Below, piece after piece: positions 1-64,000 of a stretch of DNA of 64,000 nt. The notes beneath the pieces were generated by a model. That model searched no databases. It was not told the origin of the DNA and saw nothing but the letters and a program-made list of their open reading frames with translations. The stretch is taken from positions 124,001 to 188,000 of the IMG/VR virus record IMGVR_UViG_3300032242_002454; one strand, 5' to 3'. Both the position numbers and the translations under genes were made by a program. Positions within the stretch are counted from its first letter, which is position 1. The number at the start of each line of letters is the position of its first letter.

Positions 1-1255
1 ACAATGTTATTAGTTGGGATTGGCAAAAACTTAAACTTACCAAAGATGAGATTGTGGGGCTGGCTAATTTTCTTAATCAGTTTGTGGAGGAAAACTAATG
101 GTAATTCAAAAAACTTGGACAGACCTTTTGGGAAAGCCTCAAGGTAATGAAAGTGTTGATGGGAAAGATATTGTGAGGGAAGTTAGTCCTCATCAATTTA
201 GAATACTGTGGTCATGCTGCACTAATAAAGAAGCTAATTGGATTTATACCTATTGGACAACTATGGAGAATAGCTAATGAAATGGAACATAGAACTTGTC
301 AAAGCAAAACACAGGTTTGAGACAGACCATTCATTAAACCAGCTATCATATTATGATACTATGTCAGATTGTTTGGTTCCTATGCTTGACGAGCCTTTGT
401 CTCCTAAATTAATTTTGCAAATGGAAGAATTTTCACAATCGGACAAGGGAATTGTATTCATGGATTATAAAACTCACAAAATAGGCTTAATAATTAATAA
501 CTGAAAAGATATACGGAGAAAACTAATGACTAGATTAAATTTGGATTTGACAACTAAACAGATCAATATTCTATTTAAGGCTTTGGAAAGTCTTGAGAAG
601 AATAATACTGTAGGAGATACTGAACTTAGTAGAGATATTGTTAAGTTGACAAGATATTTGGATAGTGTGGTGTTTGTTGAGAAATGGTATGTGGAGAATA
701 AATAATGACCTATAGTATAGTCTATGAATACGGAGAAGATCCAAATACTTCAATAAAATATATTAGAAATGAATATGGACTATTTTGCTCCAATGGTCGT
801 TTTTTAAGCAAATGGAGTAACCAAAATGGTTGGCTAGACATTACCACATTTATTGATTATACTCCTATTGAGCAAGTTGAGAGTATTACTAGAAAAATGT
901 TTGGAGAATAAATAATGGCTGGACTAGTATTGTTCGGTATATTAGGATATATGGCTTGTATACGAATTTATGATTGGTGGAATGGATATGGGGATTTATT
1001 TTAATGACTAAATCTGAATATAAGGCTTACCACTTTAAAGTTATCCAGTACATTTATGCAGAATATAGGGATTTTCATTTTAATAAGATGAAAAATGGAT
1101 CATTATTGATTCAATTAAATCCAATCGATAAACACCTATTTCATTTACTAATTAAAAATCTATACAATCCTAAAGATAGTATTAATAATATTGCTGGTAA
1201 TGTAATGGAAGAGATGTATCAACATTTATGGGGAATTTCTAAGATAAGGTCTTGA
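1..1255 (+). other. Run of small hypothetical early-type ORFs (277..504, 705..911, 1004..1255 and sub-60-aa ORFs between them)
   Basis: Tightly packed + strand ORFs with GGAG-type RBS and TAATG stop/start overlaps; no recognisable motifs. Confidence 0.7.
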
Positions 1256-1280
1256 CAACATCCGATAAGAATGGTATGCT
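1252..1280 (+). promoter_or_regulatory. sigma70-type promoter (class I)
   Basis: TTGACA-17-TATGCT, spacer contains CCGATA. Confidence 0.8.
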
Positions 1281-1300
1281 TACTGGCAAAGAGATAACTA

Positions 1301-1489
1301 ATGACTCTGCTAAGAACTCTGAATCTTGAATATGATACTATCGAGATTCATTATAATGAGCTTTTGAAAAATAAACCTTACTTGGTGAGGGTTTTCTCAT
1401 ATAATAATACTGATCCCAGCGAACTACGTCTGGACGAAAAAGAAGTAAAAAATCTATATCAAACCCTTAAAGAACATGAGCTATTATGA
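1301..1489 (+). CDS. hypothetical protein
   Basis: ORF directly after promoter. Confidence 0.7.
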   Translation: MTLLRTLNLEYDTIEIHYNELLKNKPYLVRVFSYNNTDPSELRLDEKEVKNLYQTLKEHELL

Positions 1490-1824
1490 AACCCATAATT
1501 CTAACGGATGAACAAGTGGCATCAATGCTGACTAGGGCATTTTACGAGGGTTTTAACTTCACTTGTGAAGGATTTAACGGAGAATGTGCATTTGACCATT
1601 TAGCCCCAGATGGATTGACGCTTGAGGAAAAGTCAGCTATTACCGTCAGAGAGATACTGTCAGATCATGATGCTAAACTAATGACTAAACCCATAATTTT
1701 AACGGATAAGGAAATTGAAGCAATTAAATGGTGTGTGGAGCAGTGGACGGGTATTAAACGAGCCGAAACTCTCCGTAATCTATTAGAAAGAATAAAGGAT
1801 AATGAAAACTTTAGTAGTAATTGA
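1486..1824 (+). CDS. hypothetical protein with shared LTDKEIEAI...TLRNLLER module
   Basis: KPIILTD occurs twice; C-terminal module shared with 2504..2734 and 3136..3492. Confidence 0.75.
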   Translation: MKPIILTDEQVASMLTRAFYEGFNFTCEGFNGECAFDHLAPDGLTLEEKSAITVREILSDHDAKLMTKPIILTDKEIEAIKWCVEQWTGIKRAETLRNLLERIKDNENFSSN

Positions 1825-2504
1825 AGTTGAAAACGAAATCGGCAACCCTTCTGCTCAAGATATAGAATTTTTTGTTAAACAAATCATAGAAAAAGGACTT
1901 GTTGGGAATTTTGACATACACAAGTATTGCCCAATGAGTGGTATATCGCTAAGAGTTTTAATAGCACTTCAAGCTGATAAAGATAGACTAAAGGGTCTTG
2001 CCGATTTTATCTATAAGTATTTGGTGAATAAATAATGAATAACCTACCAGAAATAGACAAAATATCAGTAATGAATCTGAAACCAGACGATATACTAGTT
2101 TTTAGTACCTATGATAAAATAGCTAGTAGTGTTTATTCAAGAATAGACCAAAAAATAACCGATTGGAAAGCCCAAAACAATATAAAAAACAAACATTTGA
2201 TACTAACTTCTCTAAAACTAGAAGTATTGTCAAAAGAACAAGTTGAAGGAGAAAAGAAATGACTGAACCTCTTAATGTTGGTCAAGAATTTATCAAAAGA
2301 CTCCGAAAATATAATGAGGGTACGATTCCTATTATGGGAGATATAGTAGGAATTGATGAATGGCGTAATGTTGCTATGAAAATTGGAGAAAAACTATCTT
2401 CAACAGGCCCGGATGATTACTATAATTTTACTCCACAACAATGGTTTGAGTGGGCAGATTCTCAGATAAATTCAAGATGGATTCCAAAAAGAAACAAAGG
2501 ATAA
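1802..2504 (+). other. three hypothetical ORFs (1802..2035, 2035..2262, 2259..2504)
   Basis: Overlapping start/stop coupling on + strand. Confidence 0.7.
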
Positions 2505-2734
2505 TGATGAATAAAAAATACGCCGTAACAGAGGGTGACACTCTGGCAAACATCCGAACTACAGATTCTTATCGTGAAATGCCAAATGGTCCGCCGCCTT
2601 CTTTATCTAAAAATGCAGAGATTAAGAGTTTGAAACTTACGGATAAAGAAATTGAGGCGATTGAGTGGTACGCAAATTTTCACGACGGGATACATCGTGA
2701 CACACTCCGCAATCTATTAGAAAGAACAAAGTAG
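2504..2734 (+). CDS. hypothetical protein with shared C-terminal module
   Basis: Ends LKLTDKEIEAIEW...DTLRNLLERTK; probable start ATG 2504 overlapping the upstream stop. Confidence 0.7.
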   Translation: MMNKKYAVTEGDTLANIRTTDSYREMPNGPPPSLSKNAEIKSLKLTDKEIEAIEWYANFHDGIHRDTLRNLLERTK

Positions 2735-2772
2735 ACCCAATGCTTACGGAACAGTTTCATTCAAGTTTGGTC

Positions 2773-2801
2773 TTGACAAGTGCCGATAAGTATGGTATAC
2801 T
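2773..2801 (+). promoter_or_regulatory. sigma70-type promoter (class I)
   Basis: TTGACA-17-TATACT, spacer GCCGATA. Confidence 0.85.
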
Positions 2802-2868
2802 AGATCAAATCTTAGAGATTTGATTGTATCAAAAAAATCAACAACGATAAATTGAGAGGAAAAAAAAT

Positions 2869-3129
2869 ATGTTCTCGCATAATGAAGCTAAAAACCTTAT
2901 TGTTAAAACTGTTGAAAATCTTCAAGGTTGCAAAGCTACTGAACTTGCAGCTAATCCCAAAATTGCAATTGAGGTTAGCAATCTTAATGAGCTTATTGAT
3001 GAGCTAATCCAAGAAGGAGATATAGTCGCCATAGAGTATGTTATCCCAAACCTGCCAGATAGAATTAAGATTTATTTGTTTCCACGAGGAACAAATTTTA
3101 AAAACTCAAAATCAGATTCAAAAATTTGA
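2869..3129 (+). CDS. hypothetical small protein, possibly winged-helix-like
   Basis: Pattern 'KATELA...LNELIDELIQEGDIV' suggests a wHTH; not confirmed. Confidence 0.5.
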   Translation: MFSHNEAKNLIVKTVENLQGCKATELAANPKIAIEVSNLNELIDELIQEGDIVAIEYVIPNLPDRIKIYLFPRGTNFKNSKSDSKI

Positions 3130-3135
3130 AGATAA

Positions 3136-3492
3136 ATGATGCACAAACACAGTATCTCTGCAATTAATACATTTGTTATTGAACCAATTGAAAACATTAC
3201 TATTTCATCCAATGAGATAGCTGGTGAAGGATATATTTTTACCATTAAGAATGGTTCATTTAATGAAAGTGTAACTTTTGGCTTAGATATAGAAGAAATA
3301 AAAACTTTTATTCATTATCTCAATAGTCTTATGCAAAAAATAACACCATCTAATAGTCTAGAAATTCTAACTTTGACAATTGACGAAAGACGAGCTATAG
3401 AGTATGCTAAAAAATGGGCATTAACGCTTCGTGATGGTGGTGTTATAGCAAAAACTCTTCAATCTTTATTAGAAAGAACAAAGGATAAATAA
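3136..3492 (+). CDS. hypothetical protein with shared C-terminal module
   Basis: Ends LTLTIDERRAIEY...KTLQSLLERTKDK. Confidence 0.75.
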   Translation: MMHKHSISAINTFVIEPIENITISSNEIAGEGYIFTIKNGSFNESVTFGLDIEEIKTFIHYLNSLMQKITPSNSLEILTLTIDERRAIEYAKKWALTLRDGGVIAKTLQSLLERTKDK

Positions 3493-4477
3493 TGGAAATT
3501 CAAAATAAGAAAGAGATTACTCTAAGTGTTAAAGATGTTCAAGATATTATTTTTGATCATTTAACAAGACAATATAGGCTTGATGGGGATTTTAATTTTG
3601 ACTTTGTTGTTATCAATAAACCATACCCATGCGGAATTCACGATGCTTGTGATCGTTATGAATTTGATGGGGTAAAGATTGTGGTGACTCATGAGTAAAT
3701 TTCTAGACAATCAAAAAGCACAAGATATGACTGTGACTCTAATACTTTTTGGAGTAGTGATAGTTCTCACAGCTTTTTCAATGTTTATTCTTAATCCTAT
3801 TCATAAAAAGAATATAGAAAAGCTAAAAAACAAACCAATAGACAGACAGAAGATTATTATTGACAATATTGCTGGTACTGTAGAAAGTATTCATCCTTGG
3901 GGACGCACAGAAGTTGTTCCTATAAATGGGATAGAATTAGAATACTTTGAATATTGTGATCAGTGGGTTATGTACGGAGATGTAGTTCAACCAATTGGTC
4001 GTAAAGGTTATTTTATGCCGGTCATGAGAGGCAGACTAAATCTTGACGTTAAAGATTTTACCCAAACATGGATTGAATATGGTGGTTACGAAACTGGTTC
4101 CTTAGAAAAACCAGAAACCTATGAGGACTTTAGATTAGCCCACATAAAAGTAAAACTAGGGGAAATTACCAAAGTAGAATATACTCACTACAGACTATTA
4201 CCAAATAATATTTGGAGTATAATCTCTTCGTGGGAGTCAAAATCTAATGAAACCAATTGAAGTTGGATTTGATGGAAGTTTTGATATAACTTCTGGTCAT
4301 GTAGGGCCACTAAAGATAAGACTAACTAGAAGTGGTTCAAATCCTAAAGATTGGATAAACCCACCTATTGACAACACATTCATCTGGTTGTATACTGACA
4401 AGGACAACCCAGAGTTGTTATACAAGAATAAAGATGGTAAACTTTATAGCGTCAATTTTGAACCTTTTGGGGAATAA
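3492..4477 (+). other. three hypothetical ORFs (3492..3698; 3691..4260 with an N-terminal TM helix; 4247..4477)
   Basis: Coupled ORFs; hydrophobic stretch VTLILFGVVIVLTAFSMFIL. Confidence 0.7.
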
Positions 4478-4480
4478 TTC

Positions 4481-4861
4481 GTGATCGGTTTAAATATACG
4501 GTCGCCTTGGTCTACCCTTTTAATTAATGGTCAGAAAACGGTCGAAACCCGCTCCTATCGACTTCCCACAAGATTAGAGGGAGTTGAGTTGGCACTTATT
4601 GAAACTCCGGGGAAATCGGCTAAGTTTAAGAGTAGAATTATCGGAACAATTACTTTTAGTGATTGTATTCAGTATTCCTCTAAAGAACAGTGGGAATCTG
4701 ATGAGAGTAGACATAAGGTGAGTATTGAGGATAGGACTTATGGTTGGAAAGATAAGCCTAAGTTTGGATGGATCGTACAATCAGTCAAAAAATTTAAAAA
4801 TCCCATTGACCCTCCTGCTAAACGTGGTATAATTTACGCTAGAGATTGTAACATTTCTTAG
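4481..4861 (+). CDS. ASCH-domain protein
   Basis: GLNIRSPWSTLLINGQKTVETR matches the ASCH (PUA-like) GxKxxExR motif. Confidence 0.85.
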   Translation: MIGLNIRSPWSTLLINGQKTVETRSYRLPTRLEGVELALIETPGKSAKFKSRIIGTITFSDCIQYSSKEQWESDESRHKVSIEDRTYGWKDKPKFGWIVQSVKKFKNPIDPPAKRGIIYARDCNIS

Positions 4862-4871
4862 GAGAAATAAA

Positions 4872-5489
4872 ATGGATAACTATAATCAAGACTTTATGAT
4901 TTCAGCTAATAAATGTGCTAAATTCATATATAATGATCCTATTCAAAAAGAATCATATGAATCCCATATTCATCTTGGACACAATCCAAGAGATCATATT
5001 TATTTTGATGCTGCCTATGTATTAAACAAAGATGATGAACTGGATATTGACATTAACTATTATCAAGAAATCACTAATAGCTAGGAGTTTAAATGAGTTG
5101 GGTTTTTATTGTGGCTAGAGGATCAACAGTTGAAAGAGTTAAAGTCTTTAATGACTATTTTGCAGGCGAGGCTTATACTAGCGAATATCTTAGGATAGAA
5201 TTTGGGGTCAATGAAGTTGATTTCCCAGAATATCGTAAGGGGGAATATTATCAAAATGCTGATTCTGGAGTAAGTGTGGGTCTTTATAAGGATAACTCCT
5301 AAAATGGAAAAGTTAATTAATCTGTTCCCTCTTTTCCTCATTATTTTTGTTGTAACATTTTTATCTTATCAATCTGAATACAAGTCAGAAAAATGTGAAG
5401 TAAGAATTAGACAGGATAAGTCGGTATGTTTTTGTAATGGATTAAGCGTTCAATCAGAGAAACAATGTCCTACCATGAATGATTTGTAA
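4872..5489 (+). other. hypothetical ORFs (4872..5084, 5093..5302, small membrane protein ending at 5489)
   Basis: ORF track, RBS-preceded. Confidence 0.65.
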
Positions 5490-5497
5490 AGTGCCTG

Positions 5498-5525
5498 TTG
5501 ACAAACGCCGATAACGTAGTATACT
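5498..5525 (+). promoter_or_regulatory. sigma70-type promoter (class I)
   Basis: TTGACA-16-TATACT, spacer GCCGATA. Confidence 0.8.
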
Positions 5526-5549
5526 TAGGGCATCCTTTGGAGAAACTTT

Positions 5550-5714
5550 ATGAGTCCAACAGTTCAACAAAAAGTTCAAGATTTAATTGATAAGTATTTC
5601 ATTGGTCAGAACAACTATGAATTGTCTATCAAACAAGACAACCTAGATAAATTCTTGTCAGAATACAACAAGATTATTATTACTCGTACTGTGGAAGTTT
5701 GCGGTCTACACTAA
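5550..5714 (+). CDS. small hypothetical protein (54 aa, below track cutoff)
   Basis: GGAG RBS, MSPTVQQKVQDLIDKY...VCGLH*. Confidence 0.65.
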   Translation: MSPTVQQKVQDLIDKYFIGQNNYELSIKQDNLDKFLSEYNKIIITRTVEVCGLH

Positions 5715-5728
5715 TTATTGGAGAAAAT

Positions 5729-6046
5729 ATGACAGTTCAAGAATTGCGTAATTGCGGATATAAGGTTAGGGTTCTTCATAATCGTCTTTACAATGGCTAT
5801 TATAAATGGCAAGTAGGCAGCAAGCCTGCGGAGGGTTATGGCTATGGGCCTATTGATCCAGATACTAAAGGTGGTTCAACTCAAATTATAATTGATAGTC
5901 CTCATGGCAGTCACTATGAGGGACTAGCTATTTGCAGTAAGAAAGAGAACTATAATAAGAAATTGGGCGTTAGAATTGCTCTTGGACGATGTAATGTCAA
6001 CCAAACTTTTTATACCCAATATTCTCAAATAAAGGAAGAAAAATGA
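5729..6046 (+). CDS. hypothetical phage protein
   Basis: AICSKKENYNKKLGVRIALGR resembles a common phage 'CS.KD.FNKK.G..IA..R' family. Confidence 0.6.
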   Translation: MTVQELRNCGYKVRVLHNRLYNGYYKWQVGSKPAEGYGYGPIDPDTKGGSTQIIIDSPHGSHYEGLAICSKKENYNKKLGVRIALGRCNVNQTFYTQYSQIKEEK

Positions 6047-6207
6047 GCAACGATCAGAAGATTATAGATATTAAAGATCTTTGTGAATCTATTTTGTCTC
6101 AATGGGGAGTAACTCCATCAGATAATGATGATCTTTATGGTAATGGTCAAACAGTAGGAAGATCAGTATTAGCACAAACTATTCTGGAGATTATTAATAA
6201 TGGCTAA
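6043..6207 (+). CDS. small hypothetical protein (54 aa), paralog of 7473..7655
   Basis: MSNDQKIIDIKDLCESI...DLYGNGQTVGRSVLAQTILEII. Confidence 0.65.
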   Translation: MSNDQKIIDIKDLCESILSQWGVTPSDNDDLYGNGQTVGRSVLAQTILEIINNG

Positions 6208-6729
6208 GAGTTTTGAAGATTTGATGAAAAAAACTTGTTCCAAAGATGTTATCATTGATGGATATAGAAGAACTATGAATTACTTATCTGAATATATTGG
6301 TATGCCCGATCTATTTAAAAGTAGCGATATAATTCTTCCTGCTGGTTTTAGCCCAAAGAAAACTACAAAGTTTTTCCAACCCTGTATTACTATTACAAAA
6401 ACAACCACACATTTTAGTCCACCCAAAAGGCGTGATCCTTCACGACGTTGGAAATGAGAACATTTAAAGAAGAAGTAAGAAAAGTCCTTGATGATATAAA
6501 TTGTGATGTTTGTGGGAAAAGTACAACCAACTATAAAGAAGTTGGGCCAGACTTTGCTACTCTTGAATCATATTGGGGATATGGTTCAACTAATGATGGA
6601 TCAAAATACGAGATTCATATTTGTGAAAATTGTTTTGATGAGACACTAGATTTCCTAAAACAAAAAAGAAAGAGCATCTTGGGGCCGTTCAGTTATCCTT
6701 TCGATAATGACCCTTTGGATGGAGTATGA
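6200..6729 (+). other. two hypothetical ORFs (6200..6457; 6448..6729 with CDVC/CENC zinc-binding pairs)
   Basis: ORF track; CxxC pairs. Confidence 0.65.
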
Positions 6730-7337
6730 ATAATAGTATTACTCTCATTGGTGATGTTCATGGTAAATATAAACATTATCATGAAATAATTAGAGAAAAA
6801 GATCGTCATCCATATACTATTCAGTTGGGTGATTTTGGTTTTAATTACGAAACATTAAAGAATGTAGACCCTACTAAACATAAAATTATTGGAGGTAATC
6901 ATGACAATTACAGTAGCATTAATGATAGCCCTAATTACCTTGGTAATTGTGGGTACTCATGTTTGAATGGTGTTAAATTTTTCTATTATAGAGGTGCTTA
7001 TAGCATTGATCGTGCAAATAGAACCATAGGTATAGACTGGTGGGAAGATGAACAGGTTACTATTGATCAATTTATGAAAGCTAGAGAGCTTTATAGAGAA
7101 GTAAAACCAGACATTGTTTTAACTCATGATTGTCCAGATGAAGTTAGCTTGAGAATACTAGATAGAAATCAAAGAAAATATGAGAACCTAACAGGATGGG
7201 CTTTGCAAGAGCTATTTAATATTCATCAACCTAAAATATGGCGATTTGGTCATTATCATAAGAGTTGGAACTTAAATATAAGTGGTACAGACTTTAAATG
7301 TTTAAACGAGTTGGAAACTGAGCTATTGACAGTTTAG
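6726..7337 (+). CDS. calcineurin-like metallophosphoesterase
   Basis: GDVHG, GDFG, GGNHD, THDCP, FGHYH motifs. Confidence 0.9.
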   Translation: MNNSITLIGDVHGKYKHYHEIIREKDRHPYTIQLGDFGFNYETLKNVDPTKHKIIGGNHDNYSSINDSPNYLGNCGYSCLNGVKFFYYRGAYSIDRANRTIGIDWWEDEQVTIDQFMKARELYREVKPDIVLTHDCPDEVSLRILDRNQRKYENLTGWALQELFNIHQPKIWRFGHYHKSWNLNISGTDFKCLNELETELLTV

Positions 7338-7354
7338 TTCTGACGAGGTATAAT
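7326..7354 (+). promoter_or_regulatory. sigma70-type promoter
   Basis: Perfect TTGACA-17-TATAAT. Confidence 0.85.
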
Positions 7355-7472
7355 AAACTTGTTGATGCCTCAATGGTAGGGATCGCGGGTATTCCCACAA
7401 TCAACTTCCGTAGATTTTTGGTATAGTTTTTTGTAAGACTAAAAACGATATTCTATTACTAGAAACTTTTAT

Positions 7473-8576
7473 ATGAATGAAATAGAAAAAGCTAATATAC
7501 TTGAAATCATAAAGTTATGTAATCGAAAGATTAAAGAACAAAAAGATCATGAGTCTACTTCTGGATATGGAGAAGATTATAATGATGGTAGGATTGTTGG
7601 TGGTGCGGCATTAGCAAGAAGAATTCTGACTATATTAAAATATGTTGAACTTTGATTATGACTGAATTACCAGATAGTAAAATTCCTTGGTGGGATAATC
7701 ATTACGAAGATATTTATAGTGAAGAAATAGAAGATGGATATCCTTATGATATGGGAACTAAAGTACAGGAATAAATTATGAACGAGTCAGTTAATCAAGC
7801 TATTTGTGATTTCTATAATAGCGTTTGGAATTACATGAAACAGGAATATAAACCAAAGTGGGCAAGAATGTATAATGCTCAAAAGACTTTGGATGAAATG
7901 ATTCAGATTACTGGGCAATATTATCTTGGTGGTAATACTGTTCCTAATACTGCTGGGGATATTATAGCCTTTTTGAAAAAGAAAAAGCAATGAGTTATTC
8001 TGAGTTTAGAAATAAAATTGATAATGACTTAAAGAAATATCAACTACGATATGGTCAAACTGTTATGAATTGTTTGGCTGAAGTTTGGCCTAAAAAACAT
8101 AAAGAGTTTGTTGCCACAGACCTTGATTGTTTTTATAATGACAAGAAGGCAGATAGACTATTGAATCATTTAGAAAAGATATGGGAACATGAATCAGACT
8201 GATAAAAATAATCCTTTCTTTGATATTGATACTTATATCAATCATCTAGAAAAAACAATAGAAGAGCAAAAGAAAAAGATAGAATCTCTTGAAATTCAAA
8301 TTGCTAGTTTGAATGTAGAATATTTATTAGATAGATAACTTAATGGAGAATTAAATCATGAAAGATAAGTTAGAAGTTTTTAGTATTGGAACTGATATTA
8401 AGTTGGCCGAAGATGTTTTTGGTAAAGTTACTGGAATCAATATTCGTGGAAATAATTCAGTTTCTTATGAGGTTGGTTGGTGGAATGGACGAAGTTATGA
8501 TTGCAAGTATTTTGCAGATCATGAGCTTGAGTCCACATTATCTACAACTAAGCAAAAAATTGGTTTTTCCTCATGA
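7473..8576 (+). other. hypothetical ORFs (7473..7655, 7778..7993, 7990..8202, 8358..8576 and shorter ones between)
   Basis: ORF track, coupled. Confidence 0.7.
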
Positions 8577-8664
8577 TTCGGTCATGGATGGTCGATATAT
8601 TGATAGTGATTGGTTTCTTTGCTATTGGTTATTTTATAGGAATATTATCTCAAGGAGGAGTTTT

Positions 8665-8979
8665 ATGAAGAAGATTGTAGTTTTGATGATGGCTCTTTGT
8701 GCTTGTTCAGTTTCTTATGGTAAGCCACCCAAGACTTACTCATATACTAGTAATTATTCAGCTAATACTGCTCAGAGTGTAGCTGATATTATGGCTAGTA
8801 GAAACTCTGTGGGACATTTCCTTCCAGTAACTTCAGGCTATGAAGGTTGTGGAAGCGGATCAACACAGCAACAGGCATATAATAATTGTTGTTATGCAAA
8901 TAGTAGACTGCAAACTGTCGATGTTGGTTATGCTCAGGGAGCAAATGGCAAGTGGTTTTGTTGCCGTAGGTATCGTTGA
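8665..8979 (+). CDS. secreted Cys-rich small protein (CAP/SCP-like)
   Basis: AGGAGG RBS before ATG 8665; signal peptide MKKIVVLMMALCACSVSYG; NNCCY...GANGKWFCCRRYR. Confidence 0.7.
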   Translation: MKKIVVLMMALCACSVSYGKPPKTYSYTSNYSANTAQSVADIMASRNSVGHFLPVTSGYEGCGSGSTQQQAYNNCCYANSRLQTVDVGYAQGANGKWFCCRRYR

Positions 8980-9031
8980 GATTAGTGTATTAATTAGTAC
9001 ATATTAATGACCAATTAAATAGGAACATACT

Positions 9032-9727
9032 ATGTACGATGCTGTTGTTATTAGTGATTTACATATTTCATCCAATATTTCACAGACCAGACAAATACTG
9101 CATTTTTTGCACAAAATCTACCAGAATGAAATTAAGACTAAATCACTCATCATAAATGGCGATCTATTTGATAATTTAGATTTTCGTAGACTAAAGAATG
9201 GACATTGGAAAGTTTTAGCATACATTAGAAAAATCTCTAACAAGACTAAGGTTATATACATTTCTGGTAATCATGATGGGCCAGCTAATATTATATCTCA
9301 TATTCTTGGTGCTAACTTTGTAGAGGAATATACTTTTTTTAGTGGACATAATAAAGTAGTAATACTTCATGGAGATAGATTTGATAATTTTATCAGTAAA
9401 CATCCTAGACTTACCAAACTAGCTGATAATATCTACAGAATGATACAAAGAATAGACCCAAGTTTTTATTGGGCCAGACTATTGAAACGTAGCAGTAAAA
9501 TCTTTTTAAGATGTTCTAATCAAATCAAAGACAGAGCAAAACAATATGCTAAATCCATCGGTGCTAATATTATTATTTGCTCTCATACCCATCACGCCTT
9601 GACAGATAAGTCTGATATGGTACACTATATCAACAGCGGTTCGTGGACAGAAAATCCTTGTCACTATGTATTAATAAAAAATGGTCGTGCAAAACTCAAA
9701 GAATTTGAATCCCCCATCACTGGCTGA
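9032..9727 (+). CDS. UDP-2,3-diacylglucosamine hydrolase (LpxH)-like metallophosphoesterase
   Basis: SDLH, NGDLFD, GNHD, LHGDRFD, SHTH, NSGSW motifs. Confidence 0.8.
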   Translation: MYDAVVISDLHISSNISQTRQILHFLHKIYQNEIKTKSLIINGDLFDNLDFRRLKNGHWKVLAYIRKISNKTKVIYISGNHDGPANIISHILGANFVEEYTFFSGHNKVVILHGDRFDNFISKHPRLTKLADNIYRMIQRIDPSFYWARLLKRSSKIFLRCSNQIKDRAKQYAKSIGANIIICSHTHHALTDKSDMVHYINSGSWTENPCHYVLIKNGRAKLKEFESPITG

Positions 9728-11158
9728 TTTTCATTCTCATATTCATACTTGGCTTGATGTTCTTGAGGAAAAAGCTAAGAAACAAACTTATGGAGATGAA
9801 CAAACAGTCTATTATTTTTTTAAGGAAAATAAGAAATATCACAAAATTACCCAAGTGTGGGAAGGAATTGAAACTATTCATGCTTTTGTGAACAAAACTA
9901 ATGGAGATATTTATAAGCCAGCAAGCTACTCCGCTCCGTACAAAGACACTAGATATAATCTGTTTACTGATTTTGACAAACTATTAGAGGAATGTGATTG
10001 GGCAGGTTCATACCTGTATAAAAAATGAAAGAAATTAAAAAAGAAGTCCGCTATCTAACAGATAAGCCAAAGATTAAAGCTTTGGTTGATGATGTGGGTG
10101 TTGAACATATTCTCAAATATTTGCTAGAATATCTTGATTCATTTGATATTGAATCAGATAGTGATCTATGGAAATTCAAGGTTGCTGATAGTATTGAGGA
10201 CGCTTATGATAATTATATCAACCGATTTAAGGAGACTGAACGAGCATGAGACTTGACCTAGCTATGGGATTAAAGGTTGGAGACAAGATTGTTAATGTAT
10301 TCATGGATGAACTTGTTATATCTCAAATAGAACATAATTATGATCCAAAACCACCAGTATTTATAGCATTGGATACTATGCTACAAAAACACTATTTGTG
10401 GTTTGATGAAATTTATTATCCAGATTTGTCCGATATTTGTGATGAAGAAAAAAGTTTTGTTCTTTGGGCTAGAGATAATAAACAATTGATTGGAGAAAAT
10501 TCCAGACTATCCAAAGAGATTTATATGCAAGGATATGCTAATGGTTTTAATTCTAAGCTGAAGTATTCGTATGAGGAACAGATGCAAAAATGAGCGACCA
10601 GAAATACGATCCAGACTGGAATCCAGATGATTATGATATGACGCTCAAGTATGAGCCAATGGACTTGTCCAAAGTAAATACTATACTAACAAAGTATAAA
10701 GGACAACCAGTATTAGATTATATTATTGAACTATATAAGTTAATTGAATATCAAAAACAAAGGATATTTCAACAGGAAAAAGAGATTATTGCTTTAAGAC
10801 ACGAAAAAGCATGGAAACACTATGACAATCCTATTGAGAATTATGATCCAGCTACAAGAAAGAATATAAATAGACCCCCAAAATCTGGTAATGCGAGTTG
10901 CTAATTATGATGATTTCAGAAATCAAGAAATGGGCTAAAGAAAAAGGTTATGAAATAATTAAAGACAAGGAGGATGGTCTTTATTATTGGGCCAAACTAA
11001 ATGCTGGGCCAGATGCTAGTGGTGTAGCAAAAAGCGTTAGTAAAGTAGCTACTGCAATTTTTAACCATATTACAGAAGATAAGTTTGTTGAATATCAACT
11101 TAAATATAAAGAAGAGAAAGAATATACTAAATTTACAGTGAGTGATTATGGCTCTTAA
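9681..11158 (+). other. five hypothetical ORFs (9681..10028, 10025..10249, 10246..10593, 10590..10904, 10898..11158)
   Basis: ATGA-coupled ORFs. Confidence 0.7.
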
Positions 11159-11639
11159 AAGTTTATATATTGATAGAGAATGGGAAACTAAGTGCATAGA
11201 TAAAATCTGTAATGAGATTAGAGATCGTTTTTCCTATGAAGATAAAGCGGCAATATTACAGTTAAGCTATGAATATTCTGGAATTATGGCTCAGTTAATG
11301 AGTCATAAATTATCTATAAAAGATGAACCATTAGATATTGAACCAGTTAATATCCCATACAAAAATGAATTTGAAGCATTTATTCATCCAGATCAACTTG
11401 ATCCTTATAACAAATTGATTATTGTAGATAGTGGATGTCTTAGCGGTAATAACTTTACAAAAATAGAAAAGAAATTATTAGACTATGGATTTGCTCGTTG
11501 GCAGTTATTTTTTACATGCGTAGCTTGTGATTTAAATAGTATTTTTCGACCAGACTTTTGCCCAATATATTTTGATGGTAATAATCAAATCTGTCACTTC
11601 TGGTGGGAGACAAGAACAGAAAAATTTAGGAGAGACTAA
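11148..11639 (+). CDS. phosphoribosyltransferase-fold protein
   Basis: LIIVDSGCLSGNNF resembles the PRPP-binding loop (hhhhDDxxxSGxT). Confidence 0.55.
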   Translation: MALKSLYIDREWETKCIDKICNEIRDRFSYEDKAAILQLSYEYSGIMAQLMSHKLSIKDEPLDIEPVNIPYKNEFEAFIHPDQLDPYNKLIIVDSGCLSGNNFTKIEKKLLDYGFARWQLFFTCVACDLNSIFRPDFCPIYFDGNNQICHFWWETRTEKFRRD

Positions 11640-12280
11640 TGAGTTCAGTAAAGCTAATTTCGGTAACTCCAGACGCAGAAAAACTTATGGCTTATTGTGC
11701 CAGAGTATCGAACCCAAATAATCAAGATAGCGAGAATTATTCAAAACTTCTAGCTTATTGCATTAAGAATCACCACTGGAGTATATTTGAACAAGCTTTT
11801 CTAACAGTAGAGATTAACACCACAAGAGGTTTGGCTGCACAAATTCTACGACACAGAAGTTTTACATTCCAAGAATTTAGTCAAAGATATGCTGATACTA
11901 CATTATTGTCTGAAGATATTCCAATGTTTGAACTACGAAGGCAGGACAATAAGAATAGACAGAATAGTATTGATGACATATCTAATGAAACTAAGGTGAA
12001 ATGGAATACTCAAATTCGTGAACATTTTTCTAAAGCAAAAGCTATTTATGATGGCATGATCGCAGACGGGATTGCTAAAGAATGTGCAAGATTTGTATTG
12101 CCACTAGCTACTCCGACCAGATTATATATGAGTGGATCAGTACGAAGCTTTATTCACTGGATTCAATTACGTTCTGCTCATGGAACTCAAAAAGAACACA
12201 TGCTTATTGTAGAAGAAACAAAGAGAATTTTTTCAGAACAATTTCCCACAGTATCAGAAGCATTAGGATGGAACAATTAA
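11639..12280 (+). CDS. thyX: FAD-dependent thymidylate synthase
   Basis: RHRSFTFQEFSQRY signature; HWSIFE; KECARFVLP. Confidence 0.97.
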   Translation: MSSVKLISVTPDAEKLMAYCARVSNPNNQDSENYSKLLAYCIKNHHWSIFEQAFLTVEINTTRGLAAQILRHRSFTFQEFSQRYADTTLLSEDIPMFELRRQDNKNRQNSIDDISNETKVKWNTQIREHFSKAKAIYDGMIADGIAKECARFVLPLATPTRLYMSGSVRSFIHWIQLRSAHGTQKEHMLIVEETKRIFSEQFPTVSEALGWNN

Positions 12281-12281
12281 T

Positions 12282-12464
12282 ATGTATAATGTAACAGCAC
12301 AAGTTTATGAGTTGCACGATCATTCTAGGCAGCATCTTTTGATTAATCAAGTTATGGATGCAGCATCAGAAGAAGATGCTATTTTTCAGTTTAAAGATCA
12401 GCACCGCATTAAGTTTCAAGTGGTTAAAATACATTCTGTAGAGCAATTTGAATATGGAAACTAA
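12282..12464 (+). CDS. hypothetical protein
   Basis: ORF track. Confidence 0.6.
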   Translation: MYNVTAQVYELHDHSRQHLLINQVMDAASEEDAIFQFKDQHRIKFQVVKIHSVEQFEYGN

Positions 12465-13089
12465 ATCTAATCTTACAATTAAAATAGTTAGAGAATTACT
12501 AGATTACGGATTCTCTGTGCTATTGTATAACAAAGAACAATTGCCAGATTCTTGTGGAGGATGGTGTTCTATTGATGAAGATGAAAGAGAATTTGCTGTT
12601 GCTATGAAACATCATATGGGTTTTGAAATTCTTATCCATGAATATTGTCATTTCTTACAATGGAAAGAAGATCGTAAACTATGGGATAGAAGTATGTCCA
12701 CCTACGATATTCTTTTTGACTGGATCAGTTTCCCATCATTAGTTCATAATGTTTTTATTAAAGATTGTAAGATTACTGATGAACAATTAAATCAAAGCTT
12801 ACATGATATTCTAGAGATAGAACATGATTGTGAAAAAAGAGTTTTGAAATTAGTTAAGAATTGTCCTATAGAAGATTTTGATGTAGATAAATACATTAGA
12901 GCGTCTAATGCTTACTTATGGTCTTATCATTTAAATAGAGAATTGAGGATTAGACCTAAAAATCCTATTTATTCACAAAGAGTATTAGAACATATGCCTA
13001 ATACTTTTAATCCCAATCTGTCTTTTTATCTAGATAGAGATAATTTAACTGATCCTATTCGACAAGCTTTATTGGCTGAATACGAATAA
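12454..13089 (+). CDS. HExxH zinc-metallopeptidase-like protein
   Basis: LIHEYCH plus downstream EIEHDCE. Confidence 0.55.
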   Translation: METKSNLTIKIVRELLDYGFSVLLYNKEQLPDSCGGWCSIDEDEREFAVAMKHHMGFEILIHEYCHFLQWKEDRKLWDRSMSTYDILFDWISFPSLVHNVFIKDCKITDEQLNQSLHDILEIEHDCEKRVLKLVKNCPIEDFDVDKYIRASNAYLWSYHLNRELRIRPKNPIYSQRVLEHMPNTFNPNLSFYLDRDNLTDPIRQALLAEYE

Positions 13090-13103
13090 TTCTCAAGTCT
13101 CAG

Positions 13104-13132
13104 TTGACAGTTGGACGATACTGTGATAGAAT
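13104..13132 (+). promoter_or_regulatory. sigma70-type promoter (class I)
   Basis: TTGACA-17-TAGAAT, spacer ACGATA. Confidence 0.8.
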
Positions 13133-13150
13133 CCTGTAAACGGAGGTATT

Positions 13151-14071
13151 ATGAGATTCGGACTGTGTTGCATTTCTCTCAAACTTAAAGATCAAGGTTT
13201 TGGTCATCAGACTATGACCTTTAAGCGTTTTAATTCTTTGCCAAGAGAAGAAGCATTAGAAACTCTTGGAGATAGAATTCTAAATAATCTAGTTACAACA
13301 AACAAGACTATTCAGTTTTGTGCAGAAAATAATTATACCTATCGCGTTAGTAGCGATATTTTTCCACTTATTACTTATGATGAAGCAAATGTTGAATTGG
13401 AAGATTTACCTAATCATGATGCTATCCAAGATGAGTTCGACAATATCTCAAACACTATTGCCCATACTAATGTTCGGGTTTCTGCTCATCCTAGTGAATT
13501 TAATAGTTTGGCAAGTCTCAACGAAAAAGTTGTCGAAAAAACAATCTCAGAACTCAACTTCTACAGTAGTTTCTTTGACAGAATAGGGTTGCCAGCAGAC
13601 CGTAGATCACCCATGAATTTTCATGTTCATAACAATAACGGAACCAGAGAAGAAATTGCCCACAGATTTTATAACAACTTCAAAAAACTGGACAAAAATT
13701 GTCAGGATCGTATAACAATAGAGAACGATGATAAACTAAATTGTTGGAGTGTTCAAGAATTGGTAGATATTTTCCATCCAATTACACGCATCCCGATCTG
13801 TTTCGATTATCTGCATCATAAATGTCACCCCAATAATTTGTCGGAAAGTGATGCTATTAATATGTGCTGGGAAACTTGGCAAACAAAACCTCTTTTTCAT
13901 TATAGCGAATCATCACTAGGAACTAATCCTCGTAAACACGCAGATTATGCAGTAAAACCCTTGAATACTTATGGACTAGAGTTTGATCTTGATATGGAAT
14001 TGAAAGCTAAAGACTTGGCTATTGCAGAGTACAGTGAACTTTTAACCAGAGAGATTTCAAATGTCAGCTAA
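13151..14071 (+). CDS. uvsE: UV DNA damage repair endonuclease
   Basis: RFGLCCI, YRVSSDIFP, SAHPSEF, IENDD, FDYLHH, HYSES, RKHADY, MELKAKD. Confidence 0.95.
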   Translation: MRFGLCCISLKLKDQGFGHQTMTFKRFNSLPREEALETLGDRILNNLVTTNKTIQFCAENNYTYRVSSDIFPLITYDEANVELEDLPNHDAIQDEFDNISNTIAHTNVRVSAHPSEFNSLASLNEKVVEKTISELNFYSSFFDRIGLPADRRSPMNFHVHNNNGTREEIAHRFYNNFKKLDKNCQDRITIENDDKLNCWSVQELVDIFHPITRIPICFDYLHHKCHPNNLSESDAINMCWETWQTKPLFHYSESSLGTNPRKHADYAVKPLNTYGLEFDLDMELKAKDLAIAEYSELLTREISNVS

Positions 14072-14210
14072 TCTTATTCTTATTACTGGCTTAATTTATG
14101 TTTACATAGCAATAGAACAAGGTTATTTACATAATAATTACGGTATGTTTATTGCTTATATGGGATATGCAGCGGCAAATGTGGGCTTATATATGTTAGC
14201 TTCTAAATGA
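14061..14210 (+). CDS. small membrane protein (49 aa)
   Basis: MSANLILITGLIYVYIAIEQ...GYAAANVGLYMLASK; two hydrophobic segments; not in track. Confidence 0.65.
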   Translation: MSANLILITGLIYVYIAIEQGYLHNNYGMFIAYMGYAAANVGLYMLASK

Positions 14211-14389
14211 TAGGAACTAAATTATGAAAGAACCAAAAAAAATTAAACTAAATCCAGAAACACCAGTAATAAAAGAACCTATAAGGTATAGACTACTACC
14301 AGTTGATAATAAAGAATTTGAGATTAGCGGTCAAGATAATGATGATACATATATTTCTTTGGACTTAACTACATTCAACAGATCATTAA

Positions 14390-14845
14390 ATGAAGATAAT
14401 TCAGAAAACAATTAAGAAAGCCTATCAACATTGGCAACCCGATCCTCTCATTCGTTGCTATCATTATGCTGCTGCTTTTGATGGAACCAAGATGATTGAA
14501 TTTGCACAGAATAACCCTATCAAGATGAGTACCAAAGCTTTTAGAATTGGTAAACGATTTAATATACCTAAGTATTTGGAGTATCCTTATGTTCATAGTG
14601 AATCTCATCTTATTTCTAAATTACTTGATCGCTATAATTCCATTGATCCTAATTGGAGCATATGTGTCCTTAGAATTAACAGACAAGGATTAATTCTTGG
14701 AAGTAAGCCGTGCGTTAACTGTTCTAAACTGTTAAATGCTGTTGGGTTAACTCAAGTATATCATAGTGATGATAATGGAGATTTCGTTTGTCCAACCAAA
14801 ACCATTAAGGTTGAAAGCTTGACAATGCCGATAGCTATGGTATAA
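14390..14845 (+). CDS. cytidine/deoxycytidylate deaminase-family protein
   Basis: HSE ... SKPCVNC zinc-binding motif. Confidence 0.8.
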   Translation: MKIIQKTIKKAYQHWQPDPLIRCYHYAAAFDGTKMIEFAQNNPIKMSTKAFRIGKRFNIPKYLEYPYVHSESHLISKLLDRYNSIDPNWSICVLRINRQGLILGSKPCVNCSKLLNAVGLTQVYHSDDNGDFVCPTKTIKVESLTMPIAMV

Positions 14846-14846
14846 A
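14819..14846 (+). promoter_or_regulatory. sigma70-type promoter (class I)
   Basis: TTGACA-16-TATAAA, spacer GCCGATA. Confidence 0.7.
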
Positions 14847-14881
14847 CACAGCGTTGGCTACTCTTTGTCATTGGAGACACG

Positions 14882-15100
14882 ATGAATTGTATCTATTGTA
14901 AGAATTGTGTTGGTGTTGAAAGATATGAATTTTTGGTCGAAACTAACCGCAATATAGTATGTAAAGAATGTTCAGCAGAGCAAAAGGCTGTTGGATATAT
15001 GGATTGGGGACATAAGACCGCACCAAGTTTAGTTATGGTGCCAAGTAATGCTAAAGAAACTATTAGGATTTTAGACCGAGCAAATAGGAGAGCTAGATGA
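14882..15100 (+). CDS. TraR/DksA-like C4 zinc finger protein
   Basis: CIYC-x-VGVER...CKEC spacing matches the DksA C4 finger. Confidence 0.6.
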   Translation: MNCIYCKNCVGVERYEFLVETNRNIVCKECSAEQKAVGYMDWGHKTAPSLVMVPSNAKETIRILDRANRRAR

Positions 15101-16019
15101 TTAGTGATTATGAAATTGAAAGTCTTTTGTTTGAACAAGTAAAAAAACCCAAACATCATTCTATGACTAAGGTAATAAATGTTTTTCATGACTATTATCG
15201 AATTAATGTTTATACTGAAATTGAAGAAGAAGGTTTGATTAAACGTAAAATTGCTCAAAGTTATATGACTACGTTTAGAAAGAATGTTCTGACTATTATT
15301 CCCGATCCAGATAAAAAACCAGAAGATCTAAAAAGGAAATTTTAATATGCCACTATTTGAAGTTAACACTGTTTCTCTTTTCAGACACAAGTATGTTATT
15401 GAGGCGAAAAGTCTTGAACACGCTTATGATACGGTTTATTGTGATAAGCCAGAAGAATTGACACAAAAGCATCTTGAAGAAACTATTGTTGATGGTCGAA
15501 AGATTGATAGAAAAGAATTTGAAAGACTTTGTAAAGAAGCTATAAATAATGAGGGGGAGCTTAGTAACGCTCATTTAGGAACAAAAATTATTCATAAAGT
15601 AAAATATAATGATGAATATTGATCTTCAAGATAAGCTAAGAGAAAAATATCCAGAACAATTTAAAAATCTCACATGGATTGAGTGTGATGAAGGTTGGTA
15701 TGATATACTATCTCGTCTTTTTTATATTGTGAATAATCATCTAGACCATAAAAAAAAGATTAATGAACCAGTAGAATCTTTTGGATGGACTCAAATTAAA
15801 GAAAAGTTTGGTGGATTACGAGCTTACTATTATGGTGGTGATGAATTTATTCGTGGAGCTATATGGATGGCAGAAAGTATGAGCTATACTATTTGTGAAC
15901 ATACTGGAGAAAAAGGCAAATTAAGAAAGCAAAAGAAAGACGAAGTAACTGGACAGATTATTCCAGCATGGATTAAAACTTTTTCTGATAAAGAAGCAGA
16001 GAGACAAGGGTATGTTTGA
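15097..16019 (+). other. three hypothetical ORFs (15097..15345, 15347..15622, 15609..16019)
   Basis: 15609 ORF has the widespread phage motif QIKEKFGGLRAYY. Confidence 0.7.
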
Positions 16020-16049
16020 AATTTTCAGAGAACCGCTAAAGATTTCCAC

Positions 16050-16077
16050 TTGACAGTGCCGATTACTGTGATATACT
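16050..16077 (+). promoter_or_regulatory. sigma70-type promoter (class I)
   Basis: TTGACA-16-TATACT, spacer GCCGATT. Confidence 0.8.
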
Positions 16078-16113
16078 TGGGAAGTAACGTCAACTAACAC
16101 AGGAGAAAAGAAG

Positions 16114-16518
16114 ATGGGTAAGGGTCAAAAAACTTGTGATAAATGTGGAGCTACCACAGGCCCAAGAGCTTATATGTGTCCTAAATGCAATGCTCCATTT
16201 GTTTTTAAGGCAAAGAGCAAAGAAGCAAAGAACACGAAGATTATTCGTGACTTTAATTGGAAAGAACTGGTAAAGGGAGATCGTATCAGAGTTGGTGGAG
16301 GCCCATACTTTGTATCCAAGGGAGATTTTGTTCCTATGGGTTATAGGGGTCGTTTTGTTGTGGAGGGTCTTGACCATGATGGAATTAAAGCATGGGGGCT
16401 AGACAAGCATCAAGGTTTTTGTCATATCTATATGGGGCCAGATATTCAGAACAAAGAAACTGGCGTATGGAAGATTAAACATAAGCTTATGAAACTCAAA
16501 CAAAAAGTGGAGGCGTAA
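16114..16518 (+). CDS. zinc-ribbon protein
   Basis: KTCDKCG...CPKC double CxxC; AGGAG RBS. Confidence 0.7.
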   Translation: MGKGQKTCDKCGATTGPRAYMCPKCNAPFVFKAKSKEAKNTKIIRDFNWKELVKGDRIRVGGGPYFVSKGDFVPMGYRGRFVVEGLDHDGIKAWGLDKHQGFCHIYMGPDIQNKETGVWKIKHKLMKLKQKVEA

Positions 16519-16802
16519 TGTCTCTTACACAGGAACAACGGGATCAGATTAATAGGCTCATAGATTACCGTGATGAGATGGTAAGTAGTTTATTTCATAT
16601 TGAGCGTATTCTTAAAACATATTTTCCAGAAGAATTTGAAAGAGCTATCCAGTTTTATCTGCCTCAAATTACCACTGCTCTTTATGAGGATAAAAAGTGG
16701 CTAAGTAGAGGCGAGTATAGTTTGCAGAACACTATTGACAATCTGATAGAGCGGTGTAAAACGATAGACAGTGGCGACAAGAATATCAATAAGTATCTCT
16801 AA
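16518..16802 (+). CDS. hypothetical protein
   Basis: ORF track. Confidence 0.65.
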   Translation: MSLTQEQRDQINRLIDYRDEMVSSLFHIERILKTYFPEEFERAIQFYLPQITTALYEDKKWLSRGEYSLQNTIDNLIERCKTIDSGDKNINKYL

Positions 16803-16817
16803 TTTGGAAAGACTATT

Positions 16818-17189
16818 ATGGAAACCTATAGTATTATTGATCTTGAGGGATATGCTAAGGCTATGAGAGATGGTGCCGCATCTTCTTTTGAAAAAGACTA
16901 CACAGAAAATCTTGATGATTTCATCACTATTGAGCAAGTAATCAATCTTATCAAGAAAAATAATCTTGGTTTGGATGAGGACGGGAACTACATTATTAAC
17001 TCTAATATTTTTGATGAAATGTTTGGGGAGATTAGGGACTGGCTTTATGGTGTTGGACTTTCTAAGTTGGCAGCAAAAGGCTTTGTAGATTGTGCATGGG
17101 ATGATGAAGCTAATGAGATGGTATTCTGGTTAGCTAATAAAGACAAGACTAATATTCCAGCAAAACCATCAGTAGATAATGATGACTGA
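16818..17189 (+). CDS. hypothetical protein, paralog family A
   Basis: C-terminal SKLAAKGFVDCAWDDEANEMVFW. Confidence 0.75.
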   Translation: METYSIIDLEGYAKAMRDGAASSFEKDYTENLDDFITIEQVINLIKKNNLGLDEDGNYIINSNIFDEMFGEIRDWLYGVGLSKLAAKGFVDCAWDDEANEMVFWLANKDKTNIPAKPSVDNDD

Positions 17190-17553
17190 ATACTACAAAG
17201 TTAAAAACATCAAATTGTTTGCTAAAAGTATCAGAAAGAATGTTGCCCTTTGTTTCCCCAAATCTTATTCTGCTCAAATAGATGAGTTGATTTCAGTTGG
17301 TCAAACAGAAAATCTAATAAGACAGTATGCTGAAATTTCTTCTAATGATGAATTTTTAATGAGTGAAGATAATTATAATCTGATATTTGACAATATTAAA
17401 GCTTGGCTATATAATAGTAGTCTAAGTAAGCTTGCATCTTCTGGAGAGATAGAGTGTGCATGGGATGATGAAATAAATGAAATGATCTTTTGGCACACAA
17501 AATCTTCAGAAAAATTCCATATTGCCTCTTGTTCTAGAAATAATTATGAGTAA
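17179..17553 (+). CDS. hypothetical protein, paralog family A
   Basis: C-terminal SKLASSGEIECAWDDEINEMIFW. Confidence 0.75.
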   Translation: MMTEYYKVKNIKLFAKSIRKNVALCFPKSYSAQIDELISVGQTENLIRQYAEISSNDEFLMSEDNYNLIFDNIKAWLYNSSLSKLASSGEIECAWDDEINEMIFWHTKSSEKFHIASCSRNNYE

Positions 17554-17709
17554 TCAAAACGAAATAAATGAACTAAAAAATCAAATACATGATTTAAAAG
17601 AATATCTATATTCTGATTTATGTAAGGCTTGTGGAGAGGCAGCATTATCTCTGGAGAAAATTAGCGAAAGATTAAATGAACTAGAGTCTCAACAAAATTC
17701 CTAAAGGTC

Positions 17710-17738
17710 TTGACAGTGGTTGGTCGATAGGATACAAT
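17710..17738 (+). promoter_or_regulatory. sigma70-type promoter (class I) driving the tRNA/tmRNA locus
   Basis: TTGACA-17-TACAAT, spacer TCGATA. Confidence 0.85.
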
Positions 17739-17751
17739 AGAAAGACAATAC

Positions 17752-17824
17752 GGGGCGTTCGTCTAATGGTCTAAGACGCTAGTCTTATTAACTAGCTAAG
17801 GGAGTTCGATTCTCTCACGCCCTA
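17752..17824 (+). tRNA. tRNA-Ile (anticodon UAU), atypical U37
   Basis: Acceptor GGGGCGT/ACGCCCT+A; D stem GTCT/AGAC; anticodon stem CTAGT/ACTAG with loop CT-TAT-TA; T arm GGGAG-TTCGATT-CTCTC. Confidence 0.8.
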
Positions 17825-17864
17825 CTTTTGCTTTAAGTATTCGATTCTTGATTGAAAGCAAGTA

Positions 17865-18065
17865 ATGAAACTACAGCCACTAACAGTAATTTTTGCTGGA
17901 TTATTTCTAGTATCACTAGGATTTAATATTCTATTGACTATACAGGTAAAAAAACTAGCTAATAAGCCTCCCAGAATTATTATAGAAAGAACACCAGAAA
18001 TTCATATCAAACCAAAAGTTTGGGGGTATACTAAAGAATGGGCTAGTAAAGGTATCGACAGGTAA
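17865..18065 (+). CDS. small single-TM protein whose 3' end overlaps tmRNA
   Basis: Hydrophobic helix LTVIFAGLFLVSLGFNILLTI; last 8 codons and stop lie inside tmRNA. Confidence 0.55.
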   Translation: MKLQPLTVIFAGLFLVSLGFNILLTIQVKKLANKPPRIIIERTPEIHIKPKVWGYTKEWASKGIDR

Positions 18066-18389
18066 AATAGATATAGATGGCATCGACTGGTTAATCGACC
18101 GGCCAGTTTAAAAGTCGATTAAAATTGTTAATTGGCGAAGTAACTCTCGCTCTCGCTGCCTAATTAATTAGGTAATGAGTGGGGCGGCATGAGCCTTATT
18201 ACCAAATCATGCTGACTCCGATATTCGGATATGGTAGTCTTACCAGACATAAATAAGACTGATGATTGTACTCAATCTGACGCAGATAATTCTGATAGCT
18301 TTGTTGGTAGTGTGATAACAACCAACTAACGATGTAGAAGTTTGTATTGATGTTTATTCTGGACGGCAGTTCGACTCTGCCCTAGTCCA
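18040..18389 (+). ncRNA. ssrA: tmRNA; tag peptide (A)GEVTLALAA
   Basis: Acceptor GGGCTAG/CTAGTCC+A with G3:U70 and A73; 5' GG-N-ATCGAC; T arm GGCAG-TTCGACT-CTGCC; internal ORF 18134..18163 ending LALAA-TAA. Confidence 0.93.
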
Positions 18390-18443
18390 CTTAATTTAGC
18401 TCTTGTTCATATTTTGGTGTAAAGATATGTACAGGAAATAACT

Positions 18444-18977
18444 ATGAAAACTAATACATCTGTTGATTGTGCATATTGTGGTAAAAAAGTAGTAAAATTA
18501 GCTTCAGAAGTAAAAAGACGAAGGAAAGTAGGAAAAGATAAGTTTTATTGTAATAATAATTGTTCTGGTAAGCATAAGGCTGTTTATGTTATGCCATATA
18601 AGGATAATTTCAAAAAAACAAAATATACTAGACAACCAGATAAGTTTGCTAATTTTAGATGGTATATAAAAAATGTCATCAAAAATTCTAAAAAACGTAA
18701 TCAGGAATATGATATAGATCTAGAATATTTGAATCAATTATGGGAAAACCAACTTGGAGTCTGTCCATTTACTAAACAGAAATTAGAACTCAGAACTCAC
18801 AGCTATAAAAATAAGAAACATCCATATTCAGCTTCTTTAGATAGAATAGATAATACAAAAGGCTATATCAAAGGGAATATAAGATTTGTTGCTTTGATAT
18901 TCAATTACGCAAAGAACACATTTAACGATCAACAAGTTTTAGATTTTTGTCAAAACACAGTTTTAAGTATATCATGA
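18444..18977 (+). mobile_element. free-standing HNH-type (His-Me finger) endonuclease
   Basis: N-terminal CAYC...YCNNNC; C-terminal CPFT...SLDRIDNTKGYIKGNIRFV. Confidence 0.7.
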
Positions 18978-19540
18978 TAAATCCTAATGACGTAATTTTA
19001 CATACTATAGATGCAAAATTTACACAACTTATAATCTCTAATGCTAAAAAAGCAGAGATTGGAGGAAAATCTCAAATTAGAAATTCTAGTAAAAGATTAT
19101 CTAATTTAGCAGAAGATCAGTTGGTCGGTCAAATATCTACATATTGTGGATCAATGATACTAACTGGTTCTCCAGAAGGATATATTCAAGCAAGAGATAA
19201 AGCAAATGCTACTCCTTTGGCTGGAGATAATGGACTAGATATAGTTGGTCTACCTAATGTGGATATTAAAGGTAGTTTGATGAGGTATTCTAATAATCCC
19301 CTAAATTACAGACTATTAGTTAGACCAAAAGAAAGACACGAAAACTGGATTTATGTATTAGCATTAGTTCCAAAAGAAAGACCGTATAAAACTTATCTTG
19401 TGGGATGGGCTAATGACAATGATCTTCCATCAGAACCATATAATGGAGAGATAATATCTTTACATGGTGCATATGTTATTGAGGCTAGAAACTTAAGAAA
19501 AATTGAAGAATTAATTTCTCTTCAACATAATTATGTCTAG
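18974..19540 (+). CDS. hypothetical protein, possible PD-(D/E)XK fold
   Basis: LDIVGLPNVDIKGS pattern; weak. Confidence 0.45.
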   Translation: MINPNDVILHTIDAKFTQLIISNAKKAEIGGKSQIRNSSKRLSNLAEDQLVGQISTYCGSMILTGSPEGYIQARDKANATPLAGDNGLDIVGLPNVDIKGSLMRYSNNPLNYRLLVRPKERHENWIYVLALVPKERPYKTYLVGWANDNDLPSEPYNGEIISLHGAYVIEARNLRKIEELISLQHNYV

Positions 19541-19958
19541 AAAAATTTGCATTTACTGTGGTAAAAGGAAAAATGCCAAGTCTTTTGCTAGACATATTGG
19601 ACATAAAGATAATCTGGACAGTAGATGCAGAAAGTGCGTTAAACAACATACTAAGATTAGAAATAAACTAAGGAAAAAGGCTCCTCAAAAGCCAGATGGT
19701 TGTGAGTGTTGTTTTTGTAGTCCAGATAAATGGCACCTAGATCATGACCATGTTTATCATACCTTTAGGGGATGGTTATGTGAAACTTGTAATATAGGGA
19801 TAGGAAAATTAGGAGATAATTTAGAAGGTATTGTTGCTGCTTTGAAATATTTATCAGTAAGAAGTAAGGTTGAAGATCAAGCTGTGCTAAATCACATTAT
19901 TCAAGGCGTGGTTTTTTCTTTAAACCATTTGCTAGAGAAAAGACGAAATGATGCTTGA
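19533..19958 (+). CDS. recombination endonuclease VII-like protein
   Basis: CECC...HLDHDH...RGWLCETCNIGIGKLGDN. Confidence 0.88.
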   Translation: MSRKICIYCGKRKNAKSFARHIGHKDNLDSRCRKCVKQHTKIRNKLRKKAPQKPDGCECCFCSPDKWHLDHDHVYHTFRGWLCETCNIGIGKLGDNLEGIVAALKYLSVRSKVEDQAVLNHIIQGVVFSLNHLLEKRRNDA

Positions 19959-20008
19959 CAACAGCATTACCGTATGCTATACTTGGGAAAACACAGGAGA
20001 AATTGGAA

Positions 20009-21307
20009 ATGTCATTTGAGCATCTTAATGGTTTTGTTCGTGATCTGAAAGCAACTAGTAGTACACTTGATAAAGTTGGAATTATTGAGGATTATACCTC
20101 TTCCAATCAGGCTGGAGCAGATTTTATCAAAAAGATTTTGCTCTATACTTATCATCCTCTTTGGCAGTATAATGTGACCAGCGATAATCTCAAAAAGAAA
20201 TCTTCACTCAGAGGACAATCTTTTAAGACTGTTTTTGATTTGCTAGATTCTTTGAAGAACAGAGAAATCACAGGTCACGATGCTATTGGAGCAGTTAATA
20301 CTTTTATTGACAATAATGGATACGAAGAACTCATCCACTGTATTATTGATAAGGATTTGAAAACCCGTGCTGGAGATAAGTTAATCAATAAGGCTATTCC
20401 AGATCACATTCCAACATTTAGCGTTGCATTAGCGGACAAGTATGTTCCTAAAATTGTAGACTGGAAGGATGGATGGTATGTTAGCAGGAAGATCGACGGT
20501 GCTAGATGTATTGCTATTGTTGACAGTAATGGTAATACTACCTTTTATTCCCGCACGGGAAAAAACTTTGATACTCTTGACGTTGTTAGCGGTGGGATTA
20601 AAGCTTTGGGACTTACTAATGTAATTCTTGATGGAGAACTTTGTCTTGTTGATGAAGATGGTAATGAGGATTTTCAAGGAGTAATGAAAGAACTTCGCAA
20701 GAAGGATCATACTATTCCTAATCCTTCATATAAGATTTTTGATATGATTACTCATGATGAATTTTATAGTCAGAAGGGAGAACATAATAGACCCTTTGGT
20801 ATCAGACTCAAGAATCTTACAGAAGTTATGAAAAAGAATGAATGTCCATGCCTAACACTATTGGATCAGTCCTTGATTAAGGACGAAAACCATTTTCAAG
20901 AATTTGTCAAAGAATCTACTCAGAATGGTTGGGAGGGACTTATGCTTCGTGCAGATACTCCTTATAAGGGTAAGCGATCAAAAGACCTTCTCAAATATAA
21001 ATCATTCTTTGATGACGAATATGAAGTTCTAGATACTGAAATGGGGCCGTTCCGCTATGTTAAAGATGGTGCAGAGTGCGAGGAGATTATGTTGAGTTGT
21101 GTTATGATTCAACATAAGGGTCATACTGTCAGGGTTGGTTCTGGTTTTAGTATTGATCAAAGACAAGAGTTTTATAAGAATCCTAAGAAGATTTTGGGCA
21201 AAATAATTACTGTCCAATACTTTGAAGAAACAGAAAATGAAAAGGGTGGTATTAGCCTAAGATTTCCGACATTTAAAATTTTGCATGGGGATGAGAGGGA
21301 TATTTGA
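20009..21307 (+). CDS. ATP-dependent DNA ligase
   Basis: SRKIDGARC (KxDG), LDGEL, EGLML, DLLKYK, SLRFP; AGGAG RBS favours ATG 20009. Confidence 0.95.
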   Translation: MSFEHLNGFVRDLKATSSTLDKVGIIEDYTSSNQAGADFIKKILLYTYHPLWQYNVTSDNLKKKSSLRGQSFKTVFDLLDSLKNREITGHDAIGAVNTFIDNNGYEELIHCIIDKDLKTRAGDKLINKAIPDHIPTFSVALADKYVPKIVDWKDGWYVSRKIDGARCIAIVDSNGNTTFYSRTGKNFDTLDVVSGGIKALGLTNVILDGELCLVDEDGNEDFQGVMKELRKKDHTIPNPSYKIFDMITHDEFYSQKGEHNRPFGIRLKNLTEVMKKNECPCLTLLDQSLIKDENHFQEFVKESTQNGWEGLMLRADTPYKGKRSKDLLKYKSFFDDEYEVLDTEMGPFRYVKDGAECEEIMLSCVMIQHKGHTVRVGSGFSIDQRQEFYKNPKKILGKIITVQYFEETENEKGGISLRFPTFKILHGDERDI

Positions 21308-21364
21308 TTATTGGTTCCAATTAAGAGCGGTGTATAAAAATGTCCCGCCTCAAAGGAGCCTACC

Positions 21365-21790
21365 ATGCACAAGATTGTTATACGGTCAATTTTTTATCAC
21401 TGGCTATTTTTATTTGTCGGTGTTGCTATAGGATTTATCTGCAACTCAGAATATGTTGGAGAAAAAGCTGTTGTTATAGAAAGATCAATTAATAATATCT
21501 TTTTCCCTATAGAATATAATGAGCAGATAGAAAATTATGTTAAATGGATGGGTAAAAATAGGATACATTCTGAATTAGGATATCCGCATGATTTTCAAAT
21601 TCTTGAAGATGTTGTAAAGGGCGAGGAATATTATTGGGCTATAGCGAAATATACAGATGTAAAAACTGGACAAGAAATTAAAACTATAGTTAGTACAAAA
21701 ATAAGATGGCGACCTTGGGAATATAATTATCATACCAAGAAATTTGATAGCATCGTGGAAGAAAAAAGGCTAAGTCAGGATAAAAACTAA
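21365..21790 (+). CDS. membrane-anchored hypothetical protein
   Basis: N-terminal TM helix. Confidence 0.65.
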   Translation: MHKIVIRSIFYHWLFLFVGVAIGFICNSEYVGEKAVVIERSINNIFFPIEYNEQIENYVKWMGKNRIHSELGYPHDFQILEDVVKGEEYYWAIAKYTDVKTGQEIKTIVSTKIRWRPWEYNYHTKKFDSIVEEKRLSQDKN

Positions 21791-21801
21791 AGAGCAGTGG
21801 C

Positions 21802-21830
21802 TTGACAAGACGATAGGACTAGTGTACAAT
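21802..21830 (+). promoter_or_regulatory. sigma70-type promoter (class I)
   Basis: TTGACA-17-TACAAT, spacer ACGATA. Confidence 0.85.
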
Positions 21831-21866
21831 CACAGCATACACTTTGGAAACAAACTTGGAGTTGAA

Positions 21867-22577
21867 ATGTCTGACCTAATCCAGCAAGATCGAATTGAAA
21901 AAAAGCCTGTTGTTATGAGTACCAGCAAGGCCGATGAATTTTTTAAGAATTTTCCCAAGGACAAGGTTGTTGCTTATAAAGATTATTGGGAAACTGTTCG
22001 TCCCAAGACTGATGAAGATATTTTTCGTCGCTATCTTTTTGCTTATTGCTCAGTTCACACCACTTGGCAAGGTAATGTCAAAGGATATAATGCTATTAAG
22101 AATTTTAGCGAATGGGTAGATAGCAAAGAAATTCTTTTGGAAAAACTTCATAAGAGTGGCGTCGGTCTACACAATAATCGCACCACTTATATCTGGGATT
22201 TTAGTACCAAGTTTTGGGCTAATCCTAAAGACTTTTATTTGACTACCAAGAAGTATCATGTTAAGAAACGAGACAGTATCCTTAATAAGATTAGTGGGAT
22301 TGGTCTGGCTAAAATTAGCTTTGCTCTTGAAATGATCCATCCTAATGAGGCAAGAGTATTGTGCGGAGATATTCACCAATTGAGACTTTACGATGTCGAG
22401 GCTCTTAAGTATAATAAAAGTAAGTCTGGCTCAGAGATTTATAAAAAGATGGAGCGTCACTGGATGGTGAATTGTGGAAAGCTTAAAGTTCCATCGTATG
22501 TTGCCCGATCAATCTATTGGGATGATCTGCAAAAGAAAGAAGATAGTCGTTACTGGAGTTATGTTCTGGAGAACTAA
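21867..22577 (+). CDS. putative helix-hairpin-helix DNA glycosylase-like protein
   Basis: ISGIGLAKISF (HhH-like) followed by GDIHQLR. Confidence 0.45.
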   Translation: MSDLIQQDRIEKKPVVMSTSKADEFFKNFPKDKVVAYKDYWETVRPKTDEDIFRRYLFAYCSVHTTWQGNVKGYNAIKNFSEWVDSKEILLEKLHKSGVGLHNNRTTYIWDFSTKFWANPKDFYLTTKKYHVKKRDSILNKISGIGLAKISFALEMIHPNEARVLCGDIHQLRLYDVEALKYNKSKSGSEIYKKMERHWMVNCGKLKVPSYVARSIYWDDLQKKEDSRYWSYVLEN

Positions 22578-22673
22578 TTATGCAGAATGGTAAAGGTTCT
22601 AAAAGACGAGTCAGTTTAGTTTCTCAAGAAACTTGGGATAAAAACTACGAAAGAATTTTTAGAAAGAAAAAAG

Positions 22674-23469
22674 ATGGGAAGCGTAACGAATCTAAAAGAA
22701 AATAAAACAATTTTCATTCCGTGTTCTTGTAAGAGTGAAATTTTAATGATCGAATATGATCATGAAATAGATATGGCTGATCTGGCAATATTTGAACATT
22801 ATACAAATTATAGCAATAAGATGTCATTATGGCAGAGACTACGATATTGTTTTCAGGTTTTGGTATATAAAAAACCCTATTCTGATCAGATGGTGCTAGA
22901 CAAAAAACAATTAAAAGATTTGCAAAAATTCCTGAGTGGACTTAGCCTTTAAGGTGTATATTATAAGGTTTCCTAACTTATAACAGGGAGGCTAATTATG
23001 GTCGTTAGAACAGCAGTAGAATTCATGAATGATCAATTAGCTGATAGAGTGAAGGTCTTACAAAAAGCTTTAAACCAAGCAGAAAATATTATAACCACTC
23101 TAGAAAAAGAAAACAACAATCTAAAAGACGTTCTTAATAATCTAACGTCAGAAAATAAGGAAGATTATATGCTTAATAGCGAGGCTTTTAATGAGCCAGT
23201 GTTTACGGTCTAAAAATAAAAGAGTAATAACACAAATTGGTGAGAATGAATATTTGGTTGAAGGCGAAAGTGATTGGGCTAGATTTGGTTGTCAATCAGA
23301 TATATCAATAATAACTTCCGCTAATTTAGAAGGTGGCCCATTTTTATTAGTGGGCGATTCTTTTTTGGGTAAAGGTAAAATCTCAGCAATACAAAATATT
23401 GACAGTGGCAGAGATGGCTATATAATAATCAAAGTTACCTTATTCTCTAAAAAGGAAAAACATGATTAA
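22674..23469 (+). other. three hypothetical ORFs (22674..22952; 22998..23213 coiled coil; 23191..23469)
   Basis: ORF track. Confidence 0.7.
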
Positions 23470-23561
23470 TGAATTGATTCCTATGATCGGATTTAATCAA
23501 GCTATGTTAATAGCTGGATATAATGAATATCAAACTCAACAAATAATTAAAGGGTCTACTT

Positions 23562-23747
23562 ATGAGCCAACTTCACAAGAGTAATAAGAATAGAGTTTTA
23601 TTTGGTGTTTGTGGAGGACTAGCAGAAAATCTAGGAGTAGATGCCGCCGTACTAAGAATAGGATTTGTTCTTGGAGCAATTTTTACTGGAAGTATTTTGT
23701 TTTGGGTTTACTTACTTTTTGCTTTAGTATTACCTACACAGGATTGA
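23562..23747 (+). CDS. PspC-domain membrane protein
   Basis: LHKSNKNRVLFGVCGGLAENLGVD...LR...YLLFALVLP is the PspC consensus. Confidence 0.9.
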   Translation: MSQLHKSNKNRVLFGVCGGLAENLGVDAAVLRIGFVLGAIFTGSILFWVYLLFALVLPTQD

Positions 23748-23751
23748 TTCA

Positions 23752-24318
23752 ATGGACAGGATAGAAGGTGGTCAGAAAATTTTCTTTATCTCTGATCTTC
23801 ACCTTGGACATAAAAATATCATAGGATATTGTAATCGTCCATTCTCCACTGGAGAAGAAATGGATTCTCAAATTCTTTCTTCCATAAACGAAAAAGTCTC
23901 CCAAAACGATATTCTTTATGTTCTAGGAGATTTTTGCCATAAAGGTGGAGTTGCTCAATCTTATAGAGAAAGAATAGCTTGTGAAAATATTCATATGATT
24001 CTAGGTAATCATGATGAACCAACTAAATTTTCCACAGGATTTTCTAGTGTTGGCTATCAGAAAATGATTCTATATAAAAATCAAAAAATATTTATGTGTC
24101 ACTATCCCATGCGAAGCTGGCCTAGTAGTCACAAAAAAAGCTGGATGCTTTATGGTCATGTTCATAGCAGATTCCATCGTGAGGACGTTGTTTCTGGTAG
24201 CCTCACGCTTGATGTAGGCGTGGATAATAAAAGAGATGGGGTGACATTCGGTACTCCTTGGAGTTTTAAAGACGTTCAACAACAATTTCTGGCGAGAGCG
24301 AAAAATTTTTCAAGGTAG
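23752..24318 (+). CDS. calcineurin-like phosphoesterase
   Basis: SDLHLGH, LGDF, GNHD, MCHYP, GHVH, DVGVD. Confidence 0.9.
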   Translation: MDRIEGGQKIFFISDLHLGHKNIIGYCNRPFSTGEEMDSQILSSINEKVSQNDILYVLGDFCHKGGVAQSYRERIACENIHMILGNHDEPTKFSTGFSSVGYQKMILYKNQKIFMCHYPMRSWPSSHKKSWMLYGHVHSRFHREDVVSGSLTLDVGVDNKRDGVTFGTPWSFKDVQQQFLARAKNFSR

Positions 24319-24322
24319 CCTG

Positions 24323-24351
24323 TTGACAATGCCGATACCATACTGTACAAT
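24323..24351 (+). promoter_or_regulatory. sigma70-type promoter (class I)
   Basis: TTGACA-17-TACAAT, spacer GCCGATA. Confidence 0.85.
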
Positions 24352-24430
24352 CAAAGGAACAACGAGGGTAAGATCAGTCGCCTGACTGAGCCTGTCGTTG
24401 AAAGATTGGTTAAGAATTTGGAGGTTGATT

Positions 24431-24715
24431 ATGGCTGAAGTTACTACTACTGATAAGCAGACCCGTGTTCGTTGCAGTGATGATCAGTTTCTTGAGGCGG
24501 TTTTTAACAGCAGGACTTATGCTGAGATTGCTACTAAGACAGGTCAGAAGGTTGCTAGTACGATGGCTCGTTATGCTCGTACAAAGGCTGCTCTGGCTAA
24601 GAAGGGAATTGAACTTCCTGCTATGGAACGAGCAAAGCCTATTAAGACTATTGATAATGTCGAAGCTATGGCTGAGACAGTTCGCCGTCTAAAGGCTGCT
24701 CATTCTAACGGCTGA
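24431..24715 (+). CDS. small basic protein, possibly HTH DNA-binding
   Basis: GGAGG RBS; TYAEIATKTG...; strongly biased codon usage. Confidence 0.7.
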   Translation: MAEVTTTDKQTRVRCSDDQFLEAVFNSRTYAEIATKTGQKVASTMARYARTKAALAKKGIELPAMERAKPIKTIDNVEAMAETVRRLKAAHSNG

Positions 24716-24822
24716 GTTTAGTTCAAACCAAATGCTTCCAACTACATCCCTCATAAATATTGTTAGAGACAACATAGACAAAATCTAACCAATCGTTATG
24801 ATATGTAGCTTGGAAGTATAAT

Positions 24823-24895
24823 GGCCCAGTAACCCAATGGCAGAGGTAGCGGACTTAAAATCCGTCAAGTATCAGTTCGAGTCTGATCTGGGCCA
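24823..24895 (+). tRNA. tRNA-Leu (anticodon UAA), short variable arm
   Basis: Acceptor GGCCCAG/CTGGGCC+A; anticodon stem GCGGA/TCCGT with loop CT-TAA-AA; T arm ATCAG-TTCGAGT-CTGAT. Confidence 0.92.
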
Positions 24896-24972
24896 CTTTA
24901 ATGTGGTGTAAAAAGTAGACAAAATATATCTATCTTGGTGTATGTAATTGTGGCACATACAAGGAGATAGTT

Positions 24973-25443
24973 ATGAAAAAATGTTTGAAATGCTCCAAAG
25001 AATTTAAGAACAGGGTTGTGATTGATGGTGTTGAAAGGAATATACATAAAAGAAGTTATTGTTTAGAATGTTCCCCATTTGGAAAACGTAATACTAAAAG
25101 ACTACATATTCCACCAAGAGATACGAATAGCACAAAACACTGTACAAAATGCAGTCGTAAGTTTAAATGGACAAAAAACAATGTATGTTCCACATGTAGG
25201 ACATTTAAAAGAAGAAATAATCAAAGAATAAAGTCAATAGAATATCTTGGTGGTAAATGTACTGGCTGTGGAAATAAAGATCATGATGTTTTGACTTTTC
25301 ACCATAAGAACCCTAAAAATAAAAAATTTACCTTATGCCAAAGTTGGCACAGAGCTTGGAAAATACTTTTGTCAGAGATTAAAAAGTGCGAGCTACTTTG
25401 TGCTAATTGTCACATGAAACATCACAGAAAAGAAATGCTATGA
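24973..25443 (+). mobile_element. free-standing HNH endonuclease
   Basis: Several CxxC pairs; CTGCG...LTFHHKNP...KCELLCANCH. Confidence 0.85.
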
Positions 25444-26711
25444 CATTCGACCACTGGCTAAATGAAATTGAAGGATATAGCGTTAGACACGAAAGAGCTA
25501 TGACCGACATAAGAAACTGTGTTGCAAAAGGAGAAACTGACGATATAATTAAGTGGCTGATGGCAGCTTATGCTATGGGCCATGAACAGGGTTATGATGT
25601 TGGTCATTATGATGGTAAGAAAAACTGCAAACAACATTTTGATGAATATGGATGGGTATAATTATGGAAATCCACAACAAAAAACATATCACAATGACTC
25701 CTGACGATGTTAAAAAAGCTATTGAGAGATATATTGATGATGAAATCGTTAGTACTGAAACTGGTTGTGATATTAAGTTTATTGTACATGATATTTATCA
25801 GAAAGATAGTTTGACCGGATATTATAAGTCAGAATTTGTTGGTGCTGAAGTTGTGGTGCGTCCTAATGAGAGCTGAATTTTTAATGGGCAAAGCATCTAA
25901 AGATAGCCCATATATTCCAAAAAGAGGAGAAACTATCCAGTATGATAGACTGGGTGATGGAACTTGGCTAACTATTCATGTTGGTGATGGTAAAACTCCA
26001 GTTAAAGATCTCCCTGCAATAGCTGATTATGATATTCGTGAACGAGTTAGGATCTTGGAAGAAAAAATAGCAAAATTAGAAAATGATCGAAGAATATGAA
26101 AACTGGGAAGATAGTATAAGAAGAACTTTTATAGAATTGGCAAATTATATGGAACAACATTCTAATCCTATTGAATATTTAATTGAATTTGCTTGGGCAA
26201 ATGGTGCTGATCGTTTTGTTGTAAATAATGCCAAGGATGAATTGAAAAAACTTCAAGAAAATAATATTGCTAATCCTGTTGCTTGGGCTAGAATAAATAA
26301 ACGTGGGGATTTGTTTGATCCTCGTTTATGTAATAATATTCATGTTGATCAAAGTTCTGTGGTTCCACTATACAGGAAGTAAAAATGAGACCAAGAGGAA
26401 ATAGATTGTGTCGAGCAGAAGTAAAAAATCATAATCCAAAATCTCCAATAGATACTTTTGTTCTTGTTACAGTAAGAGAATGTAATGATTGCGATGGAGG
26501 TACATACATTGATGAGATCAACACTGCTGCTCAATTTTTAGCAACTGAAAATGAATCATGTGATGAGCCTTTCTATCAGATTTATGGAAGAAGATACATG
26601 GACGATATAATGTCTGGTCCGATGTTTCTTGCAGAGTTTTATGACTTGGATAAAGCTCTCAATTTTCTATATTATTTAACTGGTGAAGAAGCCAAAGTTG
26701 TTTCTTACTAA
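25440..26711 (+). other. five hypothetical ORFs (25440..25661, 25652..25876, ~25866..26099, 26083..26382, 26385..26711)
   Basis: Coupled ORFs. Confidence 0.65.
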
Positions 26712-26712
26712 T

Positions 26713-27234
26713 ATGATTAATAGTAAATACAAAATTGATTTATCTGATTTTTATAGTGATGACGGTGGGTATTGTACACTATTTAAATTGCTTAATGAGC
26801 CATCACTAGGATTCAAAGAATTCATTTCCAAATCTAGAGCAAAATATGCTAGGAGAATTCAGATAAGACTAAGTAAACTTAATCTTGCACCAAAAGTATA
26901 TTCTAGAGTATGCAAGATGACTTATAATGGATTTTTTCCGGGCAAAAAAAGTGGTTGGGGATATGTCACAGAATTAGCTAAAACTGGAAATAAAAAAGTT
27001 AGATTATGCAATATACAGAGATTGGTTGATGTTATTTACGATAGAACAAAATTAAAATTTTGGGACTGTCATTGGGCTAATCTTGGATATATTATAAGAA
27101 AAGGCAAAAGAAAATTGGTTTGTATTGATACTGGTAAAGAAACTTGGGATGGTTATGCTAATTATTTTGGAAATATTGATCCTGGCCCAAAGTGTTCGTA
27201 TTGTTTAAAATATAAATGTAGGTGTGTAGAATAA
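26713..27234 (+). CDS. protein kinase-like / APH-fold phosphotransferase
   Basis: GFKEF (Lys), DCHWAN (DxHxxN catalytic loop), CIDTG (DFG-like). Confidence 0.65.
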   Translation: MINSKYKIDLSDFYSDDGGYCTLFKLLNEPSLGFKEFISKSRAKYARRIQIRLSKLNLAPKVYSRVCKMTYNGFFPGKKSGWGYVTELAKTGNKKVRLCNIQRLVDVIYDRTKLKFWDCHWANLGYIIRKGKRKLVCIDTGKETWDGYANYFGNIDPGPKCSYCLKYKCRCVE

Positions 27235-28121
27235 TGAAATATCTTATAGCTGGTGGTGCTGGTTTTATAGGTAGTCATATTGCAGATACTCTTTTAGATA
27301 TGGGTCATGATGTTATAATTATTGATAATCTATCTACAGGAAAAAAAAGTAACATACCTAATAGAGCTACTTTTGTAGAATTAGATATAGCTAAATCTCC
27401 TATAGAAATTTTATCATCTTTTTTTGATGGAGTAACCGCAGTATTCCATTGTGCCGCATTACCCAATGTTCAGTTTTCTATAGAACAACCTTTGGATTCT
27501 AATAAAGCTAATGTAGATACTACTATTAAAATTTTAGAGTCTATGAGAATCAAAAAAATTAAGAAGATTATATACAGCAGTTCTTGTTCTATATATGGAG
27601 ATGCTATACAGATACCTACTACTGAAAATGAAACTATTAAACCATTAAGCCCATACGCTTTACAGAAATATATTGGAGAAGAATACTGTTCCCTTTATTA
27701 TAGGCTTTACAATATAGAATATGTTGCTTTGCGTTATTTTAATGTATATGGTGAACGAATGACTGATACTGGAGCTTATGTTAGTGTATTGAGTCACTTT
27801 TTAAGAGCTTACAAAAATAATCAGCCGTTAAATATTACTAATACTGGAGAACAAAAAAGAGATTTTGTATATGTAAAAGACATAGCCAAAGCAAATGTTT
27901 TGGCTGCATTAAAAAATATTGGTGGTGAAACTATATTAAACTTAGGATCAGGTAATAACTATTCTATAAATTCTATTGCTAGTTGGTTTAATCATAATAT
28001 TGTTTATGGAGAATCTAGAATAGAACCATTTGAAACTTTAGCTGACATAAATAAAGCTAAAAATATATTGAATTGGTTACCAAAAGTAAATTTAAAATCA
28101 TGGGTAATGCAAAATATTTAA
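27234..28121 (+). CDS. NAD-dependent epimerase/dehydratase (UDP-glucose 4-epimerase-like)
   Basis: GGAGFIG, SSSCSIYG, YALQK (YxxxK), LRYFNVYG. Confidence 0.93.
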   Translation: MKYLIAGGAGFIGSHIADTLLDMGHDVIIIDNLSTGKKSNIPNRATFVELDIAKSPIEILSSFFDGVTAVFHCAALPNVQFSIEQPLDSNKANVDTTIKILESMRIKKIKKIIYSSSCSIYGDAIQIPTTENETIKPLSPYALQKYIGEEYCSLYYRLYNIEYVALRYFNVYGERMTDTGAYVSVLSHFLRAYKNNQPLNITNTGEQKRDFVYVKDIAKANVLAALKNIGGETILNLGSGNNYSINSIASWFNHNIVYGESRIEPFETLADINKAKNILNWLPKVNLKSWVMQNI

Positions 28122-28131
28122 GGAAATTATA

Positions 28132-28482
28132 ATGCCATATATTAAAGAAGAAAATAGACTTACTCTTGATGAATGTATTGATCATATGGTGGTTTGTTTG
28201 AAAAATAGTGCTTTCAGAGCATCATTTGATCCAAATAAAAATAATTATATGAAGGAAGAACTAAGTAATGAAGATGTTTTAGCTATAGTTGGAGATATTA
28301 ATTACTGTATTTCTCGTGTTGTTTCTAAGCTAATGGGCAAGGTATCGTATTCTAAAATAGCAATGATTACAGGAGTATTAGAAAATATAAAGCAAGAGTT
28401 TTATCGTAGAATTGGTGTATCTTTAGAAGATAAGAAAATTATAGAAAATGGAGATATACCAGAATACAAAAGGTTATGCTAA
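28132..28482 (+). CDS. conserved phage hypothetical protein
   Basis: MPYIKEE...GDINY...EFYRR...NGDI pattern typical of a widespread phage family. Confidence 0.75.
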   Translation: MPYIKEENRLTLDECIDHMVVCLKNSAFRASFDPNKNNYMKEELSNEDVLAIVGDINYCISRVVSKLMGKVSYSKIAMITGVLENIKQEFYRRIGVSLEDKKIIENGDIPEYKRLC

Positions 28483-29195
28483 AAAACACAAAAAAGAATG
28501 ATTATTCATTAATCTCAAAAAAAGAACTAGAAAAATTATTAAATGAAGGATTGAATTTTACAGAAATAGGTTCTCTTTATGGTAGAAATCTGCACTATAT
28601 TAGAACGATATGTAAAAAATACAATCTTAAAATTAAATCAAAGGCGACTGTCTGTTTAAACTGTCAAAAAAAGTTTAAGCATAAAGCAACCATCCCAGCC
28701 AAATACTGTTCCACAAAATGTCGATCTGCACATTGGCCAAAAATAAATAAAGAAAAGCATAAAGAATTAGTTAAAAAATCTAGATTTAAGTGTCATCCAG
28801 TAAAATGCAGAAAATGTAACAATAATATATCAGATAATAATAGAAAATCTGGTTTGGTTTACTGTAGTGATTTATGTAGAAAACAGAATAAGACGATATC
28901 TGATAAACAAAGTCGAGATAAAAAATATAAACAATTTGGTCTTTACAAAATATCTATAGGATGTCAAAATTGCGGATATAATAAATGTTCTGGTTCTTTA
29001 GATTTTCATCATGTCAATCCACAAACAAAATCGACTAGAATAAGCTGTGGACTCTGGAAAGCTAATACTGAAGTATTTCAAAAAGAACTGTTAAAATGTA
29101 TATTACTATGTAAAAATTGTCATTATGAAGCACATAATCAGATTCTTATTATAGAAGGAAATGAAGGACAATGGAATTGTATATACCAAAATTAA
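28476..29195 (+). mobile_element. free-standing HNH endonuclease
   Basis: HTH-like N-terminus, CxxC...YCSxxC repeats, CQNCG...LDFHHVNP...KCILLCKNCH. Confidence 0.85.
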
Positions 29196-29205
29196 AGGTG
29201 TATAA

Positions 29206-29250
29206 ATTATTAAGAATGGCGATATTAAAGAGTATAAACGCCTAAAATAA
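29206..29250 (+). pseudogene. orphan duplicate of the last 14 codons of gene 28132..28482
   Basis: Reads IIKNGDIKEYKRLK* versus IIENGDIPEYKRLC*. Confidence 0.75.
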
Positions 29251-29260
29251 AGAGGCCAAA

Positions 29261-29572
29261 ATGTCTAAAAATATTGATGATGTAATTAAAGAGGTAATGA
29301 AAAGCAATAAGGAGATTCATACTATGGACGCTCATATCTCTAAAGACATTACCGATCTAAAAAAGAGCATCAAAAATATTGAGAATAAGATCAAAATGAT
29401 AGATAATAAAATGGATCAAACCATAGATCTATTAAATACTTTCATTACTCTTATTACTGAACAGGATGATATAGATCTTGATGATGAAGAAGAGAATGAG
29501 GATTGGACTCCTTATGATCAACAAGAAGATTATCAAGCTGATGATGAAGATGAGGAAGAAGAACAATACTAA
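29261..29572 (+). CDS. coiled-coil protein with acidic tail
   Basis: Heptad pattern then D/E-rich C-terminus. Confidence 0.7.
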   Translation: MSKNIDDVIKEVMKSNKEIHTMDAHISKDITDLKKSIKNIENKIKMIDNKMDQTIDLLNTFITLITEQDDIDLDDEEENEDWTPYDQQEDYQADDEDEEEEQY

Positions 29573-29823
29573 TGGCTAGTTTAGCTCTACTAGTAACAAT
29601 AATTTTTTTATCTGTGCTAATAATAGGTCCAATTAGTTATATTCTATCATTATTTTCTTGGATGCCAAATTTAATCAAATGGATAATGGCAATAGTTTGT
29701 ATTTTTGTTGGGGGTTGGGTTTGTTTTCTACCTATACCCTTTTTAAGAGCTTTGGGATTAATTGATATAGCAATAGGATTAAAGATCATATCGGATAGCA
29801 CACAAAAGAAAAGTGATGCTTGA
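29572..29823 (+). CDS. small multi-TM membrane protein
   Basis: Three hydrophobic segments. Confidence 0.7.
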   Translation: MASLALLVTIIFLSVLIIGPISYILSLFSWMPNLIKWIMAIVCIFVGGWVCFLPIPFLRALGLIDIAIGLKIISDSTQKKSDA

Positions 29824-29848
29824 CAAGACCGTATGCCGATGGTATACT
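29820..29848 (+). promoter_or_regulatory. sigma70-type promoter (class I) for rIIA
   Basis: TTGACA-17-TATACT, spacer GCCGATG. Confidence 0.85.
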
Positions 29849-29888
29849 TGAGCCATCACAGGAACGATAACACTTTTGGAGAATAAAG

Positions 29889-32579
29889 ATGAAGTTGGCA
29901 GATAGGACGATTGAGACTCACAGCGTTGGTGTTGCAAGTAGGAACCAATTCAATATCGCTCAGACGAGCAAGATGTTTAAAATCCTTTCAGACTCTCTTT
30001 ATTCTGATAAGGTAATGGCAGCAATTCGTGAGCTTTCTACTAATGCTTATGATAGTCATATCTCTGCTGGGAATAGGAATCCTTTTAAGGTTACTCTGCC
30101 CACCGCTGCTAATCCTACCTTTATGGTGAGAGATTATGGTACTGGTCTTAGTCAGGCCGATATGGAGGACTTGTATACAACTTATGGTGCCTCAAACAAA
30201 AATGATAGCAATGATTTTGTTGGTTGTCTTGGTCTAGGGTCTAAGAGTCCGTTTGCCTACACCAAGAGCTTCACCACTGCATCATATTACAATGGTAAGA
30301 AATATACCTATATTGCAGCAATTGATGAGAGTGGTGTTCCTACTCTGAATCTTTTTAATACTGCCGAAACATCTGAGCCTAATGGTCTTGAGATTAGTTT
30401 TGCTGTTAAGCAGCATGACTTTCAAGAGTTCACCGATAAGGCTAAGAGAATTTTCCACTACTTCCGAATGAAACCCATCATTGAGGGTGGTGTTGGTGGT
30501 AATCTTATGGATCATAAGTATAGCAATACCAATATCGTTATTAGTGGTGAGGGTTGGAGAGTTTGCCGACTCAATAATGATAACAGTTATTTTCCCAGCA
30601 ATTATCATCGAATTGATAGTGGTATCATCGCTATCATGGGAAATATTGCGTATCCTGTTCAAACCGCACAGATTGTTGGTCAAGAAAAGGAAGAAATGCC
30701 CGACCATATTCAGAAGTGGAATAGGGCTTTCCAGAAAGCAGATATTGATTCTTGGAAGAGTTTTGTGGGAGAGATTCTTAACTCTGGTCTTTATCTTGAA
30801 CTGGATTTTGGTATCGGTGAACTTGAGATGGACGTTAGCCGCGAAGGTTTGCAGTATACCAAGGATGTAATTAAGGCTCTTCGTAAAAAGACCCAAGAAA
30901 TTTACATGGAGATGAAGGAAGAATTCTCCAAGAAAATTCAAGCATCCAAGACCAAGGTAGAAGCAATTACTTCATATTATACTATGAATGAATTGGCTGG
31001 CGGCTGGGGTGTTGGTGCCACTTGGACTGATCCCAAGGGTAAAGATCATCCGATCAATTCTGGAAATGATTTGGAATATAAAATTCCGGCTGGCAAGAGT
31101 CTGTATGTTTTTAACTATAAGACTGCTGGCTATCGTTCTCGTCGTCAAGTTGCTTTGACAGATAAGATTCATCACGAAACTCTTACTGGTAAAGGTTCTT
31201 ACTATTGGAATAACCAGAGGAAGAAAGGCACGATGGCTTTCTTTATCTGTGACGTTAAGGGTGAAGAAACAGCAAAGAAGATCATCACAAAGTATTGCAA
31301 TAGTAATGATTGTTTTGCCTACTTGATGCTTGATACTAAGGACTATACCAAGAGTGGAGAAGGTTTTGATAAGCTGATCGAAGATGTTGGATCTGAAAAT
31401 CTGCTCAAGGTTTCAGACTACAAACATCTTACTCAAAGTTCTGGCCCAAGAAAGTCTTACAATAGAAATTCTAATGGTAGTGTTAGTGATCAAGACGTAT
31501 TCTTTATTCATGGCTATGATGATGATAGTAAGCAGATTACTAATCCTTATAACGATGCTACTTGTCTAAGAATTCTTTCAGAAGAACAACTGGAAGATTT
31601 TCTAGAGCAGGATGAGATAGTGTACGTTCCTATGCTTCGATATAAGACTGAGGCTGAATCCGGTCATCCTGAGATTAGTGATATTACCACTACTCTTGGT
31701 GATGATAGCTTGAAGTTTATAGTCAAGGATTTGCTGGGAGATAGTAAGATTTATGCTATCAAAAACGCTTTTGTTAAAAAGCTTCAAAATGATGGGTATA
31801 ATCTTGTCAGTTTTAATGAATTCTTTAAGCGTCAGTTGAAGATTGTTGCTCAGAAACATTTTTCAAGTTTGGCTTCTTTCAATGATCTTGTTGAGTTCTG
31901 TAAGAAAGAATATGCAAGCGAAGAACATAAGAACAACCAATATAGATATTATAATCATGGAACTATGGATAAACAGTTCATGTTTCATATGTTGAATATC
32001 TTTGGGTTGAATTATGAAAAGTTTATTGGTAGTAAGACTCTGGTTGAGTGCATAGACACTACTATGCTTATGGAATTCTTTGCTAATACTGTTCATGATA
32101 ATAACTTTAGGATTGAAAGATTTTCTCAATCAGATTATTTCTCTCATATCTCAAGGTTAATGGACAAGGTTAATATCCGATCAGTAGACAGTAAAGATAT
32201 TCGTAAGGCTAGTTTGGCTTACAATGTCTTGACTAGTCTGATTAGTGGATCACTTTATACTGGATCTAATTCTCATAAAGCTGAAACTTATCTGAAAATT
32301 ATTAAGGGTGAGTCTAAGGAAAACTTTAAACTACCAGCAATCTCTAAGATTAGAGAGAGTGTCAGAACTGAACTTGATAAGAACCCTATGCTAAAGTATA
32401 TTCTTGGTAGTCATCAAGTTACTGGAACTCTTACTGATCTAAGAGCTAAGAAGAATCCTATTAATCAGCTTGATGAACGTCATTCCTATTATAATAATGA
32501 TGGTAAGGATTGGATCATGCAGATGAGCCAAGAGAATATTGACCTATTTAGAATTCAGTTGAGTAGTTTAGTCAAGTAG
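29889..32579 (+). CDS. rIIA: RIIA-like protein (GHKL/HSP90-type ATPase N-terminus)
   Basis: LSDSLYSDK...IRELSTNAYD, VRDYGTG, GCLGLGSKSPF; adjacent rIIB. Confidence 0.88.
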   Translation: MKLADRTIETHSVGVASRNQFNIAQTSKMFKILSDSLYSDKVMAAIRELSTNAYDSHISAGNRNPFKVTLPTAANPTFMVRDYGTGLSQADMEDLYTTYGASNKNDSNDFVGCLGLGSKSPFAYTKSFTTASYYNGKKYTYIAAIDESGVPTLNLFNTAETSEPNGLEISFAVKQHDFQEFTDKAKRIFHYFRMKPIIEGGVGGNLMDHKYSNTNIVISGEGWRVCRLNNDNSYFPSNYHRIDSGIIAIMGNIAYPVQTAQIVGQEKEEMPDHIQKWNRAFQKADIDSWKSFVGEILNSGLYLELDFGIGELEMDVSREGLQYTKDVIKALRKKTQEIYMEMKEEFSKKIQASKTKVEAITSYYTMNELAGGWGVGATWTDPKGKDHPINSGNDLEYKIPAGKSLYVFNYKTAGYRSRRQVALTDKIHHETLTGKGSYYWNNQRKKGTMAFFICDVKGEETAKKIITKYCNSNDCFAYLMLDTKDYTKSGEGFDKLIEDVGSENLLKVSDYKHLTQSSGPRKSYNRNSNGSVSDQDVFFIHGYDDDSKQITNPYNDATCLRILSEEQLEDFLEQDEIVYVPMLRYKTEAESGHPEISDITTTLGDDSLKFIVKDLLGDSKIYAIKNAFVKKLQNDGYNLVSFNEFFKRQLKIVAQKHFSSLASFNDLVEFCKKEYASEEHKNNQYRYYNHGTMDKQFMFHMLNIFGLNYEKFIGSKTLVECIDTTMLMEFFANTVHDNNFRIERFSQSDYFSHISRLMDKVNIRSVDSKDIRKASLAYNVLTSLISGSLYTGSNSHKAETYLKIIKGESKENFKLPAISKIRESVRTELDKNPMLKYILGSHQVTGTLTDLRAKKNPINQLDERHSYYNNDGKDWIMQMSQENIDLFRIQLSSLVK

Positions 32580-32600
32580 TCAGAAATTTCTCAAGACCCC

Positions 32601-32628
32601 TTGACAAGCTTGCCGATTAGTGTAAAAT
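32601..32628 (+). promoter_or_regulatory. sigma70-type promoter (class I) for rIIB
   Basis: TTGACA-16-TAAAAT, spacer GCCGATT. Confidence 0.8.
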
Positions 32629-32672
32629 GAGAGTATCACAGGTATCGTAACTAAAAACTAGGAGTTTGGATT

Positions 32673-33566
32673 ATGGCTGTTCCGTTTATGTTTGTGGATG
32701 GTAATTTGACGCTGGTTCTTAATAATCAGAGTTATCAGGTGTTGCCAGATCATATCAACTATAAGTTGATTCTGGAAAGACTTCCATCTGCTACGGCAGA
32801 TGAACTACTGGAAGTTGTTGATGTTCAAAAGGCTGTTGCTACTTTTAGCGATGGTCTTGTGGAGATCAAGAATGGACAGGTTCTCTACGAGGGTGAGGAA
32901 GTTCATGGTAGTATCAGTAAGCGTATTCTGGAGTTTATGAGTAAGGGATTGCCTTTTCAACCCCTTGTTAATTTCCTGAATAATCTCATGGAAAATCCAA
33001 GTATGCAGAGTCAAAAGGAGTTGTATGACTTCTTGGAACATGAACATCTTCCCATTACTGAGGATGGTTTCTTCCTCGCTTATAAGGCTGTTCGTTCAGA
33101 CTTTAAGGATAAGTATAGGGGAGTTTTTGACAATAGAGTTGGTAAGGTCTGTGAAATGCAAAGAGCAAAGGTTGATGATGATCGTGGTCGTGGTTGCTCT
33201 AATGGACTTCATGCTGGTGCATTGAATTATGTTGCCAACTATGGAAGTCTTGAGTCTGGAGACAAGATTGTTATTGTCAAGATTAATCCCAAGGATGTTG
33301 TGAGCGTTCCTAGTGACTGCAATTATGAAAAGCTTCGCACTTGTCGCTATGAAGTAGTTGGACAGTATGAGGGTGAATTGCTCAAGCCTCTCTACAAGGC
33401 CGATTTTAGTCAGGATGATTACGAGGACGATGAGGATGATTATCTGAATGACTATGATGAGAGCTATTGGGATCAGTTTGATGATGAAGATGAAGATGAG
33501 GACGATGATCTTGTTGGTGATGAAGATGATTCAGATTTTGATAATGGACTCTACGGAACTCATTGA
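32673..33566 (+). CDS. rIIB: RIIB-like protein
   Basis: NLMENPS...ELYDFL...ITEDGFFLAYKAV...CSNGLHAG...INPKDVVSVP...KLRTCRYEV; acidic tail. Confidence 0.92.
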   Translation: MAVPFMFVDGNLTLVLNNQSYQVLPDHINYKLILERLPSATADELLEVVDVQKAVATFSDGLVEIKNGQVLYEGEEVHGSISKRILEFMSKGLPFQPLVNFLNNLMENPSMQSQKELYDFLEHEHLPITEDGFFLAYKAVRSDFKDKYRGVFDNRVGKVCEMQRAKVDDDRGRGCSNGLHAGALNYVANYGSLESGDKIVIVKINPKDVVSVPSDCNYEKLRTCRYEVVGQYEGELLKPLYKADFSQDDYEDDEDDYLNDYDESYWDQFDDEDEDEDDDLVGDEDDSDFDNGLYGTH

Positions 33567-33579
33567 AATTAATTAGTTA

Positions 33580-33660
33580 AGGTGGTGTTTGGTAACTTGT
33601 AAGGTAGCACCTATATAGTTTCTGCTATCGTGCAATAACGGTTCGATTCCGTTACCATCT
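33580..33660 (+). ncRNA. tRNA-like element (pseudo or atypical tRNA)
   Basis: Acceptor AGGTGGT/ACCATCT; canonical T arm AACGG-TTCGATT-CCGTT; non-canonical D and anticodon regions. Confidence 0.45.
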
Positions 33661-33739
33661 TTTAGATATTGCTCTTGATAATGATGTTCATTATCCCAAT
33701 ATCAAAAATGTAGGTAGGAAGTTGGAAAAAGGAAAACAA

Positions 33740-34900
33740 ATGTTTAGTGATACTTTGGCTTTTAATCCATTCGATAAGACTCATAGTGCTATTGGAACAA
33801 GAGATCAAATTACTTTGAGGAATAAGTTTTTTGATTCTTTTGGTGGTCAGCAGATTTTCTGTTACAACGGTGATCCTCGTAAGAAGATCAGTAGTATGAA
33901 TCATACGGATCATCTTACCACTGTTGCTATTGCTAATGATAGTCAAGGTGCTGATGCTTACTTCTATGTTAATGGTGGACGTAAACAATATGCTATTAGT
34001 AGAATTCGTGCTTGTTTTGTTGATATGGATGCTGGGCGAGATGATCAGGGTAGCTATTTAAAGCCTAGCATTGTTATGCAAAAGAAGCGGGAGTTCTTAA
34101 ATAAGATCAATAACTTTCCAGTAAAACCAAGCTGGGTTGTTGATACTCGTAATGGCTATCAGTGCTATTGGATTCTAAACCAAAACAATATAAATCCTCA
34201 CAAGACTTATTGGAATGGTATTCAAAAGAAACTTGTGAACCATTTTGGTGGTGATGCCAGAGCTATCAAAATCAATCAGATTTATAGAATCCCTTATACT
34301 TGGTGGAGGAAGGGTTGGGAAGGAAAGCAACCTTATTTTACCAGTATTTTGTCGGGATCGACTGGTGACTGGGTAAATATTGAACAACTTAAAGAAGCTC
34401 TTGATGGCGTTTCTGCTGTGGTCAATGTTATTGCAAATAAGACTAGTGATGAATGGTTTAAGGAATATGCTAAGGCTTATAAGAGGTCTGATGTTACTGG
34501 AGTTCCAGTATCAGTCAATGTTGCTGCAACTATTGCTGATCAGATGAAGTCTCTTAACCTTAAGAACAGCACTGTATTCTGTAATACATATACCAATAGT
34601 ACAGATGATATCAAGAATAAGTATGTATATTCTGGTCATGGTGTTTTCAATAAGGCTTATGGTGATCCTACTCCAGTATCTCCTGTGGTTGAGGACGATA
34701 CAGATTCTCTTGAGACGCTTCCTGCTGACGCTGGGGGCGAGGATTTAGATCTTGACGGTTCCCAGACCAAGCTTTTAAAGACGGTTGTGGAGTTCCTTAA
34801 TCAAGTCTCAACGCCGCTCTACTTTAGCAACAATAGATTCTTGTCTAACTCTGCTAAAGACCTTGCTTCTCAAATTAGTGACAAGTTTTGTATAGGGTGA
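33740..34900 (+). CDS. RepB-like DNA primase domain protein
   Basis: YFYVN, CFVDMD, PSWVVDTRNGYQCYW, GD...INQIYRIP. Confidence 0.7.
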   Translation: MFSDTLAFNPFDKTHSAIGTRDQITLRNKFFDSFGGQQIFCYNGDPRKKISSMNHTDHLTTVAIANDSQGADAYFYVNGGRKQYAISRIRACFVDMDAGRDDQGSYLKPSIVMQKKREFLNKINNFPVKPSWVVDTRNGYQCYWILNQNNINPHKTYWNGIQKKLVNHFGGDARAIKINQIYRIPYTWWRKGWEGKQPYFTSILSGSTGDWVNIEQLKEALDGVSAVVNVIANKTSDEWFKEYAKAYKRSDVTGVPVSVNVAATIADQMKSLNLKNSTVFCNTYTNSTDDIKNKYVYSGHGVFNKAYGDPTPVSPVVEDDTDSLETLPADAGGEDLDLDGSQTKLLKTVVEFLNQVSTPLYFSNNRFLSNSAKDLASQISDKFCIG

Positions 34901-34907
34901 GGGTTTT

Positions 34908-35818
34908 ATGGGACAACAAGATGAAGATTACAACTACGATGATGACTATGAAGATAGTCAGGATAATTTAGACAGTCAGCATAAAAATTATTTCAAGTTT
35001 GATCCTAGTGCATGGGATGCTTGGGGTAAAATGCTATACGAAGCTCTAAATGACATAGTTGAATATCCTTCTAATGTTTGGTATATTGGACATGGATTCG
35101 ATAAAGGTTCGTTACCTGTGAATGATTACTTCTCCAAATCAGGGAACTTTAAAAACTCCCTGTTTTTGGGGAACAATCATTATAAAGAACCAGTCTATAA
35201 AACCAAATACTTTATACATAACAAGTTAGATGTGGCGTATAGAAATCACTTAGTATCACACGCGGTTCATTTTCTTTCGCAACCAAACTATTATATGGGT
35301 ATGTTCGACATACTTAATTAGAGGACAAGGATGTTACCAGCAGCACTATTGTATGTGGCTATGTTCTTCAGTTCATTAACTGAAACTCCTTTTGTTGCAT
35401 ATGATCTAGCAACTCATATGAGCAAAGCACAAAGAGTAGAATGGACAAAAATGACAGATGATGATAATAATGTTAGGTTCACTATTACATTTTATAAGAT
35501 GCCTATATTGGCAGAGCTAGGTTTTGAAAGAACTTTTGTGGATAAACACAATAACTGTCAAACGGAGCTTAATAAAAAATAATGAACACATATTTTGAAA
35601 TTTATTTTAATGAATCATCAGTCAGCAAAGTGTGCGACGCAATGGCTGAAGTTATAATCTTTATTGAAAATTGCACCAATCAAGATAGACGCATACCTGT
35701 CAAGATAGTAGAAAAAGATAAGAAAACAGATAGGATCGTAGTGGTGTACAAACCCGTCCTGTCTGCTAAACTGGAATGGGTCAGCATCCCAAAGTACGAA
35801 GGGGAAACAATAGTATAA
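34908..35818 (+). other. three hypothetical ORFs (34908..35321, 35331..35582, 35582..35818)
   Basis: ORF track. Confidence 0.65.
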
Positions 35819-36252
35819 TGAAGAACGAAAAATGGTTTTTTATAAGTAACTTTGAAGAATTTGTTGACCACTCAAGAGCTTTAGTTTTTAATTTATTTGG
35901 ACAAGTTAATGAGATAGCCGCAGATTCTTTAACTGCTTCTTTATCAACAATGAGTAAAGAAGAAATAGAAGAAATGGATACTACTCTTAGTCATGAAGAA
36001 GCGTCAGTTATAGTAAAGAATCATGCTAGAAAACAAATCAATAGAAATACTAAAGAAATTAGATATTCATTGACAGATAAAATTTTAGAAGAAATTATTG
36101 AAGATCTGAATGGAAGAATGGTTAGTAATATTTTGAATACCTTGGTTAACAAGGGAGTTTTGGATAGTGGATACGACAGTGAAAAAAACGATTTCATTTT
36201 TTGGGTGAAAGAAGATGCCAACAATCAAAAAGAAACTCCTGAGACCGATTGA
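35776..36252 (+). CDS. hypothetical protein, paralog family A (start probably near 35818)
   Basis: C-terminal NTLVNKGVLDSGYDSEKNDFIFW. Confidence 0.7.
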   Translation: MGQHPKVRRGNNSIMKNEKWFFISNFEEFVDHSRALVFNLFGQVNEIAADSLTASLSTMSKEEIEEMDTTLSHEEASVIVKNHARKQINRNTKEIRYSLTDKILEEIIEDLNGRMVSNILNTLVNKGVLDSGYDSEKNDFIFWVKEDANNQKETPETD

Positions 36253-36643
36253 TCAAGATATTCATTTCAAATATAGATGTTATGAATGTTCTTTAGATCA
36301 TTGGTTATCAATTAGGGAAACTCAAACAAAGGGTTTTAAAATAGTATGTGATTGTGGACAAATCCTAAAGGTAAAACTTATAGAAAAAATTGAGATAGTT
36401 TATCAGAAAGTTATCAAGAAAGAAATTCCTCCTGAGCCAGATAAGCCAGAAGAATTACCAAAAAAATCAGAAACTATTCCAATAGATTTACTGTCACAAT
36501 GTTGTACAATATTACTTGGTTATGGGTTTGATATTACTGAAGGTGAAGACTTAATAGTATCAACTTTTAATGAAAACCCTACTTATATTTGTGTAGATTT
36601 AATAAAACAAGCTTTGAAAAAATTTGGAGAAAAGAATGGCTAA
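36215..36643 (+). CDS. zinc-ribbon protein with RuvA C-terminal-like helical end
   Basis: CYEC...CDCG; ends LLGYGFDITEGEDLI...DLIKQALK, reminiscent of RuvA domain III; lies immediately upstream of ruvB. Confidence 0.45.
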   Translation: MPTIKKKLLRPIDQDIHFKYRCYECSLDHWLSIRETQTKGFKIVCDCGQILKVKLIEKIEIVYQKVIKKEIPPEPDKPEELPKKSETIPIDLLSQCCTILLGYGFDITEGEDLIVSTFNENPTYICVDLIKQALKKFGEKNG

Positions 36644-37553
36644 TGCAATCAGACCTACTCGTTTTAGTGAAATTATTGGACAATCAGAAGTTGTCACCAG
36701 ACTCAACATCGTGGTTGCCGGTTGTAAAAACTCTGGTGGTGTGATGCCTCATCTTTTAATAGACGGCCCACCGGGGCTAGGAAAGACCACCATAGCGAGT
36801 GCTATAGCTACTGAGATGGGAGTGAACCTATATACCATCAATGCGGCGACTATCCGTGGTATTAAAAATATTTTGCCATACATCATGGGTATGGAAAAAA
36901 AATCTGTTCTTTTTATTGATGAAATTCATCGCCTGCCAAAAATTGTGGAAGAATTTCTCTATCCAGTAATGGAAGATTTTGTTCTTAATATTACTGTCAA
37001 AGATGAACAGGATAAAGAAAAGCCAGAAACCATTGAGTTGCCAATATTCACTTTAGTTGGAGCAACAACCAGCGGAGGATCTTTGAGTCAGCCATTTTAT
37101 GATAGATTTCAAATCAAGGAACATTTGTCATTCTATAGTGAAAGTGATCTAGCTAAACTAGCAGGGTTAAATGCGCAAAAGCTCGGACTAATGATAAGCG
37201 ATGATGATCTGGTTGAAATTGCCAAAAGAAGTAAAGGTACTCCAAGAATCTTAAATGGTAGGTTGCAATGGTATAAGAATTGTATAGCCTATTATACAGA
37301 GAAAAAAATGAGTGTGGATGAGATCTTTAATAGTCAGGGTATTGATAAGGACGGTTTGGATGTGTATGATAAGATGTATCTGAAGGTTCTTGCTAAGTCT
37401 AAGGGTGCTGGATTAGGTCTAAAGAGTATTTCTGCTTTAACTGGAATTGCTATGGATACTATTGAGAATAGCATTGAACCATATCTAGTACGAAAAGGTT
37501 TTGCCATAAGAACCCAAAAGGGACGAGTGATAGGCTCATATAAACATGAATGA
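36636..37553 (+). CDS. ruvB: Holliday junction branch-migration ATPase
   Basis: IRPTRFSEIIGQ, GPPGLGKTT, FIDEIH, LYPVMEDF, GATT, DRF, GTPR, EPYL, RTQKGR. Confidence 0.95.
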   Translation: MANAIRPTRFSEIIGQSEVVTRLNIVVAGCKNSGGVMPHLLIDGPPGLGKTTIASAIATEMGVNLYTINAATIRGIKNILPYIMGMEKKSVLFIDEIHRLPKIVEEFLYPVMEDFVLNITVKDEQDKEKPETIELPIFTLVGATTSGGSLSQPFYDRFQIKEHLSFYSESDLAKLAGLNAQKLGLMISDDDLVEIAKRSKGTPRILNGRLQWYKNCIAYYTEKKMSVDEIFNSQGIDKDGLDVYDKMYLKVLAKSKGAGLGLKSISALTGIAMDTIENSIEPYLVRKGFAIRTQKGRVIGSYKHE

Positions 37554-37878
37554 AATATCAGTATCAATAAACTTACCCACCATTATTTTCTTCTCAAGCA
37601 CACTCCTAATCTTAGGGGTGTGTTTGTTTTTAATCGGCTATTTTGTTGGTAAGCAGTCTAGTGCTGGTGTATGTAATACTGTTGGTTATACAAAACCCAC
37701 GAGCTTTTTTCAAGAACAGAAAAAGGATAAAACAGTTGTCTCTATTGATGACACTAAATATGTGGTTGATATTAAGACATCTGAAATGGAAAAAAAATAT
37801 GAATCTTTGGGCGAAATAAAAGAATCTGAAGAAGATATAATCAGTTCTATAAATAAACTTAAAAATATGAAAAGGTGA
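37546..37878 (+). CDS. single-TM membrane protein
   Basis: IIFFSSTLLILGVCLFLIGYFVG. Confidence 0.7.
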   Translation: MNEISVSINLPTIIFFSSTLLILGVCLFLIGYFVGKQSSAGVCNTVGYTKPTSFFQEQKKDKTVVSIDDTKYVVDIKTSEMEKKYESLGEIKESEEDIISSINKLKNMKR

Positions 37879-37881
37879 AAT

Positions 37882-38883
37882 ATGGCAGCTGGATTAGACG
37901 TTGGCACAAGTTATATAGTGTTGTCAAAAGAAAACAAAAATAGTATCATCTATAAAGATTTTAGAGATGCTTTTTATGTTATCAAACCAACCACACCAGT
38001 CGCCACAAAGATGATAGAGAAAGGATTAGCGGGGAAAGTTTTTATTAAAGATGCTGATGGATCATTTATTCTATTAGGTAAAGATGCTATTGAAAAAGCT
38101 ATAGAAAGAAATGATACTGCAAAAAGACCAATGTATAAAGGCGTAGTATCTGCAAAAGAAAAAGATGCTAAGAAGATATTGGCTTTTATCTTGAAAGAAG
38201 TAGCTGGTAAGGCTAAGGAAGAAAATGAAAAACTAGTATTCTGCGTTCCTGCTCAACCAGTAGATCAAGAAGATGAAGATTTCGATGTTGGATACCATGA
38301 AGATGTGGTAAAGACTATTCTAGCTGAATGTGGATATAGTGCCAAAGCTATTAATGAAGCAGAGGCGCTTTGTTATGCCGAACTGGAAGTTGAAGATTAT
38401 ACTGGTATCGCAGTTAGCTGTGGTGCTGGAATGACCAATGTTTGCGTGATGTTAAATGGTGAACCCACTGTAGTATTCAGTACAACTAAAAGCGGAGACT
38501 GGATTGATCGTATGAGTGCTGTTGCTACAGGAGAACCAGACAGTGTTGTACAGGCAGAGAAGGAGGCTGGTGGTTTTACTATAGGTGAACCAAATGATAA
38601 TCCAGTTTTAGGTGCAGTGTCAGCATATTATGAGAGACTAATAGACTATACTACAAAACAATTAGCTCATGCTTTATCAAATCATAAATCATTACCAAAA
38701 TTTAAAAATCCTTTAGTTATTGTCGTAGCTGGTGGTACTTCTCAGGCTAATGGATATATCAAGGAGTTTGCTAAAAAACTAGAAGAAAATGGATTTCCAT
38801 TACAAATTAAAGAAGTCAGACATGCGGCAGACCCCTTACATTCTGTCGCCAAAGGATGTTTGATTGCTGCAAAGGTATTATAA
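37882..38883 (+). CDS. actin-like ATPase (MreB/ParM/FtsA superfamily)
   Basis: GLDVGTS (phosphate 1), INEAEA (connect 1), SCGAGMT (phosphate 2), VAGGTS (adenosine). Confidence 0.8.
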   Translation: MAAGLDVGTSYIVLSKENKNSIIYKDFRDAFYVIKPTTPVATKMIEKGLAGKVFIKDADGSFILLGKDAIEKAIERNDTAKRPMYKGVVSAKEKDAKKILAFILKEVAGKAKEENEKLVFCVPAQPVDQEDEDFDVGYHEDVVKTILAECGYSAKAINEAEALCYAELEVEDYTGIAVSCGAGMTNVCVMLNGEPTVVFSTTKSGDWIDRMSAVATGEPDSVVQAEKEAGGFTIGEPNDNPVLGAVSAYYERLIDYTTKQLAHALSNHKSLPKFKNPLVIVVAGGTSQANGYIKEFAKKLEENGFPLQIKEVRHAADPLHSVAKGCLIAAKVL

Positions 38884-39188
38884 TGTTTAATTTTCTGAAT
38901 AAAATCAGGTTTGCAGTAAGATCTCCAAAATGGAGTACTGTAAGAAAACAACATCTAAAAGAAAATCCATTTTGTATAGCCTGTGGTAGAAATAAAAAAT
39001 TAGAAGTTCACCATAAAACTCCAGTACATATTAGTCCAGAACTTGAATTAGATCCTTCAAATCTTGTTACTTTATGTGCTGATCCGTGTCATATTTTGTT
39101 TGGTCATTTGATGAATTTTAAGAGTTATAATAAATCGGTCATAGAAGATTGTTCGGTGTATTTAAGTAAGGTAAAAAATAGACCCTAA
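38883..39188 (+). CDS. small HNH endonuclease
   Basis: CIACG...LEVHH...NLVTLC...CH. Confidence 0.88.
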   Translation: MFNFLNKIRFAVRSPKWSTVRKQHLKENPFCIACGRNKKLEVHHKTPVHISPELELDPSNLVTLCADPCHILFGHLMNFKSYNKSVIEDCSVYLSKVKNRP

Positions 39189-39216
39189 TTTTACATATCC
39201 GTCAAAGGAATGACCC

Positions 39217-39957
39217 ATGAAAAGCTTAATTTTTCTTCTGGGTATCTTTTTATTTTTTTCAAATTCTCTTGCTGGGACAATTGATCCCAATGTTGAAGAT
39301 TCTAAGTATGTGGAGTATGGAAACAAATTTAAACATACTGTCAGGATAATTTGTTATGACGATAATGGACAGGCGGCAGGTTCTGCTGTGATAGTTGATA
39401 ATAATTGGATAATAACAGCAGCTCATGTTGTAAAAAATATGAAAGATCATCACATTATTGTTGATGGTAAACAATATAATTTAGATTTTATTGTGTGTCA
39501 TGAAAAATATAGCGATAATGTTTTTGGATATTATGATATTGCAATAGGTCATATAGCTGAACAGGTGGATATGTCTCCTTATCCAGATCTTTATGAAGAA
39601 GAGGACGAAGTAGGAAAAGTGGCAGCTATTGCTGGTGTTGGGCTTACTGGAAATTTTAATACTGGAGTGACCATTTCTGATGGTAAAAAAAGAGCTGGTT
39701 CAAACTATATTAAAAAAATAGAAAGAGGAACACTAGTATGCGATGCTTCCAGGCCCAGTCAAAAAATAACAGAACTTGAGTATCTTATTTGTAGTGGAGA
39801 TAGTGGTGGAGGTCTTTTTATAGATGGAAAACTTGCTGGAATAAATTCTTCTGTATTGGGGTATGATGGTAAGCCAGACTCAACGTATGGAGATGAAAGT
39901 TGTCATACAAGAATTAGTATGTATATTCCATGGATTAGAAACATTATTAAGAAATAA
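39217..39957 (+). CDS. secreted trypsin-like serine protease (S1)
   Basis: Signal peptide; ITAAHV, DIAI, GDSGGG triad. Confidence 0.93.
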   Translation: MKSLIFLLGIFLFFSNSLAGTIDPNVEDSKYVEYGNKFKHTVRIICYDDNGQAAGSAVIVDNNWIITAAHVVKNMKDHHIIVDGKQYNLDFIVCHEKYSDNVFGYYDIAIGHIAEQVDMSPYPDLYEEEDEVGKVAAIAGVGLTGNFNTGVTISDGKKRAGSNYIKKIERGTLVCDASRPSQKITELEYLICSGDSGGGLFIDGKLAGINSSVLGYDGKPDSTYGDESCHTRISMYIPWIRNIIKK

Positions 39958-39959
39958 TT

Positions 39960-40889
39960 ATGTTAAAAAAGAAACAATGCAAGCTTTTACCGCACACAAG
40001 AAAAGATATTTATGGTTTATCGGTAGGATCTAGTCAGTTCCATAGCTGGCCCATTGATAAATTCTCAGTTCCTCAACAATGGAGACATTCTCAAGGAGAA
40101 GGTGTAACTGTAGCAGTAATAGATACTGGATGCGATTTAAATCACGAAGATATTAAAGACAATATTGTAGATGGTTATAATTTCATAAATCCAGATCAAC
40201 CCCCACAAGATGATAATGGTCACGGAACTCACGTTGCTGGTACAATAGCTGCCGTGAACAATGGTGTAGGCATGGTAGGAGTCGCTCCACAAGCCAAGAT
40301 CATGCCTATTAAAGCACTTGGAGCCGATGGGTCAGGAATTAATAAAAACGTCGCTGAAGCGATTGTGTGGGCTGCTGACCACGGAGCAGATTTGATAACT
40401 ATGTCTCTAGGTTCAGAATATCCATCCATTCAGATAGAAAAAGCTATAGAGTATGCTAAATATAAAAATGTAATTATATTTTGTGCGGCAGGCAATAGTG
40501 GAATAGAGTCTGGCATCCAATATCCTGCTAAGTATAATAATACTATTAGTGTTGGAGCAATAGATGAAAAATTAAATATTTGTACATTTAGTTGTTGTGG
40601 AGAAGAGCTTGACTTTTTAGCTCCGGGAGCAGATATTATTAGTGCTGTACCTGGAAATGCTTATGCTTCTATGTCTGGAACAAGCATGGCAACACCATTT
40701 GCCGTAGGTTGTGCTGCGTTGTTTCTATCTTTTGCCAAAAAAATTAAGTTCGCTATGCTAGAGAATATGCTTAAATCATCAGACGACTATGTGTCTGTTT
40801 TTGCTAAAAAAGCCATGAAGCTACATCAGCAAAATTATACAGGAATAAAGAAATATGAAGGCTATGGTATCATTAGACCCATACTCTAA
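39960..40889 (+). CDS. subtilisin-like serine protease (S8)
   Basis: VAVIDTG, NGHGTHVAG, AAGN, GTSMATP. Confidence 0.96.
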   Translation: MLKKKQCKLLPHTRKDIYGLSVGSSQFHSWPIDKFSVPQQWRHSQGEGVTVAVIDTGCDLNHEDIKDNIVDGYNFINPDQPPQDDNGHGTHVAGTIAAVNNGVGMVGVAPQAKIMPIKALGADGSGINKNVAEAIVWAADHGADLITMSLGSEYPSIQIEKAIEYAKYKNVIIFCAAGNSGIESGIQYPAKYNNTISVGAIDEKLNICTFSCCGEELDFLAPGADIISAVPGNAYASMSGTSMATPFAVGCAALFLSFAKKIKFAMLENMLKSSDDYVSVFAKKAMKLHQQNYTGIKKYEGYGIIRPIL

Positions 40890-40965
40890 CTTAATCACCC
40901 TCTGCATAAGATATAGTTTTTTCTGGGTGTTGTGTCAAGCAGAAAAACTTTTTATCCGTAACCAC

Positions 40966-40994
40966 TTGACTTGTTTCACGTTGTCTCGTATCAT
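40966..40994 (+). promoter_or_regulatory. probable sigma70-type promoter
   Basis: TTGACT-17-TATCAT upstream of 41020. Confidence 0.55.
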
Positions 40995-41019
40995 AAACTC
41001 TGAAAGGTGAGCAAAAGAA

Positions 41020-41651
41020 ATGAACGATTTTGATTTTGAAAAGCGAAAAGTAAATAGACGACAGAATATTGAGAAGAAAACTACTGATAAAAAATCTGAT
41101 CAATATCAAAATAGAGATTTGAATAAGGTTAAAAAGGAATTCAAGAAAGCCAAAGAAGAAATCAGACAGGATGAACTTTGGGATTATTGGGAAGATGAAA
41201 TATCTTGAAGAAATAAAACCTGGTCAATTATTTTCATATAAAGAGAATAGGTTTATTTTAACCTCTGACTTTACAAAGTCCAATAAGAGATCTTGTATAA
41301 GTTTGAATAATGGTTTTGTTAGCTGGTTGCCCGATAATACTGTGGTAGATCTTTTAGATCTCTACTATAGAGATCACGATGGAAATATTGTCGCGGTAAA
41401 GGAATATAAAAATGAGTATACTGAAAAAACTGAAAAATTTCATTAAGGCTTTATGGTTCCATATCGGTGCTGGATTACCAAAGTCATCTCAAGAAGAAAT
41501 CAATAAAAGATTTGCCATTTGCCAAAAGTGTGATTTGTTTGATAATAAGTCTAGTCAATGTCTAGCTTGTGGTTGCAATCTGAGTCAGAAAAGTATTTTT
41601 TTAAATAAGCTAGCATGGGCAGACCAGAAATGTCCAATTAATAAATGGTAA
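41020..41651 (+). other. three small ORFs (41020..41208; ~41197..41446; 41412..41651 Cys-rich zinc-binding)
   Basis: CQKC...CLACGC...CP in the last. Confidence 0.7.
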
Positions 41652-41655
41652 AATA

Positions 41656-42204
41656 ATGACAATCAAAACACACATTAATACCACATCTAATTTATATACC
41701 TTAGTTAAAAGACATAACCTCTTTGATGTTATCGACGAGAGAATTATGGCTGGGGTTAATGGTGGTACAGTTATTGTTCCACACGTTTGTAATAATGTTA
41801 ATGCTTTTGGCGCTGGGTTTGCAGGTCAAGTAGCAGATATTTATCCACAAGTAAAAGCTAACTTTCATATGCTTGGTCAGCAAGCTAAATTAGGACACAC
41901 CCAGTTCATTAATGTTAAATCAGACCAGAAATATCGTCATAGCATCATCTTTGGAAATATGATCGCTCAAAACAAACTGATCAATACAAATAATAAAAGA
42001 CCATTAAATTATGGAGCTTTAGTTTATTGTATGAATCAAGTCAGATCTTATGTAAAAGAATTGCAGAAAAATTCAGAAAACTCTAGAGTAGAAATACATG
42101 CTCCTAAATTTGGGAGTGGTTTAGCTGGGGGTAACTGGAATTTTATTGAAGAACTAATTAGAGATATTTGGTACGATTGCGAGGTCTTTGTTTATTCAAA
42201 GTGA
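41656..42204 (+). CDS. macro-domain (ADP-ribose-binding/processing) protein
   Basis: HVCNNVNAFGAGFA, NMIAQ, PKFGSGLAGGNW. Confidence 0.88.
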   Translation: MTIKTHINTTSNLYTLVKRHNLFDVIDERIMAGVNGGTVIVPHVCNNVNAFGAGFAGQVADIYPQVKANFHMLGQQAKLGHTQFINVKSDQKYRHSIIFGNMIAQNKLINTNNKRPLNYGALVYCMNQVRSYVKELQKNSENSRVEIHAPKFGSGLAGGNWNFIEELIRDIWYDCEVFVYSK

Positions 42205-42363
42205 AACTATGGACAATAATCAATATTTGTATTTTTTATATCTAGCATGTGGAATCTATGGATTATGTCAGGGTCTATTTACCCCTGACCGTTCTTCATC
42301 AGGTTCTAAACCAGATAATATACTTGAGTACTTATTTCCACCCGGTTCAAAAAAGTAATATTT

Positions 42364-42903
42364 ATGTCTTCTTTTGGCAGATTAAATGGACAAAGAGTTT
42401 ATCTGGCTGGTGCTATGGATAGAGTACCAGATAGAGGTGCAACTTGGAGAGATAATATAACTCCATTTTTACAAAATCTAGGAATAGAAGTCTTTAATCC
42501 TATTAGTAAGCCATCTAATATAGGATTAGAAGATTGTGATGTTCATCAAATTAAGACTAAACTAAAAGAAAAAGAAAATTATGATGAACTATCATCTATG
42601 ATGAAAACTATTAGGGCAGTTGATTTACGTCTAGTAGACATCAGTGATTTTTTAGTAGTTAATATGAATTTAGATATTCATCCTTGTGGAACATATGAAG
42701 AAATATTCTGGGCTAATAGACAAAAGAAACCCATACTTATTCATATGGAACAGGGGAAAAAATATTCTCCTGACTGGTTGTTTGGAACCATTCCACATCA
42801 AATGATTTTCTCTGCATGGGATGAAATAAAATCTTATCTATTGCATATTAATGTATCAGAAAATATAGATACTCATAAAAGATGGTATTTCTTTAACACA
42901 TAG
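42364..42903 (+). CDS. nucleoside 2-deoxyribosyltransferase-like protein
   Basis: VYLAGAM, VFNP, DLRLVDISD, GTYEEIFWA. Confidence 0.8.
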   Translation: MSSFGRLNGQRVYLAGAMDRVPDRGATWRDNITPFLQNLGIEVFNPISKPSNIGLEDCDVHQIKTKLKEKENYDELSSMMKTIRAVDLRLVDISDFLVVNMNLDIHPCGTYEEIFWANRQKKPILIHMEQGKKYSPDWLFGTIPHQMIFSAWDEIKSYLLHINVSENIDTHKRWYFFNT

Positions 42904-42910
42904 GCTAACA

Positions 42911-43117
42911 ATGCCAAAATATTATGTGCAAACTGGACAAATGAAATATGTTGTTGATAAGCCAAACTCTGATGAGGCAATAATATGTACGTTGAAACAC
43001 TTTAAAGGTAAAGGACTAGTTACTCACTCAAAAATATGCATTAGTGAATTTGGGTGGGGAAAAAGATTAAAGTGTTATGATACCGATGAATTTTTGAAAG
43101 AAATCAATAATGAATAA
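42911..43117 (+). CDS. hypothetical protein
   Basis: ORF track. Confidence 0.6.
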   Translation: MPKYYVQTGQMKYVVDKPNSDEAIICTLKHFKGKGLVTHSKICISEFGWGKRLKCYDTDEFLKEINNE

Positions 43118-43574
43118 ACATACTATTAGACCAGATGATCCAGAAAAACTAAACTACTTACCTCCTACTAAAATTATAGTCGGAGATTCGCTTGTTCATG
43201 GTAGGGGAGTTTTCGCTACCAGCAAAATCTATAAAGGAGAAATAATTGAACGATGTCCTTTGATAGAAATGGAATATAGATCTAAATACCAATTAGATCC
43301 TATTATTTTTGGTTATATGTATGCACAACCACCATGTAATTGTGAAGATTGTGAAAAACATGGATTCGTTTTCCACATGGTTCTTGGTTATGGTATGATA
43401 TATAATCATCAAGACCAACCTAATGCCTTGTGGAAATTTAATTATTCTCAATTACTATCAGATGTTATTGCTACAAAAGATATTAATAAAGATGATGAAA
43501 TTTTTGTAAGTTATGGTAATTGTTATTTTGATTCAGAAGGTATAGAGACAGGAAAAACTAAGGTTATCAAATGA
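43110..43574 (+). CDS. SET-domain protein (copy 1)
   Basis: HGRGVFA, YNHQDQPN, EIFVSY. Confidence 0.9.
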   Translation: MNKHTIRPDDPEKLNYLPPTKIIVGDSLVHGRGVFATSKIYKGEIIERCPLIEMEYRSKYQLDPIIFGYMYAQPPCNCEDCEKHGFVFHMVLGYGMIYNHQDQPNALWKFNYSQLLSDVIATKDINKDDEIFVSYGNCYFDSEGIETGKTKVIK

Positions 43575-44005
43575 GTATAGATTTTTTACAAGATTTTCCT
43601 ATTAAAGTAGGACTATCTGCCATAGAGGGTAGAGGTATCTTTTCTACTAAAGAAATTAAAGAAGGAGATCTTATAGAAAGATGCCCTATGGTTCCTTTGG
43701 CTTTTAGATCTAGATATCATTCAGATCCTCAAATATATAAGTATTTGTATTCTCAACCAACTTGTCCATGTAATGAATGCAAGGTTCATGGTTTTAAATT
43801 TTATATGGTATTAGGATATGGAATGCTTTATAATCATCAAGATGATCCTAACACAGAATGGCAATTTGATTTTCCTAATCTAGTAGCAGACATTATGGCT
43901 ATAAAAAATATTCCAGCAGGAAATGAAATTTTTGTAGATTATGGCACCAAATATTTTAATGATCAACCAAAAATAGAAAATAAAGATAATGCAAAAAATA
44001 ATTAA
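43571..44005 (+). CDS. SET-domain protein (copy 2)
   Basis: EGRGIFS, YNHQDDPN, EIFVDY. Confidence 0.9.
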   Translation: MSIDFLQDFPIKVGLSAIEGRGIFSTKEIKEGDLIERCPMVPLAFRSRYHSDPQIYKYLYSQPTCPCNECKVHGFKFYMVLGYGMLYNHQDDPNTEWQFDFPNLVADIMAIKNIPAGNEIFVDYGTKYFNDQPKIENKDNAKNN

Positions 44006-45113
44006 TGAAATTAAGCTTGATTTTGATGATGTTCTTATCAAACCCAAAAGATCAGCTTTAAATAGTAGATCTGAGGTAACTTTAGTTAGAGAATTTAATT
44101 TTTCTAATTCAACAAGAAAATTGTCTTGTGTGCCAATTATGGTGGCTAATATGGATACTACTGGAACTTTTAGTATGACTGATCCAGTCTGTTCAGCACA
44201 GAGCATAGTGTGTTTACACAAGCATTATTCTATAGAACAGTTGACATCTTTTTATTCTACTGATACTAATATAGATAAAGATCTTGTTTTTTATTCTACG
44301 GGAACGTCTGCAAAAGATCTTGAAAAACTAAAAGAGGTTTTTAACTCATTACTTTATATAGGCAAAAAAGTTCCTAATGTTTGTATTGATGTTGCAAATG
44401 GTTATAGTGAAAAATTTGTAAAAATAACCAGTCATATTCGTGGACTATATCCAGATATTGTAATTATGGCTGGCAATGTAGTAACCCCAGAAATGGTTGA
44501 AGAATTAATACTCCATGGCAGAGTGGATATTGTTAAAGTAGGAATAGGATCAGGCTCAGTCTGCACTACTAGACTAAAAACTGGAATAGGCTATCCTCAA
44601 TTGGCAGCAGTAATGGAATGTACCGATGCTGCTCATGGATTAGGTGGTCATATTTGTTCTGATGGTGGATGCAAGATAGTTGGAGATGTTTGTAAAGCAT
44701 TTGGTGCTAATGCAGATTTTGTAATGCTAGGTAGTATGTTTGCTGGTACTGATGAATGTGAAGGAGAATGGGAATATGAGTTTAAATGTAAAAGAGCTGG
44801 CTTAACATCTGAATTTTGGCAACCATTTAACCCCGGTTATGAAACAGAAAAGAAAAAAACTAAACTTAAGTTCTATGGTATGAGTTCTAAAAACGCTATG
44901 GATAAATATCATAATGGGATTGCAAACTATAGAACTAGCGAGGGAAAATGCGTTACTATTCCTTACAAAGACAAAGCAGAAGTAATCCTACAAGATATTC
45001 TTGGTGGTATTAGAAGCGCTTGCACTTACGTAGGAGCTTCTAAAATTAAGGATTTTGGCAAAAAAACTACTTTTATTCAGGTTAACAATACTCATAATAG
45101 GATTTTTGAATGA
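43989..45113 (+). CDS. guaC: GMP reductase
   Basis: LDFDDVLIKP, ANMD, DVANG, AGNV, GIGSGSVCTTR, SDGG, GSMFAG, FYGMSS. Confidence 0.93.
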   Translation: MQKIINEIKLDFDDVLIKPKRSALNSRSEVTLVREFNFSNSTRKLSCVPIMVANMDTTGTFSMTDPVCSAQSIVCLHKHYSIEQLTSFYSTDTNIDKDLVFYSTGTSAKDLEKLKEVFNSLLYIGKKVPNVCIDVANGYSEKFVKITSHIRGLYPDIVIMAGNVVTPEMVEELILHGRVDIVKVGIGSGSVCTTRLKTGIGYPQLAAVMECTDAAHGLGGHICSDGGCKIVGDVCKAFGANADFVMLGSMFAGTDECEGEWEYEFKCKRAGLTSEFWQPFNPGYETEKKKTKLKFYGMSSKNAMDKYHNGIANYRTSEGKCVTIPYKDKAEVILQDILGGIRSACTYVGASKIKDFGKKTTFIQVNNTHNRIFE

Positions 45114-46174
45114 ATATTAATTTATATGCTCCAATAGGAGTAACAGGCTATGGTAATGTGGCCTTTAATTTACTGAAACAGCTTGTTAAACAAGATCATA
45201 ATGTTTGCTTAACTCCAATGGGCAATCCAAAAGTAGAATCAGAGGAAGATTTAAATTTAATCCACCACGCTGTTGGTTTGGGCTCAAGTATTGATTATAA
45301 TGCTGCTTGTATTAAAATTTGGCATCAATTCGATTTACTAACTAGATCTGGTAATGGAAAATATTTAGCATATCCTTTTTTTGAAATAGACACTTTTAAT
45401 ACTCTAGAAAAGCATCATTTAGGATTTCCAGATCAATTAATAGCTAGTAGTGAATGGGCTAAGAATGTTTTATTAGATAATGGCATTAAACAAGAAATTG
45501 GTATTGTACATTTGGGTGTTGATAATACTATTTTTTATCCTAGAGAATTGACAACAAAAAGACCTCAAAATTTTATTTTTATCACAATAGGAAAGTGGGA
45601 AGTTCGCAAGTCGCACGATGTTATTATAGAATGTTTTAATAAAGCATTTTCTAATCAAGATAATGTTGAGCTTTGGATGGTCACACATAATCCATTTTTG
45701 AATGAAACACAAGAAAAAGAATGGTTATCATTAGTTAATATCTCAAATCTTAAAAACAAAATTAAAGTTTTCCCAAGATTACCTAGTCAAGAAAATTTAG
45801 CAGAAGTTTTGTCCTACGCTGACTGTGGATTATATGTTTCCAGAGCGGAAGGATGGAATTTAGAAATACTTGAAACTATGGCAATGAATAAACCAGTTAT
45901 AGTAACAAATTATTCTGCCCATACAGAATATTGTAATTCAAAAAATTCTTATTTGGTCGATATATCAGATAAAGAATTAGCTAATGATGGTAAATGGTTT
46001 CATGGAGAGGGTAATTGGGCTAAGATTGGCGAAAAAGAAAAAGATCAAATTATTGAACACATGAGATATGTGTATTCCAATAAAATTAACACCAATCCAG
46101 AAGGTATACAAACAGCACAAAATTTTACTTGGGAAAATTCGGCCAAGCAATTAGTTAGGTGTATAGAAAAATAA
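45110..46174 (+). CDS. glycosyltransferase, GT-B fold (GT4-like)
   Basis: GKWEVRK, SRAEGWNLEILETMAMNKPVI. Confidence 0.88.
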   Translation: MNINLYAPIGVTGYGNVAFNLLKQLVKQDHNVCLTPMGNPKVESEEDLNLIHHAVGLGSSIDYNAACIKIWHQFDLLTRSGNGKYLAYPFFEIDTFNTLEKHHLGFPDQLIASSEWAKNVLLDNGIKQEIGIVHLGVDNTIFYPRELTTKRPQNFIFITIGKWEVRKSHDVIIECFNKAFSNQDNVELWMVTHNPFLNETQEKEWLSLVNISNLKNKIKVFPRLPSQENLAEVLSYADCGLYVSRAEGWNLEILETMAMNKPVIVTNYSAHTEYCNSKNSYLVDISDKELANDGKWFHGEGNWAKIGEKEKDQIIEHMRYVYSNKINTNPEGIQTAQNFTWENSAKQLVRCIEK

Positions 46175-46185
46175 GGAGAAATACT

Positions 46186-46752
46186 ATGCCAATTCCTGAT
46201 CCACATCAAAATGAAGATAAAGATAAATTTGTATCTCGCTGTATGTCTAGTGAGATAATGAAAAAAGAGTATCCTGATAGCAAGCAAAGAGTTGCTATTT
46301 GTTTATCTCAAACTAAAAAAGATAAACATGCTAAAAATCAATTACTAGAAGATGTTCAAGACAATTTAGCTTATCTAAGAGCTGAATATGATAATGAATG
46401 GGATGAATTTACTCAAGAAATTGTTCCAGAAATAATCTATGAAGATAATGATGAACAGATCATAGCTAAAGAAAATAATAAAAACAATAAAAACAATAAA
46501 AAAGTAACATTGAATAAACCTTTTCGCACCCCAAGTGGTCCCAAAAAGTTTTCTGTGTATGTTAAAAATGAAAAAGGTAATGTTGTAAAAGTAAACTTCG
46601 GTGATCCAAATATGGAAATTAAAAGAGACGATCCAGAAAGAAGGAAGTCTTATAGAGCAAGGCATAACTGTGATAATCCTGGACCAAAATGGAAAGCAGA
46701 ATATTGGTCTTGTAAAATGTGGTCAAAAACTAATGTCTCAGATTTAACATAA
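46186..46752 (+). CDS. hypothetical protein with conserved phage modules
   Basis: PIPDPHQNEDKDKFVSRCM and KVNFGDPNM...RRKSYRARHNC...YWSC modules. Confidence 0.7.
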   Translation: MPIPDPHQNEDKDKFVSRCMSSEIMKKEYPDSKQRVAICLSQTKKDKHAKNQLLEDVQDNLAYLRAEYDNEWDEFTQEIVPEIIYEDNDEQIIAKENNKNNKNNKKVTLNKPFRTPSGPKKFSVYVKNEKGNVVKVNFGDPNMEIKRDDPERRKSYRARHNCDNPGPKWKAEYWSCKMWSKTNVSDLT

Positions 46753-46761
46753 GGAATCAAT

Positions 46762-47352
46762 ATGTCAAAAGATCATCATAGTATTTCAGAACTATTAAAA
46801 GAACAAGAATCTAAGTTATCCATCAAAGAAAAGGCAAAAATTATGGCAGATCATATAGAATTATTATCCGATAAAGATGCACAAAATTATATCAATGATA
46901 ATGTAGTAGATCTACTAAAAAAGTCTTTAAATATTCATTGGCAACAGACTACCGCTTTATCCGCACAAGCTGTTCATCTTGAAAGATGGGGATATGCTAA
47001 ATTAGCCGAAGTTGTTAAAGCAGATGCTTTACAAGAACATCAACACGCCATGATTAATCTTACAAGATTAGAATTTTTTGATGCAGACTATCAACCGCTC
47101 ATTGTTCAACCAAAGACATGGAAAAGACACGATATGATAGATATGATAAAATATAATCTAGAGTCTGTCCAAGAGGCATCAAAAGCTGAACGAGCAACTA
47201 TTTCTGCTGCTAGAGCAGTTGGTGATGAAATTACTGCTAATATAATGATACCTCTACTTCAAGGCAGCGAAGATGGCATTATACTATATAGTGGTTTCTT
47301 AAAACTTATTGAACAAATGGGGCTAGACAACTTCCTCTCTATTCAAGCATAA
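46762..47352 (+). CDS. bacterioferritin-like protein, degenerate ferroxidase centre
   Basis: HLERWGYAKLA...QEHQHA...RLEFFD; LIEQMGLDNFL C-terminus matches Bfr. Confidence 0.8.
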   Translation: MSKDHHSISELLKEQESKLSIKEKAKIMADHIELLSDKDAQNYINDNVVDLLKKSLNIHWQQTTALSAQAVHLERWGYAKLAEVVKADALQEHQHAMINLTRLEFFDADYQPLIVQPKTWKRHDMIDMIKYNLESVQEASKAERATISAARAVGDEITANIMIPLLQGSEDGIILYSGFLKLIEQMGLDNFLSIQA

Positions 47353-47361
47353 AGATTAATA

Positions 47362-48288
47362 ATGAATAATTTTCATAAAATATTACTAAATATAGAGCAA
47401 GCAATAGCTGCACAAAAAACATATGATGGCAAAAAAAGAAGTGATCTGAAAGACAGTGATTTCCTTTTTCCAGAAACACAATCATTTCCAATCGTATCTC
47501 CAACAGATGTAAAAGATGCTATTAGTAATTATGGAAGAATGAGTGAAAAAATAACTTATGATGCTTTTTTAAGGAAACTTTATAATTTTTGTAAGAAAAA
47601 AGGTTCAGAATTTGTAGCAGCACTACCTGATGCTAGTAAAGAAAAATTAGGCATTAAAAGTAATGCTGATGATGTTTTTGATTTAATAACATCTCCACCA
47701 GAAAATTTATCTGAGGATGAAGAAAATTCTTCTATAGTAGAAAATGAAGAAACTATAAAAGAATTATATGATATGTCTCTTTCTTCCATAAAGTCCATCA
47801 ATGTACATGTACAGGGAATTTTAAATGCTATTGACAATAACAACATGGACGTAAAAGACAATTTGACAGAAGCTTGGCTTCAGGGTAAAATCGCCATAGT
47901 TGCTGACTATGTTAGACAAATACATGATTTTCTCATGTTTTCTCAGGATTCTGACGATATTGAAAATAGCGATACTACAGCGAATAAAGCTATTAAGAAA
48001 AAAAAGAAAATCCAACCATCATTTTTACATAATTTTCCATTTTTACATTTTAGCGCACCCATTACAACTAATGAAGAATCTCAAGAAAATGAGAATAATG
48101 AAACAGAAGAAATGCCTGAAACCTCAGAACCATCCACCATTTCTAAAACAGGACTATGGGATAATATTCGTAAAAAGAAAGAAAGAGAAGGCAAGAATTA
48201 TAAACCAGCTAAACCTGGAGATAAAGATAGACCAGATCCAAAAACTTGGAAAAAGTTAATCGACGAAGAAAATAAGAAGAAGAACTAA
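47362..48288 (+). CDS. multi-module hypothetical protein
   Basis: SDLKDSDFLFP module; GLWDNIRKKKER...RPD module; acidic linkers. Confidence 0.7.
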   Translation: MNNFHKILLNIEQAIAAQKTYDGKKRSDLKDSDFLFPETQSFPIVSPTDVKDAISNYGRMSEKITYDAFLRKLYNFCKKKGSEFVAALPDASKEKLGIKSNADDVFDLITSPPENLSEDEENSSIVENEETIKELYDMSLSSIKSINVHVQGILNAIDNNNMDVKDNLTEAWLQGKIAIVADYVRQIHDFLMFSQDSDDIENSDTTANKAIKKKKKIQPSFLHNFPFLHFSAPITTNEESQENENNETEEMPETSEPSTISKTGLWDNIRKKKEREGKNYKPAKPGDKDRPDPKTWKKLIDEENKKKN

Positions 48289-48333
48289 TTAAATAGTTCG
48301 GATATTAGGAATCTAACTTAAAGGAAATAAATA

Positions 48334-48915
48334 ATGGAAAAAGAATTCGACAGTCTGTCTGCGTATATTACTTTAGCTAAAAAAATTATATCCAAGTTTG
48401 CTCCAACATTTTATAGTAATCTTCGTCAAGAATTACTATCTAATGAGGATGCTATAGCAGATATAGCTTCTGCTATTATGATTGGAGATTGGAGATGGGA
48501 TGAAAATAGATCAGGCTTTAATGGCAAGTCCAAGACTAAATATTCCTATAGAAATCAATGTGGTATTTGGGCGATTAAAACCTATCTTTCTAATAAATAT
48601 AGAAAGTGCAATACTCATTATTCTATAGATGCCACAGATGTCAATGATGTTAATTTTTCAGATAATATTAGTGATAAAGAAGAGTATGATCCTTCTCTTT
48701 TGGCTGAGAAAGAAGAATACAATGATGCTCTAAAATCTAATATAAATAACATTCTTAGTTGTGGTATTATTTCTGATAAGCAAAGAGATCAGATTAAACA
48801 GTATTATTTTGAAGAAAAAACACTGTCAGAGATCGGTAGAGATTTTGGAGTAACAAGAGAAGCAGTTAGACAAAATATTCAGAAGGGTCTTTCTAAAATC
48901 AGAGAATATGTATAA
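48334..48915 (+). CDS. RNA polymerase sigma factor (sigma70 family, regions 2+4)
   Basis: Region 4 HTH KTLSEIGRDFGVTREAVRQNIQKGLSKIR; region-2-like WDENR...KYSYRNQCGIWAI. Confidence 0.82.
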   Translation: MEKEFDSLSAYITLAKKIISKFAPTFYSNLRQELLSNEDAIADIASAIMIGDWRWDENRSGFNGKSKTKYSYRNQCGIWAIKTYLSNKYRKCNTHYSIDATDVNDVNFSDNISDKEEYDPSLLAEKEEYNDALKSNINNILSCGIISDKQRDQIKQYYFEEKTLSEIGRDFGVTREAVRQNIQKGLSKIREYV

Positions 48916-50089
48916 AACTAATGTCTGTTTATTTATTAGTTCTTTTGATCTAGAGAAAAATGAAAGATTTATTCTTTCAACTACAGAAGAAAAATATATT
49001 CCTTTGTCAATTGAACTTCAGGATTATCATAAAACAGTTCGTGATGCTTTGAGAGAATTATTTGAATCCACAGTTGTGATAGATTTTGAATGGATTAATC
49101 CTCTTTTGGTTGATGTTCTTAAAGAAGATGATTCCGTTAATATTCACTATGCTTGTACTATTCCTCCAGAAACAGAAATTAAACAGGGTTCTCGTATAAG
49201 TGTGCATTTGGCCATTATAAATAAAATTGCTAGAAAGTCATTATCATATGTTTAGTTTTTTAAAATCCATATTTCATTCTCGTAAGAAAGAAGAGACAAA
49301 AGAAAACTATTTATGTAGTATAAAAATAGAATTAAACCATGATAGTTCTATTAATATAGTGTGTTATTGGCCTGATTTAACAAATTTAGATGAAGATGTT
49401 ATTGATAATGTTGCCAATCCCTATGCTGGTTTATTATATCTATTAAATGGGGGCTCATTAAATCAAGATATTATTAAGGCTTTGTCTAATTTTCAAGAAA
49501 ATAATATTGAAGATTCTTATTTTGTAAATAAAGTTTTAACCAAATGGCTAGAATTAGCCACTCCTAAAATTGATTCAAAAAAATATAATATAGATCCGAT
49601 GATCAGACCATCTAGTGTATTTAAAAACTATACTAAGTAGATATTCTCGTATTTAAATAGGACAATATGAAAAACGTATATAATGAGGATAATCTAGTAG
49701 TTTGGCAAAAATGGTTTGATCCTTTTGGAGATGACGATACTCCAGAGCTAGGGCTTCATCGCACTAATGATGAAGAGTCCGATGATGTAGAAGGTAATTA
49801 CGAAGAAGTTAGAGAGATACAAAAACCTATGAGAGCTATTGCTACTCCTATGGGTTTGATACCTTATACAGAAAATACTGCATCTGGTAAGATTTTTAAT
49901 TTTTGGGTAGGCCATACCAACTTCAATGTTAATAATGATATTGTGGATATAATTGAAAATACTGATGGAGTAGAAACACTAGATGTTTTTACTAGATATA
50001 GGTTTCGTATTGCTATTGGCAAAGTATTTGATGACGCTAAGGTTATGAAAGAAATTAATGATCAAGTATATTATCACCTAGGTAATTAA
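48908..50089 (+). other. three hypothetical ORFs (48908..49255, ~49248..49640, 49667..50089)
   Basis: ORF track. Confidence 0.7.
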
Positions 50090-50090
50090 T

Positions 50091-50768
50091 ATGGTAATAG
50101 CCTCTCCTAATGATAGTGAAATCAATGATATCCATAATTTTAATATAGATATCAAAAATAGAGAGGTATATCTACACTCATATATAGATGGTGCAGATGA
50201 AGGTGGTGTTGATTATAGGTCAGCTGTTGTATTTGAAAAAAATATCAGATATCTAAATACACTATCTTCCGAACCCATATTAGTTCATATGCACTTGCCG
50301 GGAGGAGAATGGCAAGACTGCTTAGGAATATATGATACTATTAGATTTTCTAAATCTAGAATTGTTGTACTAGCTTATGCAAAAGTAGAGTCCTCAAGTA
50401 GCGTCATATTCCAAGCTGCACCACTAAGGATTCTAACTCCAAATGCTACTATGCTAATTCATTATGGTTCATTTAGTATGGATAGTGAACACTCTAAGGC
50501 TGCTGCTAGTTCTATCAAATGGAATGAACAAGAGTGTGATAAGATGATTGAAATTTTTACCGACAGATGTATGGAAAGTGAACTAGCTAAACAAAAGAAT
50601 TGGAAGAAAATGATGGCCAGAAAACACATCACTTCCCAATTGGCTAATAAGTGTGATTGGATTTTAACTTCTAACGAAGCAGTAGAGTATGGGTTTGCAG
50701 ACGGTGTATTAGGTAGTAAGAAATACCCCAGTATTGAACTACTTAAAACACACAGAATTAAAAAATGA
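50091..50768 (+). CDS. ClpP-like protease subunit
   Basis: HLPGG...GIYDTI; Ser (KVESS), His (LIHYG), Asp (CDWILT); EAVEYGFAD. Confidence 0.82.
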   Translation: MVIASPNDSEINDIHNFNIDIKNREVYLHSYIDGADEGGVDYRSAVVFEKNIRYLNTLSSEPILVHMHLPGGEWQDCLGIYDTIRFSKSRIVVLAYAKVESSSSVIFQAAPLRILTPNATMLIHYGSFSMDSEHSKAAASSIKWNEQECDKMIEIFTDRCMESELAKQKNWKKMMARKHITSQLANKCDWILTSNEAVEYGFADGVLGSKKYPSIELLKTHRIKK

Positions 50769-51409
50769 TAATTGAATATTCAATATATGATATTTCTTTA
50801 TCTGATGAAGAAATAAAAAAACTATTAGCTGAAGCAGTTCAGTATAAACCAAATACAATTTCTGTATTATTACCACACATTAAAGTAGCTAAAAACATTT
50901 TAGCCAGTACTGGTATTAGTATTTCTACTCCAATAGATTATCCATTTGGTATCTTAGATACTAAAAATAGAGCAACTATTGTGGAGACAGCTATTAAATC
51001 TGGTGCTAACATCGTAAGCCTAGTTGCTCAACCATCTTTTTTTTGTAATCGTAAATACGATAAATTTAGAGAAGATATTAAAATCAATTTAGAAATATGC
51101 ACCCAAGCCTCTGTAGAACTAAGATACATGTTAGAGTATAGAGTATTCACATATGAGTTATTATACAAAGTTTCTCAAATCTTGATGGATTTTGGAATAG
51201 ATACCATATATCCTTCAACAGGACATTCTTTAGATGATATTAATGACAATATCCTCGCTGCTGCTCTAATCAATAAAAAAGTGCCAATTAATATCATTTG
51301 TAATGGTAATGTTTGGAATATTGGCCACATTAATAATATCAAGAAGATCGATCTTTATGGTATTAAGGTCAACTCTATTAATGCTTTACAACTATTATCA
51401 CAAAAATAA
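50765..51409 (+). CDS. deoxyribose-phosphate aldolase (DeoC)-like protein lacking catalytic lysines
   Basis: IDYPFG, AIKSGA, YMLE, YPSTG (vs KTSTG), ICNG (vs KASGG). Confidence 0.7.
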   Translation: MIIEYSIYDISLSDEEIKKLLAEAVQYKPNTISVLLPHIKVAKNILASTGISISTPIDYPFGILDTKNRATIVETAIKSGANIVSLVAQPSFFCNRKYDKFREDIKINLEICTQASVELRYMLEYRVFTYELLYKVSQILMDFGIDTIYPSTGHSLDDINDNILAAALINKKVPINIICNGNVWNIGHINNIKKIDLYGIKVNSINALQLLSQK

Positions 51410-51473
51410 TAGACCTTCTTTTAGTTTTAGGGTATAGTATAATTAGCATTTCCGTCAACCATGGGAGAATAAA

Positions 51474-52028
51474 ATGGCTATAGCAAAAACATCTGGTTCT
51501 GATTATACAGTACCTCCAAACGTAAAGTCCAGTGGCTCAGTTAATAACAGAGGCACAGTAGCTCGTGGTGGCTCAGTTGCTTCTGGTAAGCTCACAAACG
51601 TAGGCGTTAGTAGATATAACACAACAGTATTTGCTTCAACAGTTCTTGATAATAGTTGGGCTGATAAAGCTCTAAGTGCTGGCACTTTTGCTTATAATGA
51701 TAAGAATGGTGTTGCTATGAGAACCACATCAGATATAGCTGGTGTTGCTAATACTTCATTGTTAACTGGAGCTAATGTTCCAGGTATCACTCGTAGTATC
51801 CACAAACTTGAAACCCTTAGAACTCGTAGATTCACAACAGCTATCAGAGCTAACAAGTACAACCTTTATACAGGAACATTCGATAATGGTTATCCTGTTG
51901 TAGCTGTTGATACATTAGCCACAGATAATGCTGCAAATCCAACTCGTTCTGCTCCTGGTCAGCTTACTTATAAGCTTGGTGGCGTAGTACCAGTTATAAA
52001 TAATGATTACAAGGCTAAGACTGGCTGA
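51474..52028 (+). CDS. G/S/T-rich protein, possibly a virion structural protein
   Basis: Own promoter-like motif upstream and terminator downstream; biased codon usage. Confidence 0.55.
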   Translation: MAIAKTSGSDYTVPPNVKSSGSVNNRGTVARGGSVASGKLTNVGVSRYNTTVFASTVLDNSWADKALSAGTFAYNDKNGVAMRTTSDIAGVANTSLLTGANVPGITRSIHKLETLRTRRFTTAIRANKYNLYTGTFDNGYPVVAVDTLATDNAANPTRSAPGQLTYKLGGVVPVINNDYKAKTG

Positions 52029-52057
52029 GTATAACTAATCAATTTTACTATACAACT

Positions 52058-52091
52058 AAAGCCAGCGATGCCTTGAGTGTCGTTGGCTTTT
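52058..52091 (+). terminator. intrinsic terminator
   Basis: AAAGCCAGCGATGC-CTTGA-GTGTCGTTGGCTTT then a T-rich tract. Confidence 0.75.
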
Positions 52092-52116
52092 AGTTATTAC
52101 TTAGAAGGTAAATTTC

Positions 52117-52434
52117 ATGAGCGAAACAATTATTCATTTCTGGGAAAATATTGCTACAACCAGTATTGGCATTATTGTTACTATGGTAGGGTTTTGGGTG
52201 GCTATAGGACGAAATATGGCTACTAAATCAGAAGTTTTAGTAATGATTGAGACACAATCTCCATATGTACATGATCGTCAATTTATTATGGAAAGATTAA
52301 ATACTAATAAAGAAACCCAAGCGGCTTTTGCTAATGCTTTACAAAGAAACACTGAAGTTATGACAGAATTAAAAATTCAAATAGCAACACTTGGTAAAAC
52401 TCTAGAGGCTCTAGAAGACCGCATCGAAAAATAG
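52117..52434 (+). CDS. TM plus coiled-coil protein
   Basis: SIGIIVTMVGFWVAIG followed by heptads. Confidence 0.7.
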   Translation: MSETIIHFWENIATTSIGIIVTMVGFWVAIGRNMATKSEVLVMIETQSPYVHDRQFIMERLNTNKETQAAFANALQRNTEVMTELKIQIATLGKTLEALEDRIEK

Positions 52435-52473
52435 TGTATATAATTACAACCCCTTATTCTGGAGAATCAAACA

Positions 52474-52683
52474 ATGGCTAGACCATATACAGACGTTCAA
52501 GCTGCAATCAGTGGTAATGTGGTTAAAAATGGCACAGCAGTCGTATCAACAACATTTACTGGTAAATATTCAACAAATAACAATTACGTCAAGAACACAC
52601 CAGCAATCAGTACCATTTACAATAAATATGGCAATAAGTTCTATAATGGTATATTTGTTAAAGTATTACCTAGCGGCACATGA
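52474..52683 (+). CDS. hypothetical protein
   Basis: GGAG RBS. Confidence 0.6.
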   Translation: MARPYTDVQAAISGNVVKNGTAVVSTTFTGKYSTNNNYVKNTPAISTIYNKYGNKFYNGIFVKVLPSGT

Positions 52684-52719
52684 TATTTTTTGGCAATTTA
52701 AAATGGGAGTTTAACATTC

Positions 52720-53064
52720 ATGGTCAAACCCGGCTATAGAACTAGCGAATTTTGGTTCACTATGGTCAGCTTTGTTTTTAGTGGACTATATTTAATGGGA
52801 ATCATTGGAGAGAATAGTCAGAAAGAAGATTTGATTCAAGAAACAAGTAGAGGTCTAGAAGCTACAATACTTATTATAGGACAATTAACAGTTCTATTTA
52901 AGTATGTATCAAGTAGAGCTGAACTAAAGAAAACTTGGTGGAGCACAGCTAATCCAGAAGAAAGAAAAGTAGCAAATAGAGCTAATAGTAGAAAAAAGAA
53001 AAAACCCAAAAACACCACAGGAAAAACCAATGCCAAATCCGATAGTCCTATTACAGATCAATAA
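52720..53064 (+). CDS. holin-like two-TM protein
   Basis: KPGYRTSEFW N-terminus, two TM helices, strongly basic C-tail. Confidence 0.5.
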   Translation: MVKPGYRTSEFWFTMVSFVFSGLYLMGIIGENSQKEDLIQETSRGLEATILIIGQLTVLFKYVSSRAELKKTWWSTANPEERKVANRANSRKKKKPKNTTGKTNAKSDSPITDQ

Positions 53065-54339
53065 CATCGTTGACTCTGCTAAAGCTATGCTTAAACAAGC
53101 AGAATCAGTAGCAGTTCCTCAAGCATGGAATTTATTACAGTTAGCAATAGCAGATATAGTCCAACAAATTCAATTAACTCATCCAGAACTAAAAGGATCT
53201 AATAAAAAAGAAATAGCTATGAATGCCGTTTCTAGTTTTTATGATCAGGTTTTTTTAGTAGTAGAATTTCCCTTTCTACCACACTTGCTACAACCTATTA
53301 TACAAAAGTACGTTAAACAGCTGTTAATGATTTTAGTTGGCGCTTCTATAGATGCTATGGTTACTACCTTTAAAAATACTGGTGTTTTCAGTACTCCAAC
53401 AGTTGATAATACAGTCGATAATACCCCTAAAGTTTCAGATAAATGAGAAAGAGAGATTCCAATGAATTTCACAGAAAGTTTCCAAGAGTTTAGTAGTCGT
53501 TTGAGCACAATGGATTTGGCTCTTTATGCTGGTGCTGGTCTTGTACTATGGGTTTTATTTAAGGATAAGTTGAGTCCCGTACAAACATTCTTGGGTGGTC
53601 TATTAGCTAAAATGAAAGGCTCCACTCCTTCTTCTGTTGTACCAATTGTTGTACCATCAGTTGATGCTGTTGTTGTTCCAAAGTTAGCAGCTAATCAACC
53701 AGATGATACTTTTTTTAAGCTAGTTGTATCATGGAAGCAAACCAGAGATTTGGCTGTTCAAAGCGGTTGCGGCGAAGCAGTTAAGGTTGCTGACCAAATG
53801 TTTCCTTTCCTAAGTCCCAATGTTTGCAAAAAAGAGGATAAAGTATCATGAGCATGGATAAAAAAGTATTATTAGCACTAGGTGGTTTACTCATTTTAGT
53901 AGGTCTACTTAAGCCAGAGTTTTCTGATATGTTTAAGCCTAGACCAACTGTAGTAGATGTTCTTGAATTATCAGTACCAACAGATGAAGCTGTAAAAAAA
54001 GAAGCTGATGATGTTGTAATAGTTCTAAAAGAAGCTGGTATCAAGTCAGAAGCTAGGAAGCTAAGAGATTTATATATTGATTTAGCAAAGCTAGTTGAAC
54101 TTGACGGTGAAGACGAAGTAATTAAAAGTACTGAAGAAATTCGTCAAGCTAATAGTCTAGCTGGTATTATGCTCAGATTGGATATGAAAGGTAAATATCC
54201 AAATCTAGCTAAAGAAGCAAAAGAAGTAGTAGTTGCTTCTATTGGTGATGATCAAATTCTTTTATCAAAAGAGCTAAGAGTTAAAGCTGTAGAAGGTCTT
54301 AATGCTTTAGCTTGGGCTTGCAATGAAGGGTCAAAATAA
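53030..54339 (+). other. three membrane-associated hypothetical ORFs (53030..53446, 53462..53851, 53848..54339)
   Basis: Hydrophobic or N-terminal TM segments; coupled. Confidence 0.7.
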
Positions 54340-55265
54340 TGCCACGTTATTCTCCAAAAGAGCTTTACGATAACTATCGTCAAGGATTTAGTGGTTGCAT
54401 ATGGGAGCAACACGTATACGACCATTTTATGGAGAATGCAAAATATCCATTGTTTGGTGATGCTAGTAAAAAAATTAAAAATTCTGGTAAAGGGAAACTT
54501 TCAACACCGTATAAGAGTGTGTTAAGGTTTGAGAAGAATCCTTATAATGAAAGACAAACTGTCGGAGATTGTGTCAGTCATGGAACACGAAATGCTTGTG
54601 ATGTTACTAGAGCGGTAGAAATAGATGTAAATCACGAAAGAGAAGATTGGGTAACAAAAGGTGCAACGGAAGCTATTTATGGTGCTAGGGGTTTTTCTGG
54701 TGAAGGCATGAGTTGTGCTAGAGCCGCTGAATTTGTTAGTAAGATTGGTGGTATAGTTCTTAGAAAGAATTATCCCGGCATTGCTGACTTTAGTAAATAC
54801 AATGGCAATCTAGGTGCTGGCTGGGGAGGTCGAGGACTTCCAGATAAAGTATTAGACTTAGCCAATGATCATCAGATCAAAACTGCTTCATTAATTAGAA
54901 CAGTAGAAGAGGCTCGTGATGCTCTATCTAATGGCTATGGTATAGCAGTATGTTCTAATTATGGTTTTAGTAATACAAGAGATAAAAGGGGATTTGCTAA
55001 ACAATCTGGTAGCTGGGGGCATTGTATGGCTTGGATAGCATGTGATGATACTGGTAGTGAGCCAGCCTTTTTAGTCCAAAATAGCTGGGGAAAGTGGAAT
55101 GATGGTGGACATCCCGAATGGGGTCCAATTCCAGATGGTTCATTTTTAATTCATGTTGATGTAGCTGCTGGTATGCTTGCTATGAATGGCTCATATACAT
55201 TTAGCAGTTTTGACGGTTTTCCTCTCCAAAAGCTACCAAGCTACGGGTTTGAAGACTATCTCTAA
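54339..55265 (+). CDS. papain-like (C1A) cysteine peptidase
   Basis: Q-TVGDC (oxyanion Gln, catalytic Cys), GHCMA (His), QNSWG (Asn). Confidence 0.88.
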   Translation: MPRYSPKELYDNYRQGFSGCIWEQHVYDHFMENAKYPLFGDASKKIKNSGKGKLSTPYKSVLRFEKNPYNERQTVGDCVSHGTRNACDVTRAVEIDVNHEREDWVTKGATEAIYGARGFSGEGMSCARAAEFVSKIGGIVLRKNYPGIADFSKYNGNLGAGWGGRGLPDKVLDLANDHQIKTASLIRTVEEARDALSNGYGIAVCSNYGFSNTRDKRGFAKQSGSWGHCMAWIACDDTGSEPAFLVQNSWGKWNDGGHPEWGPIPDGSFLIHVDVAAGMLAMNGSYTFSSFDGFPLQKLPSYGFEDYL

Positions 55266-55343
55266 AATTCGCAATTAGCTATTTTAAACCATCATCTCTA
55301 TTAGGTGTATATATTTATATATCTAAATTCCTAGGAATATTTT

Positions 55344-55571
55344 ATGAACCTAAGAGAAAGATTAGAACTCCGCGCTGTCATTAACATGATCATTGGCATG
55401 ATTGAAACTTTGGCAAAACTATTTACCAAAGCTCAAAAAAAGTTTGGACCAAAACCTAAAATTGATAATCCAGACTCTCCAGTGAAACCCAATAGGCCAC
55501 GACCCTTGAAAAGAGTTGTGGATACTATTGATAATATTATACCTCTTCCATGGAGAGATAAAAATGAATAA
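55344..55571 (+). CDS. hypothetical protein
   Basis: ORF after GGTGTAT motif. Confidence 0.65.
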   Translation: MNLRERLELRAVINMIIGMIETLAKLFTKAQKKFGPKPKIDNPDSPVKPNRPRPLKRVVDTIDNIIPLPWRDKNE

Positions 55572-55920
55572 ATTATTCGTTGGTTTATTTTGCGTTAGTT
55601 TGTTATTTACTCAGTCTCATTACTATGGCTCAACAACGGCCCCGGTGACTCTTGCTGGAGGCATTATTAAAGCCAAGCATGTACAGGAAGTATCACAAAA
55701 GTATAAAAGAAAAGATTGTCCCGTTTGCAAGGGTAAGGGTTGGTATATGAGTGGTGATGGTATTCTTAAAATTGATTGCACATACTGTGAAGCAGATAAA
55801 GGATCGATTTCTGTAGGTCCAATTCAATCATTTAATCCAAAAGCCCCAACTCCAAAAGTATATTCAACATCACCAAATTGTCCTGATGGCAGTTGTCCTC
55901 TTAAATCCGTCAAAAAATAA
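55564..55920 (+). CDS. secreted protein with CxxCxGxG zinc motif
   Basis: Signal-like N-terminus; CPVCKGKG...CTYC; CPDGSCP. Confidence 0.7.
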   Translation: MNKLFVGLFCVSLLFTQSHYYGSTTAPVTLAGGIIKAKHVQEVSQKYKRKDCPVCKGKGWYMSGDGILKIDCTYCEADKGSISVGPIQSFNPKAPTPKVYSTSPNCPDGSCPLKSVKK

Positions 55921-55938
55921 TCAAGGTGGTTGAATCAT

Positions 55939-58170
55939 ATGTCTGATCCAAATACACCACCACCATTTAAGATAGTAGATGATGATTTAATTTATGTTAT
56001 TACTGGATACAATAAAATCAATTGTTTGCCAGACTCTAGAGAATCATCAATAGCTAATCTCAGAAAATATATCATAGATATGATTGGTGTTTCCGGAGTA
56101 GGCTTTTCCAGAGAAGGACCAGCAACAGTATTCTCTACTGCACAAGAAGATAATTTAATAGATATCAATTATTCTAGTTCCTATCCATATACTCAGAAAA
56201 TAGCAACTACTGGATTAAATAGTAAAACAGAAAATTTAATAGTAAAAGACTATGATACTATTTGGCCATATAGTGGAATACTCTATAATACTGGATTAAA
56301 TGCTGTTGTTGGAAATAATGTAGAAATACAATTTTCCACAGGAACACCGGCAGCAAATAAGTATGGTGGGGTTGGAGGAAAATATTTTAGTGGAATTATC
56401 TCTACAACAGGACTTAATTCTCGTACAGAGAATTTAATTGTTAGAGATTTTGAAACTTCCTGGCCTTATAGTGGTATTATCTACAATACTGGATTGAATG
56501 CCAGAATTGGAAATAATATGGAGATTCAATTCTCAACATCAACTCCGGCTGCTAATAAATACGGTGGTGTTGGAGGAAAATATACTAGCGGTATTATTTC
56601 TACTACTGGACTTAATTCTCGCACAGAAAATCTAATAGTAAGAGATTTTGAAACCGATTGGCCCTATAGCGGTGTTATCTATAATACTGGTTTGAATGCT
56701 GTTGTTGGAAATAATATGGAAATCCAATTTTCAACATCCACACCAGCAGCTAACAAATATGGTAGAGTTGGAGGTAAATATACTAGTGGCATAGTTTCAA
56801 CTACAGGATTAAATGCAAGAAGTGAAAATTTAATAGTAAGAGATTTTGAAAGAGCTTGGCCTTATAGTGGAGTAATTTACAATACTGGTTTGAATGCTAG
56901 AGTTGGTAATAATATGGAAATTCAATTTTCCACAGATACTCCCGCAGATGATAAATATGGTGGAGTTGGAGGTAAATATACCAGCGGTATTATTTCCACT
57001 ACTGGATTAAATTCCAGAACGGAAAACCTAATAGTCCGAGACTTTGAAACTGATTGGCCATATAGTGGTGTGATATATAATACAGGATTAAATGCTAGAG
57101 CTGGTAATTTAATACAAATTCAATATCAATCATCTTCTCCGGCTGGTGGTATTTATGGTGGAACCGAAGGAAAATATAAATCAGGTATTATTTCTACAAC
57201 CGGTTTAAATATGATAGATGGATCTAATATAGGTTATACTATAGGAACTTCTTTTCCTCATAAATATACTATTTTTACAGTTGACCAAGCTAGAACATCT
57301 ACTGACCCAATAACATTTATTAATAATAGCGCTAATACTATCAGTACTACATCTGGATATATAGATCCAGCAATGGTTATAGATTATAGTCCATTATATA
57401 CTTCAAAACCTGGTGAAAATATTAATTTGATTTCTTCTTTTAAATTTTTGACAGATGATAGTGGAGATAATGATTGGTATGTCTCATTTACTATGCCATT
57501 AGCTTCTACAATGAAAATAAAAGAATTGATCCCAGTATCAGGAGTATCATATTCAACTACTGCTAACTCATGTTATATGACAACAAGAAGCGTATATAAT
57601 CCAGAAACTGATGATTATATTAATGTTCCTTATTGTCAAACAACATTTAAAACTATTACAGACCCTAATCCTTCGGACTTAAGTGGTTGGACACCAGTAT
57701 CAGCAGCTATAACAGCAAAATCATTCTATTTTTCTATTCTATGTAGTGGAGGATCATCGTCTGAATTTGCAAAAGGAACATTAACATTTACTAATCCTAG
57801 TGGTGCGGCTTGTTATACTGCAAATGGTGGAGAGACATATAATTTTGGCGCAAGTTTTATTAAAGAAGCATATAGACCAAGTGGTTATGAGCTTGATCGT
57901 TTAAATCCTATGGAGATAGAATTTTTCCAACAATTATCAATTAATAGCAACACAATAAATAACTACAATGCTACCTCTCCTAAATTTAATATTTCTAATT
58001 TTGGATATACTAGAACATACAGAAAACTTATAGGATATGGTGATTTATGTATTGGAGATGCTTGTACCTATAATGCAACACCCGTATATAGGTATTATAC
58101 AGCAACTGCATATGGCCCAGCTTCATTCACAATAGGTAAAAGATCCTTTAGAACAACAAATGTATCATAA
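55939..58170 (+). CDS. large protein with five 66-aa tandem repeats
   Basis: Repeat TTGLNSRTENLIVRDFETDWPYSG...GKYTSGIIS. Confidence 0.85.
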   Translation: MSDPNTPPPFKIVDDDLIYVITGYNKINCLPDSRESSIANLRKYIIDMIGVSGVGFSREGPATVFSTAQEDNLIDINYSSSYPYTQKIATTGLNSKTENLIVKDYDTIWPYSGILYNTGLNAVVGNNVEIQFSTGTPAANKYGGVGGKYFSGIISTTGLNSRTENLIVRDFETSWPYSGIIYNTGLNARIGNNMEIQFSTSTPAANKYGGVGGKYTSGIISTTGLNSRTENLIVRDFETDWPYSGVIYNTGLNAVVGNNMEIQFSTSTPAANKYGRVGGKYTSGIVSTTGLNARSENLIVRDFERAWPYSGVIYNTGLNARVGNNMEIQFSTDTPADDKYGGVGGKYTSGIISTTGLNSRTENLIVRDFETDWPYSGVIYNTGLNARAGNLIQIQYQSSSPAGGIYGGTEGKYKSGIISTTGLNMIDGSNIGYTIGTSFPHKYTIFTVDQARTSTDPITFINNSANTISTTSGYIDPAMVIDYSPLYTSKPGENINLISSFKFLTDDSGDNDWYVSFTMPLASTMKIKELIPVSGVSYSTTANSCYMTTRSVYNPETDDYINVPYCQTTFKTITDPNPSDLSGWTPVSAAITAKSFYFSILCSGGSSSEFAKGTLTFTNPSGAACYTANGGETYNFGASFIKEAYRPSGYELDRLNPMEIEFFQQLSINSNTINNYNATSPKFNISNFGYTRTYRKLIGYGDLCIGDACTYNATPVYRYYTATAYGPASFTIGKRSFRTTNVS
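56206..57210 (+). repeat. 5.1 x 198-bp coding tandem repeat
   Basis: Unit starts at 56206, 56404, 56602, 56800, 56998, 57196. Confidence 0.92.
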
Positions 58171-58214
58171 GGTGTATCAAATTAAGATTCAATCATTTTA
58201 ATAAGGTGATAATT

Positions 58215-58619
58215 ATGACAACTCCAGATAATGCAAAACTCAAAGCTATAGCTATTAAAATTTTAGAAAAATCTAATGTTAAAAAAGACGAAGTATATGG
58301 ATTTGCTATTGTTACTATCCTAATGATCATTAGTATCATTCTCACCTGTGTAAGAATTTTACAAGAATGCAATAAAAATAAACTATCAGCTAGTTCTACA
58401 ACAGAAGATAAATATGCTATGTATGGTGAGCAGTTACATACTTTTAGTGAGCGTAGAGGCTGGTTTACAAAAATGAGAATTAAGAAAATTTTACGAAGAG
58501 AAATGAATAGAGAAGATTATGAAAAATATTCATTAAGTATTTTGAATGCTTTGTTAGAGACAGGAGAAGTTCTCACGGATGATGAGATTCAAACCCTAGT
58601 GGAGAATGCCAATGTTTAA
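58215..58619 (+). CDS. single-TM hypothetical protein
   Basis: FAIVTILMIISIILTCV. Confidence 0.7.
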   Translation: MTTPDNAKLKAIAIKILEKSNVKKDEVYGFAIVTILMIISIILTCVRILQECNKNKLSASSTTEDKYAMYGEQLHTFSERRGWFTKMRIKKILRREMNREDYEKYSLSILNALLETGEVLTDDEIQTLVENANV

Positions 58620-58863
58620 TATTTTAGTATGGTGTGTTTATGGTCTATTTGTGGGGTCTATTGCCAAAAGTTTAGTTCCCGGCGAAGAAAATTTTGGCTT
58701 TGTTAAAACCGTTGCTCTTGGAGTAGCTGGTTCTTATTTAGGTGGAGCTATAATGTATTTAATGGGACAATATAGTAGCATGAGTCCAGCGGGTATATTT
58801 ATGGGTGTTGCCGGTGGCACTCTTGCTCTTGTGCTTTATAATAAGGTTAATCAAATTAAGTGA
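58612..58863 (+). CDS. GlsB/YeaQ/YmgE (transglycosylase-associated) membrane protein
   Basis: GLFVGSIAKSLVPG...TVALGVAGSYLGG...GVAGG. Confidence 0.85.
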   Translation: MFNILVWCVYGLFVGSIAKSLVPGEENFGFVKTVALGVAGSYLGGAIMYLMGQYSSMSPAGIFMGVAGGTLALVLYNKVNQIK

Positions 58864-58898
58864 TTTTGATCTTATTACTTTAAAGTGACTGTGATACT

Positions 58899-60479
58899 AT
58901 GCTTACTCCTAGAGAATTATACAACCAATATACCTCTCAGATATATAATGATATTCATGGAAAAGGAACGCCATATGATCTAGTAAGATTAGTATATTTT
59001 CTGAAACATCTTAAAACACCTTGTTACAGAAGAACTCTCAATTCTATTGTAACTAATCCAAATGGGACAACATCTGAACAAAAAGATACTTGGAATACTA
59101 TTACTGATACTGGATTAGGAAAGCTTGGTATACCATTTAAATTTTTAACCAGAATAGATGCCGAAGCTTTTGAAGAAATTCAACCATCTATGGATAGTGG
59201 AACAGCTTTTGCTGTTAGAAATTCTTGTGATCTTACTAGAGCTTGTGATACAGAAATCAAAAAAGCTTATGATTTATGGGAAGCTAGGATGGCAACAGAG
59301 TATTTACAGCGTTTTGCTGGTAATTCTTTACCTGATTGTTTATTAATGCTGGGGCCTGATTTAGTATCAGAAGATACTGCTCTTAATAGATCAACAGGTT
59401 GTGGAGACCTATCCTGCATAACTAATACTAAGTTTGAAGACGAAGTAGTGGGTGCTATTGGTGCTCCTCATTCGTGTATGCGAAATAAAACTGGCAAAAG
59501 ATATTGTGGTAGCTGTGGTACTTGTGATATAGACCCAGAAGAAGATCCAGTAGGATTTGCTAATAATCCTTGCTGTACCTCACCAACTTGCGAAGATAAA
59601 ATTAATAAATGTTGTCATGGACCATTAACTTTAAGGTTTGATTTTACATATTTGCAGAGATCTGATGATAGCTTATTTGGTGGTACAGTTAATGCTGGAT
59701 GGGTGGATTCAATATTTAAACATATTGGTATTATTAAAAGAAAAAGTTATGGTGGTTATGCTAATTTCATAGATAGCAGTGGATCTAATTTTTATGCTAG
59801 TCCTGATAATGTATTTTTAAGATATATGCAATCTCAAAATGGATATGATTATACTAAAGATACGTCAACTTCTGGAACTATTGACAGAATCAAAACTATT
59901 TGTGGATTATTTGGTGATACAGAGACAATTGTTAAGAATATTAAAGATTTATTATTTAATGGATATGGGGTAGTACTATTTACTAATGTCGGTTTTCCTG
60001 ATATTAGAGATTCTACTGGATTAAGTTATCCAGATCGTAATTGGTATCATACCTACTCTATCATAGCTTACGATGATAGAAAAACTGAATTTAAAGAATG
60101 TGTATTTTTATTAGCAAACAGTTGGGGAGAATGGAATTCTGGAGGTAATCCTACTTGGGGACCAATACCTCCCGGAAGTTTTTTGGTAACTGAAAGTCAT
60201 TTAAAATGTATGTTAGATTTCAATAGAGCCCCAGACTATAAGGGTTGTAAATCTCAATTTTGTCCACCTCCATGTCCTACACCAGAAGATTTTGCTGCTT
60301 GCACAGATGAAGGGACATGTGTTCCTTTTGAGTGTACCGATAAACAAAAGGCTTTTGGTTTAGCTTTTGCTCTTTCTATGAAAGAAGGATTTCTTCTTCA
60401 AAAGTTAGATTATGATCAATTTACTAAGCCTATTTTACCAGTGCTCGACGGATCTATAGTTTACTTTAATCCAAATTAA
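58899..60479 (+). CDS. papain-fold protein with Cys-rich insertion, catalytic Cys apparently lost
   Basis: Paralog of 54339 (PRELY, RACD, EARMATE, WYH, ANSWG, PIPPGSFL); Q-PSMDSGTAF at the Cys site. Confidence 0.7.
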   Translation: MLTPRELYNQYTSQIYNDIHGKGTPYDLVRLVYFLKHLKTPCYRRTLNSIVTNPNGTTSEQKDTWNTITDTGLGKLGIPFKFLTRIDAEAFEEIQPSMDSGTAFAVRNSCDLTRACDTEIKKAYDLWEARMATEYLQRFAGNSLPDCLLMLGPDLVSEDTALNRSTGCGDLSCITNTKFEDEVVGAIGAPHSCMRNKTGKRYCGSCGTCDIDPEEDPVGFANNPCCTSPTCEDKINKCCHGPLTLRFDFTYLQRSDDSLFGGTVNAGWVDSIFKHIGIIKRKSYGGYANFIDSSGSNFYASPDNVFLRYMQSQNGYDYTKDTSTSGTIDRIKTICGLFGDTETIVKNIKDLLFNGYGVVLFTNVGFPDIRDSTGLSYPDRNWYHTYSIIAYDDRKTEFKECVFLLANSWGEWNSGGNPTWGPIPPGSFLVTESHLKCMLDFNRAPDYKGCKSQFCPPPCPTPEDFAACTDEGTCVPFECTDKQKAFGLAFALSMKEGFLLQKLDYDQFTKPILPVLDGSIVYFNPN

Positions 60480-60490
60480 TAAAGGCTATT

Positions 60491-63400
60491 ATGTCTCCAT
60501 CAACATGGTGCGATAAAGATCATTGGTATTCTGATCAAAATTTAACAGAAAAAAATAATAGTATACCTAAAAATGAAATAGATGACGTTGAAATAGAAGG
60601 AACTGGATATACTTATTCTATCATAGATAGTACATGTTTTGGAAGAATGCCATTTTTAAAATGTCATAATCTTAATGTTGTGATAGCAACAGGTGTTATT
60701 ATAGGTGAAGGAGGTTTACAATTTTCTTGTGCTAATTTAGCAGCAGACACAGTTTTCCTAGGTCCACAGAATATTACATGTCAACATTGGAATATTAATG
60801 AGTTTTGCAATTGGGATATTTCTACATTAATTACTTATCCTGGTCATAAATCTACTTTTTTAAATCAAATTATTTTTAGTAATCTGAATTCAGGATCTTT
60901 AGATCATACTTATATCAATGAATGCTATGTCAAATCTAATATATTAAATTTAGACCATTGTTATTTTCATGGAACCGATGATATAACAACATACATATCT
61001 TGTTCTAGTGGATTATTAATAAATTCACAAGCAAATAATAATAAAATATATTGGGAGGGTAATTTTTGGATTTCAGGTACCACGATTGATGACCAGTCAG
61101 GATTCAATAATGAATCTAAATTAAGAGGTAGTGGTCAGGGAACTTTTGATTTTACTCGATCTACTAATTTTGCGGCACTAGATGGTGATATTAAATTTGG
61201 GCATAACTCTAAGAATTATGGTAATCTGTATGGAAATCCTATTTTTTCTGGTGGTTCTCGTAACTATGGAATAATAGTTGGTGATTGTATTTTTAGTGGA
61301 GAAAATAGTGCTAATTACGGAACTATTTCTGGAACTAGCATTTTTGTTAGCGGAGCTTTAAATAGTGGAATTATTACTCAACCTTGTATTTTTTATTCTG
61401 GTACAAATAATTTTGGAACTTTAAAAGATTTTTCTCTTTTTTATTATGCTTATAATGGTGGATCATTAAATAATGGTTCTAAATTTATTTGTTCGGAAAA
61501 TATGAGTATTGGCTTGATTCCTAGTGGTGATGTTATTTTTATAAGCGGAATAAATCGGGGTAACCTAGCTACATCTGGTAAGATTTCTTTTAGTAGTGGA
61601 TGTCAAAATTTTGGTAATCTAACGTCACCTTCTGCCGAAATTAGTTTTGATTTTTATTCAAATAACATGGATCAATCAGAGATTAAAACTAGTGGTTTTG
61701 TTACATTCGGTACAGGGTGTGCTAACTTAGGCTTAATAAAAAATGGTATTTTTAATAGTTCATCTCAAAACTATGGAACTATTTCAAATACTGGTATTTT
61801 TAAAGATTTTTCAATTAATACCGGAATAATAACAACTGGAATTTTCTATAATTTATCTGTGAACGGAGGAAAGATTATAGATTTGGGTCAGTTTTATGGT
61901 TCATCTACGAATACCTATTATGATATTACAGTTAACACAACAGGCATCTTCAATGATTCCTCCATAAATAATGGATTTTTAAAAAATGGATCTTTCTATA
62001 ATAACAGTATAAATAATTCAGGATCAACTGCAAGAATTAAAACTTCTGGTATGTTTTATAATTCTTCAAAAAATTATGGATCTGGTTCAAATATTTTCTT
62101 TTATGATAATAGTCGTAATGGAGTTAGTGGTATTGTAGAGAGTGGTAGGTTTTTATCTCATTCTATTAACTCTAGTGGGGCTATAATTCAAAGTTTGGCT
62201 TATTTTAGTGGTAACAGTATCAATTGTGGAAATATTTTTCTTAGTGGTAATTGTGATATAGTTTTTAATGAAAATTCTATTAATAGCGGTATTATTAATA
62301 AAGATTTGGTTGTTCTTTTTTCTGGTTACTCTTCCAACAATAATTATGTAAAAAATGCTGAATTTTATAATTCTGGACAAAACGCTGTTATGGGTACTGG
62401 ATATAAATTGAGTTTTTTTAATGAATCATTCAATAAAGGATATATTGATCCTACTGGATTATTTTATGATAAATCTATGAATTTAAATAATGGAATTATA
62501 ATTAATGCTATTTTTTATGATAAGTCTAGTAATAGTAGTTCCATGAGACGACCTTTGGTATCCGGCTATGAGTTTTTAACATCTGGTAATCGTATATTAA
62601 AAATAACAGATACAGCAATAAATTTTGGAGAACTAAATAATGTTGATGTTAGTTTTTCTGGTGCTAGTATTAATCAAGGGACTATAACATGGAAATTCAA
62701 TCCATTATTTATTTATACTTCATCAGGTATATTTAACACTGGCACCACTCCCTATAGTTTTGTTGCGACAGGAATATTTTTACAAAATTATAGTGGAGCA
62801 AGTATTCCTACAGTTAATTTTAATGAATATTCAACTAATCAAGCAAATATAGTTGGATACAGAGATGTTTTATTCAATGGTACTACCATAATAGATTATA
62901 GTGGGGGTGTTACAAACTACGGATCTATTTCGACATATCCTCCAGTGCCTAAGGATAGTTTTTGTGTTAGTTTTATAAATGGAACTAATTATGGGCCAAT
63001 TCAAAATTTGTCTATTTTCTATAAGTCCATTAATTATGATGTTTTATTTATAGCTGAATTTGATCAAAGTATTAATTCTGGAACAATTATTGATTATGGG
63101 TCGTTTTATAAATCCATAAATTATGGTAATGTTAATTATGGATTTTTTCAATCAAAAAGTATTAATAGTGGAATTGTTAATATTGGTAATTTTCAACAAT
63201 CATATAATTTTAATCGTATAAATATTGGAGATTTTTATCAAGGTTCAATAAATACTCTTTCTGGAATTATTTCAAATTCAGGAAGCTTTTTTTCAAATAA
63301 TCCTCCATCTATCAATTATAGTACAATTATAACTCCTATAATATGTTTTTCTGGCGATTCAAAAAATATGGGAAGGGTAATGGAAGCATATTTTTCTGGT

Positions 63401-64000
63401 ACAGCTATTAATGATGTATCTGGGAATATACTAGGACATGGAATTTTTACAGATAAATCTACTAACAATAGTAATCAAGTGTCTTTATTAGACTTTTATG
63501 ATTCCTCTGCTAATCAAGCTAACTCAACAGGAATTTTTCAATTTCATGATCGGTCTCAAAATAGTGGAATTTTAACAGGTCAAACAATATTTTTGAATGA
63601 TAGTAAAATCTATGGGGAATGTTTTGGAAAAATATTTCTATATGATTCATCAATCAATAGTGGACTATTGTCAGGGACAATACTTCTCCAAGGATCAGGA
63701 TCTAATCCTCCTTCTAATCGTTCTTTAATAATAGGAGATAGTGATACTGTATTAGTATTAGCTGAAAACAATGGACAAATAGTAGGAAATAGTATATTTA
63801 CTTCTGGTATTAATAAGGGATTTATTGAAAAAGGATCATTTTTTAATAGTACTAATGATAGTAATGGAATAGTTTCTGGTGAAGGTAAATTTTATGATAG
63901 CGCAAATCTTGGAAATGTTAAAACAACCGCTCTTTTTTATGGAAGTGGTTATAATCTAGGTAGTGGGTCTGTGGGTATATTTAATAATCAATCAACTAAT
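60491..64000 (+). CDS. very large Asn/Gly/Ser-rich beta-helix-like repeat protein (partial, >1170 aa; tail fibre/adhesin candidate)
   Basis: ATG 60491; the first ~380 codons read open and the last codons at 64000 are in the same frame; recurring F-x-x-x-S-x-N-x-G-x-I units; absent from the track, consistent with no stop before the end. Confidence 0.8.
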   Translation, partial: MSPSTWCDKDHWYSDQNLTEKNNSIPKNEIDDVEIEGTGYTYSIIDSTCFGRMPFLKCHNLNVVIATGVIIGEGGLQFSCANLAADTVFLGPQNITCQHWNINEFCNWDISTLITYPGHKSTFLNQIIFSNLNSGSLDHTYINECYVKSNILNLDHCYFHGTDDITTYISCSSGLLINSQANNNKIYWEGNFWISGTTIDDQSGFNNESKLRGSGQGTFDFTRSTNFAALDGDIKFGHNSKNYGNLYGNPIFSGGSRNYGIIVGDCIFSGENSANYGTISGTSIFVSGALNSGIITQPCIFYSGTNNFGTLKDFSLFYYAYNGGSLNNGSKFICSENMSIGLIPSGDVIFISGINRGNLATSGKISFSSGCQNFGNLTSPSAEISFDFYSNNMDQSEIKTSGFVTFGTGCANLGLIKNGIFNSSSQNYGTISNTGIFKDFSINTGIITTGIFYNLSVNGGKIIDLGQFYGSSTNTYYDITVNTTGIFNDSSINNGFLKNGSFYNNSINNSGSTARIKTSGMFYNSSKNYGSGSNIFFYDNSRNGVSGIVESGRFLSHSINSSGAIIQSLAYFSGNSINCGNIFLSGNCDIVFNENSINSGIINKDLVVLFSGYSSNNNYVKNAEFYNSGQNAVMGTGYKLSFFNESFNKGYIDPTGLFYDKSMNLNNGIIINAIFYDKSSNSSSMRRPLVSGYEFLTSGNRILKITDTAINFGELNNVDVSFSGASINQGTITWKFNPLFIYTSSGIFNTGTTPYSFVATGIFLQNYSGASIPTVNFNEYSTNQANIVGYRDVLFNGTTIIDYSGGVTNYGSISTYPPVPKDSFCVSFINGTNYGPIQNLSIFYKSINYDVLFIAEFDQSINSGTIIDYGSFYKSINYGNVNYGFFQSKSINSGIVNIGNFQQSYNFNRINIGDFYQGSINTLSGIISNSGSFFSNNPPSINYSTIITPIICFSGDSKNMGRVMEAYFSGTAINDVSGNILGHGIFTDKSTNNSNQVSLLDFYDSSANQANSTGIFQFHDRSQNSGILTGQTIFLNDSKIYGECFGKIFLYDSSINSGLLSGTILLQGSGSNPPSNRSLIIGDSDTVLVLAENNGQIVGNSIFTSGINKGFIEKGSFFNSTNDSNGIVSGEGKFYDSANLGNVKTTALFYGSGYNLGSGSVGIFNNQSTN

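What the first reader, a model, noticed from the sequence alone, without database searches (positions are those of the whole stretch)
1252..32628. Family of sigma70 promoters carrying a conserved (C)CGAT spacer motif and an upstream TCAAG element
Twelve TTGACA-16/17-TAnnnT/A promoters start at 1252, 2773, 5498, 7326, 13104, 14819, 16050, 17710, 21802, 24323, 29820 and 32601. Eleven have CGAT (mostly GCCGATA) inside the spacer, which is normally unconstrained. Several also have AATTT(C/T)TCAAG a few bases upstream of -35 (13088, 24304, 32585). Those at 21802, 29820 and 32601 share ATCACAG just after -10. Inference: a phage or host factor, or a modified RNAP, reads the spacer, giving a coordinated early-gene switch. 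Candidate regulators are the TraR-like 14882, the HTH-like 24431 and 2869.
Basis: partly seen in the sequence, partly recalled or inferred. Interest (0 to 1): 0.65.

Follow-up and report, generated by a model that had tools for sequence, protein, structure and literature searches.

The report
Two overlapping promoters on phage early genes
The "spacer CGAT" and the "upstream TCAAG" are the two boxes of a second promoter that resembles the flagellar sigma-28 type and lies on top of most early sigma-70 promoters of an uncultured 205-kb lake phage, so two different RNA polymerase holoenzymes can probably start the same early genes.

Summary
All 12 TTGACA-N16/17-TAnnnT sites exist and 11 carry CGAT in the spacer. 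Genome-wide, 23 of 39 early promoters do, against 2.7% expected (p about 2e-26).

CGAT is not a spacer signal. It is the core of G-C/A-CGATAA, and the upstream element is TCTAAAG/TCTCAAG. The two boxes keep an 18-nt gap (17-19), while their position relative to TTGACA shifts by up to 22 nt (offsets co-vary, r = 0.999). Both boxes match the sigma-28/FliA consensus (TCTAAAG / GCCGATAA). The gap, however, is 2 nt longer than the bacterial norm of 16, which held in 35 of 60 hits from 401 Pseudomonadota genomes.

The same overlap occurs in relatives whose phage sigma factor is only 47-50% identical. It is restricted to the early-gene strand.

Best reading: each early unit has two superimposed promoters. 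Host sigma-70 reads one. An alternative sigma reads the other. I favour the phage's own sigma (window 48334-48915), whose gene has its own embedded pair of promoters. Host FliA is the main rival. Which sigma reads the boxes is inferred, not shown.

The parts
1237..1280 (+). Dual promoter: sigma-28-like -35 TTCTAAG 1237-1243; sigma-70 -35 TTGACA 1252-1257; sigma-28-like -10 TCCGATAA 1261-1268; sigma-70 -10 TATGCT 1275-1280; box gap 19 (weaker variant)
2759..2801 (+). Dual promoter: ATTCAAG 2759-2765; TTGACA 2773-2778; GCCGATAA 2782-2789; TATACT 2796-2801; gap 18
5485..5525 (+). Dual promoter: TGTAAAG 5485-5491; TTGACA 5498-5503; GCCGATAA 5507-5514; TATACT 5520-5525; gap 17
7326..7354 (+). Sigma-70-type promoter only (TTGACA-N17-TATAAT), with no CGAT and no upstream box
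13091..13132 (+). Dual promoter: TCTCAAG 13091-13097; TTGACA 13104-13109; GACGATAC 13114-13121; TAGAAT 13127-13132; gap 18. Both boxes are kept at the orthologous promoter in relatives G004 and G006 while the rest varies
14803..14846 (+). Dual promoter: CATTAAG 14803-14809; TTGACA 14819-14824; GCCGATAG 14827-14834; TATAAA 14841-14846; gap 19
16035..16077 (+). Dual promoter: GCTAAAG 16035-16041; TTGACA 16050-16055; GCCGATTA 16058-16065; TATACT 16072-16077; gap 18
17700..17738 (+). Dual promoter: CCTAAAG 17700-17706; TTGACA 17710-17715; GTCGATAG 17723-17730; TACAAT 17733-17738; gap 18 although CGAT lies 9 nt after TTGACA. It drives tRNA-Ile(TAT) at 17752-17825
21786..21830 (+). Dual promoter: ACTAAAG 21786-21792; TTGACA 21802-21807; GACGATAG 21809-21816; TACAAT 21825-21830; gap 18 although CGAT lies 3 nt after TTGACA
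24308..24351 (+). Dual promoter: TTTCAAG 24308-24314; TTGACA 24323-24328; GCCGATAC 24331-24338; TACAAT 24346-24351; gap 18
29820..29848 (+). rIIA promoter, sigma-70 type. Its CGAT (GCCGATGG 29835-29842) abuts the -10 and has no upstream box, so it is not part of the bipartite family, though CGATG is kept in relatives
32589..32628 (+). rIIB dual promoter: TCTCAAG 32589-32595; TTGACA 32601-32606; GCCGATTA 32612-32619; TAAAAT 32623-32628; gap 18. The 28-nt stretch from TCAAG to GCCGATT is identical in five relatives
47863..47960 (+). Promoter pair embedded in the ORF upstream of the phage sigma gene: TTGACA 47863-47868, TAAAAT 47886-47891, then TCTCATG 47931-47937 and GACGATAT 47953-47960 (gap 17). 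Kept at synonymous sites across the clade
48334..48915 (+). Phage sigma-70-family sigma factor, 193 aa, with sigma-2 and sigma-4 domains and a low-confidence, presumably disordered, acidic linker. Candidate reader of the second promoter class

Best explanation
The conserved CGAT is the core of a -10 box G-[C/A]-CGATAA. The upstream TCAAG/TAAAG element is the matching -35 box TCT[A/C]AAG. Together they form a second, independent promoter laid over the host-type TTGACA/TAnAAT promoter in several registers. In the usual register its -10 falls inside the sigma-70 spacer. In another, its -35 sits 2 nt after TTGACA and its -10 directly after the sigma-70 -10. In a third it lies wholly upstream. Most early transcription units can therefore be started by two holoenzymes. 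Host sigma-70 RNA polymerase acts at once after infection. A polymerase carrying an alternative sigma would start about 11-12 nt further upstream in the usual register. I take that alternative sigma to be most probably the phage's own sigma (window 48334-48915), made early from its own embedded sigma-70 promoter and then feeding back on its own gene and on the whole early region. That would be a hand-over from the host sigma to the phage sigma which keeps early genes running, comparable in role to T4 middle promoters or the SPO1 gp28 stage. Shown: the boxes, their fixed gap, their independence of the sigma-70 register, their strand and region specificity, and their conservation in the clade. 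Inferred: that the unit is a promoter, and which sigma reads it.
For: (1) Aligned on CGAT, 25 sites give G (21/25), C/A, CGATAA, and upstream TTt-C-T-[C/A]-A-A-G-t. These are the published sigma-28 boxes TCTAAAG and GCCGATAA, including the extended -10 G (PMC12784957; PMC2859248). (2) A scan for T[ACT]AAG-Nx-CGAT[AT] that ignores TTGACA gives 21 hits at x=18, 5 at 17 and 4 at 19. Every other x from 10 to 26 gives 0-2. The - strand gives 0-3 throughout. 27 of the 30 hits lie at 100-158 kb. (3) Relative to TTGACA each box moves (sd 7 nt, range -14 to +8 for the -35 box), but the two offsets co-vary with r = 0.999 (permutation p <= 1e-5) and the gap sd is 0.34. (4) Three overlap registers exist, which a single composite sigma-70 element would not allow. 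(5) A PWM scan at score >= 16 gives 27 hits on the + strand, 0 on the - strand and 2 in a shuffle. (6) The same architecture with gap 17-18 is present in relatives G001-G004 and G006-G008, whose sigma is 47-83% identical. At orthologous promoters the boxes persist while the flanks change. (7) For the phage sigma: the phage encodes a true sigma with sigma-2 and sigma-4 domains (TIGR02937 61 bits, above its cut-off of 42.9; Sigma70_r4 46 bits). The other phage-specific promoter class, GGTGTAYnWA, has no -35 box, so a sigma with a sigma-4 domain is best matched to the bipartite class. The only strong box pair outside the early region lies 380 nt upstream of the sigma gene, next to an embedded TTGACA-N17-TAAAAT. 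Both are kept in 18 relatives through rare codons: TTG (13% of Leu) is invariant, and the codon before GAT is always C-ending across four different amino acids, where 10% of codons end in C. (8) Against a host FliA: the gap is 18 or 17, whereas in 401 Pseudomonadota genomes the same boxes peak at 16 (35 of 60 hits; 3 at 18). In a sample of viral contigs, gap-16 sites almost never contain TTGAC (1 of 30), while gap-18 sites do (24 of 32).
Against: There are no transcription start data; the only RNA data available were short assembled contigs that show no 5' ends. The recognition helix of the phage sigma (VTREAVRQNIQK, invariant in the clade) keeps the four residues with which sigma-70 contacts TTGACA (this residue assignment is from my own knowledge of sigma-A/-35 structures). 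It looks like RpoS/SigA region 4 rather than FliA, so on sequence alone it would be expected to bind TTGACA, not TCTAAAG. The protein has no sigma-3 domain, which in FliA reads the extended -10 G that is conserved here. A match to both FliA boxes would have to be convergent. The embedded promoter pair upstream of the sigma gene is equally expected if every early gene simply carries both promoter types. One related set of contigs (G424) shows the dual promoters but no sigma orthologue was found there, although that bin is incomplete.
Confidence: 0.45

Rival explanations
1. The architecture is the same (a second, overlapping promoter) but the reader is the host's flagellar sigma factor (sigma-28/FliA/SigD). 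The phage doubles its early promoters so that both the housekeeping and the motility holoenzyme of a swimming host express its early genes.
For: Both boxes match the FliA consensus at about 13-15 positions, including the TC prefix of the -35 box and the extended -10 G. The phage has no FliA orthologue of its own. The phage sigma's DNA-reading helix is not FliA-like. Canonical FliA-type box pairs do occur in other viral contigs.
Against: The gap is 18 (17-19) in this phage and 17-18 across the clade, against 16 in 35 of 60 bacterial hits and 18 in only 3 of 60. A site selected for FliA would be expected to sit at FliA's optimum. The host is unknown. The low-GC, 1.1-Mb bin labelled Rickettsiales that holds a close relative's terminase, and eight of its relatives, have no FliA, though binning is weak evidence. 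The clade occurs in both lake and marine (Tara) data.
Confidence: 0.25
2. The two boxes are a bipartite operator for a phage (or host) DNA-binding protein that is not a sigma factor. It would be a repressor or activator clamping the -35 region of early promoters to shut them off or boost them together.
For: The fixed gap of about two helical turns, centre to centre, would put both boxes on one face of the DNA. The boxes flank or overlap core promoter elements, as operators do.
Against: The boxes are not palindromic or repeated. Their orientation always follows the direction of transcription. The resemblance of both halves to one known promoter class would be coincidence. In register B the unit lies downstream of -35 and in register C wholly upstream, so it has no constant steric relation to the polymerase. 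No candidate binder gained family support and there is no MotA or AsiA.
Confidence: 0.12
3. One reading: the spacer sequence is read by sigma-70 RNA polymerase itself or by a modified polymerase (spacer contacts of the Z-element or extended -10 kind).
For: CGAT most often starts 12 nt upstream of the -10 hexamer (9 of 23 promoters).
Against: The position relative to -10 ranges from -14 to -6 and in three promoters is +7 to +9. The motif tracks the upstream box instead (r = 0.999). Sixteen of 39 perfect early promoters lack it.
Confidence: 0.04
4. There is no function of its own: the boxes are inherited passengers of a duplicated promoter cassette that spread through the early region by recombination.
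For: Some neighbouring promoters at 101-105 kb share long stretches, including a common leader ACAAGAAAGA.
Against: Between the boxes and around them the sequences differ freely. The registers differ. The boxes persist at orthologous sites in genomes whose proteins are only 50-60% identical, and inside a coding region against codon preference.
Confidence: 0.04

Closest known systems
Sigma-28 (FliA / SigD / WhiG) class promoters of flagellar late genes: E. coli TAAAGTTT-n11-GCCGATAA; P. aeruginosa fliC -36 TCTAAAG -30 / -15 GCCGATAA -8
   Same: Both boxes are the same, including the TC prefix of the -35 box and the extended -10 G. The orientation follows transcription and the units lie upstream of genes.
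   Different: The gap between the G of TCTAAAG and CGAT is 18 (17-19) instead of 16. The units are superimposed on perfect sigma-70 promoters. They serve phage early genes. No flagellar context or FliA is known for the host.
Phage T4 early region with early (sigma-70) plus middle (MotA/AsiA) promoters
   Same: Early genes are served by two promoter classes, so expression continues after the host-only phase. The second class is confined to the early region.
   Different: In T4 a MotA box replaces the -35 and sigma-70 is remodelled by AsiA. Here the -35 TTGACA is intact, the second unit has its own -35 and -10 boxes, no MotA or AsiA homologue is found, and the two promoters physically overlap.
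Bacillus phage SPO1 cascade (host sigma-A, then gp28, then gp33/34)
   Same: A large virulent phage uses host sigma for early genes and encodes its own sigma-like proteins for later classes. This phage has two sigma-like genes and two phage-specific promoter classes.
   Different: The SPO1 middle and late consensus sequences are unrelated to these boxes.
Autoregulated two-domain (ECF-type) sigma factors with AAC-N16-17-CGT promoters
   Same: The protein has two domains, sigma-2 and sigma-4. The -10 has a CG core and the -35 is A-rich. A cognate-looking promoter lies upstream of the sigma gene.
   Different: The phage sigma-4 matches Pfam Sigma70_r4 (groups 1-3) rather than r4_2. The boxes are the FliA ones, not GGAAC/CGTC. 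No anti-sigma partner was identified.
Sigma-70 spacer-reading elements (extended -10 TGn, Z-element / beta-prime zipper contacts)
   Same: A conserved sequence lies between -35 and -10.
   Different: Those elements have a fixed position relative to -10. This motif does not, and it can lie outside the spacer.

Membership tests
Sigma-70 (housekeeping) promoters | -35 TTGACA, -10 TAnnnT, spacer 17 +/- 1 | tested here: met
   39 perfect sites at 100-158 kb on the + strand. Genome-wide 33 on + against 2 on - for N17, with 3-4 for the reversed control. The -10 logo is T-A-n-A-[A/C]-T with G at -13 in 28 of 39.
Sigma-70 (housekeeping) promoters | Transcripts start 6-8 nt downstream of the -10 | not testable with these tools
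   Only assembled RNA contigs were available and they show no 5' ends.
Sigma-28 / FliA-class promoters | -35 box TCTAAAG / TAAAGTTT | tested here: met
   The alignment on CGAT gives C15-T20-[C10/A9]-A18-A20-G16 out of 25, followed by T-rich positions. The consensus is from PMC12784957 and PMC2859248.
Sigma-28 / FliA-class promoters | -10 box GCCGATAA including the extended -10 GC | tested here: met
   G 21/25, C 14/25 or A 7/25, then C-G-A-T 25/25 (fixed by the alignment), A 22/25, A 18/25.
Sigma-28 / FliA-class promoters | Spacing n11 between TAAAGTTT and GCCGATAA (16 nt from the G of TAAAG to CGAT) | tested here: not met
   The phage has 21 sites at 18, 5 at 17, 4 at 19 and 1 at 16; relatives have 17-18. 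Bacteria (401 Pseudomonadota genomes): 35 at 16, 7 at 15, 4 at 17, 3 at 18.
Sigma-28 / FliA-class promoters | Transcription depends on FliA, so the host has FliA | tested here: inconclusive
   The host is unknown (lake metagenomes). There is no FliA in the phage. Bins holding relatives mostly lack FliA, but binning is unreliable.
Phage-sigma-dependent (middle-type) promoters | The phage encodes a sigma factor | tested here: met
   Window 48334-48915: TIGR02937 at 61.4 bits (cut-off 42.9) and Sigma70_r4 at 46 bits (cut-off 24.1). The model matches sigma factors only. The family has more than 850 members.
Phage-sigma-dependent (middle-type) promoters | That sigma recognises these boxes | not testable with these tools
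   Only indirect evidence exists: a box pair upstream of its own gene kept against codon bias. The recognition helix looks like sigma-70 rather than FliA.
T4-type middle promoters (sigma appropriation) | MotA box at -30 replacing the -35, with MotA and AsiA proteins | tested here: not met
   The -35 TTGACA is intact. There are no AsiA (PF09010) or MotA C-terminal domain (PF09158) matches in the genome.
Spacer elements read by sigma-70 holoenzyme (extended -10, Z-element) | Fixed position relative to the -10 hexamer | tested here: not met
   CGAT starts at -14 to -6 and at +7 to +9 relative to the -10 hexamer.

The most novel reading that the evidence does not exclude
A widespread clade of uncultured aquatic jumbo phages has evolved its own two-domain sigma factor that reads FliA-like boxes at a 2-nt longer spacing. 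That spacing would make it orthogonal to any host FliA. The phages write its promoters directly over perfect host sigma-70 promoters in shifting registers. This would be a compact two-sigma relay on nearly every early gene, including the sigma gene itself.
Probability: 0.35. Interest if true: 0.75.

Novelty: new variant of a known kind. Interest (0 to 1): 0.6.

Why it matters
Phage temporal programmes are usually described as separate promoter classes on separate genes. Here two complete promoters share the same 45 bp on most early genes of a whole clade of abundant lake and marine phages. The second has the sequence of the flagellar sigma-28 class but a spacing that bacteria do not use.

That would be of interest for how sigma specificity and spacer length evolve, and as an orthogonal expression part.

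Either way, the boxes give a simple sequence signature for finding the early regions and hand-over points in hundreds of uncultured jumbo-phage genomes.

Tried and rejected
(1) Megablast of 9 kb against GenBank phages found nothing. Protein-level hits for rIIA, terminase and polymerase were 24-37% identical and spread over unrelated phages, so no annotated relative could be used.

(2) Transcription starts: three lake metatranscriptome runs hold parts of the early region, but only as short assembled contigs. No 5' ends could be read, and DNA carry-over cannot be excluded.

(3) Host identification through bacterial assemblies: relatives' terminase genes sit in bins labelled Rickettsiales, Alphaproteobacteria, Flavobacteriales, SAR202, Silvanigrellaceae and 'bacterium', which is too scattered to name a host. 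The only bin with a true FliA (G015) has box-pair hits that are not upstream of flagellar genes, and its sequence does not look low-GC, so it gave no spacing information.

(4) A fold search with the sigma model returned sigma factors of all groups at weak E-values (SigA, RpoS, SigB, SigH, SigD, WhiG, ECF SigL). It confirms a sigma but does not assign a group.

(5) Walking out to more distant sigma homologues, to look for co-variation between the recognition helix and the -35 box, failed. The 120 best hits of two searches are all at least 47% identical and the helix is invariant.

(6) Presence or absence of the sigma in a more distant set of contigs with dual promoters (G424) was inconclusive because the bin is incomplete.

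(7) Reading the T-rich/AAAG upstream element as an ordinary UP element was rejected. Its distance to TTGACA varies, and it can lie downstream of TTGACA.

(8) A Fur-box (GATAAT) or second sigma-70 -10 reading of CGATAAT was considered and dropped for lack of a repeat or of a consistent -35 at 17 nt.

(9) Three literature searches found no report of sigma-28-type promoters on phage early genes. The library is limited to open-access papers.

Full report
**What the window is.** The window is bases 124,001-188,000 of a 204,625-bp viral record with direct terminal repeats. It has 33% G+C. Samples holding the sequence are lake water.

It has no close relative among GenBank phages. It encodes rIIA/rIIB, a split DnaE-type polymerase, a terminase distantly like those of Bacillus siphoviruses, and giant structural proteins. 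Small genes on the + strand between about 100.5 and 157 kb form the early region.

**Check of the observation.** All twelve promoter-like sites are there, and eleven have CGAT between the hexamers.
- Over the whole genome, TTGACA-N17-TAnnnT occurs 33 times on the + strand and twice on the - strand. The reversed control gives 3-4.
- 39 perfect sites (N16-18) lie in the early region.
- 23 of those 39 have CGAT in the spacer, where 2.7% is expected (p = 2e-26).
- The upstream TCAAG element and the ATCACAG after three -10 boxes are also present.

One exception is the rIIA promoter at 29820, whose CGAT is of another kind.

**What the motif really is.** CGAT has no fixed place in the sigma-70 promoter. 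It starts 14 to 6 nt before the -10 hexamer, and in three promoters 7-9 nt after its start, beyond the hexamer.

Aligning 25 sites on CGAT shows two things:
- The conserved word is longer: G (21/25), C or A, then CGATAA.
- A second block appears at a constant distance upstream: T-rich, then C-T-[C/A]-A-A-G.

I then scanned the genome for T[ACT]AAG-Nx-CGAT[AT] without any reference to TTGACA:

| Gap x | + strand hits |
|---|---|
| 18 | 21 |
| 17 | 5 |
| 19 | 4 |
| any other value from 10 to 26 | 0-2 |

The - strand gives 0-3 at every x. 27 of the 30 hits at x = 17-19 fall in the early region.

Starting instead from the sigma-70 promoters, each box shifts relative to TTGACA (sd 7 nt; the upstream box ranges from -14 to +8). 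The two offsets co-vary with r = 0.999 (permutation p <= 1e-5), and the gap has sd 0.34.

Three registers occur:
- The common one has the CGATAA box inside the sigma-70 spacer.
- In a second (genome 101671, 103084, 105579, 107071), TAAAG/TCAAG follows the -35 hexamer (TTGACA or TTGCAA/TTGCAG) by 2 nt and GTCGATAT follows the sigma-70 -10 directly.
- In a third (genome 123390), the unit lies wholly upstream.

A position-weight scan gives 27 hits on the + strand, none on the - strand and 2 in a shuffle at score >= 16.

The 'spacer motif' and the 'upstream element' are therefore two halves of one unit, and that unit is independent of the sigma-70 promoter it overlaps.

**What it resembles.** The two boxes are the published consensus of sigma-28/FliA promoters:
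- TAAAGTTT-n11-GCCGATAA in E. coli (PMC2859248).
- -36 TCTAAAG -30 and -15 GCCGATAA -8 at P. aeruginosa fliC, where GC is the extended -10 (PMC12784957).

The match includes the TC prefix and the extended -10 G. The spacing does not match. The canonical distance from the G of TAAAG to CGAT is 16; here it is 18.

I measured the bacterial norm directly. In 401 Pseudomonadota genomes, TCTAAAG-N-GCCGATA gave 60 hits:

| Gap | 15 | 16 | 17 | 18 | 19 | 20 | 21 |
|---|---|---|---|---|---|---|---|
| Hits | 7 | 35 | 4 | 3 | 5 | 4 | 2 |

In a truncated sample of viral contigs the same boxes show two populations:

| Gap | Hits | With TTGAC inside |
|---|---|---|
| 16 | 30 | 1 |
| 17 | 20 | 8 |
| 18 | 32 | 24 |

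The long-gap form with an embedded TTGACA is the mark of this phage clade.

**Conservation.** The phage sigma gene served as a handle to 24 related viral contigs.
- Relatives with 47-83% identical sigma carry the same box pairs on the early-gene strand with gap 17-18 and the same registers.
- At the orthologous promoter of the endonuclease gene (window 13104), the boxes persist in two relatives while the surrounding bases change.
- Two records with few sites (G005, G009) are cut short before their early regions.

**Who reads it.** The phage has no FliA orthologue and no MotA or AsiA.

It does encode a true sigma-70-family protein of 193 aa at window 48334-48915. The model shows sigma-2 and sigma-4 domains joined by a low-confidence, presumably disordered, acidic linker. 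It also has a weaker sigma-2-like protein of 218 aa at genome 98950-99606 on the - strand.

Outside the early region, genes on both strands are preceded by a different motif, GGTGTAYnWA, 25-77 nt upstream of start codons and with no -35 box. A sigma with a sigma-4 domain fits a bipartite promoter better than that class.

The only strong box pair outside the early region lies 380 nt upstream of the sigma gene, inside the preceding ORF and 92 nt after an embedded TTGACA-N17-TAAAAT. Both are kept in 18 relatives. They are kept against codon preference:
- The Leu codon is always TTG, which accounts for 13% of Leu codons.
- The codon before GAT always ends in C, whether it encodes Asp, Ala, Ser or Thr. 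Only 10% of codons end in C.

In two distant relatives, an ordinary dual promoter sits directly upstream of the sigma gene instead. So the sigma gene is an early gene with its own pair of promoters. That is what an autoregulated sigma would show. It is also what any early gene of this phage shows.

- Its recognition helix (VTREAVRQNIQK, invariant in the clade) resembles RpoS/SigA region 4, not FliA. It keeps the residues that, from my knowledge of sigma-A/-35 structures, contact TTGACA.
- It lacks the sigma-3 domain that reads the extended -10 in FliA.

- The 2-nt longer gap is uniform.
- The host is unknown. Bins that hold relatives' terminase genes are scattered over phyla, and a 1.1-Mb low-GC bin labelled Rickettsiales, together with its relatives, lacks FliA. 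The sigma family also occurs in marine Tara data.

**Verdict on mechanism.** I put about 0.7 on the unit being a second promoter read by an alternative sigma holoenzyme:
- 0.45 for the phage sigma as reader.
- 0.25 for a host FliA-type sigma.
- 0.12 for a non-sigma binding protein using the boxes as a bipartite operator.
- A few per cent each for direct spacer reading by sigma-70 polymerase and for a functionless cassette passenger.

**Limits.** No transcription start, binding or timing data exist for this phage. RNA contigs were uninformative. The position-weight model was built from the sites it scores, so only its strand and shuffle controls carry weight. The literature searches cover open-access papers only.

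No alternative genetic code was used.

Noticed in passing
window 21329, 29197, 35743, 39155, 55304, 58171 (+ strand); genome 52935, 61642, 76102, 82515, 88936 (- strand): There is a third promoter-like class, GGTGTA[T/C]n[A/T]A, with no -35 box. It lies 25-77 nt upstream of start codons on both strands outside the early region, with a few copies inside it. It is probably the phage's middle/late promoter. It shares the GTA core with the early -10 region, where G at -13 is found in 28 of 39 sites.
   Followed up: partly
genome 98950-99606, - strand (L017:1111-1767): A second sigma-like protein of 218 aa. It has weak Sigma70_r2 and TIGR02937 matches and a cysteine-rich middle part, and it sits at the head of the leftward structural gene block. 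It may be a late sigma for the GGTGTAT class.
   Followed up: partly
window 47863-47891: A perfect TTGACA-N17-TAAAAT lies inside the coding sequence of ORF 47362-48288. It is invariant at synonymous sites in 18 relatives, which suggests an internal early promoter for the sigma gene.
   Followed up: yes
window 17752-17825 and 24823-24896: tRNA-Ile with the unusual anticodon TAT starts 14 nt after the -10 of the 17710 promoter. tRNA-Leu(TAA) lies downstream of the 24323 promoter's first gene.
   Followed up: no
genome 3437-5311 and 6201-7832 (L009): The DnaE-like (Pol III alpha type) DNA polymerase is split into two ORFs that match successive halves of one PHROG profile, with about 900 bp between them. 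This may be an inserted element or a genuine two-part enzyme.
   Followed up: no
window 21829, 29855, 32635: ATCACAG, mostly within (C/T)ATCACAGG, lies 0-7 nt after the -10 of three promoters, out of 9 copies in the genome. A related GTATCAC follows the promoter at genome 112499. This may be a shared initial transcribed sequence.
   Followed up: partly
genome 101282, 101981, 104383, 105312 (L014): Several leftmost early promoters share a leader ACAAGAAAGA(GA) about 10-15 nt after the -10, along with longer similar flanks, as if recently duplicated cassettes.
   Followed up: no
genome 113055-113552, - strand (L014:13055-13552): An HNH endonuclease gene lies on the opposite strand in the middle of the early region. 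It is probably a homing endonuclease.
   Followed up: no
window 29835-29842 and orthologous sites in G004, G006, G008: The rIIA promoter keeps (G/A)CGATG directly against its -10 in all four genomes but has no upstream box. This is a conserved feature not explained by the bipartite unit.
   Followed up: partly
loci L079-L198 (IMG/VR scan): Other viral contigs carry canonical gap-16 TCTAAAG...GCCGATAA pairs without an embedded TTGACA, some with the full TCTAAAGTTT form. There is also a separate set of 17 hits at gap 22. These may be true FliA promoters on other phages or proviruses.
   Followed up: no
genome 37321-52389 and 63019-75090, - strand: Two giant ORFs of 5,022 and 4,023 aa lie in the structural block.
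   Followed up: no
genome 123390-123447 (just left of the window): A divergent promoter region in which GCCGATA(C/T) occurs on both strands, and the TAAAG of the + strand unit is the complement of part of the - strand promoter's spacer.
   Followed up: no

What the first reader, a model, noticed from the sequence alone, without database searches (positions are those of the whole stretch)
1486..3492. Otherwise unrelated early proteins share one ~35-aa C-terminal module
Three ORFs with different N-termini end in the same module: 1486..1824 (KPIILTDKEIEAIKW...AETLRNLLERIKD), 2504..2734 (LKLTDKEIEAIEW...RDTLRNLLERTK) and 3136..3492 (LTLTIDERRAIEY...AKTLQSLLERTKDK). The similarity is visible at DNA level (ctccgtaatctattagaaaga vs ctccgcaatctattagaaaga). 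ORF 1486 also starts with a second KPIILTD. Inference: this is a plug-in two-helix address tag (docking to a common host complex, oligomerisation, packaging or degradation signal) shuffled onto varied payloads, i.e. a possible modular effector system.
Basis: partly seen in the sequence, partly recalled or inferred. Interest (0 to 1): 0.68.

Follow-up and report, generated by a model that had tools for sequence, protein, structure and literature searches.

The report
New phage helical-hairpin mini-domain family
Three small genes of a 205-kb uncultured phage end in the same ~35-residue two-helix module, an undescribed mini-domain found in hundreds of phage protein clusters; it can be a whole 39-residue protein, its last codons carry the next gene's ribosome site, and it acts as a recombination joint, so no address-tag role is shown.

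Summary
ORFs 1486-1824, 2504-2734 and 3136-3492 share a C-terminal module: LTDxExEAIEW, an insert, then TLRxLLERTK. E-values are 1e-16 to 1e-25 among the genome's own six-frame ORFs, and there are only these three copies.

A profile of the module finds 358 protein clusters, all seen so far in phage-like contigs of 32-64% GC. None is in Pfam, PHROGs, NCBIfam or PDB, and there is essentially none in 596 Gb of cellular genomes.

AlphaFold2 models it as helix-loop-helix (pLDDT about 90). Synonymous sites are saturated between GC classes while residues are kept, so selection acts on the protein.

The three window copies are three old subtypes, each with its own conserved insert. A relative carries a free-standing 39-aa module gene at the position of ORF 1486. 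Large phage records hold 1-4 clustered copies.

The module sits at gene ends because its last codons double as the Shine-Dalgarno site and overlapping start of the next gene. Rearrangements between relatives break at its conserved blocks.

Shuffling of a two-helix module is supported. An address tag on effectors is not. Function is inferred only: a self-contained association hairpin.

The parts
1486..1824 (+). Gene p1 (112 aa): 66-residue N-part plus an m1-type module
   Evidence: In relative L011 the syntenic gene is the 39-aa module alone.
1699..1797 (+). Module m1, from LTD to ERIK; insert subtype WCVEQWTGIK
   Evidence: The same insert type occurs in Ala/Arg-rich phage proteins P0052, P0094, P0127 and in locus L021.
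1489..1509 (+). First copy of a 21-nt direct repeat encoding KPIILTD; second copy at 1687-1707. The pair brackets the 66 extra codons of p1.
   Evidence: family D3
1687..1707 (+). Second copy of the 21-nt KPIILTD repeat, at the start of module m1
1802..2035 (+). Downstream gene. Its ATG lies inside the p1 tail. Its N-domain is fused to the module in relatives (P0005, P0007; L003 7150-7455).
2504..2734 (+). Gene p2 (76 aa): N-part modelled with low confidence plus an m2-type module
2636..2731 (+). Module m2, from LTD to ERTK, then stop; insert subtype WYANFHDGIH, the commonest subtype
   Evidence: AlphaFold2: helix 47-57, loop 58-64, helix 65-75, pLDDT about 90.
3136..3492 (+). Gene p3 (118 aa): ORFan N-domain plus an m3-type module
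   Evidence: The N-domain is found only in its own cluster.
3373..3489 (+). Module m3 plus tail DK; insert subtype YAKKWALTLRDGGV
   Evidence: Counterparts in Ala/Arg-rich proteins P0085, P0113, P0153, P0156.
3467..3494 (+). Junction: end of module m3, AAGGAT Shine-Dalgarno-like site, TAATG stop/start overlap with gene 3492-3698. 100% identical to junctions in L003; close to window 1771-1802.
1761..1802 (+). 3' conserved block of m1. Direct repeat with 2695-2736 and 3447-3488. Recombination joint that bounds the 1.7-kb block 1803-3492, which is absent at this place in L001.
   Evidence: family D1

Best explanation
The module is a self-contained helical-hairpin mini-domain of an undescribed, phage-restricted protein family. 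Its parts are:
- helix 1: LTDxEREAIEW;
- a subtype-specific insert; the stretch between the cores LTxxExxAI and LRxLLER measures 14-43 residues;
- helix 2: TLRxLLER, followed by 2-4 residues and the stop.

Shown:
1. It is under protein-level purifying selection across phages of 32-64% GC.
2. It exists as a complete 39-aa gene product as well as at the end of longer small proteins.
3. The window carries three different ancient subtypes side by side.
4. Its last codons are also the translation start region of the next gene. In high-GC phages this is a GGAG/AGGA-type site plus an ATGA or GTGA stop-start overlap; in this phage it is AAGGAT plus TAATG. This explains why the protein nearly always ends just after the module.
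5. Its two conserved coding blocks are the places where related phages differ by insertions, deletions and chimeras. Recombination at the copies swaps upstream payloads and downstream genes while keeping reading frames and translational coupling.

Inferred: two 11-residue helices cannot bury a core alone, so the hairpin most likely works by pairing. It could pair with itself, with another subtype or with a partner helix pair to form a small helical bundle. The N-terminal parts would then be neighbouring small genes or insertions fused to it, rather than cargo addressed by it.
For: - Family size and position: 358 clusters at E<=1e-3. The module is C-terminal in 130 of 148.
- Contexts are arrays of small same-strand genes in phage contigs.
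- Absent from the INPHARED phage records by tblastn.
- Only 1 exact-pattern hit in 596 Gb of cellular genomes, on a phage-like MAG contig.
- No Pfam, PHROG, NCBIfam or PDB family.
- AlphaFold2 hairpin, pLDDT about 90.
- pS 0.92 versus pN 0.24 between low- and high-GC copies.
- Stand-alone 39-aa gene at the syntenic place in L011.
- Three subtypes, each with high-GC counterparts.
- Start-region evidence, high-GC copies: 38 of 54 have an ATGA/GTGA overlap, and 44 of 54 have exactly 2 residues after LLER. The last Arg uses AGR in 24 of 54, against 2 of 96 at the two other conserved Arg positions (Fisher p 7e-11).
- Other genes in the same loci also end in ...LExxx-stop, with CTGGAG as the ribosome site. 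The window's general junction GGAGAATAAATAATG resembles the module tail.
- Breakpoints: window 1291-1689 matches L001 at 97% and stops at the module start. Window 1771-1802 and 3467-3494 both match the single L001 junction at 7743-7774. Block 1803-3492 is absent there.
Against: - No binding or oligomeric state is shown. The homodimer prediction was below the mark (no verdict).
- The four-helix model of a high-GC member has pTM 0.43, so packing is unclear.
- Gene boundaries in general are breakpoints in these phages, so the module may be a passive rather than a preferred joint.
- pN is biased downward, because copies were collected by a protein motif.
- Codon identity between distant copies is somewhat above expectation. 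The low-GC copies keep CTC CGY at Leu-Arg against the genome's preference. Some nucleotide-level constraint or shared descent therefore remains unexplained.
Confidence: 0.5

Rival explanations
1. Address or docking tag. The hairpin brings varied N-terminal payloads to one host or phage complex, or marks them for packaging or degradation.
For: Strong C-terminal bias on many different N-parts. Conserved charged residues (E, R, E ... R, E, R) that could form a docking face.
Against: Only 1-4 clustered copies per genome. Stand-alone forms exist, including the syntenic 39-aa gene. Tandem modules occur within one protein. Three subtypes have different conserved inserts. No recognisable effector domains among 55 members. 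The tail after the module varies from 0 to 12 residues, which does not fit a C-terminal degron. The C-terminal position is explained by the embedded start region.
Confidence: 0.2
2. DNA-binding regulator domain, either ribbon-helix-helix-like or a helix-turn-helix remnant, that autoregulates the strongly transcribed small genes.
For: Weak hits to DUF6290 (E 0.076). NikA-like (E 0.0022) and Sigma70_r4 (E 0.0002) each in 1 of 55 members. An LTxxE start resembles the strand-to-helix junction of such domains (own reading).
Against: AlphaFold2 gives no strand before helix 1, and the preceding residues are often helical. Profile searches of PDB find no such protein. All hits lie far below curated cut-offs. 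Fold searches find nothing specific.
Confidence: 0.08
3. Purely nucleotide-level element: a recombination linker plus ribosome-site cassette whose coding sense is incidental.
For: Breakpoints lie at the blocks. Codon choice at the last Arg is set by the ribosome site. Some excess codon identity between distant copies.
Against: Synonymous sites are saturated between GC classes while residues are kept. The 5' block and the subtype inserts are conserved as protein in phages of 33% and over 60% GC. There is no special RNA pairing.
Confidence: 0.05
4. Encapsulated-ferritin-like hairpin that forms a metal-bridged dimer.
For: Recurrent weak hits of the m2 type to EncFtn models: Pfam E 0.003, TIGR04535 E 0.0035, EncB_fam E 0.0039. 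EncB appears low in both fold lists. Glu and His residues are conserved in the commonest subtype.
Against: Scores are 12-17 bits against cut-offs of 27-125. The match is not reciprocated by profile search of PDB. Other subtypes lack the His. There is no encapsulin context.
Confidence: 0.04

Closest known systems
PeSL cassettes (promoter-early stem-loops) that mediate modular shuffling in hyperplastic regions of T4-type phages (PMC2839356; PMC4122927)
   Same: Short conserved repeats scattered among small non-essential genes. Exchange between copies explains insertions, deletions and replacements between close relatives. The repeat also carries expression signals for the next gene.
   Different: PeSLs are intergenic sigma-70 promoters with terminator stem-loops. 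Here the repeat is coding, is selected as a protein, carries a ribosome site and overlapping start rather than a promoter, and shows no special RNA structure. A separate repeated promoter cassette does exist nearby (1248-1280 and 2769-2801).
Translationally coupled overlapping genes (ATGA / TAATG junctions with the Shine-Dalgarno site inside the upstream gene): established knowledge
   Same: The stop of the module gene overlaps the next start. The ribosome site lies in the last codons, and codon choice there is bent toward GGAG/AGGA.
   Different: Here one conserved protein module supplies the junction again and again in very different phages, so protein end and junction travel together.
Small alpha-hairpin proteins that pair into four-helix bundles, such as ColE1 Rop or encapsulated ferritin monomers (own knowledge; a lead, not a test)
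   Same: Two short amphipathic helices joined by a loop, too small to fold alone.
   Different: No sequence or fold match above noise. Pairing is not shown. The helices are about half as long as in Rop.
Domains of unknown function in phage accessory regions (Pfam DUFs, PHROGs)
   Same: Small, phage-restricted, mosaic, with no known function.
   Different: This module is in none of the four libraries searched. Only the neighbouring FAAAAL-type N-module of high-GC members matches PHROGs 2201, 20565 and 37111.

Membership tests
Ribbon-helix-helix (CopG/Arc/MetJ, DUF6290, NikA-like) | Match to a family model above its cut-off | tested here: not met
   DUF6290 E 0.076 (13.7 bits, cut-off 27). NikA-like in 1 of 55 members at E 0.0022.
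Ribbon-helix-helix (CopG/Arc/MetJ, DUF6290, NikA-like) | N-terminal beta-strand before helix A that pairs in a dimer | tested here: not met
   The AlphaFold2 model has no strand: residues 43-46 are coil and 36-42 are helical. No such chain appears in PDB profile or fold searches.
Encapsulated ferritin (EncFtn / EncB) | Family model score above cut-off over the roughly 100-residue domain | tested here: not met
   12-17 bits over about 30 positions, against cut-offs of 27, 90 and 125.
Encapsulated ferritin (EncFtn / EncB) | Metal-binding Glu/His site and an encapsulin partner | not testable with these tools
   Glu and His are conserved only in the commonest subtype. No encapsulin gene was seen in any locus.
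PeSL regulatory cassette | Intergenic sigma-70 promoter plus terminator stem-loop | tested here: not met
   The repeat lies inside coding sequence. No promoter or terminator call falls on it. RNA pairing is no different from control junctions.
PeSL regulatory cassette | Repeat copies bound the indels and replacements between close relatives | tested here: met
   Window 1771-1802 and 3467-3494 both match one junction in L001, and block 1803-3492 is absent there. Chimeras break inside the module.
Sigma-70 region 4 / LuxR-type helix-turn-helix | Family model match with a recognition helix | tested here: not met
   Only 1 of 55 members hits Sigma70_r4 (E 0.0002). The module is about 20 residues too short and has two helices.
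C-terminal degradation tag (ssrA-like or ClpX C-motifs) | Fixed terminal residues at the free C-terminus | tested here: not met
   The tail after LLER varies from 0 to 12 residues and in sequence: TK, LK, LG, IKDK, IKDNENFSSN.
Any curated protein family (Pfam-A, PHROGs v4, NCBIfam 20, PDB sequences) | Significant match of the module | tested here: not met

The most novel reading that the evidence does not exclude
The hairpin is a bundle-forming assembly tag with subtype-specific inserts. A phage carries a set of different subtypes (here m1, m2, m3) whose hairpins pair with one another. This would tie the products of adjacent, translationally coupled small genes into one hetero-oligomer as they leave the ribosome: a plug-in assembly system for early accessory proteins, renewed by recombination at the tag.
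Probability: 0.1. Interest if true: 0.7.

Novelty: new member of a known kind. Interest (0 to 1): 0.45.

Why it matters
This gives a name and a boundary to a widespread piece of phage dark matter: 358 clusters with no annotation.

It shows a clean case where the end of a protein is shaped jointly by protein function and by the next gene's ribosome site.

It adds a coding counterpart to the intergenic cassettes known to drive gene shuffling in T4-type hyperplastic regions.

If the hairpin proves to be a pairing unit, it would be a very small natural association tag, and a handle for working out what the many attached ORFan segments do.

Tried and rejected
- Homodimer prediction of p2 with a 132-row alignment: score 0.30 and 0.14, mark 0.42. 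No verdict; not used as evidence either way.
- Foldseek against PDB: nothing at E<=0.001. VIA wide search: best Z 3.1, only generic helical repeats.
- ESM Atlas feature search: scores of 0.80, which is noise level.
- Ribbon-helix-helix, helix-turn-helix and EncFtn leads: see the membership tests.
- RNA structure hiding the ribosome site at module junctions: pairing 0.57 versus 0.59 in 154 control junctions, p 0.51. The stretch after p2 folds no better than shuffles (z 0.48).
- Recent DNA transfer between GC classes: rejected, since pS is 0.92.
- Literature search for the motif strings: no paper.
- AlphaFold2 of a high-GC member with an N-terminal FAAAAL hairpin, to see whether the two hairpins pack: four helices, but pTM 0.43, so inconclusive.
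- Search for the N-domain of p3 elsewhere: only its own cluster.
- A Gp23 capsid family search of the own genome rang nowhere, including the controls, so it says nothing about lineage.

Full report
SETTING. The window is bases 124,001-188,000 of a single 204,625-bp virus record with direct terminal repeats, rated 100% complete. GC content is about 33%. The record carries an rIIA-like gene, an ATP-dependent DNA ligase and an IMPDH/GMP-reductase-like gene in the window. Giant ORFs of 4,023 and 5,022 aa, the sort of size seen in fibre genes, lie on the other strand outside it. No record in the INPHARED collection is close at the DNA level. The first 8 kb of the window are tightly packed small + strand ORFs, nearly all without any family match.

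OBSERVATION. ORFs 1486-1824 (p1, 112 aa), 2504-2734 (p2, 76 aa) and 3136-3492 (p3, 118 aa) align only over their last 35-45 residues. The shared pattern is LTDKEIEAIEW, a variable stretch, then TLRNLLERTK. Alignment scores are 2-5 times the shuffle mean and above every one of 2,000 shuffles. A profile of the module finds exactly these three ORFs in the whole genome, at E 3e-16 to 3e-25. The quoted DNA identity and the second KPIILTD at the start of p1 are both real. One caveat: the N-parts of p1 and p3 share a weak 28-residue similarity (E 0.019).

HOW WIDE THE FAMILY IS. A word-index search with the p2 module returned 17 proteins of 65-129 aa. All carry the module at the C-terminus behind different N-parts, and several are Ala/Arg-rich as in high-GC genomes. 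A 13-sequence profile run against 1.84 billion cluster representatives found 358 clusters at E<=1e-3 and 38 at E<=1e-10. A few giant repeat proteins match only short fragments and are unrelated. Of 148 listed proteins with a full module, 130 have it within 8 residues of the C-terminus. Most exceptions carry a second module at the end. About one in ten is little more than the module (39-60 aa).

Every context inspected is an array of small same-strand genes in phage-like contigs of 6-381 kb and 32-64% GC. Phage genes such as denV-type endonuclease, dUTPase and methyltransferases lie nearby.

The module is absent from the following:
- Pfam, PHROGs, NCBIfam and PDB sequences;
- the deposited phage genomes, by tblastn;
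- the paper library, as motif strings.

In 596 Gb of bacterial and archaeal genomes, a back-translated pattern for LTDxEREA[IV]EW hits once. That hit is on an 8.5-kb contig of a lake MAG which itself looks like phage and carries two tandem module genes. The family therefore appears restricted to uncultured, probably non-temperate, phages.

WHAT THE MODULE IS. With a 132-row alignment, AlphaFold2 models p2 as follows:
- an N-part modelled with low confidence (pLDDT 47-58 over the first 30 residues);
- helix 47-57 (DKEIEAIEWYA);
- loop 58-64;
- helix 65-75 (RDTLRNLLERT).
The module has pLDDT about 90. The nearly invariant residues are L, T, E, R and A in helix 1 and T, L, R, L, L and R in helix 2.

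Over the two conserved blocks, the proportion of synonymous differences between low-GC and high-GC copies is 0.92, which is saturated. The non-synonymous proportion is 0.24. Selection is therefore on the protein, although collecting copies by a protein motif biases the second figure downward.

The stretch between the blocks is not random. The three window copies carry three different inserts: WCVEQWTGIK, WYANFHDGIH and YAKKWALTLRDGGV. Each has clear counterparts in Ala/Arg-rich phage proteins. One 57%-GC contig, L021, carries an m1-type and an m3-type copy in consecutive genes. The window therefore holds three old paralogous subtypes, not three pastes of one tag.

WHY IT SITS AT THE END OF GENES. 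I collected 76 distinct module DNA copies from 48 loci. The 54 high-GC copies show this pattern:
- 44 end exactly two residues after LLER;
- 38 have a stop that overlaps the next start as ATGA or GTGA.

Typical ends are GAAAGGACAAAATGA and CTGGAGAGGACGAAATGA. Each reads as a GGAG/AGGA-type ribosome site, a short A-rich spacer and the next ATG.

The last Arg is encoded by AGR in 24 of 54 copies. The two other conserved Arg positions of the same module use AGR in 2 of 96 (Fisher p 7e-11). The background share in these loci is about 0.2. Other overlapping genes in the same loci also tend to end in ...LExxx-stop, with CTGGAG as the site.

In the low-GC relatives the tail is usually TKDK or IKDK, and the junction reads AAGGATAAATAATG. 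This is a version of the general junction GGAGAATAAATAATG that recurs in the window at 687-708, 897-918 and 2017-2038. p3 is coupled in this way to gene 3492-3698. p1 has a shortened junction, so the ATG of gene 1802-2035 lies inside its tail. p2 ends at a 134-nt gap that holds a strong promoter-like site at 2773-2801. RNA folding gave no sign that these junctions are specially structured.

HOW IT GETS SHUFFLED. blastn of window 1-6000 against relatives of 90-98% identity shows a mosaic.
- Window 1291-1689 matches L001 at 97%, and the match stops at the first base of the module.
- Window 1771-1802 and 3467-3494 both match one junction in L001 (7743-7774).
- In L001 the p1-like gene is followed directly by the homologue of window gene 3492-3698.

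The six-gene block 1803-3492 therefore behaves as an insertion or deletion bounded by direct repeats of the module's 3' block.

In L003 and L008 the N-domain of window gene 1802-2035 is fused to a module. P0016 joins the p2 N-part to an m1-type module. P0001 joins the start of gene 2035-2262 to p2.

In L011, a complete 238-kb relative, the gene after the ORF 1301-1489 homologue is a 39-aa stand-alone module. Window p1 has the same start, followed by 66 extra codons flanked by a 21-nt direct repeat.

This behaviour parallels the PeSL cassettes of T4-type phages (PMC2839356; PMC4122927). The difference is that the repeat here is coding. Gene ends in general are breakpoints in these phages, so I cannot say the module is preferred over other ends.

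COPY NUMBER. Five large phage records (168-381 kb) hold 1-4 copies each, always within about 2 kb. The window genome holds three copies within 2 kb.

FUNCTION. Nothing computed here shows what the hairpin binds. The homodimer job returned no verdict. Fold and feature searches are at noise level. The weak hints to ribbon-helix-helix, sigma region 4 and encapsulated ferritin fail their membership tests.

My best inference is a pairing hairpin that completes a small helical bundle with itself, another subtype or a partner. I give it about even odds as part of the overall account. It rests on four points: the helices are too short to fold alone; the family includes free-standing 39-aa proteins; tandem modules occur within one chain; and different subtypes co-occur.

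It is weakened by the low and clustered copy number, the stand-alone forms, the lack of recognisable payload domains and the simpler explanation for the C-terminal position.

LIMITS. The host, the timing of expression and the sampled environment are unknown. The only environmental hint is the lake origin stated in the title of the single MAG hit.

Noticed in passing
window 1248-1280 and 2769-2801: A 33-nt repeat at 85% identity. It holds a near-consensus sigma-70 promoter (TTGACA, 17 nt, TATGCT or TATACT, with TG before the -10) in the two largest intergenic gaps of the region. Only these two copies exist in the window, against 0 expected. It may be this phage's counterpart of the PeSL promoter cassette. 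No convincing stem-loop lies beside the second copy.
   Followed up: partly
window 687-708, 897-918, 2017-2038: A conserved gene junction, GGAGAATAAATAATG (ribosome site, TAA, overlapping ATG), is shared by genes that lack the module. It resembles the module's AAGGATAAATAATG tail.
   Followed up: partly
loci L005 3146, L006 4523, L007 2884; proteins P0017, P0026, P0044, P0084 and others: In high-GC phages the gene that starts at the module's ATGA often begins MTDRDxFAAAAL. This is a second conserved module matching PHROGs 2201, 20565 and 37111 (unknown function). Together with EPVAW...PLYR and IERLR segments it forms a mosaic network: 103 of 139 N-parts are linked by BLAST.
   Followed up: partly
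L049 (contig JBIKJV010000338.1 of a Phycisphaerales MAG), 1-1500: This 8.5-kb MAG contig carries two tandem module genes and a nuclease-like small gene. It looks like phage DNA binned into a bacterial MAG.
   Followed up: no
window 2705-2713, 1771-1779 and the low-GC loci L001-L029: In all low-GC copies that keep Arg in TLR, it is encoded by CGT or CGC (16 of 16), and the Leu before it is CTC or CTT. The genome prefers AGA (0.60) and TTA (0.32). This may reflect shared descent or a nucleotide-level constraint; it is unexplained.
   Followed up: partly
window 29889-32579; 19955-21307; 43989-45113; 6726-7337: Four annotated genes: an rIIA-like protein (32-38% identity to T4-type rIIA), an ATP-dependent DNA ligase, an IMPDH/GMP-reductase-like gene, and a metallophosphoesterase (phrog_1649).
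   Followed up: partly
genome 80,766-82,457 and 86,609-88,174, minus strand (L048), outside the window: Two proteins start with the Mtd_N domain (major tropism determinant N-terminus). One also carries phage tail repeats. I did not check whether a diversity-generating retroelement is present.
   Followed up: no
window 3-98 (frame open at the window start) and genome 123,477-123,653: Two further ORFs contain LKLTKDEI or LLTDKEI starts that resemble helix 1 of the module but are not significant (E above 1). They may be decayed copies.
   Followed up: partly

What the first reader, a model, noticed from the sequence alone, without database searches (positions are those of the whole stretch)
8984..58186. 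Second promoter-like class (G/A)GTGTAT-N-AT-rich, the likely target of the phage sigma factor
A GGTGTA(T) word followed by an AT-rich run lies shortly upstream of genes lacking TTGACA promoters: 8984, 18416, 21329, 22953, 24905/24937, 29197, 39155, 46158, 49614, 52433, 55304, 58171 (variant GGGTATAGTATAAT at 51430). It is the only recurring promoter-like motif I found in the late-looking region after 46 kb and it precedes two of the free-standing HNH genes. The window encodes its own sigma factor (48334..48915), so a middle/late regulon is the simplest reading.
Basis: partly seen in the sequence, partly recalled or inferred. Interest (0 to 1): 0.6.

Follow-up and report, generated by a model that had tools for sequence, protein, structure and literature searches.

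The report
Phage middle/late promoter motif GGKGTAT
A short DNA word, (A/G)G(T/G)GTAT followed by an A/T-rich run, sits 26-76 bases upstream of about 30 non-early genes of an uncultured 205-kb freshwater phage and of its relatives. It is very probably the promoter read by a phage-encoded sigma factor, but the phage has two such factors and the data do not say which one reads it.

Summary
The raw count of GGTGTA is not above chance. What is far from chance is where the word lies and on which strand.

- **Whole phage (204,625 bp):** 24 of 64 GTGTAT words lie 20-90 nt upstream of a start codon on the same strand (2.8 expected, p about 1e-16).
- **Window:** 12 of 24 (1.7 expected).
- **Outside the early region:** it is the top enriched upstream word. 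It precedes structural genes on the opposite strand and five free-standing HNH genes.
- **Relatives:** in about 170 related metagenomic loci it is kept upstream of the same orthologues while the flanks diverge or the site moves. Examples are 15/15, 13/14, 14/18 and 48/63.
- **Not host sigma-70 type:** there is no -35 element and no T at the would-be -7 position.

A single-element middle/late promoter read by a phage sigma is the best reading (about 0.75). The attribution to the sigma at 48334 is not established. A second, equally conserved sigma-like gene lies outside the window. The window's sigma has a canonical -35-binding domain that this promoter class has no use for. No transcription start site data exist. 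This is a new member of a known kind, closest to phiEco32 gp36 and T4 late promoters.

The parts
8984..8990 (+). Motif site AGTGTAT plus A/T run, 47 nt upstream of ORF 9032-9727 (metallophosphoesterase-like)
   Evidence: (PWM 13.6). Intergenic.
18416..18422 (+). Variant site GGTGTAA, 27 nt upstream of the HNH/endonuclease VII-like gene 18444-18977
   Evidence: (PWM 8.9). The last core base is A, so this is a weaker candidate.
21329..21335 (+). Motif site GGTGTAT, 35 nt upstream of ORF 21365-21790
   Evidence: PWM 12.8.
22953..22959 (+). Motif site GGTGTAT directly after the stop codon of the upstream ORF, 44 nt upstream of ORF 22998-23213
   Evidence: PWM 12.4.
24905..24943 (+). Two sites after tRNA-Leu: weak GGTGTAA at 24905 and strong GGTGTAT at 24937, the latter 35 nt upstream of HNH gene 24973-25443
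   Evidence: (PWM 15.8 for 24937).
28414..28420 (+). It lies inside the 3' end of ORF 28132-28482, 61 nt upstream of HNH gene 28476-29195.
   Evidence: (PWM 12.9).
29197..29203 (+). Motif site GGTGTAT just after the HNH gene, 64 nt upstream of the ATG at 29261
   Evidence: PWM 16.3.
39155..39161 (+). Motif site GGTGTAT in the last codons of ORF 38856-39188, 61 nt upstream of the trypsin-like protease gene 39217-39957
   Evidence: GTGTA[TC] is kept in 9 of 13 distinct orthologous upstream regions. The Val-Tyr codons are always GTG-TAT.
46158..46164 (+). Motif site GGTGTAT overlapping the end of the glycosyltransferase gene, 27 nt upstream of ORF 46186-46752. It heads the run of genes that includes the sigma gene.
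   Evidence: PWM 17.2, the best in the genome; 14 of 18 relatives.
47863..47891 (+). Sigma-70-type promoter TTGACA-17-TAAAAT embedded in ORF 47362-48288, about 440 nt upstream of the sigma gene
   Evidence: Both hexamers are invariant in about 60 relatives, while synonymous sites of the spacer codons vary. Two distant relatives instead have a perfect promoter directly upstream of the gene.
48334..48915 (+). Phage sigma factor, 193 aa, with a sigma2 and a canonical sigma4 domain. One of two candidate readers of the motif.
49614..49620 (+). Motif site AGTGTAT in the last codons of ORF 49227-49640, 52 nt upstream of ORF 49667-50089
   Evidence: GTGTAT in 6 and GGGTAT in 8 of 39 orthologous upstream regions. 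It is lost where the two genes abut.
50703..50709 (+). GGTGTAT inside the head-maturation protease gene, 61 nt upstream of ORF 50765-51409. It is ambiguous because coding conservation could explain it.
   Evidence: PWM 13.2. Distant relatives L022 and L023 have a non-coding GTGTAT 30-34 nt before the orthologue.
51429..51435 (+). Variant site AGGGTAT after a T-rich run, 44 nt upstream of ORF 51474-52028
   Evidence: Of 63 distinct orthologous upstream regions, 29 carry GGGTAT and 19 carry GTGTA[TC]. An RNA-library contig covers 51464-52044 and none covers the gene upstream.
52058..52090 (+). Intrinsic-terminator-like hairpin (14 pairs) with a T-rich tail, closing the 51474 unit
   Evidence: The RNA-library contig ends at 52044. 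In relatives a GTGTAT follows this T-tract directly.
52433..52439 (+). Motif site AGTGTAT overlapping the stop of ORF 52117-52434, 40 nt upstream of ORF 52474-52683
   Evidence: 13 of 14 relatives, at non-homologous positions within a variable spacer.
55304..55310 (+). Motif site GGTGTAT, 39 nt upstream of ORF 55344-55571, which heads the unit with the 743-aa ORF
   Evidence: 15 of 15. GGTGTAT is the only long invariant block of the intergenic alignment.
58171..58177 (+). Motif site GGTGTAT right after the stop of the 743-aa ORF, 43 nt upstream of ORF 58215-58619
   Evidence: (PWM 13.5). Kept only in the closest relative.

Best explanation
The word (A/G)G(T/G)GTAT followed by about six A/T-rich bases is a single-element, -10-type promoter. 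It drives the middle and late genes of this phage: structural genes, proteases, several small ORFs and the free-standing HNH endonuclease genes.

**Proposed sequence of events**
1. Host RNA polymerase with host sigma-70 first transcribes the early region from TTGACA-N17-TAnAnT promoters.
2. Both phage sigma genes have such promoters, so both proteins are made early.
3. A phage sigma then replaces sigma-70 on the host core enzyme.
4. It opens DNA at GGKGTAT without using a -35 contact and starts transcription a few bases downstream, inside the A/T-rich run.

**Which steps are shown and which inferred**
- Shown: the placement, strand bias, gene-specific conservation and composition of the element, and the existence and fold of the two sigmas.
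- Inferred: that the element is a promoter, where transcription starts, and which sigma reads it.

**My split among readers, given that it is a promoter**
- About 0.45: the 218-aa sigma-like protein outside the window.
- About 0.35: the window's 193-aa sigma.
- About 0.2: both together, or host sigma-70 with a phage co-factor.
For: **Placement and strand**
- Genome: 24 of 64 GTGTAT lie in the same-strand upstream zone against 2.8 expected. Window: 12 of 24 against 1.7.
- All 31 PWM hits of 12 bits or more are on the coding strand, and 24 of them lie 15-130 nt from a start.

**Unbiased word search**
- GGTGTAT is the top word of non-early upstream regions: 10 of 43 against 0.23 expected.
- CTTGACA tops the early regions.

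**Sites on the other strand**
- Sites outside the window lie on the minus strand ahead of minus-strand structural genes. These include the site after the terminase gene, sites before head-decoration and tail-fibre-like genes, and the site before a 4023-aa ORF.

**Conservation in relatives**
- Near-start sites: 108 against 14.7 expected in 24 loci, and 119 against 17.2 in 80 loci.
- It is the top word among 698 distinct upstream regions of 87 loci.
- Retention is gene-specific: 15/15, 13/14, 14/18 and 48/63. It is 0/63 for the sigma gene's own leader.
- In alignments the motif is an invariant island, or it moves within a variable spacer.

**Not a sigma-70 promoter**
- There is no -35 signal in 79 non-redundant sites.
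- The would-be -7 position is A43 C7 G4 T25.

**The polymerase and its sigmas**
- Two sigma-fold proteins are encoded.
- No phage RNA polymerase was found.

**Transcription-unit layout**
- Terminator T-tracts lie directly before the motif in several relatives.
- A promoter-gene-terminator layout at 51430-52090 matches an RNA-library contig.

**Precedent**
- phiEco32 gp36 promoters are a single element, tAATGTAtA, with the start 6-8 bp downstream (PMC8948821, PMC12276001).
Against: - No transcription start site is known. The only RNA data are assembled metatranscriptome contigs of a relative, which cannot show 5' ends and may contain DNA. One of those contigs runs straight across the site at 52433.
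- Several sites overlap the last codons of the upstream gene (39155, 46158, 49614, 50703). Part of their conservation could therefore be protein-coding.
- GTGTAT is not avoided inside coding sequence, with observed counts close to expected. Selection against stray sites is therefore not visible.
- Two phage sigmas but only one promoter class besides the sigma-70 type leaves the wiring incomplete.
- The host and its own sigma factors are unknown.
Confidence: 0.75

Rival explanations
1. One reading: the 193-aa sigma factor encoded at 48334-48915 alone reads the motif.
For: - It is a genuine sigma.
- It is a core gene of the clade, with 212 relatives in IMG/VR.
- It sits among motif-driven genes.
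- It has a conserved embedded sigma-70-type promoter, so it can be made before the motif class fires.
- Its sigma2 segment is invariant, as is the motif.
Against: - It has a canonical, well-predicted sigma4 domain: Z 8-9 to -35-binding domains, with a recognition helix close to that of sigma-70. The motif class has no -35 element.
- A second sigma-like protein is an equally good candidate.
- In phiEco32 and 7-11 the sigma with region 4 has a bipartite promoter, and the one without has the single element (PMC8948821).
Confidence: 0.3
2. The 218-aa sigma-like protein outside the window (genome 98950-99606, minus strand) reads the motif. The window's sigma would then have another job, for example acting as a sigma-70 surrogate at TTGACA-type promoters.
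For: - Residues 10-90 fold as sigma2: Z 8.0-8.8, rmsd 1.8-3.1.
- It has no sequence-detectable region 4, which fits a promoter without a -35.
- It shows partial fold resemblance to the sigma-like chain of the T4 late complex 7d7d (Z 7.2 over 114 residues).
- Its sigma2 segment is invariant across relatives of 56-80% identity.
- Its own sigma-70-type promoter carries a conserved GTGTA(A/C/T) in the otherwise variable spacer in about 20 of 28 relatives. That would allow it to activate its own gene, and it gives the terminase gene of that operon its only motif-like element.
Against: - The match to Sigma70_r2 is below the Pfam cut-off: 20.9 in the six-frame search and 18.9 on the ORF, against 24 bits.
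- The model is of middling confidence (pLDDT 68).
- Its C-terminal helices do resemble sigma4 (Z 6.2), so the argument that it lacks region 4 is weak.
- The fold matches lie in the range the tool calls common for helical proteins.
Confidence: 0.35
3. Host sigma-70 holoenzyme reads the word as an extended -10-like promoter, perhaps helped by a phage activator or appropriator, as with T4 MotA/AsiA at middle promoters.
For: - The core ends in TAT, like the start of a -10 hexamer.
- The phage's own early promoters often read GTG-TAnAnT at the -10. The two classes therefore share GTGTA.
Against: - T at the -7 position, nearly invariant for sigma-70, is not preferred (25 of 79).
- There is no -35 or other fixed upstream box.
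- The TG is one base out of register with the extended -10.
- Two phage sigmas would be left without any promoter class.
Confidence: 0.08
4. The word is not a promoter. It is either an RNA-level signal (a processing site or leader element) or the operator of a DNA-binding regulator or antiterminator at the head of transcription units.
For: - Strand specificity and upstream placement would also fit an RNA signal.
- One RNA-library contig crosses site 52433.
- Some sites lie in coding sequence.
Against: - The distance to the start codon varies from 26 to 76 nt and shows no coupling to the ribosome-binding site.
- No conserved pairing partner or second half-site was seen.
- The A/T-rich downstream run and the preceding terminators fit initiation.
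- It is the only candidate promoter for the whole 80-kb structural block.
Confidence: 0.06

Closest known systems
phiEco32 gp36-dependent middle/late promoters (tAATGTAtA)
   Same: - A single conserved element of -10 type with no -35.
[quoted passage not shown]
- The sequence shares the TGTA(T) core.
- Early genes use sigma-70 promoters (PMC8948821, PMC12276001).
   Different: - The upstream half is GG or AG instead of AA.
- There is no detectable sequence similarity of either sigma here to gp36. No PDB hit appeared at E up to 10, only a weak fold match to 9m7y chain F (Z 6.2).
- phiEco32 is a 77-kb podovirus with one sigma, whereas this is a 205-kb phage with two.
- No gp79-like partner was identified.
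- The start site is not mapped here.
T4 late promoters (TATAAATA) read by gp55 with gp33 and the gp45 clamp
   Same: - A -10-only promoter for late genes.
- It is read by a very diverged sigma2-type protein.
- Homing-endonuclease genes carry their own late-type promoters (established knowledge of T4; PMC2988020, PMC7892883).
- The phage also has a T4-like rIIA and a T4-type large terminase.
- The 218-aa protein has a weak fold match to chain F of 7d7d.
   Different: - The consensus differs: only TAT plus an A/T-rich run is shared, and the invariant GKG is absent from T4.
- No T4-type clamp domain was found (though the control barely rang).
- No gp33 was identified.
- I infer that chain F is gp55. 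I did not check this.
Bacillus phage SPO1 cascade (gp28 for middle genes, gp33/gp34 for late genes)
   Same: A large lytic phage with two phage-encoded sigma-type factors acting after host-sigma-dependent early transcription (established knowledge; PMC13401047 abstract).
   Different: - SPO1 has two distinct bipartite consensus sequences.
- Here only one class besides the sigma-70 type was found, and it has a single element.
Salmonella phage 7-11 gp47 late promoters (GTAAtg-N16-aCTA)
   Same: A phage ECF-like sigma with region 4 directs late genes (PMC8948821).
   Different: That promoter is bipartite and the motif here is not. It serves as the precedent for what a promoter of the window's region-4-bearing sigma might look like.

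Membership tests
Host sigma-70-type promoter | -35 hexamer TTGACA-like, 16-18 bp upstream of the -10 | tested here: not met
   The best TTGACA match at spacers 15-19 is distributed as in control positions. No position from -45 to -2 carries information except R at -1.
Host sigma-70-type promoter | -10 hexamer TAnnnT with conserved T at -7 | tested here: not met
   TAT is present, but the position matching -7 is A43 C7 G4 T25 in 79 non-redundant sites.
Single-element phage-sigma promoter (phiEco32 gp36 type) | [quoted passage not shown] | tested here: met
Single-element phage-sigma promoter (phiEco32 gp36 type) | Consensus tAATGTAtA | tested here: not met
   The consensus here is RG(T/G)GTAT followed by W-rich bases. 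Only TGTA(T) is shared.
Single-element phage-sigma promoter (phiEco32 gp36 type) | Transcription starts 6-8 bp downstream, and initiation depends on the phage sigma | not testable with these tools
   Only assembled RNA-library contigs were available. There is no culture and no biochemistry.
Single-element phage-sigma promoter (phiEco32 gp36 type) | Sigma homologous to gp36 | tested here: inconclusive
   There is no sequence match in the PDB set, which I expected to hold the gp36 complexes. There is a weak fold match of the 218-aa protein to 9m7y_F (Z 6.2).
T4 late promoter system | Consensus TATAAATA | tested here: not met
   After the invariant TAT the bases are only A/T-rich.
T4 late promoter system | gp55-type sigma, gp33 co-activator and gp45 sliding clamp | tested here: inconclusive
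   The 218-aa protein gives Z 7.2 to 7d7d_F. There is no DNA_PPF hit, but the control rang in only one genome. gp33 was not searched.
Sigma-70 family, ECF-like two-domain sigma (the protein at 48334) | Sigma2 and sigma4 domains over the full length | tested here: met
   TIGR02937 gives 61.4 bits against a cut-off of 42.9, covering positions 4-164 of 165. Pfam Sigma70_r4 gives E 3.8e-12. Fold matches give Z 8-10.
Sigma-70 family, ECF-like two-domain sigma (the protein at 48334) | Cognate promoter is bipartite, with a -35 read by sigma4 | tested here: not met
   If GGKGTAT is its promoter, the -35 is missing. No other bipartite class was found.
SPO1-like two-sigma cascade | Two phage sigma genes and two distinct phage-specific promoter consensus sequences | tested here: inconclusive
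   Two sigma-like genes are present. Only one class besides the sigma-70 type was detected, with GGGTAT as an interchangeable variant at the same orthologous places.

The most novel reading that the evidence does not exclude
The clade runs a two-sigma programme of a kind not yet described. The GGKGTAT single-element promoters would be read by the 218-aa, zinc-ribbon-bearing, gp55-like sigma, which also feeds back on its own promoter through the GTGTA word in the spacer. The canonical 193-aa sigma, whose -35-reading helix mimics sigma-70, would take over the phage's TTGACA-type promoters after the host sigma-70 is displaced. The conserved CCGATAAT spacer box of those promoters could mark them for it.
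Probability: 0.15. Interest if true: 0.65.

Novelty: new member of a known kind. Interest (0 to 1): 0.45.

Why it matters
- **Annotation tool.** This gives a testable promoter consensus for a large, entirely uncultured clade of freshwater phages of about 200 kb. The clade has more than 200 IMG/VR contigs and more than 2,000 homologues of one sigma in metagenomes. With the consensus, transcription units and temporal classes can be annotated from sequence alone.
- **A question for the bench.** The clade encodes two sigma factors but shows only one promoter class besides the sigma-70 type. That is a concrete question about promoter recognition without a -35 element. It can be settled with two recombinant proteins and E. 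coli core polymerase.
- **Homing endonucleases.** The free-standing HNH genes carry this promoter, like the T4 homing endonucleases. The parallel is useful for understanding how such selfish genes are timed.

Tried and rejected
- **RNA evidence.** The one read-laying run used assembled metatranscriptome contigs of a relative (X14). They show patchy coverage of 51464-52044, 52270-52732, 52786-53173 and parts of 54084-55499, but no 5' ends. I use them only as weak support.
- **Phylogenetic profiling to separate the two sigmas.** All four complete relatives tested carry both, and each sigma has more than 200 relatives in IMG/VR. This does not discriminate.
- **Covariation of motif and sigma.** The core is the same in every sub-clade, down to 47% sigma identity. 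There is nothing to correlate.
- **A third promoter class.** I looked in upstream regions that lack both known classes, in the genome and in 87 loci. Only GTGTAT, its GGGTAT variant, TTGACA and terminator-like words came up.
- **Middle-placed against late-placed sites.** By eye the logos do not differ.
- **Avoidance of the word in coding sequence.** Not seen.
- **Named relatives.** There is no near DNA match among deposited phages. Neither sigma has a useful protein match there. Cluster members are all metagenomic.
- **Literature search for the word itself.** It found nothing.
- **Phage RNA polymerases.** No multisubunit beta or beta-prime domains were found. The T7-like search gave no hit, but its control did not ring either.

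Full report
**Setting.** The window is bases 124,001-188,000 of a single 204,625-bp viral contig with 34.5% G+C. IMG/VR classes the contig as complete with direct terminal repeats. Near-identical DNA is found only in freshwater and lake metagenomes. No deposited phage is close at the DNA level.

All window genes are on the + strand. In the whole genome a rightward block runs from about 99.9 kb through the contig end to 17 kb. A leftward block, 17-99.8 kb, holds the large terminase, a weak match to a major head protein, head-decoration and tail-fibre-like proteins and giant ORFs.

The raw count of GGTGTA is not above chance: 21 against 17.8 +/- 4.4. The signal is in where the copies lie.

- With my own ORF calls, 12 of the 24 GTGTAT copies in the window lie 20-90 nt upstream of a start codon on the same strand. 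Expected: 1.7 (p 2e-8).
- In the whole genome the figure is 24 of 64 against 2.8 expected (p 1e-16).
- GTGTAT ranks first among the 60 permutations of its letters.
- Inside the upstream zones there are 24 sense copies against 5 antisense.
- A first-order Markov simulation of those zones gives 5.7 +/- 2.4.
- With a weight matrix, all 31 hits of 12 bits or more are on the coding strand, and 24 of them lie 15-130 nt before a start.

An unbiased word count splits the genome into two promoter worlds.
- In the early region (genome 100.6-157 kb, which is the window up to about 33 kb) the top upstream words are CTTGACA and GCCGAT.
- Everywhere else the top words are GGTGTA, GTGTAT and GGTGTAT. GGTGTAT is found in 10 of 43 upstream regions against 0.23 expected.

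Sigma-70-like matches in window 45-64 kb are exactly at chance.

**Anatomy.** From 79 non-redundant sites of this genome and its relatives, the element has three parts:
- R (G 50, A 25) at position -1;
- the core GTGTAT;
- about six positions depleted of G and C.

Nothing is conserved from -45 to -2. TTGACA-like words at -35 spacing are no more frequent than at control positions. The base that would be the -7 T of a sigma-70 promoter is A43 C7 G4 T25. Tolerated variants are GTGTAC, GTGTAA and GGGTAT. The distance to the start codon is 26-76 nt for the strong sites, which is separate from the ribosome-binding site.

**What it precedes.**
- In the window:
  - a metallophosphoesterase-like gene (9032);
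  - three free-standing HNH or endonuclease VII-like genes (18444, 24973, 28476);
  - a trypsin-like protease (39217);
  - the unit that contains the ferritin-like gene and the sigma gene (46186 onward);
  - the units at 49667, 51474, 52474, 55344 and 58215.
- Outside the window, on the minus strand:
  - before the 734-aa ORF just after the terminase gene;
  - before the ORFs around the putative head gene;
  - before a head-decoration or fibre protein;
  - before a tail-fibre-like protein;
  - before the unit with the 4023-aa ORF.
- Also outside the window: two more HNH genes inside the early region, one on each strand.

So the word follows gene orientation. It marks both late structural units and selfish or accessory genes embedded among early genes.

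**Relatives.** The sigma at 48334 and the second sigma-like protein each retrieve more than 200 IMG/VR contigs.

- Around sigma homologues of 47-84% identity, GTGTAT is found 20-90 nt before starts 108 times against 14.7 expected.
- Around the second sigma the count is 119 against 17.2.
- Among 698 distinct upstream regions of 87 loci it is the top word: 176 regions, 8.6-fold. The second family is tttGGGGTAT.

Retention is gene-specific:

| Orthologue of | Distinct upstream regions with the motif |
|---|---|
| 55344 | 15/15 |
| 52474 | 13/14 |
| 46186 | 14/18 |
| 39217 | 9/13 |
| 52720 | 18/27 |
| 52117 | 33/63 |
| 51474 | 48/63 (19 GTGTA[TC], 29 GGGTAT) |
| 48334 (the sigma gene's own leader) | 0/63 |

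- Orthologues of 43989 (0/11) and 46762 (1/21) show none or almost none.
- In alignments GGTGTAT is the invariant island of the 55344 spacer.
- Before 52474 it sits at non-homologous places within a variable spacer.
- Before 49667 it is lost exactly where the two genes abut.
- At 39155, which is coding, Val-Tyr is always GTG-TAT.
- GGGTAT and GTGTAT replace each other at the same orthologous place.

**Transcription-unit context.** A 14-pair terminator hairpin lies at 52058-52090, after the 51474 gene. In relatives a GTGTAT follows this T-tract directly.

In a lake metatranscriptome, assembled contigs of a relative cover 51464-52044. That span runs from 28 nt after the GGGTAT core to 14 nt before the hairpin. 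None covers the 1.8 kb upstream. This fits a promoter-gene-terminator unit. However, contigs cannot show 5' ends, DNA may be present in the library, and another contig crosses site 52433. I count it as weak support only.

**Who reads it?** No T7-like or multisubunit RNA polymerase was detected (the T7-like control did not ring), so host core enzyme is the likely polymerase.

The ORF at 48334 is a real sigma.
- TIGR02937 over the full length, 61.4 bits against a cut-off of 42.9.
- Sigma70_r4, E 3.8e-12.
- Model pLDDT 80. Residues 1-94 match sigma2, and residues 125-193 match -35-binding sigma4 domains at Z 8-9.
- Its recognition helix reads VTREAVRQ, close to VTRERIRQ of sigma-70.
- Its gene has a TTGACA-17-TAAAAT promoter embedded in the upstream gene at 47863. 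Both hexamers are invariant in about 60 relatives while synonymous sites in the spacer vary. Two distant relatives have a perfect promoter directly upstream instead.

A whole-genome search found a second sigma-like ORF at genome 98950-99606 on the minus strand, 218 aa.
- It gives a weak Sigma70_r2 match: 20.9 bits in the six-frame search and 18.9 on the ORF, against a cut-off of 24.
- The model (pLDDT 68) has a sigma2 domain at residues 10-90 (Z 8.0-8.8, rmsd 1.8-3.1), a four-cysteine insertion, and C-terminal helices that resemble sigma4 at Z 6.2.
- It has weaker, longer matches to chain F of the T4 late complex 7d7d (Z 7.2 over 114 residues) and of the phiEco32 gp79 complex 9m7y (Z 6.2).
- It is the first gene of the leftward operon that runs on to the terminase gene.
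- In about 20 of 28 relatives its sigma-70-type promoter reads TTGAC(T/A)-AAAA-GTGTA(A/C/T)-variable-TATTAT. The motif core is thus conserved inside an otherwise variable spacer.
- All four complete relatives tested carry both sigmas.

So there are two phage sigmas, both apparently made from host-type promoters, and only one class besides the sigma-70 type. The literature precedent is that phiEco32 gp36, without recognisable region 4, uses the single element tAATGTAtA. The 7-11 sigma gp47 uses a bipartite promoter, which its authors contrast with gp36's lack of region 4 (PMC8948821; PMC12276001). By that logic the 218-aa protein is at least as good a candidate as the window's sigma. None of my tests separates them.

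**Verdict.**
- The promoter reading is well supported by placement, orientation, gene-specific conservation and the absence of sigma-70 features. It lacks any mapped start site.
- The attribution to the sigma at 48334 is plausible but unproven, and it is somewhat disfavoured by that protein's canonical -35-binding domain.
- The kind of thing, a phage-specific single-element middle/late promoter, is known. The consensus and the clade are new.

**Rivals considered.**
- Sigma-70 with a co-factor: disfavoured by the missing -7 T and by two orphan sigmas.
- An RNA-level signal or an operator: disfavoured by the variable distance to the start codon, the lack of a partner sequence and the terminator-then-motif layout.
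- Chance: excluded by the statistics and the conservation.

Noticed in passing
outside the window: genome 98950-99606, minus strand (L029:18950-19606): A second sigma-like gene of 218 aa, with a sigma2 fold, a four-cysteine insertion and sigma4-like C-terminal helices. It has more than 2,000 metagenomic homologues and no named isolate. It is the first gene of the operon that leads to the terminase gene.
   Followed up: yes
outside the window: genome about 99760-99795, minus strand, and the same place in L039-L114: The sigma-70-type promoter of the 218-aa sigma gene keeps a GTGTA(A/C/T) word four bases after the -35 hexamer in most relatives, while the rest of the spacer varies. It may be an overlapping early and late dual promoter, or a means for the sigma to regulate its own gene.
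   Followed up: partly
window 47863-47891: A sigma-70-type promoter TTGACA-17-TAAAAT hidden in the coding sequence of ORF 47362-48288 (protein motif NLTE..GKI). The codons forming the hexamers are frozen in about 60 relatives, while neighbouring synonymous sites vary. It probably drives the sigma gene.
   Followed up: yes
window 1252, 2773, 5498, 13104, 16050, 21802, 24323, 29820 and 32601, and genome 101-123 kb: Many early TTGACA-N17-TAnAnT promoters carry a conserved box (G/A)CCGATAAT, or a close variant, starting 3-5 bases after the -35 hexamer. They often have GTG or TGG just before the -10. The box itself resembles a -10 hexamer. Its function is unknown.
   Followed up: partly
window 18444-18977, 24973-25443 and 28476-29195; genome 113055-113540 (minus strand) and 116288-116809: Five free-standing HNH or endonuclease VII-like genes are inserted among early genes. 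Each has its own GGTGTA(T/A) word 26-61 nt upstream, one of them on the opposite strand to its neighbours.
   Followed up: partly
window 48289-48333 and the same leader in L004-L024: The short leader of the sigma gene holds two or three repeats of TAGGAC or AAGGAC-like words in most relatives. Related words (AAGGACTT and its complement AAGTCCTTA) are enriched in intergenic DNA genome-wide. This could be a translational or regulatory signal.
   Followed up: no
window 56206-57210: Five tandem copies of a 198-nt unit (66 aa, about 78% alike) lie inside the 743-aa ORF 55939-58170. They produce periodic false sigma-70-like matches.
   Followed up: partly
outside the window: genome about 100.6-113 kb: This stretch is poor in ORFs (gaps of 0.9-1.6 kb between tiny ORFs) but dense in strong sigma-70-type promoters. 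It is also rich in G+C-rich repeated words (CCCGGC, GGGCGG, ACTTAGGGC, CGTAAGTCCTTA). It may encode small RNAs or be a decoy or regulatory region.
   Followed up: no
window 17752-17825 and 24823-24896: tRNA-Ile (anticodon TAT) and tRNA-Leu (anticodon TAA). The 24905 and 24937 motif pair begins nine bases after the tRNA-Leu.
   Followed up: no
window 29889-32579: An 896-aa ORF whose first half resembles T4-type rIIA (32-37% identity to rIIA proteins of enterobacterial phages). It has its own TTGACA-type promoter at 29820.
   Followed up: partly
outside the window: genome 37321-52389 and 63019-75090, minus strand: Giant ORFs of 5022 and 4023 aa lie in the structural block. The 4023-aa ORF lies downstream of the motif pair at 76388 and 76101.
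   Followed up: no
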